The translations under genes and the position numbers were made by a program. A stretch of 51,914 nucleotides of DNA from an uncultured Bacteriovoracaceae bacterium (GTDB lineage Bacteria; Bdellovibrionota; Bacteriovoracia; Bacteriovoracales; Bacteriovoracaceae), in the NCBI GenBank assembly GCA_964352945.1, contig CAYGTU010000002.1, positions 1 to 51,914 of the forward strand. Direction: 5' to 3'. A model generated the notes under the pieces. That model was not told where the DNA came from. It saw only the letters and a list, made by a program, of their open reading frames with translations, and did no database searches. Positions within the stretch are counted from its first letter, which is position 1. Every line of letters begins with the position of its first letter. Positions 1 to 51,914 of this stretch are shown one piece after another.

Positions 1-193
1 GAGGACAAAAAAGCATCGATAGCAAACCGATAAATGCTTGAATGCCAATGAGTTTTAAAAATATGGCCTGATGAGAAGGGTCAAGTTCTTTTTTTACAAA
101 ACTCAAAATTTTTTCATCTAGTTCTTTGGGTGGATTTATTTCTTCAGAATTTATAAAATCTTGGTAATCCAATCTATTTTTAGTCTCACTCAT
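1..193 (-). CDS. putative anti-sigma factor / small membrane protein (N-terminal part; continues past window start)
   Basis: ATG at 193-191 overlaps the sigma gene stop by 8 nt. Reads MSETKNRLDYQDFINSEEINPPKELDEKILSFVKKELDPSHQAIFLKLIGIQAFIGLLSMLFCP with a hydrophobic tail. Lies directly downstream of an ECF sigma gene. Confidence 0.35.
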   Translation of the reverse strand, partial: MSETKNRLDYQDFINSEEINPPKELDEKILSFVKKELDPSHQAIFLKLIGIQAFIGLLSMLFCP

Positions 194-719
194 CAGATCC
201 TCCTTTGTATTTTAATTTTAACTTTTTAATGCCTCTAGATACTAATTTTCTTGTATTTGCTTCATTCGTATTTAAAGCTTTTGAAATTTCTTTAAAATCT
301 TGGTCTGAATAGTACCTGAGAGTAATTGCTTTTTTTTCATTCATAGATAAAGAATTTTCTAAATCTAAATCTATTTGCGGAGAATCTTTAATATCAGTTG
401 ATAATAAATGTCCCTCTTTTAATTCAATCGATGGAATACGTTTTTTTTTGTAAAAATCTAGTAACTCACTTCTACAAATTGTATAAATCCATTTAATTAG
501 TAGAAATTTAGAGTCATAACTTTTTCTTGATTTATGGAACTTTGTGAAGATATTTTGGACAATGTCGTCATTATGTCCTTTAGAATTAGTTCGCTTGTCC
601 ACATAATGATAGATTCTTGCTTTATAGCGGTTATATATCACGTCAAATGCATCTAATTCATCGTTTTGGTAGAGTTGCATGAGTTTCTCATCTGTTAAAT
701 TTGAAAATGGATTGACCAT
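186..719 (-). CDS. ECF-type RNA polymerase sigma-70 family factor
   Basis: 177 aa. Region-2-like DAFDVIYNRYKARIYHYV..DIVQNIF and a region-4 HTH FKEISKALNTNEANTRKLVSRGIKKL. Size is typical of ECF sigma factors. Confidence 0.85.
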   Translation of the reverse strand: MVNPFSNLTDEKLMQLYQNDELDAFDVIYNRYKARIYHYVDKRTNSKGHNDDIVQNIFTKFHKSRKSYDSKFLLIKWIYTICRSELLDFYKKKRIPSIELKEGHLLSTDIKDSPQIDLDLENSLSMNEKKAITLRYYSDQDFKEISKALNTNEANTRKLVSRGIKKLKLKYKGGSDE

Positions 720-730
720 CTCTACCTTTT

Positions 731-760
731 ATTACGATTGAATTCATAAATTTGTGACAA
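731..760 (-). promoter_or_regulatory. candidate ECF-type promoter of the sigma gene (TTGTCACAA-N15-CGTAAT on minus strand)
   Basis: The reverse complement of 731-760 reads TTGTCACAA + 15 nt + CGTAAT and ends about 12 nt upstream of the ATG at 719. Motif and spacing match 834..863. Confidence 0.45.
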
Positions 761-770
761 ATACTTTTCT

Positions 771-793
771 TTTATACCCCCTGAGGGTATAAA
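771..793. promoter_or_regulatory. operator-like palindrome TTTATACCC-CCTGA-GGGTATAAA
   Basis: Perfect 9-bp inverted arms with a GC core, in the AT-rich divergent intergenic region between the two candidate promoters. Confidence 0.4.
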
Positions 794-833
794 TATATAA
801 TATTACAACAAAATTTAAGAAATAAAAGATATA

Positions 834-863
834 TTGTCACAAAGCGAAGCTTTCCTTCGTAAT
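834..863 (+). promoter_or_regulatory. candidate ECF-type promoter of the efflux operon (TTGTCACAA-N15-CGTAAT)
   Basis: TTGTCACAA at 834-842, a 15-nt spacer, CGTAAT at 858-863. Located upstream of the first operon gene. Confidence 0.45.
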
Positions 864-892
864 GTTATATGAAAGCTATTTTAGAGGAATTT

Positions 893-1363
893 ATGCAATT
901 AGTTTATATATTTTTACTTGTTTCGGCTTATGCTTTCGGGCATGGCGGCGAAGATCATAGTAAAAAAGAAATCAAAGTGGAATCATCTTCAGTAAGAGTA
1001 ATTGATCTTGAAACAATAAACAAAAGCTATGAGGCCAATGTAAAACCAATTTTTAAAAAATCATGCTTTGATTGCCATTCAAATAAAACTGTTTTTCCTT
1101 GGTATTATAAAATCCCCGGTATAAAGCAAATTATAGATTCAGATATTAAAGAGGCGAAGTCACATTTAGATTTCTCTAATGATTTCCCATTTATTAGCCA
1201 TGAAGATCCAATTAAAGACTTACAGAGTATTTCAAAGTCTCTTGAGGGTGGAAAAATGCCACCCGCCCAATATTTATGGCTTCATTCTAAGGCCAATCTA
1301 TCAAAAGAAGAATTAGAAAAGGTACAACATTGGATAAAAAAATCTTTGGAGATATTAGAATGA
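893..1363 (+). CDS. haem-binding-domain protein (CxxCH), secreted
   Basis: ATG at 893 is preceded by AGAGGA (the track ORF starts at 869). Signal peptide MQLVYIFLLVSAYAFG. CFDCH motif, plus the PWYYKIPG and MPPAQY pattern of the Haem_bd family. Confidence 0.7.
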   Translation: MQLVYIFLLVSAYAFGHGGEDHSKKEIKVESSSVRVIDLETINKSYEANVKPIFKKSCFDCHSNKTVFPWYYKIPGIKQIIDSDIKEAKSHLDFSNDFPFISHEDPIKDLQSISKSLEGGKMPPAQYLWLHSKANLSKEELEKVQHWIKKSLEILE

Positions 1364-2562
1364 AGCAAATACTATCATTAATAATTTTTATTTATGTTGG
1401 AAATGTTTCTGCATTTACATTTAACAATGCTGTTGAGGCTGTTGAGAAACATGAAGCAGTCCAATCTCTAGTGGATATGTCAAAAGCAATAATTGAAAAA
1501 GGTGGTGTAAGTGGCTCTTGGGGAGATCCTATGTTTCATATTGCCGCTAAAAATTTCCCAAAAGAAACTCTAGAGAAAGATCAAAGTCCAATGACTGGAA
1601 TCGAGTTTGGTTTATCACAAAAAGTATCATTAACAACAAAATACGGAAATATTGAAGATGGATTTGAGAAATTAGGAGCTTCTAAAAAATATGAATCAGA
1701 AGATAAGAAACGAGAATTAGTAAAATCTCTCTGGTTCATTGTTATTAATACAAGAAAGCTCAAAGAAGAAATCAAAATACTTATGGAGAATTTAAGCTGG
1801 ATATCAAAAACATTAAAAGTATCAAAAAAACTGTACACAAATGGGAAACTGTCTCAGCAGGCCTTATTCGATATTCAAATTAGAAAAGCTGAAATTGAAG
1901 CAGAATTAAGTAATAAAGAATTTGAATTTAAAGAACAAAATAGTAATTTAGGATATTTATTAAAATTTAAGGATGATATTGATGAAAAGTCTATTCCATG
2001 GAAATTACTAGAGTCAGTAAATTACAAATCTGCTGATCCTAAAGAGTTATCTATCGAAAAAGAACTCTCTGCAAAAGAAAATTTCCTTACAGCGAGTAAA
2101 TTAAATTATGTCCCAGATATTACTTTTTCTGTTGGGTATACAAAAAGAGAGAATATAGATAATAATGGGGATTTTGTTTCGGCATCAGTATCTTTTCCTC
2201 TTCCGTTTTCAGGCCAAAAATACTCTGGACACTCTCAAGCTACACATGAAAAATATGCAGCGGTAAAAAACTTAAGAAACTATAAACTTTTGAAAAATAG
2301 AAATACTGATGTTTTAAAACATGAAATTAATAAAATAAATAATGAATTAAAGATTCTTGATACTAAGACCATTAAGTTTGCAGAAAGCTCTAGGAAAGTT
2401 ACTTCTAAATCATATGCTCTAGGAGAATCCGGTTACGTTGAGTTACTTCAATCAGAATTTAAATTACAACTATTGTTACTAAAGAGAAGCATGCTCAACG
2501 CAAAGCTAGCTTCTTCACGAGTAGATCTAAAGTATTTATTAGGAGATAAACTTTATGAATAA
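1360..2562 (+). CDS. cusC: outer membrane efflux protein (TolC/CusC-like)
   Basis: ATG at 1360 follows GGAGA and overlaps the upstream stop (ATGA). Signal peptide MKQILSLIIFIYVGNVSA. About 400 aa with coiled-coil-rich composition. Lies upstream of the cusBA-like genes. Confidence 0.65.
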   Translation: MKQILSLIIFIYVGNVSAFTFNNAVEAVEKHEAVQSLVDMSKAIIEKGGVSGSWGDPMFHIAAKNFPKETLEKDQSPMTGIEFGLSQKVSLTTKYGNIEDGFEKLGASKKYESEDKKRELVKSLWFIVINTRKLKEEIKILMENLSWISKTLKVSKKLYTNGKLSQQALFDIQIRKAEIEAELSNKEFEFKEQNSNLGYLLKFKDDIDEKSIPWKLLESVNYKSADPKELSIEKELSAKENFLTASKLNYVPDITFSVGYTKRENIDNNGDFVSASVSFPLPFSGQKYSGHSQATHEKYAAVKNLRNYKLLKNRNTDVLKHEINKINNELKILDTKTIKFAESSRKVTSKSYALGESGYVELLQSEFKLQLLLLKRSMLNAKLASSRVDLKYLLGDKLYE

Positions 2563-3943
2563 GGTTAGTATGTTTTTTGTATTCCTTTTAGTCTTTGGGA
2601 CAATGAGTGCTTGTGATAAAGGGAAAAACGAAGCTAGTAAACACAATGGTCATAAGACTAGTATAGCTAAAAGTTTTTATACTTGCTCGATGCATCCTCA
2701 AATTAAAGAAGATAAACCTGGGAAATGTCCTATTTGTCATATGAATCTAACAAAAATAGAAATGGACGATGAAGATGAAGAGAATAAATCGAGTGTAACC
2801 AATAGAAAAATTGAAAAAGATGTTTGGTATTGTAAAGATTTTCCAGATGTAATAAGTGATAAGGAAGATCTTTGTCCTATTGATGGCACACCAATGATTA
2901 AAAGAGTTAAGAAAAATCGAGCAGGTGAGATCGTTGGAAAAGTAAAATTAAGAAAAGCTCAACTTAAGCATTTTTTTCCAGACTTTTTTCCCGTTACAAC
3001 AATGATGATGACAAAAAGAGTACGTTTACTTGGCCGAGTTCTCCAATCAGAAGAAAAGGAGAGCAGCATTCCAGCTCGAATTGGTGGAAGAGTTGAAAAA
3101 GTTTATGTTAGCTCTACTGGAAGCTTTGTAAAAGTAGGTGATCCTGTTCTCGATTTGTATTCTCCCAAATTGATTACAGCGGGTGAAGAATACCTTATAG
3201 CTAAAAAAAGTTATATTACGAGTAAAAGTAAAGAATTTAAAGATATGGTCGCTCAAAGTTCTGAACGTTTACACCTATGGGGAATTAAACAATTTCAATA
3301 TGAAAAATGGTTTAAAGAAAATAAAGTTCCAAGAAAAATAACCATTTATTCACCTTCAACAGGAATTGTTAGAAAAAGAAATGCTACTGTAGGAAGGTAT
3401 TTTAAAGAAGGGCAAAACTTCTTTGAATTATCTGACCTTAGTGATGTTTGGGTGGAAATGGATGTTTACGAAAGTGATTCTGCTTTGGTTAAACTTGCCC
3501 AGAAAGTAGATCTAGAATTTAGTGCTCTTCCCGGTCAAGTGATTCAAGGAGAGATTGATTTTGTAAGTCCTGTCTTAGATGATAAATCTAGAACATTAAA
3601 AATAAGAACGACCATCAAAAATAGTACCGGAAAGTTAAAGCCGGGAATGGTTGCTAGTGCAACTTTAAATATTACTCTTGAAGGTGAACCTTTGGTTGTT
3701 CCTAGAAGTGCAATAATAGATACCGGTAAAAGAAAAGTAGTTTGGGTAAAAGTTTCTAGTAAAGAGTTTAGAGCAAAAACAATTCATGCGGGTTATGAGT
3801 CTGAAGGCTATGTAGAAATAAAACACGGACTAATGGAAGGTGAAGAAGTAGTAATTGAAGGAAATTTTCTCTTAGATGCTCAAGCTCAATTATTTGGTGG
3901 CTATGAAGATATGAAGAGCGGGGCCAGTGGGCATAACCACTAA
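2555..3943 (+). CDS. cusB: RND efflux periplasmic adaptor (CusB/CzcB family) with N-terminal metal-binding motifs
   Basis: YTCSMHPQIKEDKPGKCPICHMNL and a second WYCKDFPDV..CPIDGTPM motif. MFP core (GGRVEKVYV, KPGMVA). ATG overlaps the cusC stop. Confidence 0.8.
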   Translation: MNKVSMFFVFLLVFGTMSACDKGKNEASKHNGHKTSIAKSFYTCSMHPQIKEDKPGKCPICHMNLTKIEMDDEDEENKSSVTNRKIEKDVWYCKDFPDVISDKEDLCPIDGTPMIKRVKKNRAGEIVGKVKLRKAQLKHFFPDFFPVTTMMMTKRVRLLGRVLQSEEKESSIPARIGGRVEKVYVSSTGSFVKVGDPVLDLYSPKLITAGEEYLIAKKSYITSKSKEFKDMVAQSSERLHLWGIKQFQYEKWFKENKVPRKITIYSPSTGIVRKRNATVGRYFKEGQNFFELSDLSDVWVEMDVYESDSALVKLAQKVDLEFSALPGQVIQGEIDFVSPVLDDKSRTLKIRTTIKNSTGKLKPGMVASATLNITLEGEPLVVPRSAIIDTGKRKVVWVKVSSKEFRAKTIHAGYESEGYVEIKHGLMEGEEVVIEGNFLLDAQAQLFGGYEDMKSGASGHNH

Positions 3944-3954
3944 GGAAATTTACT

Positions 3955-6900
3955 ATGATTAAGAACTTAATAGAATTATCCATCAGAAATCGTGCCATTG
4001 TAGTCGTTGGCTTTGTTTTTATTGCTCTTATTGCTCTATTTAGTATTAAAACTGCTCGGGTTGATGCCATACCGGATATTGGTGAAAATCAACAAATCGT
4101 ATTCACAAAATGGGCCGGAAGATCTCCAAAGGATATTGAAGAACAGGTTACATATCCTTTAAGCGTAATGCTACAAGGTATACCTGGAGTTAAAAATATC
4201 AGAGGAACTTCGGCTTTTGGCTTTTCTATTATTTATGTGATTTTTAAAGAAGAAATAGATTTCTATTGGAGTCGAAGTCGAGTACTAGAGAAATTATCAA
4301 CAGCCACAAGTGAGCTTCCTGATGGTGTCGTTCCGGCAATGGGTCCAGATGCTACTGGATTAGGCCAGATATTTTGGTATACCATAGAAAATGAAAAGGG
4401 AGCACTTCATCCAAAATCTTTAGCAGAGCTAAGGTCAATTCAAGATTTCTATGTTCGTTATCTACTACAAGGGGTTGAAGGGGTTAGTGAAGTCGCAGGA
4501 ATTGGTGGCTTTATTAAAGAGTATCAAATTGATGTTGATCCCAACAAACTATTCGCCTATGACGTCCATTTTAACAAACTTATAAGTTCAATTCAAAATT
4601 CTAATATTGATGTAGGAGCTGAGGTTGTTGAAGACGGTGACAGAGAATTTATCGTAAGGGGAAAAGGATTTTTTAAATCGTTATCAGATATTGAAAATGT
4701 GGTAATTGCTGTTAAAAATAAATCTCCAATTAGGGTAAAAGATGTTGCATCCGTTGGATTTGGTCCCGGATTTAGAAGAGGGGCATTAGATAAAAATGGT
4801 ATTGAATCAGTAGGTGGTGTTGTAACAATGCGTTTTGGAGAAAATCCAAAAGAAGTAATTGATAAAGTAAAAGAACAACTTGATATTGTTAGAAATGGAC
4901 TTCCAAAAGGGGTTAAGCTTGTTCCTTTTTATGATAGGACAGAAGTCATACAAAGAACCATAGGAACTGTTTATAAAGCATTGTCCGAAGAAATAATTAT
5001 AACTGTTATAGTTATTCTTTTATTTCTTCTTCACTTTAAATCATCAATTCTAGTTTCTCTTACCTTACCTTTTGGTGTAGGTATTAGTTTTATTCTAATG
5101 AAGCTTATTGGAATTGACTCAAATGTCATGAGTTTGTCAGGCCTTGTTATTGCTATTGGCTCCATGGTGGATATGGGTATTATAATGACCGAGAATATCT
5201 ATTCTCACCTAGCCGATAATCCTAATGTCGATAAAAAAGAAAGAATTGAAATTATAATTCGCTCCGCAAGAGAAGTAGGTCCTGCAATATTAACAGCTGT
5301 AATGACCACTATAGTAACTTTTTTACCTGTTTTTGGTTTGGAAGGTAGCGAAGGGAAACTCTTTGGGCCACTTGCATGGGCAAAAACTCTCGCGATGTTT
5401 GGATCTGTGGTAGTTGCAATTATTCTAATCCCTGCCTTGTCGACATATTTTTTAAAAGGCAATTTAAAACCAATGCAAAAAAACAAAGCGAGTATGCTAA
5501 TCGTTAATACTTATAAACCGCTGCTCAATTGGATGTTAGATAATAGAAAAATATTTGTTATATTTCCAACTTTTATTTTTATAATGGGAGCAATTGCCTA
5601 TATACAACTTGGAAAAGAATTTATGCCTTCACTAAATGAAGGAGAAATACTTTATATGCCAGTAACTACACCAGACGTAAGTATGACAAAAGCGAGAAAG
5701 CTTTTATCATATACTGATAAAAAGTTAAAAGAACATCCACTTGTGGCGGATGCTATAGGGAAATTAGGACGAGCTGATACGGCAATTGATCCAGCCCCAA
5801 TTGCAATGTTTGAAACCGTAGTTAAGCTTATACCACAAGATCAGTGGCCAAGTGGTACATCTATTTATGATATTATGGCCGAGCTAGATCAAGAGATGCA
5901 GATTCCGGGCTTAGTAAATGCGTGGCTTTTTCCAATTGAAAATAGAATTGCCATGATTTCAACAGGAATAAAAACACAAATAGGTATAAAGATTTTTGGT
6001 GATAATCTCAAAATTCTTGAAGAGATTGCGGCTCATATTGGTAAAGAAGTAGAAAAAATAAGAGGTGCTTATGGTGTTTATGCTGAGCAAATAACTGGCA
6101 AGCCCTATATTGAGTTTGATATAGATAGGGTTGCTGCTAGTAGATATGGGATAAATACGGGAACAATAAATAAGATTCTACAAACTGCAGTAGGAGGAAT
6201 GTCTATAGGTCAGTTTTATGATGGCCGTGAAAGATATCCTATTCGAGTTCGCTATAAAAAAGAATTAAGAGATAGAATTGACGATTTGAAAAGAGTATTA
6301 GTTCCCAGTCCATTAGGTCAACATATTCCGATAGAGGAATTGGCCGAAATAAAGATTGTAACGGGGCCGGCTGCGATTCAATCTGAAAATGGAATGCTAA
6401 GATCCCTTGTTCTCTTAAATGTAAAAGATAGAGACCTTATTGGTTTTGTGGAAGAAGCACAAAAAGTAGTCGCAAAAAACGTAAAGCTTCCGAGGGGATA
6501 TTCAATTGTATGGGCCGGGCAGTACGAAAGTCAGGTACGTTCAAACAATAGATTAATGATATTAGTACCAATTGCTCTTGTTATTAACTTAATTATTATA
6601 TTCTTTGGGATAAGAAATCTTAGAAATTCAGCAATTATTTTTAGTGCTATTCCAATTGCATTTGCAGGAGGACTCATTCTGCTTTGGGTAGGTGGTTTTA
6701 ATACTTCTGTCGCCGTTTGGGTTGGTTTTATAGCACTTTTTGGAATAGCGGTAGACGATGGGGTGATCATGATGACTTATCTTCAGGAAGCCTTAAGAGT
6801 AAATAAACCTAAAAATTGGATTGAACTTAAAGAGACTATTAGTGAAGCAGGTTGCAGAAGAATTAGACCTCTAGTTATGACTACAACCACAACAGTTGTA

Positions 6901-7080
6901 GCGTTAATACCTATTATGTGGTCAACAAGTACAGGGAGTGAAGTAATGAAGCCGATGGCAATACCTACCTTAGGTGGTATGCTCGTTGAGCTTGTGACTT
7001 TATTTGTTGTGCCTGTAGTCTATTCATATTTTGAACAAAAACATATTAAACATGAACAAGGAGTAGAATATGTGTCCTGA
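3955..7080 (+). CDS. cusA: heavy-metal efflux RND transporter, CusA type
   Basis: 1041 aa with 12-TM RND architecture. The TM4 motif AIGSMVDMGIIMTEN resembles E. coli CusA AVGAMVDAAIVMIEN rather than the CzcA-type DFGxxxDGA. Confidence 0.9.
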   Translation: MIKNLIELSIRNRAIVVVGFVFIALIALFSIKTARVDAIPDIGENQQIVFTKWAGRSPKDIEEQVTYPLSVMLQGIPGVKNIRGTSAFGFSIIYVIFKEEIDFYWSRSRVLEKLSTATSELPDGVVPAMGPDATGLGQIFWYTIENEKGALHPKSLAELRSIQDFYVRYLLQGVEGVSEVAGIGGFIKEYQIDVDPNKLFAYDVHFNKLISSIQNSNIDVGAEVVEDGDREFIVRGKGFFKSLSDIENVVIAVKNKSPIRVKDVASVGFGPGFRRGALDKNGIESVGGVVTMRFGENPKEVIDKVKEQLDIVRNGLPKGVKLVPFYDRTEVIQRTIGTVYKALSEEIIITVIVILLFLLHFKSSILVSLTLPFGVGISFILMKLIGIDSNVMSLSGLVIAIGSMVDMGIIMTENIYSHLADNPNVDKKERIEIIIRSAREVGPAILTAVMTTIVTFLPVFGLEGSEGKLFGPLAWAKTLAMFGSVVVAIILIPALSTYFLKGNLKPMQKNKASMLIVNTYKPLLNWMLDNRKIFVIFPTFIFIMGAIAYIQLGKEFMPSLNEGEILYMPVTTPDVSMTKARKLLSYTDKKLKEHPLVADAIGKLGRADTAIDPAPIAMFETVVKLIPQDQWPSGTSIYDIMAELDQEMQIPGLVNAWLFPIENRIAMISTGIKTQIGIKIFGDNLKILEEIAAHIGKEVEKIRGAYGVYAEQITGKPYIEFDIDRVAASRYGINTGTINKILQTAVGGMSIGQFYDGRERYPIRVRYKKELRDRIDDLKRVLVPSPLGQHIPIEELAEIKIVTGPAAIQSENGMLRSLVLLNVKDRDLIGFVEEAQKVVAKNVKLPRGYSIVWAGQYESQVRSNNRLMILVPIALVINLIIIFFGIRNLRNSAIIFSAIPIAFAGGLILLWVGGFNTSVAVWVGFIALFGIAVDDGVIMMTYLQEALRVNKPKNWIELKETISEAGCRRIRPLVMTTTTTVVALIPIMWSTSTGSEVMKPMAIPTLGGMLVELVTLFVVPVVYSYFEQKHIKHEQGVEYVS

Positions 7081-7660
7081 TTGTGAAAAAAAGTTTTCAA
7101 TTAAAAAATCGTTGCTTGTAATTGGAGTCATTGCAATGGCTATAATTACTCTTGATTCAAAGGCTTCTGATACTCATGGAAAAATGGATCATAGTAAAAT
7201 GAACCATGGAAAAATGATGAAGAGTGAATCAAAAGGTAAATTGGCCGTAACTGAGAAAGTTAAAAATGAAATATTAAGTTCTTTAGTCGTATATGAAGAA
7301 TTACATAAATCATACTTTGAATATGACAGTAAGAAGGTTGTTGAGAAAAGTAAGCAATTTTCTGAATTGCTAAGTAAGCTATCAGAAAGAGATATTGTAA
7401 GCTCTCTTGAAAATGCTAATGTCTTTAAGTTTTTAGCTGCAATTAAGGCAGGAGATAATAGAAGCGTTAATAATAGTCTACTTGATAATATTTCAAAAAA
7501 GCTAAATGAATTAATAATCTCAAAATACGATATTGGATCAGACTATAATCTATATCATTGCCCAATGGTGGATAAATTCTGGATACAAAATTCCAAGAAA
7601 ATGGCGAAGGTTCATAACCCTTACGCTCCAGATATGCCTCACTGTGGTGGTATGAAATAA
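7070..7660 (+). CDS. DUF3347-like His/Met-rich periplasmic protein
   Basis: TM/signal segment, then DTHGKMDHSKMNHGKMMK. C-terminal YHCPM..W...HCGG motif typical of DUF3347 proteins found next to metal efflux genes. Overlaps the cusA stop. Confidence 0.55.
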   Translation: MCPDCEKKFSIKKSLLVIGVIAMAIITLDSKASDTHGKMDHSKMNHGKMMKSESKGKLAVTEKVKNEILSSLVVYEELHKSYFEYDSKKVVEKSKQFSELLSKLSERDIVSSLENANVFKFLAAIKAGDNRSVNNSLLDNISKKLNELIISKYDIGSDYNLYHCPMVDKFWIQNSKKMAKVHNPYAPDMPHCGGMK

Positions 7661-7683
7661 ATTTCATCTTACTTAGAGTTTAA

Positions 7684-7845
7684 TTATTTAGTTATTCTTT
7701 TTGTAAATGTTTCTAATGAAGGTAGACCCTTATGAACTTTTATAAGGGCTTCTTCTTTCACTTCATTGTAAACTTTTTGGTAAGCGAAATTTCCAGCAAA
7801 AAATAATAGGGCAAGTGCAAATACTAGCTCTCCAAGTTCTTTCAT
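7684..7845 (-). CDS. 53-aa membrane peptide (module copy 1)
   Basis: Not in the ORF track (under 60 aa). MKELGELVFALALLFFAGNFAYQKVYNEVKEEALIKVHKGLPSLETFTKRITK. The ATG overlaps the upstream stop as ATGA. A conserved paralog lies at 12195..12356. Confidence 0.6.
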   Translation of the reverse strand: MKELGELVFALALLFFAGNFAYQKVYNEVKEEALIKVHKGLPSLETFTKRITK

Positions 7846-8330
7846 AATTTATCCTTTTTAGAGTGTTTAATATAAACTTCTCGTACAGAAACTTTTGTCC
7901 AAGATTTATTCATTTTTGTTTTGTAATTTTTATTATTCAGATCAATAGCAATCTGTGGAAAAGGCAAACCTTTTTCTCGAAGCGTTAAGATCATCTTGAT
8001 TACTTTCTTTTCCCCTTTATGTACTACATATGTAGTACCTTCTTTTTTCATCCCAAATGCGGCATTTGGCCCTTTTCTTTTATCCTTTTTAATATCGAGC
8101 AACCTTAAAGCATCGCTAATCGCAGTTCTCGACCATCCCGTAAATTCTGAAATTTGATAGCTTGAAAGGTCTAATTCTAAATAGAGCTTCCTTAAAAGTT
8201 GTTCGTTTTGAATTGGAAGGCAAAAGTAATGTGAGGTGTATATTGAGATATTGATACACTCATTACTTGTTAAAATGGGACGTCGTTTCGATTCCTGTTG
8301 GTGCGCGTGGCCTCGTCGCTGCTCCACCAA
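7842..8330 (-). CDS. HTH protein with recombinase-domain-like C-terminus, no catalytic domain (module copy 1)
   Basis: HTH LSSYQISEFTGWSRTAISDAL. FGMKKEGTTYVVHKGEKKVIKMILTLREKGLPFPQIAIDLNNKNYKTKMNKSWTKVSVREV matches the start of the large-serine-recombinase 'Recombinase' domain pattern. TTG start lies in a GC-rich stretch; the true start is uncertain. Confidence 0.6.
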   Translation of the reverse strand: MVEQRRGHAHQQESKRRPILTSNECINISIYTSHYFCLPIQNEQLLRKLYLELDLSSYQISEFTGWSRTAISDALRLLDIKKDKRKGPNAAFGMKKEGTTYVVHKGEKKVIKMILTLREKGLPFPQIAIDLNNKNYKTKMNKSWTKVSVREVYIKHSKKDKL

Positions 8331-8335
8331 ACCAG

Positions 8336-8350
8336 ACGCGTGACGAACAC
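8336..8350. repeat. 15-nt GC-rich motif ACGCGTGACGAACAC (inverted partner at 12776..12790)
   Basis: Exact reverse complement at 12776-12790. Lies within the hairpin AGACGCGTG-ACGAA-CACACGTCT (8334-8356). Confidence 0.7.
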
Positions 8351-8362
8351 ACGTCTAAACCA

Positions 8363-8431
8363 CGGATGTCCTCGTTAGGTAGTGGGTAATTTCTCTAAAC
8401 CTCGACTAGCAAAGTAAATACAAAGATCATT
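8363..8431 (+). repeat. 69-bp direct repeat, copy 1
   Basis: CGGATGTCCTCGTTAGGTAGTGGGTAATTTCTCTAAACC(T/G)CGACTAGCAAAGTAAATACAAAGATCATT. 68/69 identical to 10011..10079. Confidence 0.9.
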
Positions 8432-8601
8432 GGATTTGTAGTCGGTCTTTGTGTGTTATTTCTATTTAGTAAAAGATAATTTCCCAGTCATAACCCATGA
8501 TTACTTTTAGAAATTACATATCCTCTGGTGTCATTTTGCACTACTTTACAGCATAACAGATAAATACTATAAAAACTCATACATATACCTAGGAGGTCAC
8601 T

Positions 8602-9855
8602 TTGATTAACGGAAAAAGTTTGATTGTTTTAATTTTTTTACTTAGTACTACGACAGTATTCGGAATGTATATTGATGAAGAAGTTAATTCCAAGGCAGAT
8701 GATAAAGTTTTATTAGATCTAGGGAATGGAACAGTTGTCAAAGAAGGATTTTCTTTTGATAATCTTGAAAATGCCTATTACATAAGAGTATCTAATTTAG
8801 TTAATAAACATTCAGCAGAGATCTTAAATAAAGTAAACGTTATTCATTATAAACAAAATGTAGGTGTTATTGTCACCTTGAAGAGCTCAGATGATATAGA
8901 ACAAGTGTCTTTTCTCGCTCATGAACTAAATGGAGCATGTGGTTCGATAATTAAAATATTCGATAAAGAGCACAAAAAGACTAATAAGTTAGCCCTACCC
9001 ATTATTTCTGTAGATGATGTGCGCCAAGACTTCCTTGAAGCTTTGGGGAGTGTGAAGGGCGATAGAATAAAAGAGGAAGTTAACTACTATATCGGTTTTC
9101 ATAATCGCCATAGCCGGACTGACATTGGTAAGAAATTTCCGAAAGAGTTAGAAAAACGATATCTAAGTCTCGCTAAAAAATTCAATAGAAAAATAATCAC
9201 GAAGCTTGTGGCCTCAGAAGGTCCTGGATCACAAGAGAGCTTAATAGTAACTATCCCAGGCTTGAATGATGAAATTGTTATTATAGGAAGCCATCTTGAT
9301 AACACATGCTCTGGTTGTGACGGAAGACGTATGTATGGAGAGGATGACAACGCAAGTGGTACAGGAACAAACTTTGAAGTTCTAAGGGCGATCTTTGAAA
9401 ATAATATAAACTTCCAACGAACGCTCGAGATCCATGCCTATGCGGCTGAAGAGCAAGGGCTAGTGGGGAGCTATACCGTTGCTGAAAGGTATGATTCGGA
9501 GAACAAAGTCGTTGTGGCAATGCTTCAAAACGATATGAATCTTAACAACCCTAATGATGAAATTAAAATAGCTTTTGACTATACTGGTAATACAGAATTG
9601 AATGATTCACTGAAGAAGCTTCTTTCTGGATATATGCCCGAGATCCCTTTTAGAGACAGAAGTATTCCTGGAAGTAGTGACCATAAATCATGGCAAAGAT
9701 TTGGTGTGCCAGCTTCTTTTCCGTGGGAAAACTCTTACTACAGTGGTATTCACACCCGTCATGATCATGCAAAATCTAGCTTTGATTACGAGCAAGCAGC
9801 TGTGTTTGGAAGGTTATCATTCCTCTTTACACTTCATTTCGCAGGTACCTTATAA
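8602..9855 (+). CDS. M28-family zinc aminopeptidase, secreted
   Basis: TTG start 5 nt after AGGAGG. Signal peptide. IIGSHLDN, EDDNASGT, YAAEEQGLVGS, NDM and SDHKSW motifs of M28 peptidases. Confidence 0.85.
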   Translation: MINGKSLIVLIFLLSTTTVFGMYIDEEVNSKADDKVLLDLGNGTVVKEGFSFDNLENAYYIRVSNLVNKHSAEILNKVNVIHYKQNVGVIVTLKSSDDIEQVSFLAHELNGACGSIIKIFDKEHKKTNKLALPIISVDDVRQDFLEALGSVKGDRIKEEVNYYIGFHNRHSRTDIGKKFPKELEKRYLSLAKKFNRKIITKLVASEGPGSQESLIVTIPGLNDEIVIIGSHLDNTCSGCDGRRMYGEDDNASGTGTNFEVLRAIFENNINFQRTLEIHAYAAEEQGLVGSYTVAERYDSENKVVVAMLQNDMNLNNPNDEIKIAFDYTGNTELNDSLKKLLSGYMPEIPFRDRSIPGSSDHKSWQRFGVPASFPWENSYYSGIHTRHDHAKSSFDYEQAAVFGRLSFLFTLHFAGTL

Positions 9856-9896
9856 ATATTACTCTAAATGGCTAAAATATCAATATCAATACTTAT

Positions 9897-9933
9897 AAAG
9901 GCTCGGATTCAAAAATCGAGCCTTTTCTATTTT
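9897..9933 (+). terminator. rho-independent terminator
   Basis: AAAGGCTCG-loop-CGAGCCTTT followed by TCTATTTT, 42 nt after the peptidase stop. Confidence 0.7.
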
Positions 9934-10010
9934 AGACGGTAAGAACAACATTTTAATATCTATTCTAGTCAGTAGTAATAATTTGCAACCTTTAAACGTA
10001 GCTAGAACTT

Positions 10011-10079
10011 CGGATGTCCTCGTTAGGTAGTGGGTAATTTCTCTAAACCGCGACTAGCAAAGTAAATACAAAGATCATT
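10011..10079 (+). repeat. 69-bp direct repeat, copy 2
   Basis: 68/69 identical to 8363..8431, in the same orientation. Confidence 0.9.
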
Positions 10080-10203
10080 TTCATCAAAAACATCTCTGCC
10101 TTAAAGTTAATCGGTTGAATTTAGTATAACATTATTTGATTTTAAATATAGTTCTCCAATCGTTTTATAAAAAACGTATCATTTTTAATATTTGAGTCTA
10201 AAT

Positions 10204-10330
10204 CTACCTACACAAGTAAATGAGTTTTAAGCGGTAGTTATCAAACTTTTTAAAACCATAGGCTGCTCTTTGAATAAGCTTTGCTTTTCGATTAAAGCCC
10301 TCTGTTTTTCCATTTGTAACTCTTCTCCTT
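10204..10330 (-). pseudogene. ISL3-family transposase C-terminal remnant
   Basis: The minus strand reads RRVTNGKTEGFNRKAKLIQRAAYGFKKFDNYRLKLIYLCR*. This is the characteristic ISL3 C-terminal TNGxxEGxNxKxKxxxRxxYGFxxFxNxRxR pattern. In-frame stops lie just upstream and the rest of the gene is absent. Confidence 0.7.
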
Positions 10331-10418
10331 CTAATAAAATTGTTTGTTGCAAAATTATTTTATCAGAAAATGAGCCTGTGCTTACTTTAGTAGAATAGTT
10401 TAGAAACAGTGCTTCCCA

Positions 10419-11303
10419 CTATGAACCGAGAAGAGCCGTTCTTAATGCTTTTGCCAGTTTTTTGACTATTTTATTTTCAGGGAATCCTTTACGGATAACT
10501 ATAATAACATCTAAACTTTGATGCTTTTGATATTTTTTGATTTCTAATTTTTCAATTTGATATTCTTTTTTTAGCATCTGATTTTGTAACTTTATGATAA
10601 AATCAGGACAATGAATTACACTTAATCCAAGTCTTGATGTTTCTAATGCTGTCTCAAGCATTTCAAATTTATATTTAATGCTTCTGTTTATTTCCTCTGG
10701 CCAGTGGTCAAGAGCTTTAACGTCCAATAAGGAATTTTTGATTTTAAGTATTGGAACTGCAAAAGGCCATGAAATAGAATCAATCTTATTATATTTATTA
10801 TTACCAAATATATTAAAATTAAATTTAGTAATCTTTAGATATTCTAAATTAGGATGAGCAATTGGGGCATAAGTTATGCCAATATCTACTTCATTATTTA
10901 GTATGGCCTCTTCTAATGATTCGGGAGGTCTTTCCAATACTTCAAGGGAAAGATTTGAATGGTTAATTTCATCTTGGCAGAATCGGCTAATAAGGTAGGT
11001 AGAGAAAACTTCCCAAGAGGCTATCCTAATTACTTTTTCGGCCACTTTGCGCTCTTTGAGCGAGTCAAAAAAATGATTATATTTTTCTATTAAGTCTCTT
11101 GAATTTCGATAGACTGTTGTTGCTTCTTCTGTTGGCCTTATATTTCTACCATCAGGTACAAATAATTTAACACCAAGTTCATCCTCTAGACTTTTAATTG
11201 ATTTAGATAGTGAACCTGATGACATTTTAATGAATTCTGCTGCTTTTCGCATACTGCCAAGCTCGTATACTGAAATAAAGTACTTAATCTTATTGATCTC
11301 CAT
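10419..11303 (-). CDS. LysR-family transcriptional regulator
   Basis: N-terminal wHTH MEINKIKYFISVYELGSMRKAAEFIKMSSGSLSKSIKSLEDELGVKLF and a roughly 200-aa substrate-binding-like C-terminus. Confidence 0.85.
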   Translation of the reverse strand: MEINKIKYFISVYELGSMRKAAEFIKMSSGSLSKSIKSLEDELGVKLFVPDGRNIRPTEEATTVYRNSRDLIEKYNHFFDSLKERKVAEKVIRIASWEVFSTYLISRFCQDEINHSNLSLEVLERPPESLEEAILNNEVDIGITYAPIAHPNLEYLKITKFNFNIFGNNKYNKIDSISWPFAVPILKIKNSLLDVKALDHWPEEINRSIKYKFEMLETALETSRLGLSVIHCPDFIIKLQNQMLKKEYQIEKLEIKKYQKHQSLDVIIVIRKGFPENKIVKKLAKALRTALLGS

Positions 11304-11390
11304 ATGGAATCATATTCTTCTTATTATTCGCTTTTGTCAAAGAGTCTTTTAACTTAAATTATATAAAAACTATGAAATGGAGGTTGAATT

Positions 11391-11750
11391 ATGTTTTTTA
11401 AAATATCATTTTTATTATTGGCCATTATTACCACTAACATTTATGCAGAAGAAAACTCATTTGTTTATGGTGAATCTTACTACTCATTTCGTGCAACAGG
11501 AAATGAGATTCAAGTGGCAAAGATTAAAGCAAAACAAAAAGCCGAGAAAAGATGTATTAGTGAGGTATCGAGAATTTCTGATTGGAGTAAAGACGAAATG
11601 TATAATCGGTACGATGACCCTTACTATAGAATCTCTGCAAAATTTCAATGCTTAGAGAATAATCTCGACTGGGGTGGGAAATCGTGTTTCGAACCTGTCA
11701 GACGTTGTAATACAGGGACAAGAAATAGAGACTGTCCTCCATGCTATTGA
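11391..11750 (+). CDS. small secreted Cys-containing protein, unknown function
   Basis: Signal peptide MFFKISFLLLAIITTNIYA. Divergent from the LysR gene. The overlapping ORF 11377..11655 is judged spurious. Confidence 0.5.
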   Translation: MFFKISFLLLAIITTNIYAEENSFVYGESYYSFRATGNEIQVAKIKAKQKAEKRCISEVSRISDWSKDEMYNRYDDPYYRISAKFQCLENNLDWGGKSCFEPVRRCNTGTRNRDCPPCY

Positions 11751-11757
11751 GGATATT

Positions 11758-12198
11758 ATGAATAATATATTGTTAAAAGAAAATTTAATCTTAAGTCGTT
11801 ATTCTTTAATTGATGTCTTAGAAATGTCTCTTAGATGGTGGATGGGGTACATACTTATTTCCAATAGTGGTGTTGGTATTATCACACCACTGGAAGACTT
11901 AGGAATGCCTCAAAATATCTACAATATTATGAAAGGGATGTGGGACACTGGATTTATGATGCATTTAGTGAAGCTAACTGAGCTAGTAGGAGGGATTTTG
12001 TTGATATTAAATTTCTTTGTCCCTTTAGCACTGCTTGCTCTGATACCAGTTGTGATAAATATTTATGGAGTCCATGTTTTTCTCTTTAACAGTTTTATTA
12101 CAGACGGTCTTTATATGTTGGCCATTTGCGTATTTCTTGTTTTTAGGCATAGAGAAGTATTTAGACCACTATTAAAATTAAATAAATCAAAAATTTAA
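11758..12198 (+). CDS. DoxX-like integral membrane protein
   Basis: ATG at 11758 follows GAGGA (the track ORF starts at 11674). Several TM segments, e.g. LVGGILLILNFFVPLALLALIPVVINIYGVHVFLF. Confidence 0.5.
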   Translation: MNNILLKENLILSRYSLIDVLEMSLRWWMGYILISNSGVGIITPLEDLGMPQNIYNIMKGMWDTGFMMHLVKLTELVGGILLILNFFVPLALLALIPVVINIYGVHVFLFNSFITDGLYMLAICVFLVFRHREVFRPLLKLNKSKI

Positions 12199-12356
12199 TT
12201 GGTTAGTTTTGTAGAAAAGCTTTCGAGTGATCCAAGACCACTCGAAACTTTTCTAACAGCTTCCTTTTTTACTTCTTTATAGGCCTTCTGATAAGCAAAG
12301 TTGCCAGCAAAAAATAATAGGGCAAGTGCAAATAGTAATTCTCCAAATGTTTTCAT
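12195..12356 (-). CDS. 53-aa membrane peptide (module copy 2)
   Basis: MKTFGELLFALALLFFAGNFAYQKAYKEVKKEAVRKVSSGLGSLESFSTKLTN. ATGA overlap with the upstream stop. High nucleotide identity to 7684..7845. Confidence 0.6.
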   Translation of the reverse strand: MKTFGELLFALALLFFAGNFAYQKAYKEVKKEAVRKVSSGLGSLESFSTKLTN

Positions 12357-12703
12357 AATTCTTCCTTATGTAAGTTTTTTTTAACAACCTCTTGGATAGT
12401 ACTTTTTGTCCAAGATTTCTTGAGTTTGGTTTTATAATTTTTGTTATTTAGCTCTAAGGCAATTTTAGGGTTAGATAGTCCTCGCTCCCTTAATTCTAGA
12501 ATGAGCTTAATAATGTTTTGCTCACCCTTATGCTCAATCAATTGACCACTAACTTTCTTCCAGCCAAAACTCTCATGCTTGGGCTTTCTATCTCTTGATA
12601 GACTATATTTTTGAATAGCATTTTTGATTGTAGAACAAGGCCAGCTAGTAAATTTAGAAATTTCTACGACTGAAAGCTGTTTTTCTATATATAGTTTCCG
12701 CAA
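12353..12703 (-). CDS. HTH protein with recombinase-domain-like C-terminus (module copy 2)
   Basis: Paralog of 7842..8330 (FGWKKVSGQLIEHKGEQNIIKLILELRERGLSNPKIALELNNKNYKTKLKKSWTKSTIQEV). TTG start. The frame stays open and homologous upstream to about 12823 without a canonical start codon. Confidence 0.6.
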   Translation of the reverse strand: MRKLYIEKQLSVVEISKFTSWPCSTIKNAIQKYSLSRDRKPKHESFGWKKVSGQLIEHKGEQNIIKLILELRERGLSNPKIALELNNKNYKTKLKKSWTKSTIQEVVKKNLHKEEL

Positions 12704-12775
12704 AGTTTGTAGATTTTCCGATGGGAAAGAGAGGAAATGTATAAAGAAAACAGTTACTTGATGCAGACCTGTAAA

Positions 12776-12790
12776 GTGTTCGTCACGCGT
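12776..12790. repeat. 15-nt motif GTGTTCGTCACGCGT (inverted partner of 8336..8350)
   Basis: Exact reverse complement of 8336-8350. A nearby hairpin CATCACAA-GTC-TTGTGATG is at about 12808-12826. Confidence 0.7.
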
Positions 12791-12860
12791 ATGGTAACCA
12801 CCACCATCACAAGTCTTGTGATGCTAGACAATCTTCTAAGCCGTTTATATAGTGCTTAGT

Positions 12861-13643
12861 ATGAAAACTATATTTTTACTCCTTATAATCTCTACCTCAT
12901 CTTTTGGTGAAGTCTTAGTTTATCAAAATAATTTTGACTCAGTTGAATCTCTTAGAGACTGGAAGCTAGAGGGCAATGGGAAAGTGAAGATTAAGGAGGG
13001 AGCACTCTCTTTAAAGTCAATTTTTTGGAAAAAAACTCATAAATATTACTTACAGCATCGAAATACACAAACAGGGATTATAAAGAAAAGAAAGCTTGAT
13101 AAAAAGATTAAGAATCTGAAATGGCTTAGTGGTAAATCTTCTTCTTATGGTCATATTGTTTTTTGGAATAAATCTGAACTCCCTAAAAACTATAAACTTA
13201 CTTATGACTTTAAAAGTGAGTCAGAGATAGGGTTGTTTATTCTATTTTTCAATGCAAAAAGTAAGAATGGTAAAGACATTTTCGATTCTTCACTTAAGTC
13301 CAGAAATGGAAAGTTCAGTCAATATGTAAATGGTGATATAAATAATTACCATATTTCTTATCATGCAAAAAACTATGGCGTTGTTAGAGGTATGTCTAAC
13401 TTGAGAAAGAATAGTGGATTTAAGCTTGCTAGTTCAGGGGAAGATGTTGCAGCAATGAATAGTAAGAAGTGGCTGAAAATTGAGCTGATCAAGCAAGGTA
13501 GTCATATTACTTTTAGTGTTGATGGGGAAGTAGTCATCGAACATAAAGACAAGGAAAATGTCTATCACAATGGTAAAGTAGGTTTTCGTCATATGCTTCA
13601 GGGTAATGGGCTTTATGATAATTTAAAAATCTATGAATTGTAG
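12861..13643 (+). CDS. secreted jelly-roll (DUF1961/YesU-like) protein
   Basis: ATG at 12861 with signal peptide MKTIFLLLIISTSSFG. NNYHISYHAKNYGVVRGMSNLRKNSGFKL and GKVGFRHM resemble my recollection of DUF1961 proteins. Confidence 0.4.
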   Translation: MKTIFLLLIISTSSFGEVLVYQNNFDSVESLRDWKLEGNGKVKIKEGALSLKSIFWKKTHKYYLQHRNTQTGIIKKRKLDKKIKNLKWLSGKSSSYGHIVFWNKSELPKNYKLTYDFKSESEIGLFILFFNAKSKNGKDIFDSSLKSRNGKFSQYVNGDINNYHISYHAKNYGVVRGMSNLRKNSGFKLASSGEDVAAMNSKKWLKIELIKQGSHITFSVDGEVVIEHKDKENVYHNGKVGFRHMLQGNGLYDNLKIYEL

Positions 13644-13654
13644 TAATCTGTAGT
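13637..13654 (+). repeat. 18-nt exact repeat ATTGTAGTAATCTGTAGT, copy 1
   Basis: Identical to 15779..15796. Contains the TAG stop of ORF 12861..13643. Confidence 0.8.
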
Positions 13655-13782
13655 CTATTAGAAAATACAGTCAGCAAAATAAGATAGTTATAGGGCCTTG
13701 ACCACCTCCACCAAAAACTCTTTATACAAAACCTTATTTCCAACGACTTGGAATTCATCTCCTGCAAAAGAAGCTGGAAATA

Positions 13783-13825
13783 GGTGCCAGCAGACTATCT
13801 TGTGAACGTTGCGTTAGAACAGCAC
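13783..13825 (+). repeat. REP-like palindromic element, degenerate copy
   Basis: GGTGCCAGCAGACTATCTTGTGAACGTTGCGTTAGAACAGCAC. The left arm is intact; the right part is decayed or deleted. Confidence 0.6.
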
Positions 13826-13943
13826 ATTTCGAATTTGATATAAGTCAAATAGTGAATGAATATAAGTCAATCTTCAGATTTTAATCCCTATCATTAAACG
13901 AAATGAAATAAATTAATTTATAATAAAAAATCAAAGGGATAAT

Positions 13944-14951
13944 ATGAAATACTTAGTATTACTTTTAATTGCGTTTAATTTATTATCGGCCAAAGCTGAT
14001 GTGCCATTTACAATGGGTGGCACGTTAACTTATAAAGATAATTTTTTAGAATTTCAGTGCATAGAAGTTTTTGAAGATGAGTCCTGTTCACGAATGAGGC
14101 TTAAATATAAAGATGGAAAATCAGCTACCTTTAGAACAATAAATGTAGATAAATATAAAAAAATCGCAAGTAAGAGTCTTAGGCGTTATAGAAAAAGAAA
14201 TAATAAGGAGATAATTTTCACTACATCTCTTGTTTGTGGAGATATATCTGGTTTTTGGATGGCCGATTTAGCAGGTTTATTGGCATTTTCAGGTTGTTCA
14301 TTAGTAATGTTGAGTGTAGATGCTGTAAAACTTCCTATAGTAGTTCCTTTTTTGATTGGAAAAGGACTTGTTGGTACTTTAACACCAAAAAGATTTCTCG
14401 AAAATCTTAATACTTTACTTGATCCAAAAAACCTAGGAATGAGAAAAAACATTTCAAGAAATTCCTTTTATTCAATAAAGAATGGAATTGAAGGCGCATT
14501 AAATAAATTGAATACTCTTTCTGAGTTTGAGAAAAGAGAGAATATGGGTAAATGCGCTGTGAAATTTGTGCAAGATAAGGAGATTCAAGAAAGAGCTAGA
14601 ATCCACTTTACAAATGCAATTGAATTATCAATGAAACAAGAGCTAGCAAAAATTAATATATACCCAACAAGTACTTATGTGAAATTCGATTTTAATGAAA
14701 AGACCATTGATGGATATCACAATTTATTCTATTCCCTTGATGGTAGGGCTTCTAACTCAGAAATTTCTGTGAAATTAATAAATAGACATACTTACTCTGG
14801 TTCTGAATCGAGTATGAGAGTAGGTGAAGCCAATAGTGCACATGAAGATCGTTGTTTTATCAAAAGTGGCGAATGGGATATTTATATAAAAGATATCAAC
14901 GCAAAAACAAGATATGGTATTTTGAAAAATGTAGCGCGTTTCCGGTTTTAA
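13944..14951 (+). CDS. hypothetical secreted/membrane protein
   Basis: 335 aa. Signal peptide MKYLVLLLIAFNLLSAKA. A hydrophobic segment around residues 100-140. No recognisable domain. Confidence 0.5.
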   Translation: MKYLVLLLIAFNLLSAKADVPFTMGGTLTYKDNFLEFQCIEVFEDESCSRMRLKYKDGKSATFRTINVDKYKKIASKSLRRYRKRNNKEIIFTTSLVCGDISGFWMADLAGLLAFSGCSLVMLSVDAVKLPIVVPFLIGKGLVGTLTPKRFLENLNTLLDPKNLGMRKNISRNSFYSIKNGIEGALNKLNTLSEFEKRENMGKCAVKFVQDKEIQERARIHFTNAIELSMKQELAKINIYPTSTYVKFDFNEKTIDGYHNLFYSLDGRASNSEISVKLINRHTYSGSESSMRVGEANSAHEDRCFIKSGEWDIYIKDINAKTRYGILKNVARFRF

Positions 14952-15340
14952 AAATATGCTTGCGCAAAATAAATGATTCACTAGATAGACTAACGGCTAC
15001 TCGTAAGACAAAGCTTCGCCATAGAAAGCTAGGCTTCCTTAAGAATTTATAAATTATTTGGCATTCGCTTTCTATCATAATAAATCTAAACTACAGACCG
15101 TAAAGATAAAGTGTGCATTTTCTCAATGCTATCACTGAGGAGGGTCAGGCGAGTTGAGAACGTCACTATAGAGAACTAGGCTAAACTTCAAGGTTGGTCA
15201 CTTGCTAAAAAGACGGACTGCTAGCTAACTTCTTGTTTTGTTATTCGGCATATATATACGAGTAGATATTTATTCATTACGGCCGTTACTACAGTTTGTC
15301 GAGTCATCGGTTCCTTGCTAAATTATTATAAAGGAACAAT

Positions 15341-15775
15341 ATGGCCACAAGTTTTACTGAGTCAATTAAAGATTTACCTTCGGAGAGAAAAAAAGACTTA
15401 AAAAGGTTAAGAAAAATTCTTAAAGATAATAAACCTAGAGAAATTTCAGAAGCTTTTGAGGATGATCAGTTGATTTATCGACTTCCACTCAAATACTATC
15501 CAGATGCTTACACAAAAAGACCCCTGATGTATGCAGCACTAACCAATAGAAAGTCTTATATATCTTTAAATTTAATCTCAATTTTTAATGATAAAGTTTA
15601 CCGTCATAAATTTGCTGATAAAATTTTGAAAACAGGAGTTTGCTCTGGTGCTTCTGGTTGCTGTTATAAAATTAAATCAGTAAATGATGACCTAGAGAAA
15701 TTGCTAGAAAAAGAATTAAAGAAAATGACTACAAAAAAGTTTATTTCAATATTCAAAAAGTATCGTGAAAAATAG
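15341..15775 (+). CDS. DUF1801 (YdhG-like) domain protein
   Basis: 144 aa. Pattern KDLKRLRKILKDNKP..ISEAFEDDQLIYRLP...YISLNL resembles the DUF1801 family. Confidence 0.4.
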   Translation: MATSFTESIKDLPSERKKDLKRLRKILKDNKPREISEAFEDDQLIYRLPLKYYPDAYTKRPLMYAALTNRKSYISLNLISIFNDKVYRHKFADKILKTGVCSGASGCCYKIKSVNDDLEKLLEKELKKMTTKKFISIFKKYREK

Positions 15776-15778
15776 CTT

Positions 15779-15796
15779 ATTGTAGTAATCTGTAGT
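15779..15796 (+). repeat. 18-nt exact repeat ATTGTAGTAATCTGTAGT, copy 2
   Basis: Identical to 13637..13654. Starts 4 nt after the stop of ORF 15341..15775. Confidence 0.8.
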
Positions 15797-15836
15797 ACTT
15801 CCAAGAATCACATTAACAATTGAATTTAGTTATGAG

Positions 15837-15948
15837 ACCTCCACCATTCGTCGGAAAATGACCTCGATTGACAGTTGTACTTTCAAAAATGAAATAAACT
15901 ATGACTTCAAATCATAAACTATAGAATATGAAAAATAGTTTTGATAAT
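15837..15948 (+). repeat. 112-bp direct repeat, copy a
   Basis: ACCTCCACCATTCGTCGGAAAATGA...TAGTTTTGATAAT. 110/112 identical to 16583..16694. Contains TTGACA. Confidence 0.9.
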
Positions 15949-15975
15949 ACTCCAAGATTAATTTGGAGGAAATAA

Positions 15976-16485
15976 ATGTCTGAAATTACAGTAAACAGAA
16001 TAGAACGAATGATCTATATTATTAGAGGCCAGAAGGTCATGCTTGATAGCGATTTGGCAGAACTTTACGAGGTCGAAACGAAGATGCTCAAGCGGGCAGT
16101 TAGACGTAATATTGAACGTTTTCCAGATGACTTTATGTTCGAACTAGCTAAAGAAGAATTAGAGAATTGGAGGTACCAATTTGGCACCTCCAATTATTCT
16201 AAGATGGGTTTAAGGGTGCAACCATTTGTTTTTACTGAGCAAGGAGTGACCATGCTTTCCAGTGTTCTTCGTAGTCAAAAGGCAATTCAGGTTAATATTT
16301 CGATAGTAAGGATATTTGTTAAAATGAGAAAGTTGCTAGCTTCTGAAGAATCATTAACTAACAAATTGGAGCAGTTGGAAAAGGGCTCAGATAAGTTGTT
16401 TCGTATCGTGTTTGAAAGATTAGATAGTCTGGAGGGAAATATCCCGCTTCTTCCTAAGGACAGGAACAAAGTAGGGCTAAAGTAA
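15976..16485 (+). CDS. ORF6N-domain (KilA-N-like DNA-binding) protein
   Basis: RMIYIIRGQKVMLDSDLAELYEVETKMLKRAVRRNIERFPDDFMFEL...FVFTEQGVTMLSSVLRSQKAIQVNISIVRIF is the typical ORF6N pattern. Confidence 0.8.
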   Translation: MSEITVNRIERMIYIIRGQKVMLDSDLAELYEVETKMLKRAVRRNIERFPDDFMFELAKEELENWRYQFGTSNYSKMGLRVQPFVFTEQGVTMLSSVLRSQKAIQVNISIVRIFVKMRKLLASEESLTNKLEQLEKGSDKLFRIVFERLDSLEGNIPLLPKDRNKVGLK

Positions 16486-16582
16486 TCTTTTCATTTGTTA
16501 AAGTTTGGATTCATGCGGAAGTTTTAATTTTCCAGAATCATTGACCTTTAAAAAAACTAGAAAAATAATTGATTAGATTCAA

Positions 16583-16694
16583 ACCTCCACCATTCGTCGG
16601 AAAATGATCTCGATTGACAGTTGTATTTTCAAAAATGAAATAAACTATGACTTCAAATCATAAACTATAGAATATGAAAAATAGTTTTGATAAT
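16583..16694 (+). repeat. 112-bp direct repeat, copy b
   Basis: 110/112 identical to 15837..15948. Followed 12 nt later by a REP-like element. Confidence 0.9.
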
Positions 16695-16706
16695 GAATTT
16701 GAATTT

Positions 16707-16758
16707 GGTACCAGTAGACTTTCAAGGAGACGGTGCTTCCACTAAAGTCTAGTGGCAC
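16707..16758 (+). repeat. REP-like palindromic element (full length)
   Basis: GGTACCAGTAGACT TTCAA GGAGACGGTGCTTCC ACTAA AGTCTAGTGGCAC. Confidence 0.9.
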
Positions 16759-17090
16759 CAAAACCGCCAAAACCGAAGATTATAGTATTGTCTTCCGTTC
16801 TATTTGTATGGGTAGTGCGCTATGAAAATATTGTCGCTGAGTTTAAGCAATATAATTTACCAGATTGGCTAAGAGACTTAGTTGGTGTTCTTAAAGTAAG
16901 TTTTGTGATTATGCTACTAAATGATAATTATCTCATAGTGCAAATTGGTTCAGGTGGTATTGTCTGTCTTATGATTGCTGCACTTTTTACTCATTTACGT
17001 ATAAAAAACCCTGTGAATAAAATGTTGCCAGCTTTAACATTGTTGATTTTCAGCTTAACTATTTTTCTTACGACTTTTAAGACAATTTAA
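16752..17090 (+). CDS. DoxX-like membrane protein, probably N-terminally truncated
   Basis: FKQYNLPDWLRDLVGVLKVSFVIMLL...GGIVCLMIAALFTHLRIKNP resembles the DoxX-like family. The only available start (GTG at 16752) lies inside the REP-like element. Confidence 0.45.
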   Translation: MAPKPPKPKIIVLSSVLFVWVVRYENIVAEFKQYNLPDWLRDLVGVLKVSFVIMLLNDNYLIVQIGSGGIVCLMIAALFTHLRIKNPVNKMLPALTLLIFSLTIFLTTFKTI

Positions 17091-17119
17091 AATACTTGGA
17101 GTCGTTTCACTTCTGCCAA

Positions 17120-17596
17120 TCAATCTAAACAATACCTTTCAAATACTCCGCTGTGTTCTGGATAAATCTTTGAGAGCTCAGCTTTTTTTCCCATTACAAA
17201 GTCGTTAAAGTCAAAGCCAGGTGAGACTGTGCAGCCAACGAATGAAAACTCGCCAAGAGAGGTACTTGCAAACCAATTTCCTGCAGGAACAAAGTGTTGA
17301 AGCTTTTGCCCCTTACTAATGTCAGGGCCAATAATAGTTTCAATGAGTTTTCCATTAGGTGCAATTTCAATAAGTCTTAAGGGAGAGCCTAAATGAAAAT
17401 GCCATCCTTCATCAGATTTAAGTCTATGTAGATGGCTTATTGATTTATCTGTAATGAGAAAGTGAATAGCAGTAGAGCTATTTCGAATACCTTGAGCTGA
17501 ATCTATTTCAATCTCACTTCTATAGGTTTCTTTAAAATAGCCGCCTTCAGGGTGGGGCTCCATTTGATAATGCTTTATTAGATCGTTTTTATTCAT
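17120..17596 (-). CDS. cupin superfamily protein (DUF985)
   Basis: MNKNDLIKHYQMEPHPEGGYFKETYRS is the characteristic DUF985 N-terminus. The track ORF extends to 17617. Confidence 0.8.
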   Translation of the reverse strand: MNKNDLIKHYQMEPHPEGGYFKETYRSEIEIDSAQGIRNSSTAIHFLITDKSISHLHRLKSDEGWHFHLGSPLRLIEIAPNGKLIETIIGPDISKGQKLQHFVPAGNWFASTSLGEFSFVGCTVSPGFDFNDFVMGKKAELSKIYPEHSGVFERYCLD

Positions 17597-17738
17597 GAAA
17601 ATATTATAGACCTTCAATAGTTAAATTCCAAGGTGTTAGCTAGCTAGATTATAAACTCTGTCACACTTGATAAATATCAATGCACGTCGTTAATTAAATC
17701 TGTAGAAGAACTCATTAGAAATTAACTAGGAGAGTATT

Positions 17739-18383
17739 ATGAGAAGAGTTGTTACATTTTGTTTAGTTTTAATATTTAATTTTAATGCTTATGCATTCGC
17801 AAAGGGACCAGAGGTCAATAATGTAGAGATGCAGAAAAAAGAATTTATCCAAAATATAGATAAGCTTATAGCTAGTGAAAAAAAGAATCCAACCTCAAAA
17901 GAAAATGTAAGAAGAAAAATTCAAAGAAATCTCGATCATGTAGAAAAAAAACAAAAAAGAATTATAAGCAAAATGAATAAACTTTCTAGACATGGAAAGC
18001 TTAAGGCGATTAACAGGAAAATAATAAAACTAAAAAAAGTTAATCCCAAAATTGAGATCCCACTCGTAACTGAAGAAAATATTGATCAAGTAATGTTTGC
18101 TCTAAACGACGCTGAGGGAATTCAGAGAATTGGAGATGAAGCACTTATGGAATATGACCGTTATAGTACTCATCTAGAATACTTAGAGAGCGTTAAAGTA
18201 AACTTTGAAAAATCAAGTGAAGCTGGTGAAGTAGCATTAACTGTTATCGTAACTTTAGCAATATGGGTAGGAATTCCATTTTTAATCTGGGGAGTACCAG
18301 CTCTTATCGTTATAGGATATTTTTTGGGCGGATTAGCGGTCATATTTGGGATTTTTGCTCTTATGGTTTCTGGTATTAGATAA
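17739..18383 (+). CDS. hypothetical Lys-rich secreted protein with C-terminal TM segments
   Basis: Signal peptide MRRVVTFCLVLIFNFNAYA. Lys-rich coiled region. Two C-terminal hydrophobic helices. Confidence 0.5.
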   Translation: MRRVVTFCLVLIFNFNAYAFAKGPEVNNVEMQKKEFIQNIDKLIASEKKNPTSKENVRRKIQRNLDHVEKKQKRIISKMNKLSRHGKLKAINRKIIKLKKVNPKIEIPLVTEENIDQVMFALNDAEGIQRIGDEALMEYDRYSTHLEYLESVKVNFEKSSEAGEVALTVIVTLAIWVGIPFLIWGVPALIVIGYFLGGLAVIFGIFALMVSGIR

Positions 18384-18386
18384 ATA

Positions 18387-18438
18387 GGTGCCAGCAGACT
18401 TTCAAGGAGACGGTGCTTCCACTAAAGTCTGCTGGCAC
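18387..18438 (+). repeat. REP-like palindromic element (full length, perfect 13-bp outer stem)
   Basis: GGTGCCAGCAGACT TTCAA GGAGACGGTGCTTCC ACTAA AGTCTGCTGGCAC. Starts 3 nt after the TAA stop. Confidence 0.95.
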
Positions 18439-18497
18439 GATTGGAAAAATTGACAATTACTCCAGTAGGGTAAACAATTTATAGCAAGAGGAATTAT

Positions 18498-19199
18498 ATG
18501 AATTTTTATTTCACTGCTTTATTACTGGGCCTACTCGTCAATATTAGCAACAGCTTCGCTAAGATCATTGAAGTATCTCTTTCAGAGCAAGTGTCTTTTC
18601 AAGCAGGGAATACTTATCACCTCAAGGGATCATACTTTTCAGTAGAGGTCGGAACTAACCCAGGTACTAAATGTGCTGTTCCTGGATTTAATTGTGGGAG
18701 TGGTTATACACCACCACATCCAACATTTAATATAAACTGCAATTCACATATGCCTTGCGATTATACTGTTATGACTAATGCTAAGGACAGCTCAACCGGA
18801 ATATTGTCAATTGAAAGTGAGTCTAGCTGTGAAAAAAAACAACCAGAGCAATGTTTCATGGCATTTTCCCAGCAACATAAAACAGACGAAGGTTGTATGA
18901 AAATGAAGACGCCTATGGGGAAATATTATTGCCTAGATCGGTTTAAAAATTCCCATCGTCCAGAGAACAAAGCCCTATGTAATAAGCTACCTGCTGAGAT
19001 TTATGCCCTCCGGTGGAACTGTTATTATGAGTATGCCATTCGATACAGGGACCCTTCTTTTTGTGAGAATTATTCGGAGGCAGAAACAAGTGGTAAGGAA
19101 CGATGTTGGTTAAAGATGGCCGATTTGATGAAAGATAAATCACTTTGCAAAAAAATCACTAAAGATAAATCCTATATGGAGCAGTGTCAAGAATTGTAG
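18498..19199 (+). CDS. hypothetical Cys-rich secreted protein
   Basis: Signal peptide MNFYFTALLLGLLVNISNSFA. Many Cys residues. No recognisable domain. Confidence 0.5.
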   Translation: MNFYFTALLLGLLVNISNSFAKIIEVSLSEQVSFQAGNTYHLKGSYFSVEVGTNPGTKCAVPGFNCGSGYTPPHPTFNINCNSHMPCDYTVMTNAKDSSTGILSIESESSCEKKQPEQCFMAFSQQHKTDEGCMKMKTPMGKYYCLDRFKNSHRPENKALCNKLPAEIYALRWNCYYEYAIRYRDPSFCENYSEAETSGKERCWLKMADLMKDKSLCKKITKDKSYMEQCQEL

Positions 19200-19200
19200 A

Positions 19201-19252
19201 GGTGCCAGCAGACTATTTTGGAGACGGTGCTTCCACTAAAGACTCCTGGCAC
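19201..19252 (+). repeat. REP-like palindromic element (full length, variant right arm)
   Basis: GGTGCCAGCAGACT ATTTT GGAGACGGTGCTTCC ACTAA AGACTCCTGGCAC. Starts 1 nt after the TAG stop. Confidence 0.9.
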
Positions 19253-19360
19253 GATTACCTGTATAAAGCTTAGTCACTGTTGATTACGTAGGTATGTAAT
19301 CATCTGAATTTACACTATTTTTCTTTAGTTTTATGGCCCTAAACTTGCTCTATAATAACT

Positions 19361-20338
19361 ATGAAAATACTTCTAAGCTTTATCTTTTTGATTTCTACCC
19401 TAGGGCAAACGTTTGCCTTTGATAAAGATCTCTTTAAGAATCTAGCTATTCAAAATAATATTCCAACTTCAAGTGATGGTTCTTGTTTAAAAACTCGTAG
19501 AGAGGTTATTAAGCAACTTTATAATGAAGCTGTAGAAGTAACGCCACCTGAGGGACTAAAAGAGCATATCGATTGCTTGGCGCTTCTAAAAAATTTTAAA
19601 CACGATAAAAAATTTCAAGAGTATTCACCAAGTTGGAATGATATTTTATTCGCTAAAGATCAAGGATCGAAAAGAATTGAGGGTAAAATGAATTATATGG
19701 GATTCGTCCCTCAAAAATATAGTTATGATATAAAGAGAAATGAGCTTAATGGTTATGATATTTCTGTAAATATATATGTGAAACGATGGAAGCTCTGGAG
19801 AGGTTCTAAGCTTATGAATCATTCAGTTTCTGTAAGGGATAAACACCAGAAAAGAATTTTTGATAAAATACTTGAAGAAGTTAATTCGGTTTGGAATTCA
19901 AATGAGCATAATATTCGATTTAAATTCCAAAGGGTAGAAGACCAAAATCAAGCGAATTTTTCAATAAATGTTGTTCAAAGTTTGGCGCCACTTAAATATA
20001 ACTCTAAGTGGACTTGGTTTGTAACAGACAATATTCATATAACAGATAAGCAACTCACCACGGATTTTGATTTCACTTCATCTCTAAAAACATACGCTCA
20101 CGAAGTAGGCCACATGTTGGGACTTGAAGATGAGTATAGCTTACCTAAATTCCCATTGGGTGTAGTTGCTGGATTTGTTGAAAAAAAATTAAATTCAGAT
20201 AAAAAATACAATGAATTAAAAACGGATAAATGGGTTAGAGGTTGCGATCAAACATCCATAATGTGTAAGGATCCGGGTGATAAGGTTTTTGTAAATGATT
20301 ATCACTACTATTTAATTTTAAGGCGCTATCTCAAATAG
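19361..20338 (+). CDS. secreted zinc metalloprotease-like protein (HExxHxxGxxD)
   Basis: Signal peptide. AHEVGHMLGLEDEY motif and a downstream SIMC possible Met-turn. Confidence 0.55.
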   Translation: MKILLSFIFLISTLGQTFAFDKDLFKNLAIQNNIPTSSDGSCLKTRREVIKQLYNEAVEVTPPEGLKEHIDCLALLKNFKHDKKFQEYSPSWNDILFAKDQGSKRIEGKMNYMGFVPQKYSYDIKRNELNGYDISVNIYVKRWKLWRGSKLMNHSVSVRDKHQKRIFDKILEEVNSVWNSNEHNIRFKFQRVEDQNQANFSINVVQSLAPLKYNSKWTWFVTDNIHITDKQLTTDFDFTSSLKTYAHEVGHMLGLEDEYSLPKFPLGVVAGFVEKKLNSDKKYNELKTDKWVRGCDQTSIMCKDPGDKVFVNDYHYYLILRRYLK

Positions 20339-20371
20339 GTGCCAGCAGACTTTCAAGGAGACGGTGCTTCC
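20338..20371 (+). repeat. REP-like element, left half only
   Basis: GGTGCCAGCAGACTTTCAAGGAGACGGTGCTTCC, then unrelated sequence. Its first G is the last base of the TAG stop at 20336-20338. Confidence 0.85.
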
Positions 20372-20477
20372 TTTTATAAATCTCAATTTCATTTGTGAAA
20401 AATGAATACATTAAACGTGTTCAATATTGTTTTAAGAATAATTTTTTAGTAATTCCTCAAAACTGCTGGAGGAAGCA

Positions 20478-20772
20478 TTGTCAGAAATTACACCTAGTGA
20501 TTTTATGTTTAAATTGTCTAAAAAAGAATATGAAGATTTAAGGTTCCAATTTGGAACCTTAAAAAATGCAACAAAGGGGAGAAAATATCTTCCATCTGTA
20601 TTTACTGAATATGGGATTGTTGCACTGTCAGGAGTCTTGAATAGTAATATCGCCACTAGGGTGAATATTTCAATTGTGAGGACATTCATTTAAATGAGGC
20701 ATTTACTAGCATCAGATGAATCATTAACTAACAAACTAGAGCAACTTGAAAAGGGTTCAGATAAGTTGTTTC
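20478..20772 (+). pseudogene. decayed ORF6N-domain gene copy
   Basis: Retains the RBS and first codons (TTG TCA GAA ATT ACA versus ATG TCT GAA ATT ACA at 15976). Has an internal deletion of about 44 codons, an in-frame TAA at 20691-20693, and a 3' truncation after nucleotide-level identity with 16350-16405. Confidence 0.75.
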
Positions 20773-20845
20773 ACTAAACCTATAGAATTTTCAATCTAGG
20801 TCTTTTCTGTTGAAGAGCATTCAAGTATATATTAGAAGTAAATCA

Positions 20846-21670
20846 ATGAAATTATTGCTTTTTTTAATCATAATTGTTTTAAACTCTCCTGTATTTTCTG
20901 GTGTAGTAACTCCTGCAACTAAATGGCAACAGTCAGATATTCGCGTTTGCTGGGCCAGTGCTGGATTAGAGTTTAATAATTGTGGTGGTGAACTAACTAA
21001 ATTTAGAACTAATCAAGTTGCAGCTGCTTTTGCTAATGTTGGTAAAATCAAAAAAATAATTCAATCTACTATTGAAAAAAATTACACTATCGAAAATGTA
21101 GGGATCCAATTTTCTGGTTGGCATAAATGCCCTAAAAAAGATCTAGAAAAACAATACGATGCAGTTATAATGATCCGTTCCTCTTTTGATAGAGTTCAAA
21201 ATTTTGGTGCTGGATCAAGTGTAGGAGACTGTAGAATAAAAAGAGAGAATGGTTTTTCTTCTATAGGTTTTAGTGTCACTGTGGGAGCTCGTAAGTGGAA
21301 TTCATGGAATAGTGGAGTTGATTTTGAAACGAGAATTAAACTAAATGCACTTCATGAGTTTGGACATCTAGCAGGTCTTAACCATGAAGATTATATAGAA
21401 GAACATGGAAACTGGCTTTTTGATGAGAAAACGATGGAAAAGGTAGATCAGTACAATCCATTTTCCGTAATGAGCTATGCGTTTTTAGGAATCACAAATA
21501 AATATGGATTATATTTTTCACTAGATCAGCTTCTAGATGCAGGGGAGAGATATAGTAAACATATAACTCACGCACCCCCTTCGCTTCTTCTTGAAGATAA
21601 GCAAATCACAATTAAACCTATCTTAAGTTCTGGAGACGTCCAGTCTCTTAGATATCTTTATAAAAAATAG
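20846..21670 (+). CDS. secreted astacin-like metzincin metalloprotease
   Basis: ATG at 20846 with signal peptide MKLLLFLIIIVLNSPVFSG. HEFGHLAGLNHE fits HExxHxxGxxHE. SVMSY is a candidate Met-turn. Confidence 0.6.
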   Translation: MKLLLFLIIIVLNSPVFSGVVTPATKWQQSDIRVCWASAGLEFNNCGGELTKFRTNQVAAAFANVGKIKKIIQSTIEKNYTIENVGIQFSGWHKCPKKDLEKQYDAVIMIRSSFDRVQNFGAGSSVGDCRIKRENGFSSIGFSVTVGARKWNSWNSGVDFETRIKLNALHEFGHLAGLNHEDYIEEHGNWLFDEKTMEKVDQYNPFSVMSYAFLGITNKYGLYFSLDQLLDAGERYSKHITHAPPSLLLEDKQITIKPILSSGDVQSLRYLYKK

Positions 21671-21677
21671 AAAAATA

Positions 21678-21728
21678 GTGCCAGCAGACTTTCATGGATA
21701 CGGTGCTTCCACTAAAGTCTGCTGGCAC
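21678..21728 (+). repeat. REP-like palindromic element (full length)
   Basis: GTGCCAGCAGACT TTCAT GGATACGGTGCTTCC ACTAA AGTCTGCTGGCAC. Confidence 0.9.
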
Positions 21729-21757
21729 CTTTGACTATCTTCTGGTAAATTTCATTA

Positions 21758-22468
21758 ATGAATAACTCTGAAGAAACTTTAGAAATTCTATTTAAAGATG
21801 AATACTATGTCGCCATCAACAAGCCCCATGGCCTCATGGTACATAACTCAAAGTTGGCAAGCTTTGCCAACGAATTTGCCATTCAAAGACTTCGAGATCA
21901 GCTTGGTCAACGTGTATTTCCTGCCCATCGAATAGATCGAAAGACCAGTGGAGTTTTGTTATTTGCACTCAGTAAAGAGGCATTGGTTAAGATACGCAGT
22001 TTATTTGAAGCTCATGAAATCGAGAAGACATATTTAAGCATACTCCGTGGACATACAGAATTTTCAGGGCTGATTGACTACCCACTTAGAAGTGAAAACG
22101 GAAGGCTTAAAGAAGCCCAAACGAATTATAAAACCTTGGCCCATTCGGAAATAGAAATACCTTTAGGTAAACATAATACTTCCAGATACTCTTTAGTAGA
22201 GGCCAAACCCATAACAGGAAGGATGCATCAACTGCGCAAACACTTTGCCCATATTTTTCATCCCATCATTGGCGACAGACCACATGGGTGTAGTAAGCAA
22301 AATAAACTTTTTAAAGAAAAATGGGAAATGAGTAGTATGTTACTGCACGCCTCAACACTTGAATTCATCCATCCTTATACTAAAGAGCAATTACATATTA
22401 AGGCAACTCCTTCTTCGGAGTTTAAGCGAATGCTTAAAACTTTAAAATTTGATTCCCCTAATGATTAA
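21758..22468 (+). CDS. truC: tRNA pseudouridine synthase C-like (RluA family)
   Basis: LEILFKDEYYVAINKPHGLMVH...LGQRVFPAHRIDRKTSGVLLFA...YLSILRG aligns closely by eye with E. coli TruC. Confidence 0.75.
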   Translation: MNNSEETLEILFKDEYYVAINKPHGLMVHNSKLASFANEFAIQRLRDQLGQRVFPAHRIDRKTSGVLLFALSKEALVKIRSLFEAHEIEKTYLSILRGHTEFSGLIDYPLRSENGRLKEAQTNYKTLAHSEIEIPLGKHNTSRYSLVEAKPITGRMHQLRKHFAHIFHPIIGDRPHGCSKQNKLFKEKWEMSSMLLHASTLEFIHPYTKEQLHIKATPSSEFKRMLKTLKFDSPND

Positions 22469-23129
22469 AGATCTTGAAGAACGTATTATTTATGAAGATG
22501 AAGAATTAATTGTAGTTAACAAGCCCTATAATATGCCCTCAAGCGGACGCTCACTTGATGATGAGGACTGTTTACAGTTTTGCTTAATAAAGCGGCAGAG
22601 GGCGATGGTTTGGGCCATTCATCAGCTTGATGCGGATACAACTGGGGTAAATATTTTTGTAAAACAAAAAAAATTGGTTCCCATATATAAAAAATCTTTA
22701 GAACAAAGAAATTCTAATAAAGTCTACTTAGCAATCGTTCATGGTTCCCCCGAATGGGATGAATGCGAAGAGTTTGGATCAATTGGTATGATTGATGATC
22801 ATAGTCTTGGAATTCATCCAAATGGCAAAAGCGCCCATAGTAAATTTACTGTAATCAAAAGAGGTGTGAAGCATACTTTCATACGAGCGCAGATTTTTAG
22901 TGGGCGCACCCACCAGATACGAATTCATTTAAGCCATCGAGGACATCCAGTAGTTGGAGAATGTTGGTATATTAAACCACCTTGCAAAGAGCATATTCGT
23001 CAGGCCCTTCATTGCCATCAGATACACTTGCTTGAAATGAATTTAATTTTTGAAGCTCCCTTAGCTGAAGATTTAATTCAATTGGTGCCAGCAGACTTTC
23101 AAGGAGACGTTGCTTCCACTAAAGTCTAG
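22449..23129 (+). CDS. RluA-family pseudouridine synthase
   Basis: IIYEDEELIVVNKPYNMPS and HQLDADTTGVNIFV (HRLD..TSG-type catalytic motif); HQIRIHL. The last 15 codons and the TAG stop lie inside the REP-like element. Confidence 0.75.
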   Translation: MIPLMIKDLEERIIYEDEELIVVNKPYNMPSSGRSLDDEDCLQFCLIKRQRAMVWAIHQLDADTTGVNIFVKQKKLVPIYKKSLEQRNSNKVYLAIVHGSPEWDECEEFGSIGMIDDHSLGIHPNGKSAHSKFTVIKRGVKHTFIRAQIFSGRTHQIRIHLSHRGHPVVGECWYIKPPCKEHIRQALHCHQIHLLEMNLIFEAPLAEDLIQLVPADFQGDVASTKV

Positions 23130-23135
23130 TGGCAC
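23084..23135 (+). repeat. REP-like palindromic element (full length)
   Basis: GGTGCCAGCAGACT TTCAA GGAGACGTTGCTTCC ACTAA AGTCTAGTGGCAC. Confidence 0.9.
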
Positions 23136-23284
23136 GTTTAAGTGTCTAATTTATAGACAGTTATTCGATTAGCCTGTCGTTTTTACCTAAAAAAATAGAT
23201 CAAATAATAACTAGTTATACTTACTTTTTTGGCCCCTAGATTGCTTCTACCCTAGTATCAATAAATTAAACATAGGGGAAGGGA

Positions 23285-24442
23285 ATGAAGTTAATTAAAG
23301 GGTTATTATTAGTAACAACGTTATTATCATCTTTTAACATATTTGCAATGAACAAGGCCGAATTGATAGATGCAATAGCTAAAGATGCAGGACTTAGTAA
23401 AGCTGATTCAAAGCGTGCTTTAGAAGCATATATTTCAACAACTGCCTATACAGTTAAACAAAAAGAAAAAATTTCTATATTAGGATTTGGAACTATTTCA
23501 TCAGATGGTACTTCTCCTACATTTAATCCAGATAAAAAATTAACAGTGAGTTCTTATCATCAATATTTTAAAAGTTTTTGGAGTACAGTTCTACAATTCA
23601 ATGCAGAAGAAGTATCTAGAAGTTTAAATCCATTGTATAAAGAAAAAGGTGATAAGGGTGAAATGCCAACATTTGAGGATGGTGGTTATTTCTCTTCAAT
23701 GTCTTATTATGCTGAATCATTTTCAGAAATCTTTACAAAGCTTTCTCCAACAGACATGGTTTCATCTGATAGAGAAGAAAAAGTTAAAATAGCACAAGAA
23801 TTAAATGAATATTTACAAGGTGCAGTTTCAAATCATCTAATAGGTCATGAGCTTGCACATGTTGTTCAACAATCATCATCTAAAATTATGCAAAGTTCAA
23901 CTGGAGCTTTGTTAACTCAATCTTTAGAACAAGAAAAATTTTATATTGACGAAAAAAGTGAAAACTTAGGACTTACTCAAGAACAATTTATTATGATGCA
24001 AATTCTTTTTTATGCTCAAGATTCAATTCTAGATGGTCATGTAACAGTTCTAAAAGCAAGTTCTAAAAAAGATGGACATGTTACAGTATTAAAAGCTGTA
24101 GATCATAGAGGTCATGTAACTGTACTTAAAGCTCATAGCGAAGATGGGCAGGTAACTGAACTTAAAGCGGTAGATCATAGAGGACATGTGACAGTTTTAA
24201 AAGCAGTAGATCATAGAGGACATGTAACGGTTTTAAAAGCGATGGAATCATTTAGCAATACAGCTTCAAATGTAATAGGTAAAAATGATGTTATAAGATT
24301 AGCTGAACTGGGATCATTTGCAATACCTAGAAATGCAGCTGTAACTGGTCGCAATCCACAAACAGGTAAAGAAATTAAAATCGCTGCTAAAAATGTAGTT
24401 AGATTTAAAGCAGGTTCTGAATTAAGCGGTAAAGTTAACTAA
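23285..24442 (+). CDS. chimeric HU-like protein: signal peptide + HU N-terminus + DUF4157-like HExxH segment + 12-aa tandem repeats + HU C-terminus
   Basis: Good RBS GGGGAAGGGA. MKLIKGLLLVTTLLSSFNIFA, then MNKAELIDAIAKDAGLSKADSKRALEAYI..ILGFGT (HU residues 1-50 pattern). GHELAHVVQQ. VDHRGHVTVLKA repeats. C-terminal GRNPQTGKEIKIAAKNVVRFKAGSEL (HU arm). Confidence 0.7.
   Translation: MKLIKGLLLVTTLLSSFNIFAMNKAELIDAIAKDAGLSKADSKRALEAYISTTAYTVKQKEKISILGFGTISSDGTSPTFNPDKKLTVSSYHQYFKSFWSTVLQFNAEEVSRSLNPLYKEKGDKGEMPTFEDGGYFSSMSYYAESFSEIFTKLSPTDMVSSDREEKVKIAQELNEYLQGAVSNHLIGHELAHVVQQSSSKIMQSSTGALLTQSLEQEKFYIDEKSENLGLTQEQFIMMQILFYAQDSILDGHVTVLKASSKKDGHVTVLKAVDHRGHVTVLKAHSEDGQVTELKAVDHRGHVTVLKAVDHRGHVTVLKAMESFSNTASNVIGKNDVIRLAELGSFAIPRNAAVTGRNPQTGKEIKIAAKNVVRFKAGSELSGKVN
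24032..24241 (+). repeat. in-frame 36-nt tandem repeat (about 6 units) encoding (V)DHRGHVTVLKA
   Basis: DGHVTVLKASSKK / DGHVTVLKA / VDHRGHVTVLKA / HSEDGQVTELKA / VDHRGHVTVLKA / VDHRGHVTVLKA. Confidence 0.9.
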
Positions 24443-24447
24443 TAACC

Positions 24448-24498
24448 GTGCCAGCAGACTAGCGTGGAGACGGTGCTTCAACTAAAGTCTGCTGGCAC
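24448..24498 (+). repeat. REP-like palindromic element (full length)
   Basis: GTGCCAGCAGACT AGCGT GGAGACGGTGCTTCA ACTAA AGTCTGCTGGCAC. Confidence 0.9.
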
Positions 24499-24537
24499 AA
24501 ACTTGTCTAGCAATTAAAATAAAGTTATAATTCTTAA

Positions 24538-25107
24538 ATGAAAAAGAAATTAGTAATATTATTTGGACCTCCAGCAGTCGGAAAAATGACAGTGGGGAGA
24601 GAATTAGAAAAAATATCAGGTTTAAAGTTATTTCATAACCATATGACCATTGAAATAGTTTTGCCTTTCTTTGAATTTGGCTCAAAAGAATTTAATAAGT
24701 TAACAGGAAACTTTCGAAGACAAATCTTAGAAGAAGTTGCAAAGAGTGACCTTCCTGGTTTGATATTTACATTTGTATGGGATTTCAATCAAGAAAGTGA
24801 GAAAAAATTTATAGATTCTTTGACTTCAATATTTCATGATGTTGGAGGTGAGTCTTTCTATATAGAACTTGAGTCATCTCAAAAAGAAAGATTAATTAGA
24901 AATAAGGGAGAAGATCGCCTATTAGAAAAGCCTTCCAAGAGAAATTTAGAATGGTCTGATAATAATTTAATAACTTGTGATGAAAAGTATAAAATGAATC
25001 TTACTATTGACGACTCTTTTTACTATAAAAACTACTTGAAAATAAATAATGAAAAATTGAGTGCATTTGAAACTGCTCAGAAAATTTCTTCATTTATTGG
25101 TAATTAG
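24538..25107 (+). CDS. P-loop NTPase / small-molecule kinase-like protein
   Basis: Walker A LFGPPAVGKMT at the N-terminus. 189 aa, the size of nucleotide or shikimate-kinase-like enzymes. Confidence 0.55.
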   Translation: MKKKLVILFGPPAVGKMTVGRELEKISGLKLFHNHMTIEIVLPFFEFGSKEFNKLTGNFRRQILEEVAKSDLPGLIFTFVWDFNQESEKKFIDSLTSIFHDVGGESFYIELESSQKERLIRNKGEDRLLEKPSKRNLEWSDNNLITCDEKYKMNLTIDDSFYYKNYLKINNEKLSAFETAQKISSFIGN

Positions 25108-25313
25108 TCTACAAAATGGAGAAGTTCATGGCCTCAACCTGGGTGAGCATGGGGGATATACTGATAAGAAGAGGTCGAATTAATGTAATAAATACATGAT
25201 TCATTTAAGTGAATCATATATATAACCGGCAGGGCAGCTTTCTCCAAATTTGCTGTATAGTCTTATCAATAAAGAATTTTTATAAGACTTTTTACATAAA
25301 AAGGAGAAGCAAT

Positions 25314-25904
25314 ATGAAAAAAACAATCCTAACAATTTCACTTTTTATTATCGCATTAAATGTTTTTGGACAAAACAACAACAATGTTAATGTTGAAGTA
25401 AAAATAGGTAACGATCAGATTAAACATAAGCCAAAAACTAAAAAACCACTTAGTACACTCCTTGAAGGTAAAAATATTGAAATTATTTATACTATTTCTG
25501 CGATTGAGGATAATGTAGATGATAAGACCTTTTTAGGGATTGGCTTTAATGATATTGAGACTGATTTTTATTTATACTGTAAAAATGAGTATAATTATAG
25601 AACATTATTATCATCAGTAGAAACTCCAGAAATTAAAAAAGGTAAATCAGCATCTATGAAGTTTATTCTTCCAATTTCAGAAATCGAAATCTGTGAGAAT
25701 GATGGCGGACAAGTATCCTTTTTTGCTGATTCAAGTGATATTAGTCGTTTTAGGATAATCTTAACTGCAGACCTTATTCAGCAAATGAAAACAAAGGGGA
25801 GTGCTAAAAGAACGAAAATTTCTATTCATAGTGATCAAGCTTTTCTTTTTTGGGATATTAATACAAACAACGTAAAACTTACTTACGATATGAAAATTAT
25901 GTAG
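25314..25904 (+). CDS. hypothetical secreted protein
   Basis: ATG at 25314 follows AAGGAGA. Signal peptide MKKTILTISLFIIALNVFG. The TAG stop shares its G with the REP-like element. Confidence 0.55.
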   Translation: MKKTILTISLFIIALNVFGQNNNNVNVEVKIGNDQIKHKPKTKKPLSTLLEGKNIEIIYTISAIEDNVDDKTFLGIGFNDIETDFYLYCKNEYNYRTLLSSVETPEIKKGKSASMKFILPISEIEICENDGGQVSFFADSSDISRFRIILTADLIQQMKTKGSAKRTKISIHSDQAFLFWDINTNNVKLTYDMKIM

Positions 25905-25955
25905 GTGCCAGCAGACTATCGTGGAGACGGTGCTTCCACTAAAGTCTAGTGGCAC
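25904..25955 (+). repeat. REP-like palindromic element (full length)
   Basis: GGTGCCAGCAGACT ATCGT GGAGACGGTGCTTCC ACTAA AGTCTAGTGGCAC. Confidence 0.9.
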
Positions 25956-26490
25956 CAACTTGGCCAACTTGAATGACAACTCTTTGATCATCATTGGCCA
26001 AATACATGATTGAATCTTCGATGATACAAGTAAGCTTCATAGATTTTTCTACAAGCTTTTCTAGTGGGCCATCTTCAGTAATTTCAAGATTGAAAATATT
26101 AACTTTATCATTTTCACTAAATTTTTCTTGGATTTTTGGCAACCAATCTTCAGCTTTCTTTTTATGATAAGTATAAATACTAACTTTTTTTGATTTCCCA
26201 GCCGCTTGTTTAATTCTTTTTTCATCTGGAAGGCCAAGTTCTATCCAATGTATTATCTCTCCAGTTAAACTGGTTTGCCATAATTCGGGTTCTTCTACGT
26301 TACCTAATCCCTGTGTGAATTTTAAGTCGGCATCATGAGCATTATGTATAAAGGCTAATAGACGATACATCATACGATCTTCATTTTCAGACGGATGCTT
26401 GGCCATTGTCAGGTCAAACTCTTGATAAAAATTAAGATCAACATTGGAGATGAAAATATTTAATTTATAAATAGATGCACTAAGTGCCAT
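25939..26490 (-). CDS. yaeQ: YaeQ-family protein
   Basis: MALSASIYKLNIFISNVDLNFYQEFDLTMAKHPSENEDRMMYRLLAFIHNAH...LKFTQGLGNVEEPELW matches my recollection of the E. coli YaeQ N-terminal pattern. The last codons and the stop lie in the REP right arm. Confidence 0.8.
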   Translation of the reverse strand: MALSASIYKLNIFISNVDLNFYQEFDLTMAKHPSENEDRMMYRLLAFIHNAHDADLKFTQGLGNVEEPELWQTSLTGEIIHWIELGLPDEKRIKQAAGKSKKVSIYTYHKKKAEDWLPKIQEKFSENDKVNIFNLEITEDGPLEKLVEKSMKLTCIIEDSIMYLANDDQRVVIQVGQVGATRL

Positions 26491-26511
26491 TTGTTATCCT
26501 AATTTTTTAAA

Positions 26512-26563
26512 GGTGCCAGCAGACTAGCGTGGAGACGGTGCATCCACTAAAGTCTAGTGGCAC
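26512..26563 (+). repeat. REP-like palindromic element (full length)
   Basis: GGTGCCAGCAGACT AGCGT GGAGACGGTGCATCC ACTAA AGTCTAGTGGCAC. Confidence 0.9.
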
Positions 26564-27273
26564 TAATACGTTAATTGTAAATCGACAACAAGATAATGAA
26601 ATTGGCTATAGGTATAAACTTTTTCATTATCTGCTCCACCATCAAGCGAGCGAGATCCAATACTTGCTTTAGTATTTTTTGTTAACGATTTTCTAAACTT
26701 TAGAGTCAGATCAATCGCCCTGCCTTGTGAGGCTGCTGCAAAATCCGCATCAGTATAGAATTGCCAGCCATCTGATAAATTCGTCTCATATGAAAAATAG
26801 AAAAGTGGAACGAGTCCAATATTATCGTATTCTTCTTTTAGTGAGCCTTGTTCAAAACGAATCAGTGCATCTCTTTGCTTTAATGTTAGTCCAATTTTTA
26901 GATTTGTAGAAAGAGAGTATACATAACCAATTCGGTAGGAGTTAAATTGATAGGTTATATCTATATCTTCATTTTTTAAGAATGTACTACCATCAAAAAC
27001 GATATCTTTTTTTGATTTACCTGAAACTTCAATACTAAACGGAGCGTAAATAATTCTAATTCCATGCTTTTGTGGGCCCTGATAATGAAGCTCCAAACGT
27101 TTTTGAGTAAATGGGCCAGAGTCAAACTGATCAAACTCGAGTTGATTTCCTGTCTTAGGAGGTATCTTTGCATCATTTCTTTGTTGCCAAACTAAGCCTG
27201 ATTCAACTTGAAGAGTTAAGCTAGCGTGTGCGTTTGATAAAAGTAAAAGTAGAATTAAATATTTCATTTTCAT
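26563..27273 (-). CDS. outer-membrane beta-barrel protein
   Basis: Signal peptide MKMKYLILLLLLSNAHA. Alternating beta-strand pattern. C-terminal LQLTY. The stop codon shares a base with the REP end. Confidence 0.6.
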   Translation of the reverse strand: MKMKYLILLLLLSNAHASLTLQVESGLVWQQRNDAKIPPKTGNQLEFDQFDSGPFTQKRLELHYQGPQKHGIRIIYAPFSIEVSGKSKKDIVFDGSTFLKNEDIDITYQFNSYRIGYVYSLSTNLKIGLTLKQRDALIRFEQGSLKEEYDNIGLVPLFYFSYETNLSDGWQFYTDADFAAASQGRAIDLTLKFRKSLTKNTKASIGSRSLDGGADNEKVYTYSQFHYLVVDLQLTY

Positions 27274-27341
27274 CTCATGGTTTATTTAGTTTAAAGAGGT
27301 ATTGTCTAAGTTGATTTATAGCCTGTAAAGCTTTAAAATAA

Positions 27342-27393
27342 GGTGCCAGTAGACTATATTGGAGACGGTGCTTCCACTAAAGTCTAGTGGCAC
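27342..27393 (+). repeat. REP-like palindromic element (full length)
   Basis: GGTGCCAGTAGACT ATATT GGAGACGGTGCTTCC ACTAA AGTCTAGTGGCAC. Confidence 0.9.
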
Positions 27394-27407
27394 CATTTGA
27401 GAAAAAC

Positions 27408-28130
27408 ATGAAAAAATATATCATCATTTCACTTGGAAGGTTGGGACAAGCCTTCTATCATTCTGTAGTTAATCATCATCAAGTATTAGGAACGTATTGT
27501 ACTCATGCCAAGAGTTTAGATGGAGAGGTTCAATACAACTTTCAGTGTGACTCTATACCAAATGCGCTTGAAAATAGTGATGTTGTTTTATTTAACTTAA
27601 CTCCATCTACGATTAAAGATATAACATATTTTAAGAGATTTTTATCCTCAATCAAAACTAAGAAGTTCATTTTTATTAGCTCAACATCAGTTTACGGGAA
27701 TCAAGGAGAAGTCGATGAAGATACCGAAGCCCTTCCTGAAACTTCTTCAGGAAAACTTCTAAGAGAGTGTGAACAGTTACTTTTAAATTCAGACTTAGAT
27801 GTGGCTATTATTAGACCTTCAGGCTTATACAGTGATAACTTTCATCCAGGAAAATACATGGCAGGTAGGACTCTAGATATCAACGGTGCTTCTTCTGTTA
27901 ATCTAATTCACATTGATGATTTAGTGAAAATTATCAATGTGGCCAAAGAAAAAAAATATCCAATAATAAATGCTACTAATATTAATCACCCCAGTAAAAA
28001 AGAATATTATGTGAAGTATTGTGAGACAAATAATTTAGCTATTCCTAAGTTTCTAAATAAAGATATAGTTCAAGATAAAATCATTCATACTAAATACAAA
28101 GAATTTGAAGTTCAAAACGTGTTACCTTAA
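27408..28130 (+). CDS. NAD-dependent epimerase/dehydratase-like (atypical SDR) protein
   Basis: ATG at 27408 (the track GTG at 27387 lies inside the REP). FIFISSTSVYG and AIIRPSGLY resemble extended-SDR motifs. Confidence 0.5.
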   Translation: MKKYIIISLGRLGQAFYHSVVNHHQVLGTYCTHAKSLDGEVQYNFQCDSIPNALENSDVVLFNLTPSTIKDITYFKRFLSSIKTKKFIFISSTSVYGNQGEVDEDTEALPETSSGKLLRECEQLLLNSDLDVAIIRPSGLYSDNFHPGKYMAGRTLDINGASSVNLIHIDDLVKIINVAKEKKYPIINATNINHPSKKEYYVKYCETNNLAIPKFLNKDIVQDKIIHTKYKEFEVQNVLP

Positions 28131-28134
28131 AGTA

Positions 28135-28166
28135 GTGGCAGCAAGCTATCATGGGAATGCGAATTC
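28135..28166 (+). repeat. REP-like element, degenerate left half
   Basis: GTGGCAGCAAGCTATCATGGGAATGCGAATTC versus consensus GTGCCAGCAGACTATCNTGGAGACGGTGCTTCC. Confidence 0.5.
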
Positions 28167-28259
28167 ATAAATATTTATGTAGATATGTATTATGTCTAAC
28201 AATTGTAGGTTAGAATAATGACTTAAATAGTGTATGATAATCATAAAAAAGAGGGATAT

Positions 28260-28430
28260 ATGTTTGGTTTTTTATCCAGTAAGCCTGAAGAAAAGCTCCA
28301 AAAAGAATACGAGCGTTTGTTAAAAGAGGCAGTTGATGCTCAAAGAAATGGTGATATTAAAAAATACTCTGAACTACACTTTGAGGCCGACAAGATATTA
28401 AAAGAAATTGATAAGCTTCTAGAAAAATAA
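28260..28430 (+). CDS. small Lacal_2735-like protein
   Basis: MFGFLSSKPEEKLQKEYERLLKEAVDAQRNGDIKKY... matches the short conserved family as I recall it. RBS AGAGGGA. Confidence 0.5.
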   Translation: MFGFLSSKPEEKLQKEYERLLKEAVDAQRNGDIKKYSELHFEADKILKEIDKLLEK

Positions 28431-28468
28431 ATATTTTGATACCTTTTATATATATCAGTGAAATACTT

Positions 28469-28569
28469 GTAGATGATAGACCTTTTTAGGTATTGGCTTA
28501 ATGATATTGAGACTGATTTTTATTGATACTTTAAAAACGAATCTTATTGAGCAGATAAAATCTAAGGGT
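28469..28569 (+). pseudogene. decayed, internally deleted copy of gene 25314..25904
   Basis: Nucleotide similarity to 25516-25590 and 25771-25800. 1-nt indels and a deletion of roughly 190 bp between the two blocks. Confidence 0.7.
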
Positions 28570-28642
28570 ATTTTATGCCGTCGTATACACGCTCACTTAA
28601 AAGCTTTTATAATATAAGTATTAATATTTTAAGGGAGCGTGA

Positions 28643-28924
28643 GTGAAATCAATTATTTTTGTCTTATTAATGAGTTTATCTTTATCAGTTTATGCAATGA
28701 GTGGAAAAAGCTCTGAAGATCACAAACATAATGATGAAGATTCACATTTTGAACATAAAGAACATGGACATCACACACATCACCATGAACACCATAAGGA
28801 TCATAAGCATAAACATAAAAAAGGATGTGGGCATAAGTCCACTAAGCATGACGATCATGAAGATTACAAGCACGATGAACATAATCACCATCAAGTAGAT
28901 GGGCATACTCACGATTGTGAATAG
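28643..28924 (+). CDS. secreted His-rich protein
   Basis: GTG start after AAGGGAG. Signal peptide MKSIIFVLLMSLSLSVYA. The mature part is dominated by H, K, D and E (HGHHTHHHEHHKDHKHKHKK). Confidence 0.65.
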   Translation: MKSIIFVLLMSLSLSVYAMSGKSSEDHKHNDEDSHFEHKEHGHHTHHHEHHKDHKHKHKKGCGHKSTKHDDHEDYKHDEHNHHQVDGHTHDCE

Positions 28925-28975
28925 GTGCCAGCAGACTAGCGTGGAGGCAGCGCTTCCACTAAAGTCTAGTGGCAC
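28924..28975 (+). repeat. REP-like palindromic element (full length; strengthened inner stem)
   Basis: GGTGCCAGCAGACT AGCGT GGAGGCAGCGCTTCC ACTAA AGTCTAGTGGCAC. Sits between the TAG stop of 28643..28924 and the RAYT stop 2 nt away. Confidence 0.9.
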
Positions 28976-28977
28976 TT

Positions 28978-29589
28978 CTAGAGTAAATAATCTGTCATTG
29001 GATCTTTTAGTTTTGTTAAAATAGTATTTCGTAAACCCCTTTTTACTGCTGTTAACTCTCTTTCATCTATATATTGATTTAACCATTGGGTTTTGTATTC
29101 ATCTACAAAACCCAGCTTATCAAAGAGCTGTACTGAAAAGTTTTTATTTTTATGCTTGTAGTACAAAGTACTAAAGGGATAGTCTTCACATTGCTCAACT
29201 AGGTTTGCTCGAAGTGGATTTTGGTAAACATAGCGATAGCAATTGGCAAAATATTTTTGAGATTGAATCATGCACCATTTGTATCTTCCGCCAAAAATTC
29301 TATTGATACGATCACTTTTAATTCTGATAGAAAGACTAATCATTTTATTAAATTCATACATAAAAAGATCGAGATTTTCTTCAGGTGTTTTAATGAGTAG
29401 GTGATAATGATTACTCATAAGTACGAAACTGATAATATCCACTGGGTATTTACTGTTGGCATGCTTTAGGGCGTTTTGACATATTTCCCATACTTGGGGC
29501 ATAGGTAGATCAAACCATTCTTTATTATTTGATCTCGAAGTTACATGATAAGGATAAATTGAATTTCTAATGAGTGGTTTGCGCGGCAT
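28978..29589 (-). CDS. rayT: REP-associated tyrosine transposase-like protein (IS200/IS605 Y1 HUH family)
   Basis: YPYHVTSRSNNKEWF (first strand). FVLMSNHYHLLIKTP (HUH = HYH). GGRYKWCMIQSQKYFANCYRYVYQNPLRANLV (catalytic Tyr helix). About 200 aa. Flanked by REP-like elements. Confidence 0.8.
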   Translation of the reverse strand: MPRKPLIRNSIYPYHVTSRSNNKEWFDLPMPQVWEICQNALKHANSKYPVDIISFVLMSNHYHLLIKTPEENLDLFMYEFNKMISLSIRIKSDRINRIFGGRYKWCMIQSQKYFANCYRYVYQNPLRANLVEQCEDYPFSTLYYKHKNKNFSVQLFDKLGFVDEYKTQWLNQYIDERELTAVKRGLRNTILTKLKDPMTDYLL

Positions 29590-29707
29590 GGTTCTCCTAA
29601 GTTAAATACAAAAGTGGACTCCTTTATAGAGCATTTTTGTAAATGCAATTTTTGGGAAAGATAGTAGTAGTTAATGCTTTAAAATTATTTGTTTTTTATT
29701 ATAGAGA

Positions 29708-29743
29708 GGGGAAAAGCGTCGCTTCCAATATAGTCGCTGGCGA
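29708..29743 (+). repeat. REP-like element, degenerate right half
   Basis: GGGGAAAAGCGTCGCTTCCAATATAGTCGCTGGCGAC versus consensus GGAGACGGTGCTTCCACTAAAGTCTGCTGGCAC. Confidence 0.5.
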
Positions 29744-29833
29744 CAGCATTCTTAAGCTGCAAAAGATCTGTCTAAGCAAATATCATTTAATAAATTAAAA
29801 GTTTAATATATTCTTGAATTCTAGAGGGCACTC

Positions 29834-30049
29834 ATGAATTCGTATAATAAAGGTCAAAAAGTTTTTTGGAAATGGATGGGAAGAGAAATTTTTGGCGAAA
29901 TTCTTGAAATTCATCTCGGCCCCATTGAAAAAACTCTCAAAGAAAAAATAATCAAAAGAAATGGTAGTGTTGAAAAACCGGCTTATCTAGTTAGATCAGA
30001 AGCGGGAAATCTCGCCCTTAAGTTACATACTGAATTAAGTGCCAGCTGA
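29834..30049 (+). CDS. DUF2945 (hypervirulence-associated TUDOR-like) protein
   Basis: KGQKVFWKWMGREIFGEILEI...KRNGSVEKPAYLVRSEAGNLALK fits the family pattern. The last 3 codons and the TGA stop lie in the REP left arm. Confidence 0.6.
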   Translation: MNSYNKGQKVFWKWMGREIFGEILEIHLGPIEKTLKEKIIKRNGSVEKPAYLVRSEAGNLALKLHTELSAS

Positions 30050-30089
30050 CTATCTTGGAGACGGTGTTTCCACTAAAGTCTACTGGCAC
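30039..30089 (+). repeat. REP-like palindromic element (full length, last copy)
   Basis: GTGCCAGCTGACT ATCTT GGAGACGGTGTTTCC ACTAA AGTCTACTGGCAC. Confidence 0.9.
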
Positions 30090-30147
30090 CTAGCACAGCT
30101 TGTCGAATATACTTATATTTGCTATACCCTCTATAATTAGGAAATCA

Positions 30148-31182
30148 ATGAAAAATTCATTTTATCAATATAGCTTTAGTGATCTTCAGTCTTTATTTAC
30201 TGAAAAGGGACTACCTGTATCAGGAGCAAGTCTTTTATATAACTGGCATTACAAAAAAAGAAAAAGTGAAGCTTGCCTAGAAAATTTAGCTAAAAAGACT
30301 ATTGAATTTATTGCAGAAAATGTAAATTTTGACCTTCCAGAAATAGATACCATTCAAGAATCAACAGATAAGACTGTAAAATTTCTTTTTAAATTAAAGT
30401 GTGGAAAAAAAGTTGAAACAGTTTTAATCCCTTTTAATCAAAAATATAGTATCTGTCTTTCTTCTCAAGTAGGCTGTGCCATGAACTGCAGTTTTTGTTA
30501 TACTGGTACTCAAGGTCTTTCTAGGCATTTAGATTGTAGTGAAATTATAGGGCAATTTTTAAAGGCGCAAATTTGGCTAACAGAAAATAGACCCGATGAT
30601 GATAAAATATTAAATATTGTATTCATGGGACAAGGCGAGCCTCTACATAATTTTGATGCCGTTAAAAAGGCTTGTGAGATTTTTCTAAGTCAACACGGCC
30701 TTTCCTTAGCACGTGAAAAAATAACGATTTCCACTGCCGGTTATTTACCAGGTTTGAAGAGATGGAAAGAAGAGATGCCGGATGTGAATATTGCTCTTTC
30801 CTTTCATTCTCCTTTTACAGATAAAAGAAACAAGCTTATTCCAATTAATCAAAAATATCCTCTTAATGAGGTACTTGATTTTGTTGAAGACATTCCAAAA
30901 GGGAAAAACAGATTTGTTACCTATGAGTACCTTTTAATTAAAGACTTTAATGACTCTGCTGAAGACGCAAAAGCAACGGGAGAGATGTTAAAGGGTAAGA
31001 ATGCTTATTTAAACCTTATTCCTTTTAATCCCTTTCCTGGGGCAAATTATGAAAGACCTTTAGATAGTAGGGTTGAAGAATTCAAATCCATTATCGATTC
31101 TTTTAAAATCCCAGCTCTTATCAGAAAGACCAAAGGTGATGAGATTCTAGCTGCCTGTGGTCAATTAAATACAAAATTCTAA
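30148..31182 (+). CDS. rlmN: 23S rRNA/tRNA m2A methyltransferase RlmN (radical SAM)
   Basis: SSQVGCAMNCSFCYTG (CxxxCxxC), FMGQGEPL, NLIPFNP, GDEILAACGQL. ATG at 30148 follows AGGAAA. Confidence 0.9.
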   Translation: MKNSFYQYSFSDLQSLFTEKGLPVSGASLLYNWHYKKRKSEACLENLAKKTIEFIAENVNFDLPEIDTIQESTDKTVKFLFKLKCGKKVETVLIPFNQKYSICLSSQVGCAMNCSFCYTGTQGLSRHLDCSEIIGQFLKAQIWLTENRPDDDKILNIVFMGQGEPLHNFDAVKKACEIFLSQHGLSLAREKITISTAGYLPGLKRWKEEMPDVNIALSFHSPFTDKRNKLIPINQKYPLNEVLDFVEDIPKGKNRFVTYEYLLIKDFNDSAEDAKATGEMLKGKNAYLNLIPFNPFPGANYERPLDSRVEEFKSIIDSFKIPALIRKTKGDEILAACGQLNTKF

Positions 31183-31309
31183 TTACGCTTTATGTCTTAG
31201 AGTATTTGCAATTAATACATTGATTTAATCGATGTATTAGTACGTTATTATGTAATTTAATCAATAGGATAAAAAGGTATAGTCATTGAGGGTGAAGAGA
31301 AGGAGAAAA

Positions 31310-32137
31310 ATGAAAAGATCAATACTAGTTTTATTATGCCTAACAGCTCTAGCAGCTGAAGCACAAACAATTGCAACAAAGTTGGATAAAAGTAAAAATT
31401 TCCAAATGGCCAATTTACTTCCTGATGGAGTTTCTTATTTTTCAATTTTCTCTGGGCCATCAGTTGGAGATTTCTCAGATCCAGTAAATGAAAATGGTGA
31501 AGTTAAACAGGATAGCATCAATACCTGGAATCAAGTGAGCTTTCAGTGGAGATTATCAAAAGAGACAAGCTTTGTTTTTAATCCTCGATTTGTGATTAAT
31601 AATAATGCTTCGTCTGATGAAGAGATGTTTGAATATGTTTCACCAGTAATGGGGTTCAATACTACATGGTATAAAAATGGAAAATTTAGATTTTCTGGAA
31701 GTTTGAATACAATTACTCCTTTATCCAGACAAGAGAGTCATATGGAAGAAGGACTAATTTTTAACCCAGGGGGATTTAATCAAATAAGTTATGAGTTAAA
31801 TAATAAAGTTAATTTAAGTATGTGGTTATGGGGTAGAGCTCAAATATATAATAAAGCAACAACAGATAAAAGTGATCGTTTTTCTTATTTCTATGCTCCG
31901 AAAGTAACTTACAGCTTTTCTGACTCTAATCAGTTAAGTACTTTTTATCAAATTAACGGTCAATTAGATAATGATTATGAAAATGAAACATTTAAAGATG
32001 ATAGTTTCAATATAATGTATTCTTATACCATCAATAAATATCTTACTGTAGAACCAATTATCACGATGTATAGAGAAACTAGTTTTGATATCAGTAAATC
32101 AAATATTAATGTTTGGCTTTCAGGTAGATTATTTTAA
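31310..32137 (+). CDS. outer-membrane beta-barrel protein
   Basis: Signal peptide MKRSILVLLCLTALAAEAQ. Alternating strands. C-terminal WLSGRLF. Confidence 0.6.
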   Translation: MKRSILVLLCLTALAAEAQTIATKLDKSKNFQMANLLPDGVSYFSIFSGPSVGDFSDPVNENGEVKQDSINTWNQVSFQWRLSKETSFVFNPRFVINNNASSDEEMFEYVSPVMGFNTTWYKNGKFRFSGSLNTITPLSRQESHMEEGLIFNPGGFNQISYELNNKVNLSMWLWGRAQIYNKATTDKSDRFSYFYAPKVTYSFSDSNQLSTFYQINGQLDNDYENETFKDDSFNIMYSYTINKYLTVEPIITMYRETSFDISKSNINVWLSGRLF

Positions 32138-32164
32138 AAATTAAAAAGCATTTTACATAAAAAA

Positions 32165-32190
32165 AGAGGAGGCCGAAACCTCCTCTTTTT
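32165..32190. terminator. bidirectional rho-independent terminator
   Basis: AGAGGAGG-CCGAAA-CCTCCTCT, flanked by an A-run upstream and a T-run downstream, between convergent genes. Confidence 0.75.
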
Positions 32191-32214
32191 GATTACACTG
32201 AAAATTTGGGACAA

Positions 32215-32358
32215 TCAGCGGAAATCCCTACCTCTAAAAACGTCATCGAAATTTCTTAAGATAGGGTTTGAATTATTATCTTCGTTTGTAACTTTATTTG
32301 TTGTTGCACATGACATAAACATTGTTAGTGTCATAAGAAAAAGTAATTTTTTTAACAT
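32215..32358 (-). CDS. 47-aa putative lipoprotein
   Basis: Not in the track. AAGGAG RBS. MLKKLLFLMTLTMFMSCATTNKV... with lipobox FMSC. Judged more plausible than the + strand ORF 32189..32383. Confidence 0.45.
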   Translation of the reverse strand: MLKKLLFLMTLTMFMSCATTNKVTNEDNNSNPILRNFDDVFRGRDFR

Positions 32359-32578
32359 CTCATACTCCTTAGGTTTTTATTGATACTTAATAATTAAAAT
32401 ATTAAGGTTCAATAAAATGGAATTTATTTCCAAAGCCCCCCTGATTAAAAAAACTCTTTAAAAAGGAAGGGAACAATTTATTAAAGCTATTCATTTGTAA
32501 CCTCCTTAAAAGTTATATTAACAGATTAACGTGTTCGATAAAAATACATAATAGCGGACATATCCATCGAAAAAAACA

Positions 32579-33460
32579 ATGTATAATTGTAATCATTTAA
32601 AGAATTTATGTAAAATCGTGCTAGAATCCTCTATGTTTTACAGTCCAAAAACCCAATGGGAAAAAATATTAGAAAAACCCTTTGAAAAACAAATCAAGTT
32701 TTTTAATAAAGTTTGTAAGGTTAACCAAAGAGATGCACTTGTTATAAGAGAAGCTTTCTTTAATAATCTAAGTTTTCCTTTAGTAAAAAAAATATTAAAA
32801 CTAGCACGAAAGATTATAAATGAAGATCTTATTGATAGAAGTTTTGAAGAATTAATATTTGATCGTTTATTAGGAGTAAGTGGTGTCGCTCATCTCTATC
32901 CTGAAGATAAAGAGTTCATTCAAGAAGAAGGAAACATTATTTTTGGAGAAGGGTATTTTGTATATACAGCTTGTTACCATGACTTAGACAAAGTAATTGA
33001 ATTTATCAGTTCACATATTGATATTAAATCTGTATGTGACTTAGGCTCTGGTTCAGGACGTGCATTATTATATATGGCCTTGCAGATTGATAGGGAACTT
33101 GATTTCTTAGGTCTTGAAATCGTAGAAGACAGGGTGAATTTTACTAATTCGCTTGTTAATAATTTTGGGTTAACTAATATTACTTTTAAGGCATCAGATT
33201 TTCTAGAAACCCCCAACGATTTTTTTGGCTATGATGCTTATTATCTTTATGATCCAGTTGGAACAGATGATGTGCCTCTACTAATCTCACATTTTGAGAA
33301 GATGATCGCAGACGGACTAAAGTTTTACATTCTTTTCTTATCGGGTTGGGATGATTTAATGTACAATGCTTTAAATCAATTAGATTCTCTAAAACAATTG
33401 CATGTAATAGAAAGCCAAAAACAAGAAAACCGTGTTTTGAGTTTTTACAAAGTTATTTAA
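32579..33460 (+). CDS. class I SAM-dependent methyltransferase
   Basis: Motif I VCDLGSGSGRALLYMA and a downstream acidic-loop pattern LGLEIVEDRV. The start is uncertain. Confidence 0.6.
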   Translation: MYNCNHLKNLCKIVLESSMFYSPKTQWEKILEKPFEKQIKFFNKVCKVNQRDALVIREAFFNNLSFPLVKKILKLARKIINEDLIDRSFEELIFDRLLGVSGVAHLYPEDKEFIQEEGNIIFGEGYFVYTACYHDLDKVIEFISSHIDIKSVCDLGSGSGRALLYMALQIDRELDFLGLEIVEDRVNFTNSLVNNFGLTNITFKASDFLETPNDFFGYDAYYLYDPVGTDDVPLLISHFEKMIADGLKFYILFLSGWDDLMYNALNQLDSLKQLHVIESQKQENRVLSFYKVI

Positions 33461-33532
33461 CTCTATAGCTAAGAATTCATAAATATGAGCTAAGTCATAG
33501 TCTAACTGGATTAGCTTGAATATAATGTCGTT

Positions 33533-34714
33533 ATGAATAAGAAAGATTTAATTATTTTAGGTGGTGGTTCAGCTGGAATTACAGTTGCTGCTAGAGCAAA
33601 GTTAAGTGGCGAGTTTTCTTCAATTGCTATCGTTGAACCTGCAGAATTTCATTATTATCAACCTTTGTGGACTTTGGTAGGAAATGGACAACTTCCCAAA
33701 GAAGATACCAGAAAGTTGATGTCCAAGGTTATCCCTAAGGGCGTGGAGTGGATCCAGGCTTCTGTAACAAAACTTGATCCTGAGAATAATAGAATTGAAA
33801 CAGACCTTGGAGAGTATACCTATACAAACTTAGTTGTGGCGACAGGTATTCTTCCCGATTTATCACGAGTTGAGGGTCTTAGAGAAAGTATGAATAAAAA
33901 TGGTGTCTGTTCAGTATATAACTATGATTCAGCTGAATATTGCTTTAAAAAAGTAGAGAAGCTAGAAAGTGGCAATTTAATTTTTACCATGCCAATGGGT
34001 CTTTTAAAATGTGGTGGAGCTCCCCAAAAAATAATGTGGCTGACTGATGATTATCTAAGAAGAAAAGGCATTCGAGATAAATTTAATATATATTTCTATA
34101 AAGAGGGACAAGGTATTTTTGGGGTAGAGAAGTATAAAAAAGTTCTAGATGAAATCGTAGCTGCTCGAAATATTTCACCTAAATATCATGAAGAATTAAT
34201 AAAAATTGATTTTAAAAATTCCAAAGCAACATTTAGAAATAATCAGAATGAACAAAGTCATGAAATAGATTTTAGTTTATTACATGTAGTTCCTCATTTT
34301 AAAACACATGGTTTTATTGTGAACTCAAGTTTATCTAATGCAAATGGAGAAGTAGACGTGGATAAGTTTACTTTACAGTCAGTTAAATTTAAAAATGTTT
34401 ACTCTCTTGGAGACTGCTCTAGCTGTCCAACAGGTAAAACAGGCGCAGCAATTAGGAAGCAAGCGCCCATTATGCTTGCGAATATGATATCCCAAAGAAA
34501 AAATGAAGAACCTAAGAGAAAATATAATGGCTACACTGCTTGCCCAATATTAACTCAACATAACAAAGTTATGCTTTGCGAATTTGATTACGATGGTAAC
34601 CCAGCAGAAAGCTTTCCTTTTAATCAGGCAAAAGAAAGATATTCAATGTATCTCTTTAAGCGTTACTTACTCCCCTTTATTTATTGGAAATTAATGCTTA
34701 AGGGGAGAGCATAA
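33533..34714 (+). CDS. sulfide:quinone oxidoreductase-like FAD oxidoreductase (type II SQR-like)
   Basis: DLIILGGGSAGITVAARA (FAD fold). HYYQPLWTLVGNG resembles mitochondrial-type SQR. GDCSSCPTGKTGAA. Confidence 0.7.
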   Translation: MNKKDLIILGGGSAGITVAARAKLSGEFSSIAIVEPAEFHYYQPLWTLVGNGQLPKEDTRKLMSKVIPKGVEWIQASVTKLDPENNRIETDLGEYTYTNLVVATGILPDLSRVEGLRESMNKNGVCSVYNYDSAEYCFKKVEKLESGNLIFTMPMGLLKCGGAPQKIMWLTDDYLRRKGIRDKFNIYFYKEGQGIFGVEKYKKVLDEIVAARNISPKYHEELIKIDFKNSKATFRNNQNEQSHEIDFSLLHVVPHFKTHGFIVNSSLSNANGEVDVDKFTLQSVKFKNVYSLGDCSSCPTGKTGAAIRKQAPIMLANMISQRKNEEPKRKYNGYTACPILTQHNKVMLCEFDYDGNPAESFPFNQAKERYSMYLFKRYLLPFIYWKLMLKGRA

Positions 34715-34728
34715 TAATTTAAAAAAAA

Positions 34729-35736
34729 TTAATTTTCTGAAGTTAGTGTTGAAATTAAGTCACTAAAGTTCTTATTACTTCCAATAACAATTAATTGATC
34801 TCCAAGCTTAATGATTTCATCTTTATGGGGAGCAAAGATCCTCTCGCCATCTTGCCTTCTGATTCCTACTACAAGTACTTCTTGTTCGCGTAGTTTTATG
34901 TCCTTAAGCGCTTTACCTGAACAAAACATTTTTTCTTCAACTAAAATATCAGCAAGTTGATATTTAGTATTTCCTTCTTCCCCCATAATTTCCAAAAAAT
35001 CATCAACAGCAGGATTAATTATACTTTGAGCAATTTTTAAAGAAGCCTGAGTGTATGGTGAAACTATTTTATTTGCACCAGCTTTTAAAAGTTTAGGAAT
35101 TGTTGAATCATCAAATACTCTAGATATTACTCTTATTTTATTATTTAGTGCTCTTGCGGTTAGTGTTATGAATACGTTTTCCGCATCCGTTGTAACGGTT
35201 GTAACTAAATCATTTGCATGTATAATTCCTGCTTCATTTAAAACGGAGTCATCAGAAGCATTACCTATGATATAAAATTTTTCATTGCTTTTTAATTCAT
35301 CAGAAAGATTTGGATTCGATTCAATTACTAGATATGGAACTTGATGTGTCCTCATTTCTTTTGCTATAAGTTTACCCATTTGGCCATAACCGCAAATAAT
35401 GGTATGATTTTTTAGTTTTGCTATTTCTTTGACCATTTTCCCTCTCCCTATTAATTCTTTAAACTTCATGTCGATTATAAATTTAAATACAAGTGCTAGA
35501 AAATATGCCATATGCCCAACACCACCAAGTATTAAAAAAATGGTAAAAATTCGGCCATAATCACTCATAGGATTGACTTCACTAAATCCTACAGTACTCA
35601 ACGTTATAAATGTCATGTAAACAGAATCGAGTAAATTCCAGTTCTCTATGAAAACATATCCAGATGTTCCCAAAATAATGAGAATAGAAAAAGATAAGAA
35701 TAGTTTTAATAGATCTTTTGTCTTCATCAATACCAA
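34729..35736 (-). CDS. potassium channel with RCK/TrkA domains
   Basis: Two TM segments plus a pore TLSTVGFSE. HTIICGYGQMGKLIA (TrkA-N Rossmann) and a TrkA-C-like C-terminus. Confidence 0.8.
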   Translation of the reverse strand: MVLMKTKDLLKLFLSFSILIILGTSGYVFIENWNLLDSVYMTFITLSTVGFSEVNPMSDYGRIFTIFLILGGVGHMAYFLALVFKFIIDMKFKELIGRGKMVKEIAKLKNHTIICGYGQMGKLIAKEMRTHQVPYLVIESNPNLSDELKSNEKFYIIGNASDDSVLNEAGIIHANDLVTTVTTDAENVFITLTARALNNKIRVISRVFDDSTIPKLLKAGANKIVSPYTQASLKIAQSIINPAVDDFLEIMGEEGNTKYQLADILVEEKMFCSGKALKDIKLREQEVLVVGIRRQDGERIFAPHKDEIIKLGDQLIVIGSNKNFSDLISTLTSEN

Positions 35737-35843
35737 CTGTTAGTTCATTTAATTGTACTTGAAATTCATAGATTGTGTAGTTGAAATTATAGGTATTAGC
35801 AAGTATTCGACGAGTTAAGTTTTCTCTGCTATTTTAAGCTTAA

Positions 35844-36929
35844 ATGGATTTTAAACTATCAAACAAGATTATAGATTCAGGATGGAGGGAACTTGAAAAT
35901 TCCTCTTCACCCTTTATTAGCTTTGAATTTTTCCGTACTTTAGAAGAATCCCAAGTTATTGGTACTGATTCAGGTTGGCAGCCCATATATCTTGAACTAC
36001 CAGGTGAATCCCTGCTTTTTACTTTTGCTAAAAATCACAGTTATGGGGAATATATTTTTGATTGGGATTGGGCCCATTATTATGAATCAAATAATTTAGC
36101 CTATTATCCAAAGTTAACTTCGATGATTCCTTTTACCTCAGCAACCACATCCCATTTTTTAAAAAGTGAATCCAAAGATTTAATGAAAAGTTATGAGGAA
36201 TTATTCTTTAAGAACAATTTTTCTTCATCCCACTTTCTTTTTATAACTGAAGAGGAAAAAAAGTTCTTTAAATCTTTTGATTATCTTATAAGAGATAGTT
36301 TTCAGTATCATTTTTTTAATGAGAATTATAAATCCTTTGATGAGTTCCTTGGTAAACTTAAAAATAAAAAAGCCAAGCAAATTAAAAAGGAACGTATTTT
36401 TTCTGAGGGTATCACATTTAAACGAATAACTGGGGAAGATCTTAAAGTAAAGCATGCCCAAGAAATGTATCAATTCTATTTATCAACAATTTCTCTTAAG
36501 AATGCGATACCTTATTTAAATGAGACTTTTTTTAAATTGATTTTTTCACGGCTATCTAATTCTATTTGTTATATTCAGGCTTCAAAGAATGGAGAAGCAT
36601 TTGCAGGTGCTCTCTACTTTTATAGTGATGAAAGGTTATATGGAAGGTATTGGGGAAGTTTTGAAGATGTACCCAATCTGCATTTTGAACTTTGTTACTA
36701 TCAGGGAATAGAGTTTTGTATTGAAAAAGGATTTTCAGTTTTTGAAGCTGGTGCTCAAGGGGAGCATAAAATTGCTCGAGGCTTTAGGCCCGTAAAAACT
36801 TATAGTGCACATAAAATGAAAATACCGGCCCTACACAAAGCTATTGAAGGTTATATAAAGAGTGAGAGAGAGCAGATTAACGATTTATTCCCTTTGTTAA
36901 ATGGCAAGCTTCCTTTTAAACAGGAATAA
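35844..36929 (+). CDS. DUF482 / FemAB-like GNAT-fold protein
   Basis: YGRYWG, FELCYYQGIEFCI and FEAGAQGEHKIARGFRPVKTYSAH are typical of the COG3146/DUF482 family. Confidence 0.7.
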   Translation: MDFKLSNKIIDSGWRELENSSSPFISFEFFRTLEESQVIGTDSGWQPIYLELPGESLLFTFAKNHSYGEYIFDWDWAHYYESNNLAYYPKLTSMIPFTSATTSHFLKSESKDLMKSYEELFFKNNFSSSHFLFITEEEKKFFKSFDYLIRDSFQYHFFNENYKSFDEFLGKLKNKKAKQIKKERIFSEGITFKRITGEDLKVKHAQEMYQFYLSTISLKNAIPYLNETFFKLIFSRLSNSICYIQASKNGEAFAGALYFYSDERLYGRYWGSFEDVPNLHFELCYYQGIEFCIEKGFSVFEAGAQGEHKIARGFRPVKTYSAHKMKIPALHKAIEGYIKSEREQINDLFPLLNGKLPFKQE

Positions 36930-37052
36930 AGCTTGCTTTAGTCAATATACAAGCATAATCTCAGCTTACTAAGTCTCTTTACAGAAATGTTCAAGTTTCT
37001 CACCTGTGATCATACCTAGATTTTTACACTTAAAAATCATTATAAGGTTTAC

Positions 37053-37664
37053 TTGAATATCACAGCCAAAAGTTTAAATGAAATCAATTGTACCCTTGAG
37101 AGTCAAAATTGGTTCTTTATGGAAAATTTTATAGAAAACAATATTTGCCAGGAGATTTTTAATAGCTATTCCAATAAGAAAGATCATTTTAAATATGCTG
37201 GGATTGGAAACAAAAACTCTGATAAAGAAAATATCACGATCAGAAGTGGCTCTATTTCCTGGATAAACAACTGGGATGAATCAATTGAGCTAAAATTACT
37301 GAATTCTATACTAGAACAAGTAATGGTTTCTATTAGCAATCATTTTTATCTTTCATTAAAGCACTTTGAATCTCAGCTTGCTTTTTACAAGGAAGGAGAT
37401 TTTTATAAAGCTCACCTAGATCAGTTTACTCAGAAAAATCATCGTCAAGTTAGTTGTTGTTTATATTTAAATGATTGCCTAGATGGGGGTGAGTTTGTAA
37501 TTTATAAAGACGCTTCACTGCAAATTATTGAAAAGATCATTAATCCTAAAAAAGGTAGTCTCGTGATCTTTTTTTCAGGAAAAATTTGGCATGAAGTTAA
37601 ACTTGTTAAATATCCCCGTTTATCTGTTTCAACTTGGTTTAGGGATGATTTAGAAATGCATTAA
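37053..37664 (+). CDS. 2OG-Fe(II) oxygenase superfamily protein
   Basis: FYKAHLDQF (HxD), RQVSCCLYLND, GGEFVIY, WHEVKLV..RLSVSTWF. TTG start. Confidence 0.7.
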   Translation: MNITAKSLNEINCTLESQNWFFMENFIENNICQEIFNSYSNKKDHFKYAGIGNKNSDKENITIRSGSISWINNWDESIELKLLNSILEQVMVSISNHFYLSLKHFESQLAFYKEGDFYKAHLDQFTQKNHRQVSCCLYLNDCLDGGEFVIYKDASLQIIEKIINPKKGSLVIFFSGKIWHEVKLVKYPRLSVSTWFRDDLEMH

Positions 37665-38072
37665 TTGAATTGCTATCTTTTTGTCTACAGAAGTTATTTC
37701 AAACTGAGCTTTTTTAAAGCTTGGGGGACCAAATAGTATCTTGGGGTTATTGCTAAAACCAAAGCCTTCTTTTGGAATTCCAACACTGTTTGTATTAAGT
37801 TTTCCATCAGAATTTTGATCATGGAAAATAGCGATGGCATATTTACCCTCAGGAAGATCCTTAATTGTAAGTACATTTTTATCTGATATTTTAATGATAT
37901 GATTTTCACTAGCCGTTTGATAATCATTTGGAAAGCCATTTTCATTGTCCCAGAGAGCAATAAATACTTCGCCTTGATCAGATTTGTAATTCTTAATTTC
38001 AATAGATAAATCAGCTGCGAAAGTTGAGTATAGAAAAGTACTGAGAAATAGCATTGAGCCAAAAATTTTCAT
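37650..38072 (-). CDS. DUF2141 domain protein, secreted
   Basis: Signal peptide. GKYAIAIFHDQNSDGKLNTNSVGIPKEGFGFSNN is the DUF2141 signature. Confidence 0.75.
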   Translation of the reverse strand: MKIFGSMLFLSTFLYSTFAADLSIEIKNYKSDQGEVFIALWDNENGFPNDYQTASENHIIKISDKNVLTIKDLPEGKYAIAIFHDQNSDGKLNTNSVGIPKEGFGFSNNPKILFGPPSFKKAQFEITSVDKKIAIQLMHF

Positions 38073-38180
38073 ACACTTTTATACAATATTAAAATTTTAA
38101 GTAAAAGTTTATTGAAAAAACTACATAGCTATAAATTTCTATCTAATTGTAATAGCATACAAAATCAGCAAGATAGGAAT

Positions 38181-38342
38181 CTAAAATCCTTGCTTATCGA
38201 CCCAATTTTTTGTGACATACCATCCGACAATACTAAGAAGAAGTCCAAGCATCAGCGATGTTTCCATGTTGATGAAATCCCCAATCCAGCTTCCAAAGAA
38301 GCCAAATACACTTGAGCCGATACTTTTAAGAATAAACTTCAT
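38181..38342 (-). CDS. 53-aa membrane peptide
   Basis: Not in the track. MKFILKSIGSSVFGFFGSWIGDFINMETSLMLGLLLSIVGWYVTKNWVDKQGF. Judged more plausible than the + strand ORF 38112..38315. Confidence 0.35.
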   Translation of the reverse strand: MKFILKSIGSSVFGFFGSWIGDFINMETSLMLGLLLSIVGWYVTKNWVDKQGF

Positions 38343-38434
38343 ACTGAAATACTAGCATTCTTTTTAAGATAAAGGTTTTTTGTATTTACTGCATTGTCCC
38401 AACTCGGAATGAAATAAATTTGATAAAAAGTGTA

Positions 38435-39853
38435 ATGATTAATTTTAAGAATACCTATTCTAAACTACCAGAGCGATTTTTTGAAAGAGTGAATCCAGCG
38501 AAATTTAAAAATCCAAGTCTAATTAGTTTTAATTATAAGCTTGCATATGAACTTGGCATTAATGCTGATGGGGTAAGTGAAGATGAATTAGCGTTGATTT
38601 TTTCAGGTCAAAAAATATTAGATGGAATGGAATCAATTTCAACTGCCTATGCTGCTCACCAGTTTGGGCATTTTGTACCTCAATTAGGAGATGGAAGGGC
38701 CCATTTACTCGGAGAAGTGAATGGTTTTGATATTCAACTTAAAGGTTCAGGTCAAAGTCGTTTTTCAAGAAATGGAGATGGAAGATCGGCGCTTGGCCCA
38801 GTAATTCGAGAATACTTAGTAAGTGAAGCAATGTTTTATCTGGGTGTCCCAACAACCAGAGCTTTATGTGCAGTAACTTCAGGTGAAGATGTTTACCGAA
38901 GCGAAGTTGAGCCTGGTGGGATTTTTACTAGGATAGCTCCAAGTCATATTAGAGTGGGAACCTTTCAATATTTTGCCAGTCGTAATGATTTAGAAGGATT
39001 AAAAATTCTTTTAGATTATTCAATCAAGAGACATTATCCTGAGCTGAATGAAATTGAAGATGAATCTTTAAAATCATTAAAATTTATTCAAGCAGTAGCA
39101 GAGGCTCAAGCAAAACTTGTATCAAAATGGATGGCACTCGGATTTATTCACGGTGTAATGAATACGGATAATTTTTCTATAGCTGGTTTCACAATTGATT
39201 TTGGTCCTTGTGCCTTTATGGATGAATACAAAGAAAATAAAGTATTTAGCTCTATCGATAGAAACGCAAGATATGCCTATAATAATCAAATCAATATTGC
39301 TCAGTGGAATTTACTTCGACTTGCGGAATGTTTGTTACCCTTGATAGATAATGATAACGATATTTCAATTTCTAAAGTTGAAGAAATGTTTCCAGCAATA
39401 AGTAAGAAATTTGAAAAAGAATATCTTAAATCAATGGGTGAAAAATTTGGAATAAATAATCCGATTGAAACAGATAAAATTATAATCACGGAATTTTTAA
39501 ATTACTTAGAAGAAGAGGAACTTGATTTTACATTAGGTTATAGAAAGATTAAAGATTTATATAATGGCGATACAAGCTTTTATCCGAATGTTTTCAAATT
39601 AGAAAAATTTTTAGAAATCTGGAAAACTCGCGTAAGTGATGTTTCAAATTTAGATTTAATTAATCCACTTTATATTCCTCGAAATCATCAAATCGAGCGA
39701 GCGATTGTAAAAGCGAGAAAAGGTGATTATAAAATTTTTAATGATTTAAAAGAATTACTGCAAAATCCTTTTACTGAAAATATTCAATACTCAGAATATG
39801 CCATCCCTCCAAAGCCAGAAGAGAGAGTAACTCAAACATTTTGTGGTACCTAA
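38435..39853 (+). CDS. selO: protein adenylyltransferase SelO (YdiU/UPF0061)
   Basis: AAHQFGHFVPQLGDGRAHLLGE, QLKGSGQSRFSRNGDGRSALGPVIREYLVSEAM, GVMNTDNFSIAGFTIDFGP. Confidence 0.9.
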   Translation: MINFKNTYSKLPERFFERVNPAKFKNPSLISFNYKLAYELGINADGVSEDELALIFSGQKILDGMESISTAYAAHQFGHFVPQLGDGRAHLLGEVNGFDIQLKGSGQSRFSRNGDGRSALGPVIREYLVSEAMFYLGVPTTRALCAVTSGEDVYRSEVEPGGIFTRIAPSHIRVGTFQYFASRNDLEGLKILLDYSIKRHYPELNEIEDESLKSLKFIQAVAEAQAKLVSKWMALGFIHGVMNTDNFSIAGFTIDFGPCAFMDEYKENKVFSSIDRNARYAYNNQINIAQWNLLRLAECLLPLIDNDNDISISKVEEMFPAISKKFEKEYLKSMGEKFGINNPIETDKIIITEFLNYLEEEELDFTLGYRKIKDLYNGDTSFYPNVFKLEKFLEIWKTRVSDVSNLDLINPLYIPRNHQIERAIVKARKGDYKIFNDLKELLQNPFTENIQYSEYAIPPKPEERVTQTFCGT

Positions 39854-39958
39854 AGTTTAGTAAGTACCTGATATTATAGCGATTTTTTTTTGTCAAATCT
39901 ATCCATATTCTCACCGATAAGTAATTTGAAATTATTAAAAATAAAAATCGGAGAGAAA

Positions 39959-41041
39959 ATGAAATCTAAAATTCTAGTAACATCATTAATTTTAAGCTCA
40001 ATCTGTTTAAGTGCAGAGATAGATTATAGAAAATGTAACTCTGCAAGTGGTTTATATGGTTTATATATAAACGGAGAAGGAGAGCTTGATCTAGGAACAG
40101 GTTATAAATTATTAAATAAAAACAAAATTGGAAATATTGAAAAATATGAAATTGAAACAAACCCAAATGCTTTTGGAATGGGAGGAAATCTACCTCCAGG
40201 TAAAATGGAAATCACATTAGAAAAAGATTCACAAGGAAGAATAACTAAGCTTATAACTGGCCCTGATAAATATGATAAAAAAGATATAGAAAAAATGAAT
40301 GAACTACAATTAGGTTTTCAAGTTCATAATGCAGTTTCAAGTGCTGACTGGGGATTTGGAAACGGAGGAATGGGAGGAGGATTTGGCCTGCCTAAAAATA
40401 CTATAATTCAAGAACCTCAATATTATATTAAAAATGAAAATGGTGACTTTAAATATAAAACATTAAAGCAGCTTACTAAAAAAGAGAGAAAAGAAGTGGG
40501 CCTAGTAGATGATTTTTATAAAATTTTAACTTCGAAAGTAAAAAGAGATAAAAAATCAGTTGAAAGAATTCGAAAAGGATTAAAGAGTATACAAGATAAA
40601 TCTAAGCCCGTTCATTTCTTAGGTTCAGAATCCGAATTTTCTTTTAAAGATGGAGTCTGTTCACCAGAAAAAGTGAGTTCAAGAGTTTATCATACTGCAG
40701 ATGAGAGTGTTAAATTAAACGAGACTTTTTCAAAAGATAATTGCTCAAAAATTGCAATGGTTCATTCTAAAAATAAAGCCATCATTGGAAAATGTGAATC
40801 TGCTACTGAAATATTAAGTAAAGATATTTATGAACAAAAAATAAATTTATCCGGCTATATGGGTGCTGGTGGAATGGGATTTGGATCTTATGGATTTGGC
40901 TTTGGTATGGGTGGAATGAGCTCAGTATTTGGTCAAATTGAAAATCAACATTCTTTTTGTGAAGGTATTTTTGGAGAATCAATAGTTGATATAACTAATC
41001 CATCAGAAAAACAAAAGTCAGTAAAGGTTAAGGAAGAATAA
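39959..41041 (+). CDS. hypothetical secreted protein with Gly/Met-rich motifs
   Basis: ATG at 39959 follows GGAGAG. Signal peptide MKSKILVTSLILSSICLSA. FGMGGN, GNGGMGGGFG, GAGGMGFGSYGFGFGMGGM. Confidence 0.5.
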   Translation: MKSKILVTSLILSSICLSAEIDYRKCNSASGLYGLYINGEGELDLGTGYKLLNKNKIGNIEKYEIETNPNAFGMGGNLPPGKMEITLEKDSQGRITKLITGPDKYDKKDIEKMNELQLGFQVHNAVSSADWGFGNGGMGGGFGLPKNTIIQEPQYYIKNENGDFKYKTLKQLTKKERKEVGLVDDFYKILTSKVKRDKKSVERIRKGLKSIQDKSKPVHFLGSESEFSFKDGVCSPEKVSSRVYHTADESVKLNETFSKDNCSKIAMVHSKNKAIIGKCESATEILSKDIYEQKINLSGYMGAGGMGFGSYGFGFGMGGMSSVFGQIENQHSFCEGIFGESIVDITNPSEKQKSVKVKEE

Positions 41042-41272
41042 TATTCTTTAAAGAACTTTTGTAGCGACTTTAAGTAAAATAGTTTTAAAGCTTCGGAAAA
41101 ATGACTTAGAGGTGAGAGTTATAGGACTTAAACTTTGACAATTGTAAGACAGCCTTTCAATAACTTTTTTAAATATTGGTAAAAGTATATAGTTATTTGA
41201 ATTTTAACAATCGAGACTTTTATCAATACAGAAGAAATTAAAAAAATACTACATCACAGAGAACCCTATCTA

Positions 41273-41686
41273 ATGGTGGATCATGTAATTGAAATGAGCC
41301 CTAAATCAATAGAGTCAATTAAAATTCATAAAGGTAATGAGCCTCATGTTTTAGGTCATTTTCCAGGTGCACCTGTTGTTCCAGGGGCAATGCTACAAGA
41401 AATTTGTACCCAGTCAGCAGGAATCCTAATCACAAAATATCATTCACCAGTAGAGAATTACCACAGTGAAAAAACTAAGGGTTGGGCTCTTGGTGTATTA
41501 AATAAAGTGGAATATGCTAAGTTTTTAGGTATTACAAAACCAGATAAAGAAATTACGGCAAAAGTTGAACTTGTTGAAAGTCTTGGTAACCTGTTTAAGT
41601 TTAAAGCTGAAGTTTTTCAATTAGGTGTTTTAAAAGCGAAATTCAGGTTTAATCTTGTAAATGCATCTGATGAAATTCTTTATTAA
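41273..41686 (+). CDS. FabZ/FabA-like hot-dog fold dehydratase (start probably upstream, see findings)
   Basis: VDHVIEM...GHFPGAPVVPGAMLQEICTQ is the FabZ active-site region. The conserved ILHHREPYL lies in frame upstream of the first ATG. Confidence 0.7.
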   Translation: MVDHVIEMSPKSIESIKIHKGNEPHVLGHFPGAPVVPGAMLQEICTQSAGILITKYHSPVENYHSEKTKGWALGVLNKVEYAKFLGITKPDKEITAKVELVESLGNLFKFKAEVFQLGVLKAKFRFNLVNASDEILY

Positions 41687-41689
41687 AAA

Positions 41690-42301
41690 TTATTTTTTAG
41701 CGTAAGGTAATCTCTTAATAAGATTCGTTTTATGATACGAATCTAGTCCTGATACACAAAGAGTATTTAAGAATTCAAGATCAATATGGCCATCTTCTTG
41801 AATGGCCAATTCATCTACATAAATAGATTGAATTTCACCGATAATAAAGTTCGTATCATTTTCAGCGATATTAATTTCTCTGATTAGTTTTATTCCCATT
41901 TTAAGATTTGATTCTTTTACAAAGGGTGCAGGGAAATTATCTAAGTATTCTTCAGTTAATCCGGTGAATTTAAATTCCGATTCATCTCTTTCATAGCGAG
42001 CACTAGTTTGATGGGCATTTTCATAGATAGATTCATTAACGTGATTGATAGTATAATGGGATGACTCAATAATATTATCATAGGTATGTCTTGGAGCTAA
42101 ATTAGGACGAGTAATAAAGCCGATCAAGGGGGGATTTGCTCCTAAATGTACAACAGAACTAATGATGGCAAGGTTGGATCCATACTCAGATTTTGTTCCA
42201 ATTAAATTGGCACTTTTAAAACCGGAGAGAGAATTTATAAATTTTGCGCGGTAACGCTGCTCCATTTGTAGTATATTATCATGAGTTAAGTGCTTCATCA
42301 T
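41690..42301 (-). CDS. flavin reductase-like FMN-binding protein
   Basis: FINSLSGFKSANLIGT..NLAIISSVVHLGANPPLIGFITRP resembles the flavin reductase split-barrel domain. Confidence 0.6.
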   Translation of the reverse strand: MMKHLTHDNILQMEQRYRAKFINSLSGFKSANLIGTKSEYGSNLAIISSVVHLGANPPLIGFITRPNLAPRHTYDNIIESSHYTINHVNESIYENAHQTSARYERDESEFKFTGLTEEYLDNFPAPFVKESNLKMGIKLIREINIAENDTNFIIGEIQSIYVDELAIQEDGHIDLEFLNTLCVSGLDSYHKTNLIKRLPYAKK

Positions 42302-42307
42302 TTCTGA

Positions 42308-42823
42308 TTACCATTTTTGGGGTACGCGTTTGATATTTTCAATATTATATTTTTTAGATTTTATACTTTGTTTGATTTTTTCTAATTGGTCCTGGTCCAT
42401 ATCCCAATTTTTACTCATAATCCAAATATAGTTTTGTGAAGGAACACCTATAACAACCCAATCATAGTTTTCATCCATATCAATAATGAGGTAATCAAAT
42501 TTTAAAGGCCAAAAAGGACTTACTTTCCAGTATGCATTAGTTTCTTTGTTTTGAATCCAACCTTTTTGAGGAATTTCTTTTACTTCCCCCTCAAATGAAT
42601 CTTTATTAAAAGAAAAGGCAATGTCTATCCTTTCTTCTTTTGAATTCCAGGTATAAGTTTCAGTCGCATTATGAGCCCCTTTTTCAAGGAAGGTTAATCT
42701 ACCCGCGATGACATACCACTTAGTCATAAATTTTTGAATATCGACGTAGTCGACAGTTTTTTTATAATCCATAGAGCTACATCCAAAACTAAATATACAA
42801 ATGATTAATAATATTATTTTCAT
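42308..42823 (-). CDS. blc: bacterial lipocalin (Blc-like lipoprotein)
   Basis: Lipobox FGCSS. KWYVIAG, YWKVSPFWPLKFDYLIIDMDENYDWVVIGVPSQNYIWIMS. Confidence 0.75.
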   Translation of the reverse strand: MKIILLIICIFSFGCSSMDYKKTVDYVDIQKFMTKWYVIAGRLTFLEKGAHNATETYTWNSKEERIDIAFSFNKDSFEGEVKEIPQKGWIQNKETNAYWKVSPFWPLKFDYLIIDMDENYDWVVIGVPSQNYIWIMSKNWDMDQDQLEKIKQSIKSKKYNIENIKRVPQKW

Positions 42824-42906
42824 TTTAAAACCTTACAATAGATGATCAAGAGTATCTATTAACAATCGCTATACATTTTTGATTACTCTTTAAAATTAAA
42901 GAATTC

Positions 42907-44142
42907 TCAGTATTTAGCTAGTTTTTCAATGAGTTGTTTCACGACAACCCAACCAAGTTTTTGAAAGTAAAACTTAGGTTTTATTGCTAAATAGAGTCCA
43001 CTTTTATCCGCCACTTGAGAAAAATTAAATTCACCAACTTGGGGGATAGAAAAGGATAAATTGCTATTATTTTTAAAACTAAAGTTGGCTGGAATTTGAG
43101 AGAGAATTCCTGAAAAATATTTCAAAGCTTCATCAGCGTTTTTAATAATATTTAAATACGGTAGAAAGATTTGAATGGTCTGACCGTTGATATGATTGGG
43201 TAGCTCATGCATTTTAATTTTATCCATTAAAGTTTCAATCGGTATTTCTTTTAATGGTTCATCTTTTGCTAGATAGAAACTATCTTCAAGATTAAAGCAG
43301 CGTATTCCAAAAATATCATCAGTTTTGTAATCCCCAACAATCGTTTCAAGCTCAATACTTTCTAAAAGCTTTACTCCAACTTTTGCATGCTCAGGAGCAA
43401 CAATTTCAATAACTTTTTGAGCTACCTCTTTGGGCATTTTATCAATGTTGATATGAAGGCGATTGAGTTTTTTAAATTTAGAATATCGTAAAAGCAATTC
43501 TTCATAAGCAATAATATCTTTTCCTCCAATATTAAAAATGGAGTCTTTATCTATTAATTCAATATTTCCAGTATCTTCAAGGTAGTTAATAACATTAATT
43601 AAAGCGATAGGCTGACAATGTGCTTTTGACCATTTAGCCGTGACGATAAAAGGAAGTCTTTCTACTAATGATCGAACTATTTCAAAGGAAGCAGATCCTT
43701 TTCCAATTATGATTGAAGCTCTAAGCTCGATAGTCTTAGCCTCAGTTTTTCTAAAAATTGTTCCAACGTTTTCACGACTTTTTAAATGATCACTTTGACC
43801 TTCTTTTGGAATGATTCCACCAAGGTAAATAATTCGATGTGATGAATTTAATAAACTTGCTAAGTTCTTTGCCTGCATTGATTCATCTTTTGAAAAAGTT
43901 TTACCGCTATCAGACATAGCGTGAGCTAGATAGTAAATTGTTTTAATACCTTTTAGGGCCGGTTCGAGACTATCTTTATTTAATAAATCTCCTTGAACTA
44001 TTTCGGTATTTTCAGACTTACTTAAAACTTTAGAAGGCGTTCGTGCCATTACTCTTATAGGTAAGTTTGAAGTTTCAAGTTTTTCTAATAAACTCGCTCC
44101 TACAAATCCTGTTGCGCCAATAATTAATGTTTCTGGAGCCAT
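42907..44142 (-). CDS. NAD(P)-binding (NmrA/epimerase-like) protein with uncharacterised C-terminal domain
   Basis: LIIGATGFVGASLLEKL Rossmann motif. 411 aa. Confidence 0.6.
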   Translation of the reverse strand: MAPETLIIGATGFVGASLLEKLETSNLPIRVMARTPSKVLSKSENTEIVQGDLLNKDSLEPALKGIKTIYYLAHAMSDSGKTFSKDESMQAKNLASLLNSSHRIIYLGGIIPKEGQSDHLKSRENVGTIFRKTEAKTIELRASIIIGKGSASFEIVRSLVERLPFIVTAKWSKAHCQPIALINVINYLEDTGNIELIDKDSIFNIGGKDIIAYEELLLRYSKFKKLNRLHINIDKMPKEVAQKVIEIVAPEHAKVGVKLLESIELETIVGDYKTDDIFGIRCFNLEDSFYLAKDEPLKEIPIETLMDKIKMHELPNHINGQTIQIFLPYLNIIKNADEALKYFSGILSQIPANFSFKNNSNLSFSIPQVGEFNFSQVADKSGLYLAIKPKFYFQKLGWVVVKQLIEKLAKY

Positions 44143-45512
44143 TGCCTCTGTCCTTTGGAAATTTTATATAAGTGTCGACCAAAAAATACCATAACAAAAA
44201 AATGTATTATAGCTTGAGTATAGCGATAGATATACCATGGAAGTGAAGGTTTAAAATCATGAATTGCTGCGAGGGTATAACGTCCATTTAAAACTTCTCT
44301 AAACTCCAAACGTCCGCTATCTTGTTTATCGGCTAATAAGCCACCTTGAATATAAAATAATTGTCTATCTTGAGTACTTCTTTCAGGTGACCATTTCAAT
44401 ATTAATAACTTTAACTTTCTTGTGATTAATGAGAAGTTAACCCATTCACCTTCTACAACATCGACTATTATAAAGGGAAATAAAAATCGAGGGAGCCAGT
44501 ACATATATTCTATCGCTACGGCCCTAGCATCCATATTTTTGGGGAGAGTAAATCTTTGTACAGATCTCACTGTGTTTCTTTGTACGGCTCTTGTTTGAAA
44601 TTTATATTTATAATCCCTTATATTATGAACAACCAGATTAATGGATTCTTCTACAGTAAGTAGTTTTAAATCTTCCATTTTCATGTTTTCGTTTGGAATC
44701 ATACTATTACTAAGGGATTCCAATAGTGGATACACAAGTCTTTTTGAAGCACCTGAAAATAGAGAAACCCACAAGCGAGATAAAAAGATAAAATTATAGG
44801 GAAATTTAATAAAGTTAATTTTTCTTTTTAGTGATTTGGCCGTTAATTTAAGTAACTCTAAATAGGTGACGTTATCACTAGAGGATAAGTCAAAAACTTT
44901 ATTATTATATTTTTCGTTTTCAATAGATAATTTTAAGGCATCAATAATTGTTTTATAATAAACCGGACTGGTAATATTATTTGTCCAATTAGGACAAACC
45001 ATTAAGGGTAATCTTCTTACTAAATTTAAAACGATATTAAATGAAGAACCTTCTTTACCTAAAACAAGTCCGGCCCTTAGTATGACAAAATTTTTAAAAT
45101 ATTGTTTTAATACGTCTTCAACTTCTAACCTTGATAGTAGATGATTAGAAAGACGTGAAATATTGGGAATAATTCCACTTAAATAAATAACTTTGTTAAC
45201 ATTTTGTTTTTTAGCAGCTCTACCAAAATTATCGGCCAACAATAAATCATAATCAATAAAGTTAGCTTGATCCAGGCGAGCTGAGGGTTGCATGCTATGA
45301 ACCAGGTAATACGCCAAATCTGCCTTCTCAAGTACCTTTTCAATCTGTAGTACTGAGAATAAATCACATGACATCCAAGTAAGATTAAGGTGATTTGATT
45401 CCTTGTATCCTCTAGTTAAGGCAATAATTTCATAATTGCTTTCACTTAGCAAAGCGTCAATTAAATTTTTACCAATAAACCCTGAGGCTCCGGCAATTAC
45501 AACTCTTTTCAT
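44124..45512 (-). CDS. NAD(P)-binding (NmrA/epimerase-like) protein with uncharacterised C-terminal membrane-associated domain
   Basis: VVIAGASGFIGKNLIDAL Rossmann motif. Paralogous N-terminal half to 42907..44142, overlapping it by 19 nt. Confidence 0.6.
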   Translation of the reverse strand: MKRVVIAGASGFIGKNLIDALLSESNYEIIALTRGYKESNHLNLTWMSCDLFSVLQIEKVLEKADLAYYLVHSMQPSARLDQANFIDYDLLLADNFGRAAKKQNVNKVIYLSGIIPNISRLSNHLLSRLEVEDVLKQYFKNFVILRAGLVLGKEGSSFNIVLNLVRRLPLMVCPNWTNNITSPVYYKTIIDALKLSIENEKYNNKVFDLSSSDNVTYLELLKLTAKSLKRKINFIKFPYNFIFLSRLWVSLFSGASKRLVYPLLESLSNSMIPNENMKMEDLKLLTVEESINLVVHNIRDYKYKFQTRAVQRNTVRSVQRFTLPKNMDARAVAIEYMYWLPRFLFPFIIVDVVEGEWVNFSLITRKLKLLILKWSPERSTQDRQLFYIQGGLLADKQDSGRLEFREVLNGRYTLAAIHDFKPSLPWYIYRYTQAIIHFFVMVFFGRHLYKISKGQRQWLQKH

Positions 45513-45576
45513 AGAAATACCTTAACAGATACGAGCAAGAATAGACAATAAAGATGAGTGTAACTAAGATTAGATT

Positions 45577-46338
45577 GTGATTACTTTAAGTTTATTGCCA
45601 AAATTTTTTAAAGACGTTCTTCAGCATATTCCAACACTTGCTTTAAAATCTCTTAATTGGACTCAGGTCTTTAAAAGTATGGGGCCGATGATCCTAAGAA
45701 TGGGTAATTATCCACTCGATACCAAAGAAAGAGAATCGTTAATTTCATTAAAAATTTCAAATATCAATATAGTAAATACTAAAGATATCCCAAAGGCACT
45801 CACTTTTTTAACAGATGAAGAGAAGCTCAAAAGAGGGCAGGATATCTTAAGAATATACTTTGCTCAATTACAAAATCCAGTTGGTCTCAACTTGGATCTT
45901 AGATATAAATATTTTGAACAAACTAGTAATGGACTTTATTGGAGTCCAAATAATGTTTGGTATAAACTTTCAGATAATTTTAGAGTATCTCTATTAAATA
46001 TTTATAAGGGATTTTATTTTAAAGATAATCAACTTTTTAGATCAGCACTAAAAGATATTGGACTGAGTAAAAATTTAAATACTGAAAAAACAAAAGAATT
46101 AGAACAGCTTTTTAATGATCACTTTGGTCCGGGGGAACAAGAATTAGTTAAATTCAAATTAAATGATTTTTCAGAATCGTTCTATGAACTTTTTCATTTT
46201 TTTGTGGAAAATGAAGTTGAACTTGATAAAGATTTTATTTTTCTTGGAATTTACTTAGTAACTCTTTATATGCATTTAGAAGAACTTGATATGGAATTCA
46301 ATGTAAGAGAAGCCTTTAACCAAGTTTTTACTATTTAA
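45577..46338 (+). CDS. hypothetical protein
   Basis: 253-aa ORF with a GTG start. No recognisable domain. Confidence 0.4.
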   Translation: MITLSLLPKFFKDVLQHIPTLALKSLNWTQVFKSMGPMILRMGNYPLDTKERESLISLKISNINIVNTKDIPKALTFLTDEEKLKRGQDILRIYFAQLQNPVGLNLDLRYKYFEQTSNGLYWSPNNVWYKLSDNFRVSLLNIYKGFYFKDNQLFRSALKDIGLSKNLNTEKTKELEQLFNDHFGPGEQELVKFKLNDFSESFYELFHFFVENEVELDKDFIFLGIYLVTLYMHLEELDMEFNVREAFNQVFTI

Positions 46339-47605
46339 TATATTTTTCAGTTATTTCTTTAGGACTAAAATTCGATTTTATTAATTTCGAAATAAAATAA
46401 ACTCCACCAATTTTTCGATCAATGAAAACAGAATCTCCAGGTGGTTTATAGATACTTATTTCTTTTATGATCTTTGGTGCTAGCTTCATTATTCTTTCAG
46501 GTATGTCAGAATCTCCCCATGAGAATTCATCAAAATCAAATGGTTCTCTAACGACCTCAAAATATTGTTTTAATAAATTTCTATCGAAATTAATATCTTC
46601 ATTTAAATAACCCTCATCAAAAAGAGTACCGAGAAAAAGATCAAAGTCATTATCAAGGGCTGACTTGATAAAATTATAACAGCGCTGTCTTAAGTTCTCA
46701 TCAACAATTTTAATAGCACCAAAATCAATTAAGGCCCAACGATAGGGTATACCTTCAGAATCTAGTTGAATAATATAATTTCCAGGGTGAGCATCAGTTT
46801 GCACAATTCCCCATTTAAATGTTTCAAGGAAAAATAATTCGTAAAATGCTACTTTTAAATCTTTTGGCATTTTACTTTCGTCAATTTCTCGAAGAGGAAT
46901 TCCTTCAATAAATTCTGTCGTTAAAATAGAATCAGTTGAAAATTCAGGATAGACTTTAGGGACATAATATAAAGGTGAATCACTTACCGCCTGTCGATAC
47001 ATTTCAATATGCTTTCTTTCAAGAATATAATCTGTTTCTTGATAGAGCATTCTTTTAACTTCTTCAAAGATACTTGTTAAATCTTGTTCCTTTGGAAGTA
47101 CTTTAGAGAGTTTTAAAATAAGTTTTAAAGTAAGAATATCATTATCAATCGATTTTCTCACACCTTTATATTGAATCTTAATTGCTAGAACTTCACCTGT
47201 TTCTTTAAGGATAGCTCGGTGAACCTGACCTAATGAAGCGGCAGCAATTGGTTTTTCTTCGATTTCAAGTTTTTCAAAAAAATGAGAGGGGATATTTTTT
47301 TTAATCTCATCCCATCCAAGAAAATAACTTTGGTTTTCAAGTTTACTAAGTTGTTCTTGTAGTTCTTTAGGTAAAAAGGAATCAGAGTATAATGAAAGCA
47401 TTTGACCAACTTTCATAATTGATCCCTTCATTAGTCCCATTTCATTTATAAGTTGATCAACTTGAGAGCCAACAGCACTTTCAAGTTGTTCCTTTATTCC
47501 TTCAGTTCTATTTTTAACAATTTCCTTACCTGTACCGTAAGCTAGTTTTAATAACTTTAAATTTCTAGAAAACAGACCGCTGGATATTTTTTTTATTTCT
47601 TTCAT
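46331..47605 (-). CDS. ABC1/UbiB-family atypical kinase
   Basis: IAAASLGQVHRAILKETGEVLAIKIQYKGV, QTDAHPGNY, IDFG. ATG at 47605 (the track ORF extends to 47689). Confidence 0.8.
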   Translation of the reverse strand: MKEIKKISSGLFSRNLKLLKLAYGTGKEIVKNRTEGIKEQLESAVGSQVDQLINEMGLMKGSIMKVGQMLSLYSDSFLPKELQEQLSKLENQSYFLGWDEIKKNIPSHFFEKLEIEEKPIAAASLGQVHRAILKETGEVLAIKIQYKGVRKSIDNDILTLKLILKLSKVLPKEQDLTSIFEEVKRMLYQETDYILERKHIEMYRQAVSDSPLYYVPKVYPEFSTDSILTTEFIEGIPLREIDESKMPKDLKVAFYELFFLETFKWGIVQTDAHPGNYIIQLDSEGIPYRWALIDFGAIKIVDENLRQRCYNFIKSALDNDFDLFLGTLFDEGYLNEDINFDRNLLKQYFEVVREPFDFDEFSWGDSDIPERIMKLAPKIIKEISIYKPPGDSVFIDRKIGGVYFISKLIKSNFSPKEITEKYIK

Positions 47606-47709
47606 AAAGATTAGTTCTTTTTCTAATAAATCTAACAGCTTAATCCTAATTTGCCTATAACTAGATGATATTAGACAGTGCCTCGACATGTTAAGTAATT
47701 TTAAGCTTT

Positions 47710-48360
47710 ATGAGCTATAATGAATTTGTGAGAAAAATAATAGCATTTTCATCAATTATTCTTTTATCTTCTTGTTCTCTCTTTGGAATACAAAGTGAGG
47801 AAGGACCTAAATATAAAGTTTTGGTTAAGCAAGGAGATTTTGAAATTCGCCAATACTCTTCCTATATTGTAGCTAAGACGACTGTGAAGGGTAATTATAG
47901 CGACTCATCAAGTGAAGCATTTAGAATTTTAGCAGGCTATATCTTTGGAAAGAATAAAGAAAAAAACAAAATAGCAATGACTTCACCAGTTGAGATGGAA
48001 CAAAAGTCATTACAGATAGCAATGACTTCACCTGTTGAAATGAATCAGTCAGAAGATCAATTTACAATGAAATTTTCTATGCCGTCTCAGTATTCAATGG
48101 AAGATCTGCCAGAACCACTAGATAAGAGAATTGAATTTGAAAAAGTGGAAGAAAAAATAATTGCGAGTCACCAATTTAGCTGGTTTAGTTCAGAGTCTAG
48201 GGTAAAGAGTAAAGCAGATGAACTCTATAAATGGATCAATCAGAACAAGAATTATAACGCAGAAAAAAACCATACTTATGCTGGTTATAATCCACCTTGG
48301 ACGATACCCTTTTTAAGAAGAAATGAAGTTCATATTGAACTTATTAAGAATGGTGAATAA
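47710..48360 (+). CDS. SOUL haem-binding family lipoprotein
   Basis: Lipobox-like LSSCS. PKYKVLVKQGDFEIRQY..AFRILAGYIFGKNK..IAMTSPV. Confidence 0.75.
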   Translation: MSYNEFVRKIIAFSSIILLSSCSLFGIQSEEGPKYKVLVKQGDFEIRQYSSYIVAKTTVKGNYSDSSSEAFRILAGYIFGKNKEKNKIAMTSPVEMEQKSLQIAMTSPVEMNQSEDQFTMKFSMPSQYSMEDLPEPLDKRIEFEKVEEKIIASHQFSWFSSESRVKSKADELYKWINQNKNYNAEKNHTYAGYNPPWTIPFLRRNEVHIELIKNGE

Positions 48361-48596
48361 TGAAAGATGAAAAGTTACTCATAGATGATCAAAAAATTAT
48401 CATTGATAAAATAGTGAATCATCTTTCAAGTCTTGGCAGTAGTATGTATTATGAATCAACAATCAATATTTGCCGTGAGATACATGAGATAATTAAAAAT
48501 AAAAGTTTATTAAATAAGAATGAAAATGATTCTGTTAGTATGCTAAGTCCAGATGATATTCAAATACTTCTTAGTTATAATTCTTCATGTTGTTAA
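48360..48596 (+). CDS. hypothetical small protein
   Basis: 78-aa ORF. The ATG overlaps the upstream TAA (TAATG). No recognisable domain. Confidence 0.4.
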   Translation: MKDEKLLIDDQKIIIDKIVNHLSSLGSSMYYESTINICREIHEIIKNKSLLNKNENDSVSMLSPDDIQILLSYNSSCC

Positions 48597-49223
48597 TAAT
48601 AAAAAATCGTAAGTGATAAACTTTGCTATAAGATAAAAAAATAATCCGCTTAAAATAGGAATAGATAAATTATCATCCAATATTACAAAAAGCTCACTTA
48701 GGGCCCCTAAAAAACCACCAAGAAGAATAAAAACTAGTGAAATATTTAATTGAGTGAAATAACTATATCCATAAATTGTTAAGCAGCACACAATCCAGCA
48801 GCCCAGAAAACCTTCTACACTTTTTCCATTAATGATTTTTCTTTTTCCAAACTTGGTACCAATTAAAGAGGCCAGTGGATCAGCAAAGATGAGTATTAAA
48901 ATCCCCATAATGGCCAAATGCCATGGAAAAATTGAAAAAGTAATACTTACTCCTAGAGCATAGTAAACGAGGCCACTCATTTTATTTTTTTCAGTATCCC
49001 TTAGTAGGGAACCCATATACTTTAAAAATATATTATTTATTTTTTGATTATTAAGTCTTAACATTTCAACAATTAATCCAATTATTGCAATAGAACCACT
49101 TACGATTGCAGCTTGCTTGGAATTAAATTTCAATAAATAAGTAGCAGAGAGAGCGCTAACACCTGTCATAACATGCCAAATTTTTCGACTTAAATGAAGA
49201 TCAGATCTTTTTTTTAATTCCAT
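48585..49223 (-). CDS. diacylglycerol/polyprenol (dolichol/phytol) kinase-family membrane protein
   Basis: HLSRKIWHVMTG motif. 6-7 TM helices. Confidence 0.55.
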   Translation of the reverse strand: MELKKRSDLHLSRKIWHVMTGVSALSATYLLKFNSKQAAIVSGSIAIIGLIVEMLRLNNQKINNIFLKYMGSLLRDTEKNKMSGLVYYALGVSITFSIFPWHLAIMGILILIFADPLASLIGTKFGKRKIINGKSVEGFLGCWIVCCLTIYGYSYFTQLNISLVFILLGGFLGALSELFVILDDNLSIPILSGLFFYLIAKFITYDFLLLTT

Positions 49224-49231
49224 TATTTAAT

Positions 49232-49579
49232 TTAAGCTTTTTTTACTACAGAACATTTAAGATACATTGAACCATGACCATCGACTTTACAAGAAATATC
49301 ATGACCATTAACTGGCGTATCAAGTAACTTGATGCCTCTAACTTTAGTGCCAGATTTGATTGTTCCATTTCCAGCTTTAAGGTCTTTTGCGACAATCACT
49401 GAATCCCCATCTTTAAGTTCAATTCCATTAACATCTAGAAATTGTGGAGTTGATTCTTCTTCAACAATAGCAGCATCTAGAGACCATTCGTGAAAGCATT
49501 CGGGGCATACCCAGAGTTGTCCATCAGGATATCCATAAGGTGAGCTACATTTTGGGCAAGTTTGAGATTCATCAGTCAT
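49232..49579 (-). CDS. phnA: PhnA/YjdM zinc-ribbon protein
   Basis: CPKCSSPYGYPDGQLWVCPECFHEW and C-terminal LKAGNGTIKSGTKVRGIKLLD..GHDISCKVDGHGSMYLKCSVVKKA. Confidence 0.85.
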   Translation of the reverse strand: MTDESQTCPKCSSPYGYPDGQLWVCPECFHEWSLDAAIVEEESTPQFLDVNGIELKDGDSVIVAKDLKAGNGTIKSGTKVRGIKLLDTPVNGHDISCKVDGHGSMYLKCSVVKKA

Positions 49580-49602
49580 GCATAGATTATGCATTTTAAA
49601 TT

Positions 49603-50991
49603 TTACGATGTAAATGGACTTAAATTTTTTATGATTTTTATCAGTTCACTTTGCTTTTGATCACTTGATTTTGTAAACCAAAAGAAATGAGTTTTTACTT
49701 TTTTACGGTCAAAGTAGAGGCAACCAGATTCAATAGGGTTTTTAGTTCCTAAAATCCAAAGGATTGTATCTGCCCCTTGTAAAGGGGATCTTAACCTTCC
49801 TTTCATCTTTTTATCAAATTCAGGAATGGCGCTACTTACTCCAGGAGTTTGCGCCCAACCAGGATGCATGGCAGTTATAATTTGTTCAGAAAATTCTTCT
49901 TTAAAAAAAGGCAGGAGAGTTACCTGTGCTCTTTTAACATTAGCGTAAGTAGCAACTTTATCATATTTAATATTTTCAAAAATAGTACTTAAATCTAGTT
50001 TGGATAAATACATCCCACCAGAGGTAACCCAAACTATTCGAGCACTCTTTTTTAATTTGTTCTTATTTCTTAGTTCACTAATTAAGTAATAATGTCCAAA
50101 TAATTGAGAAGCGAATTGTAACTCAACACCTAGATCATTTTTTTTATATTCAGAAGGCATGCCACCAGCATTAAGCACGACATAGTCAAGAGGCTCAATT
50201 TTTTCTACAACATCAGAGATCTCATTCCACTTTGCCATATCTAATTCTATAAAATCAAAATTATCATGCTGACTTGATGCCAGTTCACCCTTCGTTTTAT
50301 CTCGACCAGTAATCACGACACTTACACCTTGCTTCGCTAGTTCGAGCGCAGTAGCTTGACCAATACCAGATGTTCCTCCAGTTATTATCGCCTTGCTTCC
50401 TGAGATGAATTGGTAAGTTTCGTTAAAACTTTTTTCATGTCGCAGAAATCCACTTTTATCAAAACTATAATAGATACTTGCATCTAATATTTTATTCCAC
50501 ATAAATCCCTCATAAAAAATCTTAATACTTAGGGGAAAGAAGATTCCCCATCCTATTGCAATACCCAAAAAATAATACGGGGATAAAACTGATAAGGGAG
50601 ATATTTTACTTCCACTATAAAAGGCACTTATTCCACCGATTGCACCAAGTAGTGATAAAAAGGGAATTGATTTTTTTGAAAGATAGTTAAAGATGTCCCC
50701 ATAATAAGCAATAAAAACTAAATAAAGTGATGTTAACCATAGAGGAAAACTTTCTTGCCCGTAACTTACGAGTCCAAGTTTATCCAAAAGTGACTCTTGA
50801 ATTATTCCATAAATTAGAAAAAAAATAAGAGTAAAAAGATAATGCCCTTTTGTTATAGCGGGTTTATAGATAAAATAATTAGCTATTGAAATAAATAGAG
50901 CGACAATAAAAATAGGTGTTTGGTATTTGTGGCCATGAGCAACAGAAAGATACCAAAAGCCCTGAAGAATAATTATTTTTAATATGGTCAT
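49603..50991 (-). CDS. fusion of a membrane domain (DUF2878-like) and a short-chain dehydrogenase
   Basis: N-terminal roughly 170 aa with multiple TM segments. C-terminal ITGGTSGIGQATALELAKQG classical SDR motif. Confidence 0.6.
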   Translation of the reverse strand: MTILKIIILQGFWYLSVAHGHKYQTPIFIVALFISIANYFIYKPAITKGHYLFTLIFFLIYGIIQESLLDKLGLVSYGQESFPLWLTSLYLVFIAYYGDIFNYLSKKSIPFLSLLGAIGGISAFYSGSKISPLSVLSPYYFLGIAIGWGIFFPLSIKIFYEGFMWNKILDASIYYSFDKSGFLRHEKSFNETYQFISGSKAIITGGTSGIGQATALELAKQGVSVVITGRDKTKGELASSQHDNFDFIELDMAKWNEISDVVEKIEPLDYVVLNAGGMPSEYKKNDLGVELQFASQLFGHYYLISELRNKNKLKKSARIVWVTSGGMYLSKLDLSTIFENIKYDKVATYANVKRAQVTLLPFFKEEFSEQIITAMHPGWAQTPGVSSAIPEFDKKMKGRLRSPLQGADTILWILGTKNPIESGCLYFDRKKVKTHFFWFTKSSDQKQSELIKIIKNLSPFTS

Positions 50992-51004
50992 ACATAAACC
51001 TAAG

Positions 51005-51913
51005 TTATTTTCTTAAGAAGGCTAATGTCGCTTCTTGGTAGTCAGCATTAGCTTTTTGATATTCTAGATGAGCTTTAATATTTTTAACTTTGGCATCGGC
51101 CATATTTTGTTCTCTTAAATTAACAACAAAAAAATCACTGGCACCACTATCAAACTTTTTTAGTTCTGCTTGGCGAAGAAGAATGGAGTATTCAACTTCT
51201 TTAGTACTATTATTTATAATATCAATGGCCGTATTAAGTCGATAGAAGAGACTTTTTATTTTTATATTTAGTTTTTCAGTAAAGAGTTGTTTTTTGTAAC
51301 CTATCATCTTCTTTTGAGCTCTAGCCTTATTTACTTTTCCTTCACCAAGTCTTCTTTCAATAGGAATTTCAATTTTAAGCATCGCCCTGTTTTCAGTTTG
51401 CTCAAGAGTATCACTTCCTAAACCATTATCCTTTGATACTTCAAAACTTAAATCAATCTTAGGCTTTAGTTTATTTAATCCATATTCTTCAAAATTTGAA
51501 TATTGATCAAATTCTAAACTCAATTTTAATAATTCGGGGCTCAATTCATTGGCAATTTTAATATCTTCATTTAGTTTTTCGGTTGGAACTCTTTTCTCAC
51601 CCTGAATTTTTTTAGGTAGGTTAATTTCCTCAGGGATTAAAGGAATTCCATCTTTATCCCGCAAGAAGAGTGAAAGGAGTAGGGAAGCCTCTTGGAATTG
51701 ACGTTTTGAATTGGCAACCTGACTTTTCCTTTTTACAATGTATTGATTGTTTTCAGTTTTATAGATTCGAGCAAGATCGCCTTTTTTAATTCTTATATCG
51801 AGTCCTTTTTCTCTTTCAAGGGCGATATCAAGAAGTTCTTGGTAAACAAAGAATATATTACCTTTAGCTACCCATCCCCAATATGCTTTAGGCGATTTCT
51901 TTCTAACTATCAA
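51005..51913 (-). CDS. TolC-like outer membrane efflux protein (C-terminal part; N-terminus beyond window end)
   Basis: Open to the window edge. Coiled-coil-rich repeats and the C-terminal pattern LEYQKANADYQEATLAFL typical of OMF proteins. Confidence 0.55.
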   Translation of the reverse strand: MIVRKKSPKAYWGWVAKGNIFFVYQELLDIALEREKGLDIRIKKGDLARIYKTENNQYIVKRKSQVANSKRQFQEASLLLSLFLRDKDGIPLIPEEINLPKKIQGEKRVPTEKLNEDIKIANELSPELLKLSLEFDQYSNFEEYGLNKLKPKIDLSFEVSKDNGLGSDTLEQTENRAMLKIEIPIERRLGEGKVNKARAQKKMIGYKKQLFTEKLNIKIKSLFYRLNTAIDIINNSTKEVEYSILLRQAELKKFDSGASDFFVVNLREQNMADAKVKNIKAHLEYQKANADYQEATLAFLRK

Positions 51914-51914
51914 T

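Follow-up and report, generated by a model that had tools for sequence, protein, structure and literature searches.

A dense one-strand array of REPIN-like hairpins around a RAYT-type gene in a Bacteriovoracaceae genome

Why should a 52-base hairpin repeat stand near nearly every gene end of a 16-kb stretch of DNA, 13–15 times over and always in one direction? The first-pass annotation of this locus offered two answers, an HUH-based gene-cassette platform or an insertion hotspot for REPs on a single replication strand. Our analysis of the window (the whole stretch of 51.9 kb) favours, with a probability of about 0.7, a REPIN–RAYT (REPtron-type) system in a Bacteriovoracaceae/Halobacteriovorax-like genome, with local, one-strand multiplication near the RAYT gene; this comes close to the second answer, in which the coupling to replication is the presumptive part.

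A pattern search with up to three mismatches gave 12 matches, all on the plus strand, with none expected by chance (100 shuffles). By repeat finding and alignment, we identified 11 full 52-nt copies and two clear truncated copies (Table 1). A covariance model was built from the 11 full copies and the whole 51.9 kb was scanned with filters off. The full copies scored 75–86 bits on the plus strand and 17–40 bits less on the minus strand; the truncated copy at 13783 was missed, and nothing in the rest of the window was better than E = 0.09. Of the four partial copies originally listed two hold up, while those at 28135 and 29708, alignable by eye, are doubtful and gave no match to the model at E ≤ 10.

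Table 1. Hairpin elements (full and truncated copies are read as REPINs) and associated features; bits are covariance-model scores unless stated otherwise.
Feature	Position	Strand	Remarks
Truncated REPIN, left edge of array	13783..13816	+	5' arm GGTGCCAGCAGACT (exact 14-nt head) and loop start ATCTTG, then decayed
112-nt direct repeat, left copy	15837..15948	+	98% identical; flanks ORF6N gene
ORF6N-domain gene	15976..16485	+	Pfam ORF6N, 117.9 bits
112-nt direct repeat, right copy	16583..16694	+	Ends 12 nt ahead of element 16707
Full REPIN hairpin	16707..16758	+	5' arm variant GGTACCAGTAGACT; 76.1 bits (+), 40.6 bits (-)
Full REPIN hairpin	18387..18438	+	Perfect 13-bp arms; 3 nt past stop of 17739-18383; 82.6 bits
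Full REPIN hairpin	19201..19252	+	1 nt past stop of 18498-19199; 75.2 bits
Truncated REPIN, first 34 nt	20338..20371	+	First G is last base of TAG stop of 19361-20338; 23.9 bits
Full REPIN hairpin	21677..21728	+	Start 21677/8; 6 nt past stop of 20810-21670; 79.4 bits
Full REPIN hairpin	23084..23135	+	Second RluA-like ORF (22449-23129) extends 46 nt inside; 76.3 bits
Full REPIN hairpin	24447..24498	+	Start 24447/8; 4 nt past stop of HU-domain gene 23285-24442; 77.6 bits
Full REPIN hairpin, convergent genes either side	25904..25955	+	Supplies G of TAG stop of 25209-25904; 9-nt stutter duplication on 3' flank; 85.6 bits
Full REPIN hairpin	26512..26563	+	Last base within stop codon of minus-strand OMP gene 26563-27273; 81.6 bits
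Full REPIN hairpin, divergent intergenic region	27342..27393	+	5' arm C->T restores one pair with CTAG 3' arm; 81.4 bits
Degenerate 5' half, doubtful	28135..28175	+	4 nt past stop of 27387-28130; alignment by eye
Full REPIN hairpin	28924..28975	+	2 nt from RAYT stop; downstream inverted REP of RAYT unit; 75.4 bits
RAYT/TnpAREP-type Y1 HUH gene (predicted), 203 aa	28978..29589	-	HUH = H61-Y-H63
Decayed REP upstream of RAYT	29708..29760	-	GTCGCCAGCGACTATATTGGAAGCGACGC on minus strand; likeness by eye to upstream REPs of orthologues, weak
Full REPIN hairpin, right edge of array	30038..30089	+	Start 30038/9; Hva1_TUDOR ORF 29834-30049 ends inside; rlmN next; 76.4 bits

Pattern search, alignment and covariance model thus agree with the first-pass annotation that the array (13.8–30.1 kb, all copies on the plus strand) is co-oriented and locally confined. 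All 13 orientable copies are co-directed (two-sided p ~2e-4), and confinement of 15 points to 31% of the window has an arithmetic probability of ~1e-6 under a uniform model, a locality that refers to these 52 kb only, in an organism that turned up in a single sample. Four genes do lie on the minus strand, as first noted, out of a total of ~22 ORFs, not ~18. The copies are ~87% identical, and therefore do not represent a recent burst; within the window they differ at 3–11 of 53 positions. Their similarity falls with distance inside the window (Spearman 0.29, permutation p = 0.02).

The copies share a fold. In the 13-bp outer stem 87% of cells pair, compared with 24–42% when the partners are slid, and as DNA the hairpins fold with energies between -11 and -18.5 kcal/mol (z between -3.4 and -6.3). 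There is very little covariation within the window: a single pair has changed on both its sides. On each strand the stem GCAGACT/AGTCT(G/A)(C/G) comes after the family's 5' tag, GGTGCCA. A conserved 2-nt GCAG/CTAG mismatch (pair 11-47) was found in six of the 11 full copies and is present in the UBA6261 genome too; it parallels the stem mismatch that TnpAREP requires for binding (PMC3333891).

The ORF at 28978-29589, inside the array between the decayed REP and a full REPIN, is predicted to encode a Y1 HUH enzyme of RAYT/TnpAREP type. It matched Pfam Y1_Tnp with 26.6 bits (cut-off 23), in keeping with its initial description as IS200-like, and NCBIfam REP_Tyr_transpos with 72.6 bits (E = 3e-20), just missing the model cut-off of 80; the match to the E. 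coli TnpAREP structure (PDB 4er8) was weak (E = 3.6e-5, 26.9 bits). From residues invariant among 37 homologues, the catalytic tyrosine is probably Y120, with N124 four residues later. The protein lies on a divergent branch that has a conserved C-terminal extension of ~60 aa.

Related genomes link this gene to the hairpins. RAYT orthologues at three loci (L002, L003 and L007) are 61–76% identical and lie between inverted repeats of 38–44 nt that begin with GGTGCCAGCAGACT (L002, L003) or GGTGCCACCTACC (L007); the shared head occurs on both sides of the L076 RAYT and on the upstream side only at L004. In addition, hairpins with the same arms and with varying loops (4–26 nt) stand free across numerous contigs in at least six Bacteriovoracaceae/Oligoflexales genomes. 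It is thus the arms that are conserved and presumably recognised, and because the relatives' RAYTs carry inverted REPs with the same head while same-arm hairpins stand free there, we classify the 52-nt element as a REP doublet in one hairpin, i.e. a REPIN. Together with the enzyme's motifs and its model and structure matches, the inverted GGTGCCAGCAGACT-headed REPs around the orthologues uphold the original view of a REP–RAYT system.

Smaller arrays with one element per gene junction were also seen at the RAYTs of UBA6261 (five hairpins in 5.5 kb) and L090 (~10 hairpins in 6 kb). Over 13 loci (±10 kb), additional REPs numbered 9, 6, 2, 3 and 0 per 2-kb bin with increasing distance from the RAYT, a count that L090 dominates and in which L081 and L083 have identical positions. 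Adjacent hairpins have opposite orientations in some relatives (L027), so co-orientation is not universal. There was no sign in the relatives that the RAYT gene transposes itself.

It is most likely that the RAYT spreads the window's hairpin repeats. The single-copy enzyme would bind the folded single-stranded hairpin, and one strand would be cut and rejoined. This would take place when the strand lies exposed as lagging-strand template; given the positive GC skew throughout the array, that is probably the plus strand here. Action on one exposed strand would give new copies a shared orientation. These would insert mostly near the donor and the RAYT gene, giving a local array and not a dispersed population. 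A preference for A/T-rich targets, with insertion between ...ATA(G) and G, and purifying selection against intragenic insertions would place copies at, or overlapping, stop codons. Once inserted, the hairpins may also terminate or stabilise transcripts.

The closest known systems are REPIN–RAYT systems or REPtrons (E. coli TnpAREP–BIME, the REPINs of Pseudomonas fluorescens SBW25, REPtrons Ma and Mb of Marinomonas MWYL1), and the array is an unusually dense example of this already known type. As in REPtrons, a lone Y1 HUH gene lies between inverted cognate palindromes (PMC8266576, PMC3116915, PMC3333891), and the extragenic hairpin doublets are non-autonomous, have an imperfect stem in which a mismatch is conserved, and cluster beside the RAYT. 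In contrast to REPtrons, the tag is GGTGCC(A) instead of the canonical GT[AG]G, the two REPs share one stem so that each strand carries tag plus hairpin, all copies are co-oriented and interleave single genes over 16 kb where BIME/REPIN clusters are sub-kilobase, and the RAYT, on its divergent branch with the C-terminal extension, matches E. coli TnpAREP weakly. Density near tnpAREP has already been published: in Marinomonas, REPs are concentrated beside the gene, which was interpreted as multiplication in its vicinity (PMC8266576). REPIN clusters adjoin RAYTs, and the orientation of tandem REP arrays differs between two origin-equidistant genome regions (PMC3116915). The system also resembles IS200/IS605 elements and their miniature derivatives in its subterminal hairpins and in its presumed Y1 HUH chemistry, which acts on folded single strands (PMC6006769). 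Their strand-specific insertion beside a short target, tied to the lagging-strand template, as in IS608 and ISDra2 (PMC6006769), would have its counterpart here. Unlike in IS200/IS605, there is one enzyme gene in 52 kb, no TnpB, and no separate left-end and right-end sequences.

Placement against genes is close: 11 of the 15 copies overlap, or lie within 6 nt of, the stop codon of a flanking gene. The clearest case is YaeQ (25939-26490, minus strand), where the native ...TKNL end is lost and the last five residues (GATRL) and the stop are encoded by the 25904 element; this looks like an element reaching a resident gene, not a gene bringing its own site. Two other ORFs also terminate within elements. 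REPs abutting stop codons are likewise already published, and REP termini are known to supply TAG stops (PMC3733652). As in the GTAG-tagged REPs of Di Nocera et al. (2013), the elements adjoin or run into the ends of ORFs and in some cases give the stop or last residues, but the TAG lies just outside, or overlaps, the element's first G, and not within a GTAG tag.

Such placement could also reflect host selection of the elements as transcript 3'-end stabilisers, insulators, translation-coupled regulators or nucleoid-protein binding sites, with the RAYT a historical disseminator only and the local density due to selection on the gene neighbourhood. We regard this as unlikely. RNA hairpins are strong on either strand (-28 to -32 kcal/mol), promoter-like sites shortly past several elements (18450, 24503, 27397) fit one transcription unit per interval, and REPs have reported roles in mRNA turnover and termination (PMC3479197, PMC3733652). 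However, none of the elements coincides with a T-tract terminator, terminator-like and promoter-like sites are no more frequent than chance predicts, an Rfam search gave no match, and the 27342 copy lies in a divergent promoter region. Host selection also leaves unexplained the strict DNA-strand co-orientation whatever the gene strand, and the lack of copies in the other 35 kb.

More doubtful is an HUH-driven gene-cassette array, a shuffling platform with a layout analogous to an integron, in which co-oriented neighbouring hairpins would act as IS200/IS605 left and right ends and the RAYT would cut out the gene between them in the form of a single-stranded circle, to be reinserted beside another hairpin. 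Known Y1 chemistry, established for IS608, would suffice, so the idea is mechanistically possible, and it fits the spacing of one element to each gene or pair of genes, the strict co-orientation and the tolerance of minus-strand genes. An ORF6N gene lies between two hairpins both in UBA6261 (L032) and within our array, where a 112-nt direct repeat surrounds it and a decayed ORF6N copy (~20480-20780) abuts the truncated element at 20338. The YaeQ neighbours are wholly different in the two closest available relatives, although such synteny loss is uninformative at 77–81% protein identity. Against this, ORF6N is the only cassette found to be common to different arrays and, as an operon partner of the RAYT, is tied to it independently, the GC content of the array is no different from that of its flanks, and gene 3' ends, that of YaeQ included, are overwritten by elements. 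The intervening genes are mutually unrelated, and several of them are judged from their similarity to be ordinary and vertically inherited: YaeQ is 77–84% identical to Halobacteriovorax-group orthologues, and both RlmN and RluA are of housekeeping type. Their description as mostly orphan signal-peptide genes was overstated, as only ~9 of the 22 ORFs are without any Pfam hit. With no tyrosine integrase among the ~54 scanned ORFs and no attC signature found either, the integron-like platform of the first-pass annotation finds no support in the window.

A classical integron attC array, or a tandem duplication of gene-plus-repeat units, is scarcely credible and is refuted at window level. The likeness stops at a superficial layout, in which folded hairpins resembling recombination sites follow almost each gene in one orientation, with strand-asymmetric stems and a few reversed genes, whereas the window has no IntI, attI, R/L boxes or evidence of cassette exchange, its enzyme belongs to another superfamily, the ~54 scanned ORFs include no tyrosine integrase or recombinase (two short serine-recombinase 'Recombinase' domain fragments outside the array were the only related hits), the hairpin ends read GGTGCC...GGCAC without R'/R'' boxes (RYYYAAC/GTTRRRY), and paralogy among the intervening genes is limited to two RluA-like genes at 24% identity.

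As a side observation, ORF6N genes pair with the window's RAYT family: in other genomes, members of the ORF6N gene family lie directly upstream of RAYT homologues, and the gene in our array contains an internal REP-like palindrome, TTGGAGGTACCAA-T-TTGGCACCTCCAA, at ~16160-16200, with a covariance-model match at 16170-16190.

A mismatch-tolerant search of the window with the first 34 nt of the consensus of the 52-nt palindromic element returned 12 sites on the + strand, where none was expected by chance, and the 13-nt arm alone was found at 24 sites versus 0.35 expected, which corresponds to two arms per hairpin. The copies, named here by their start coordinates, were sorted by repeat finding and by an alignment of 15 sequences. 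A covariance model was then built from the full copies and run over the whole window with the filters off. Full copies scored 75-86 bits on the + strand, exceeding their score on the - strand by 17-40 bits; the fragment at 20338 gave 23.9 bits, and no further site better than E=0.09 was detected in the 52-kb window. Given these scores, the single orientation of the 11 full copies and their confinement to 13.8-30.1 kb are real within the window, thus confirming the array described in the first-pass annotation. The four partial or degenerate copies reported there held up in part: two of them are unambiguous and two are weak.

Coordinates of the repeats, genes and loci discussed in the text (window positions unless a locus of another genome is named)
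Feature	Number	Position or locus	Strand	Basis
Full 52-nt copies	11	16707, 18387, 19201, 21677, 23084, 24447, 25904, 26512, 27342, 28924, 30038	+	alignment
Unambiguous truncated copies	2	13783, 20338		alignment
Weak degenerate candidates	2	28135, 29708		alignment
RAYT gene	1	28978-29589	-	
Intact ORF6N gene	1	15976-16485	+	
112-nt direct repeat around ORF6N	2	15837-15948, 16583-16694		
Decayed second ORF6N	1	20480-20780		
ORF6N palindromes and upstream REPs		window ~16160-16200, 20537-20563; L032 ~3340-3370; L156 9267-9492; L152 1786-1890		
Loci with adjacent ORF6N and RAYT	6	L146, L147, L149, L152, L153, L156		
Stutters, window	2	25956-25973, 16759-16775		
Stutters, relatives		L020, L032, L044/L074, L048, L022, L072, L080, L090, L094		
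Loci sharing the REP head, Planctomycetota/Phycisphaerales and bin Loclat_bin-07423		L009, L017, L024, L026, L028, L030, L051, L055, L056, L067		

Identity among the copies in the window is about 87% (they differ at 3-11 of 53 nt), and their similarity falls weakly with distance (Spearman 0.29, p=0.02). The loop variants are grouped by position: those to the left have TTCAA and those to the right AGCGT. This pattern of divergence and grouping fits what slow local copying would leave, not a recent burst. An exact 21-mer of the element, ACGGTGCTTCCACTAAAGWCT, had 0 matches in genome_contigs and 0 in metagenome_contigs. Exact-protein look-ups for YaeQ (encoded on the minus strand at 25939-26490, at element 25904) and for the 33533 ORF gave no match. 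Those for the RAYT, the Y1 HUH enzyme encoded inside the array, and for the 18498 ORF matched only short contigs of the same sample, ERR3534981, which are collinear with the window and whose breaks fall at elements.

On folding, each strand of the element, whether as DNA or as RNA, gave an outer stem of 13 bp that encloses a small inner stem-loop, and 87% of the alignment cells paired, versus 24-42% with slid partners. Covariation within the window is minimal and too weak to support the fold beyond the palindromic sequence itself. In 6 of the 11 full copies a GCAG 5' arm faces a CTAG 3' arm (pair 11-47), which leaves two nucleotides mismatched inside the stem; hairpins of this hybrid form are also present in the UBA6261 genome (L032). 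In E. coli, binding by TnpAREP requires a stem mismatch (PMC3333891). At 16707-16758 and 27342-27393 a C to T change converts the GCAG of the 5' arm to GTAG and restores one of the two mismatched pairs against CTAG, the only both-sides pair change in the array.

In a pattern scan of species-representative genomes, at least six Bacteriovoracaceae/Oligoflexales MAGs proved to carry free-standing hairpins with the arms of the window element (GGTGCCAGCAGACTT...AAGTCTGCTGGCACC); each genome had them on 3-6 contigs, and the loops measured 4-26 nt. Conserved arms with drifting loops are as expected if the enzyme recognises the arms. Because the relatives carry both REP-flanked RAYT orthologues and these same-arm hairpins, the 52-mer is identified as a REPIN, in which two overlapping inverted REPs share one common stem. 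The element is palindromic, as REPtron/REPIN elements are, although the conserved 5' tetranucleotide tag of these systems, GT[AG]G at the foot of the palindrome, is replaced here and in the relatives by (A)GGT(G/A/T)CC, giving GTGC, GTAC or GTTC. Other identities were also considered. A scan of the window at Rfam gathering scores gave no match, and a tRNA/tmRNA scan was negative. An intrinsic terminator was rejected as well: none of 8 terminator-like sites coincided with an element, and the number of such sites was at chance level. The string GTGCCAGCAG matches the start of the 16S 515F primer site; the likeness was dismissed as coincidence, and the window contains no rRNA.

The Y1_Tnp HMM of Pfam, suggested at first pass as a check on the RAYT ORF, matched it at 26.6 bits, above the cut-off of 23, and NCBIfam REP_Tyr_transpos (REP-associated tyrosine transposase) gave 72.6 bits (E=3e-20), slightly short of its cut-off of 80. 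The sole solved-structure match was E. coli TnpAREP (4er8, E=3.6e-5). H61-Y-H63, Y120 and N124 are invariant or nearly so among 37 homologues and align with regions of 4er8, and the protein has the HUH motif and a predicted catalytic Tyr with a polar N four positions downstream that mark RAYT/TnpAREP enzymes. A protein search returned 583 homologues, the best 120 of which are 54-76% identical (about 200 aa). The few that have names are labelled as transposases from Bacteriovorax or Bacteriovoracaceae, and for YaeQ the orthologues indicate the Halobacteriovorax group. In contrast to the repeated, mobile transposase units of IS200/IS605, the RAYT is single in the window, and its homologues, 55-76% identical, mostly occur one per contig across many samples. 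The RAYT belongs to a divergent branch, in Bdellovibrionota. The HUH and Tyr residues, the Y1_Tnp match and the inverted REPs flanking orthologues bear out the earlier view that this is a REP-RAYT system.

The closest RAYT orthologues (L002, L003 and L007) are bracketed by inverted repeats of 38-44 nt, for which the outermost sequence is GGTGCCAGCAGACT at L002 and L003, and GGTGCCACCTACC at L007. A GGTGCCAGCAGACT-type head lies on both sides of the RAYT in L076 and only upstream of it in L004. For the window RAYT, the downstream neighbour is a full REPIN at a distance of 2 nt, and the upstream one is a decayed REP some 130-170 nt away. This REP-RAYT-REP bracketing with inverted flanks, clear in the orthologous loci, is the standard REPtron arrangement. 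In UBA6261, five hairpins lie in 5.5 kb around the RAYT at successive gene junctions; L090 has about 10 short palindromes in 6 kb around its RAYT, and most other RAYT loci have two flanking REPs and 0-2 extra copies. When 13 RAYT loci with 10-kb flanks were combined, the extra copies per 2-kb bin outward numbered 9, 6, 2, 3 and 0, a count dominated by L090 and including two loci, L081 and L083, with identical positions. The window array is the extreme of a continuum among RAYT loci. Similar behaviour has been described elsewhere: in Marinomonas MWYL1 the REPs are 'concentrated in proximity' to tnpAREP, which was read as multiplication in the vicinity (PMC8266576), and in SBW25 REPIN clusters adjoin each RAYT, and the tandem REP arrays of two genome regions that lie equally far from the origin face opposite ways (PMC3116915).

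We also looked at relatives with REP singlets in place of full hairpins (L094, L099 and L122). The copies left of the RAYT point nearly all one way and those on the right the opposite way, each singlet matching the RAYT-proximal REP of its own side, with the exception of two outlying copies in L122. This side-specific orientation hints at outward, one-ended copying from each end. Additionally, Planctomycetota/Phycisphaerales MAGs of 65-69% GC contain an abundant REP with the same head and stem as that of the window (GGTGCCAGCAGACTTCAGTCTGCTG / GGTGCCAGCAGACTTCAGTCTGCTGAAC), often in tight alternating clusters. Near one of these loci, L028 (the unclassified bin Loclat_bin-07423), there is a RAYT whose alignment with the window RAYT shows only 27% identity over 101 residues. 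The recognition sequence is common to different phyla despite very divergent enzymes.

The best explanation of the array's layout is that the elements multiplied locally and on one strand around the RAYT, a behaviour which has the published precedents and the graded counterparts in relatives described here. Since the array has a positive GC skew throughout and the + strand carries most of the genes, this strand is probably the lagging-strand template, that is, the one that would be exposed as single-stranded DNA for short periods. The lagging-strand template is where excision and insertion of IS200/IS605 relatives take place (PMC6006769). Strand-specific action on this template would give a single orientation per replichore; the target preference would be for A/T-rich sequence, often coinciding with TAA or TAG stops, and intragenic insertions would then be purged by selection. 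We infer all three of the components, namely the action of the RAYT on the hairpins, the coupling to replication and the preference for action in cis. As an interpretation, the first-pass annotation was half right; the second alternative that it offered, a hotspot of insertion on one replication strand, comes close to the explanation preferred here.

Eleven of the 15 copies lie at most 6 nt from a stop codon or overlap one. In YaeQ, the native C-terminal ...TKNL is lost; five element-encoded residues follow, and then a stop within the element. REPs that abut ORFs and supply TAG stops have already been reported (Di Nocera et al., PMC3733652). On the 5' side, GGTGCC is preceded by a loose consensus, which is (A)ATA(G) for the window copies and AAA or ATA for those of relatives; the 3' flanks of the window copies are not conserved. 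We also noticed short tandem duplications, here called stutters, directly 3' of two window hairpins and of many hairpins of relatives. They comprise the last 2-6 bases of the element and 5-12 nt of flank (for example, GGCACCTACTCCA GCACCTACTCCA); the stutter in YaeQ encodes QVG-QVG. The stutters may be traces left by cutting and rejoining, or they may come from slippage at the hairpin.

Another gene inside the array, ORF6N, has homologues of 48-51% identity directly upstream of RAYT genes, at a distance of about 17 nt and on the same strand, and in UBA6261 a 54%-identical homologue lies between two REPIN hairpins. In the window gene, WRYQFGTS is coded by the DNA palindrome TTGGAGGTACCAA-T-TTGGCACCTCCAA, the arms of which are the outer 8 nt of the REPIN arms; in UBA6261, LKSQIATSK is coded by a perfect 27-nt palindrome. 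A REP-like palindrome codes the ORF6N motif (K/R)SQ(I/F)(A/G)TS, and in four aligned RAYT-adjacent ORF6N genes (L147, L149, L152 and L156) an in-frame deletion of 11 aa (33 nt) removes exactly the palindrome segment. REPs (GTCAAAGGTCGCAAATTGCGACCTTTGAC) are clustered just upstream of the L152 and L156 operons and have a 15-nt core, GTCGCAAATTGCGAC, in common with the UBA6261 palindrome. Taken together, the adjacency to RAYT, the exact deletion and the common core suggest that ORF6N is a partner of the RAYT family, in what looks like a conserved pairing, and that one REP family was derived from, or excised from, the ORF6N palindrome. No joint mention of ORF6N and IS200 was found in the literature searched. 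The direct repeats that bracket the intact ORF6N are 98% identical, and the right one ends 12 nt before element 16707; the decayed second ORF6N follows the truncated element 20338 and shows 78% identity over its best 131-nt stretch.

The first-pass annotation had also proposed a gene-cassette platform, integron-like in layout, in which hairpin-bounded genes are moved by the RAYT; we regard this as quite improbable. It is chemically plausible, as hairpins that share one orientation could act as a left end and a right end, and the ORF6N unit would be the only candidate cassette, being hairpin-bounded in two genomes and, in the window, duplicated and flanked by the fresh 112-nt direct repeat. However, ORF6N is the sole hairpin-bounded unit common to more than one genome, resident gene ends are overwritten by the element, as in YaeQ, and the GC content of the array is that of its flanks. 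The intervening genes are unrelated to one another; RluA-type synthases and YaeQ are among them, and rlmN lies at the right edge. In the closest YaeQ contexts available, L157 (77%) and L158 (81%), the neighbours are not shared and there are no elements, which is uninformative at such divergence. It would be a long shot that the REPINs are interchangeable IS200/IS605-like ends and that the RAYT, perhaps aided by ORF6N, excises genes and reinserts them as single-stranded circles; if true, predatory bacteria would possess a gene-cassette array that is HUH-based. Membership among integrons proper was rejected because integrase and attC boxes are both missing, which also weighs against cassette movement. 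As first noted, there is no tyrosine integrase in view: no Phage_integrase-type match was obtained among about 54 window ORFs scanned, whereas an integron has IntI with attI at one end of its array, and the hairpins end in GGTGCCAGCAGACT ... AGTCTRSTGGCAC instead of the R''-L''/L'-R' boxes (RYYYAAC ... GTTRRRY). An origin of the array by tandem duplication was ruled out because the intervening genes are not paralogues.

On present evidence, the array does not reveal a new class of gene-capture machinery, and REPIN-RAYT systems as a kind are already known; what is notable here is the density of the array, its strict co-orientation and the link to ORF6N. On the question of how REPs and REPINs spread, this lineage preserves an unusually clear picture of spread at close range: the array is dense, has one orientation and is centred on the RAYT, relatives have graded versions of it, junction footprints are visible as stutter duplications and overwritten gene ends, and a constant recognition arm is combined with variable loops. 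It would be a good system for testing replication-coupled, cis-biased REPIN multiplication, and the pairing of ORF6N with RAYT is a new lead on an accessory factor and on the origin of REP sequences.

Several other repeats were seen in the window. To the left of the array there are two paralogous gene pairs (7684-8330 and 12195-12703, minus strand), 49-69% identical in protein, each with a 53-aa membrane-like ORF and a 116-162-aa ORF in which an HTH is accompanied by no more than the beginning of the serine-recombinase 'Recombinase' domain. A separate 74-nt repeat of 96% identity lies at 8358-8431 and 10006-10079. Within the array, the gene at 23285-24442 contains at least four in-frame 36-nt tandem repeats (24074-24240); its 385-aa product has two HU-type (Bac_DNA_binding) stretches and a signal-peptide-like N-terminus. 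In addition, two different intervals of the array have in common a 66-nt sequence (80% identity), which may be a promoter or leader that they share. One copy, 25531-25596, falls within the called ORF 25209-25904, for which the called start is probably wrong; the other, 28483-28548, is upstream of 28643-28924.
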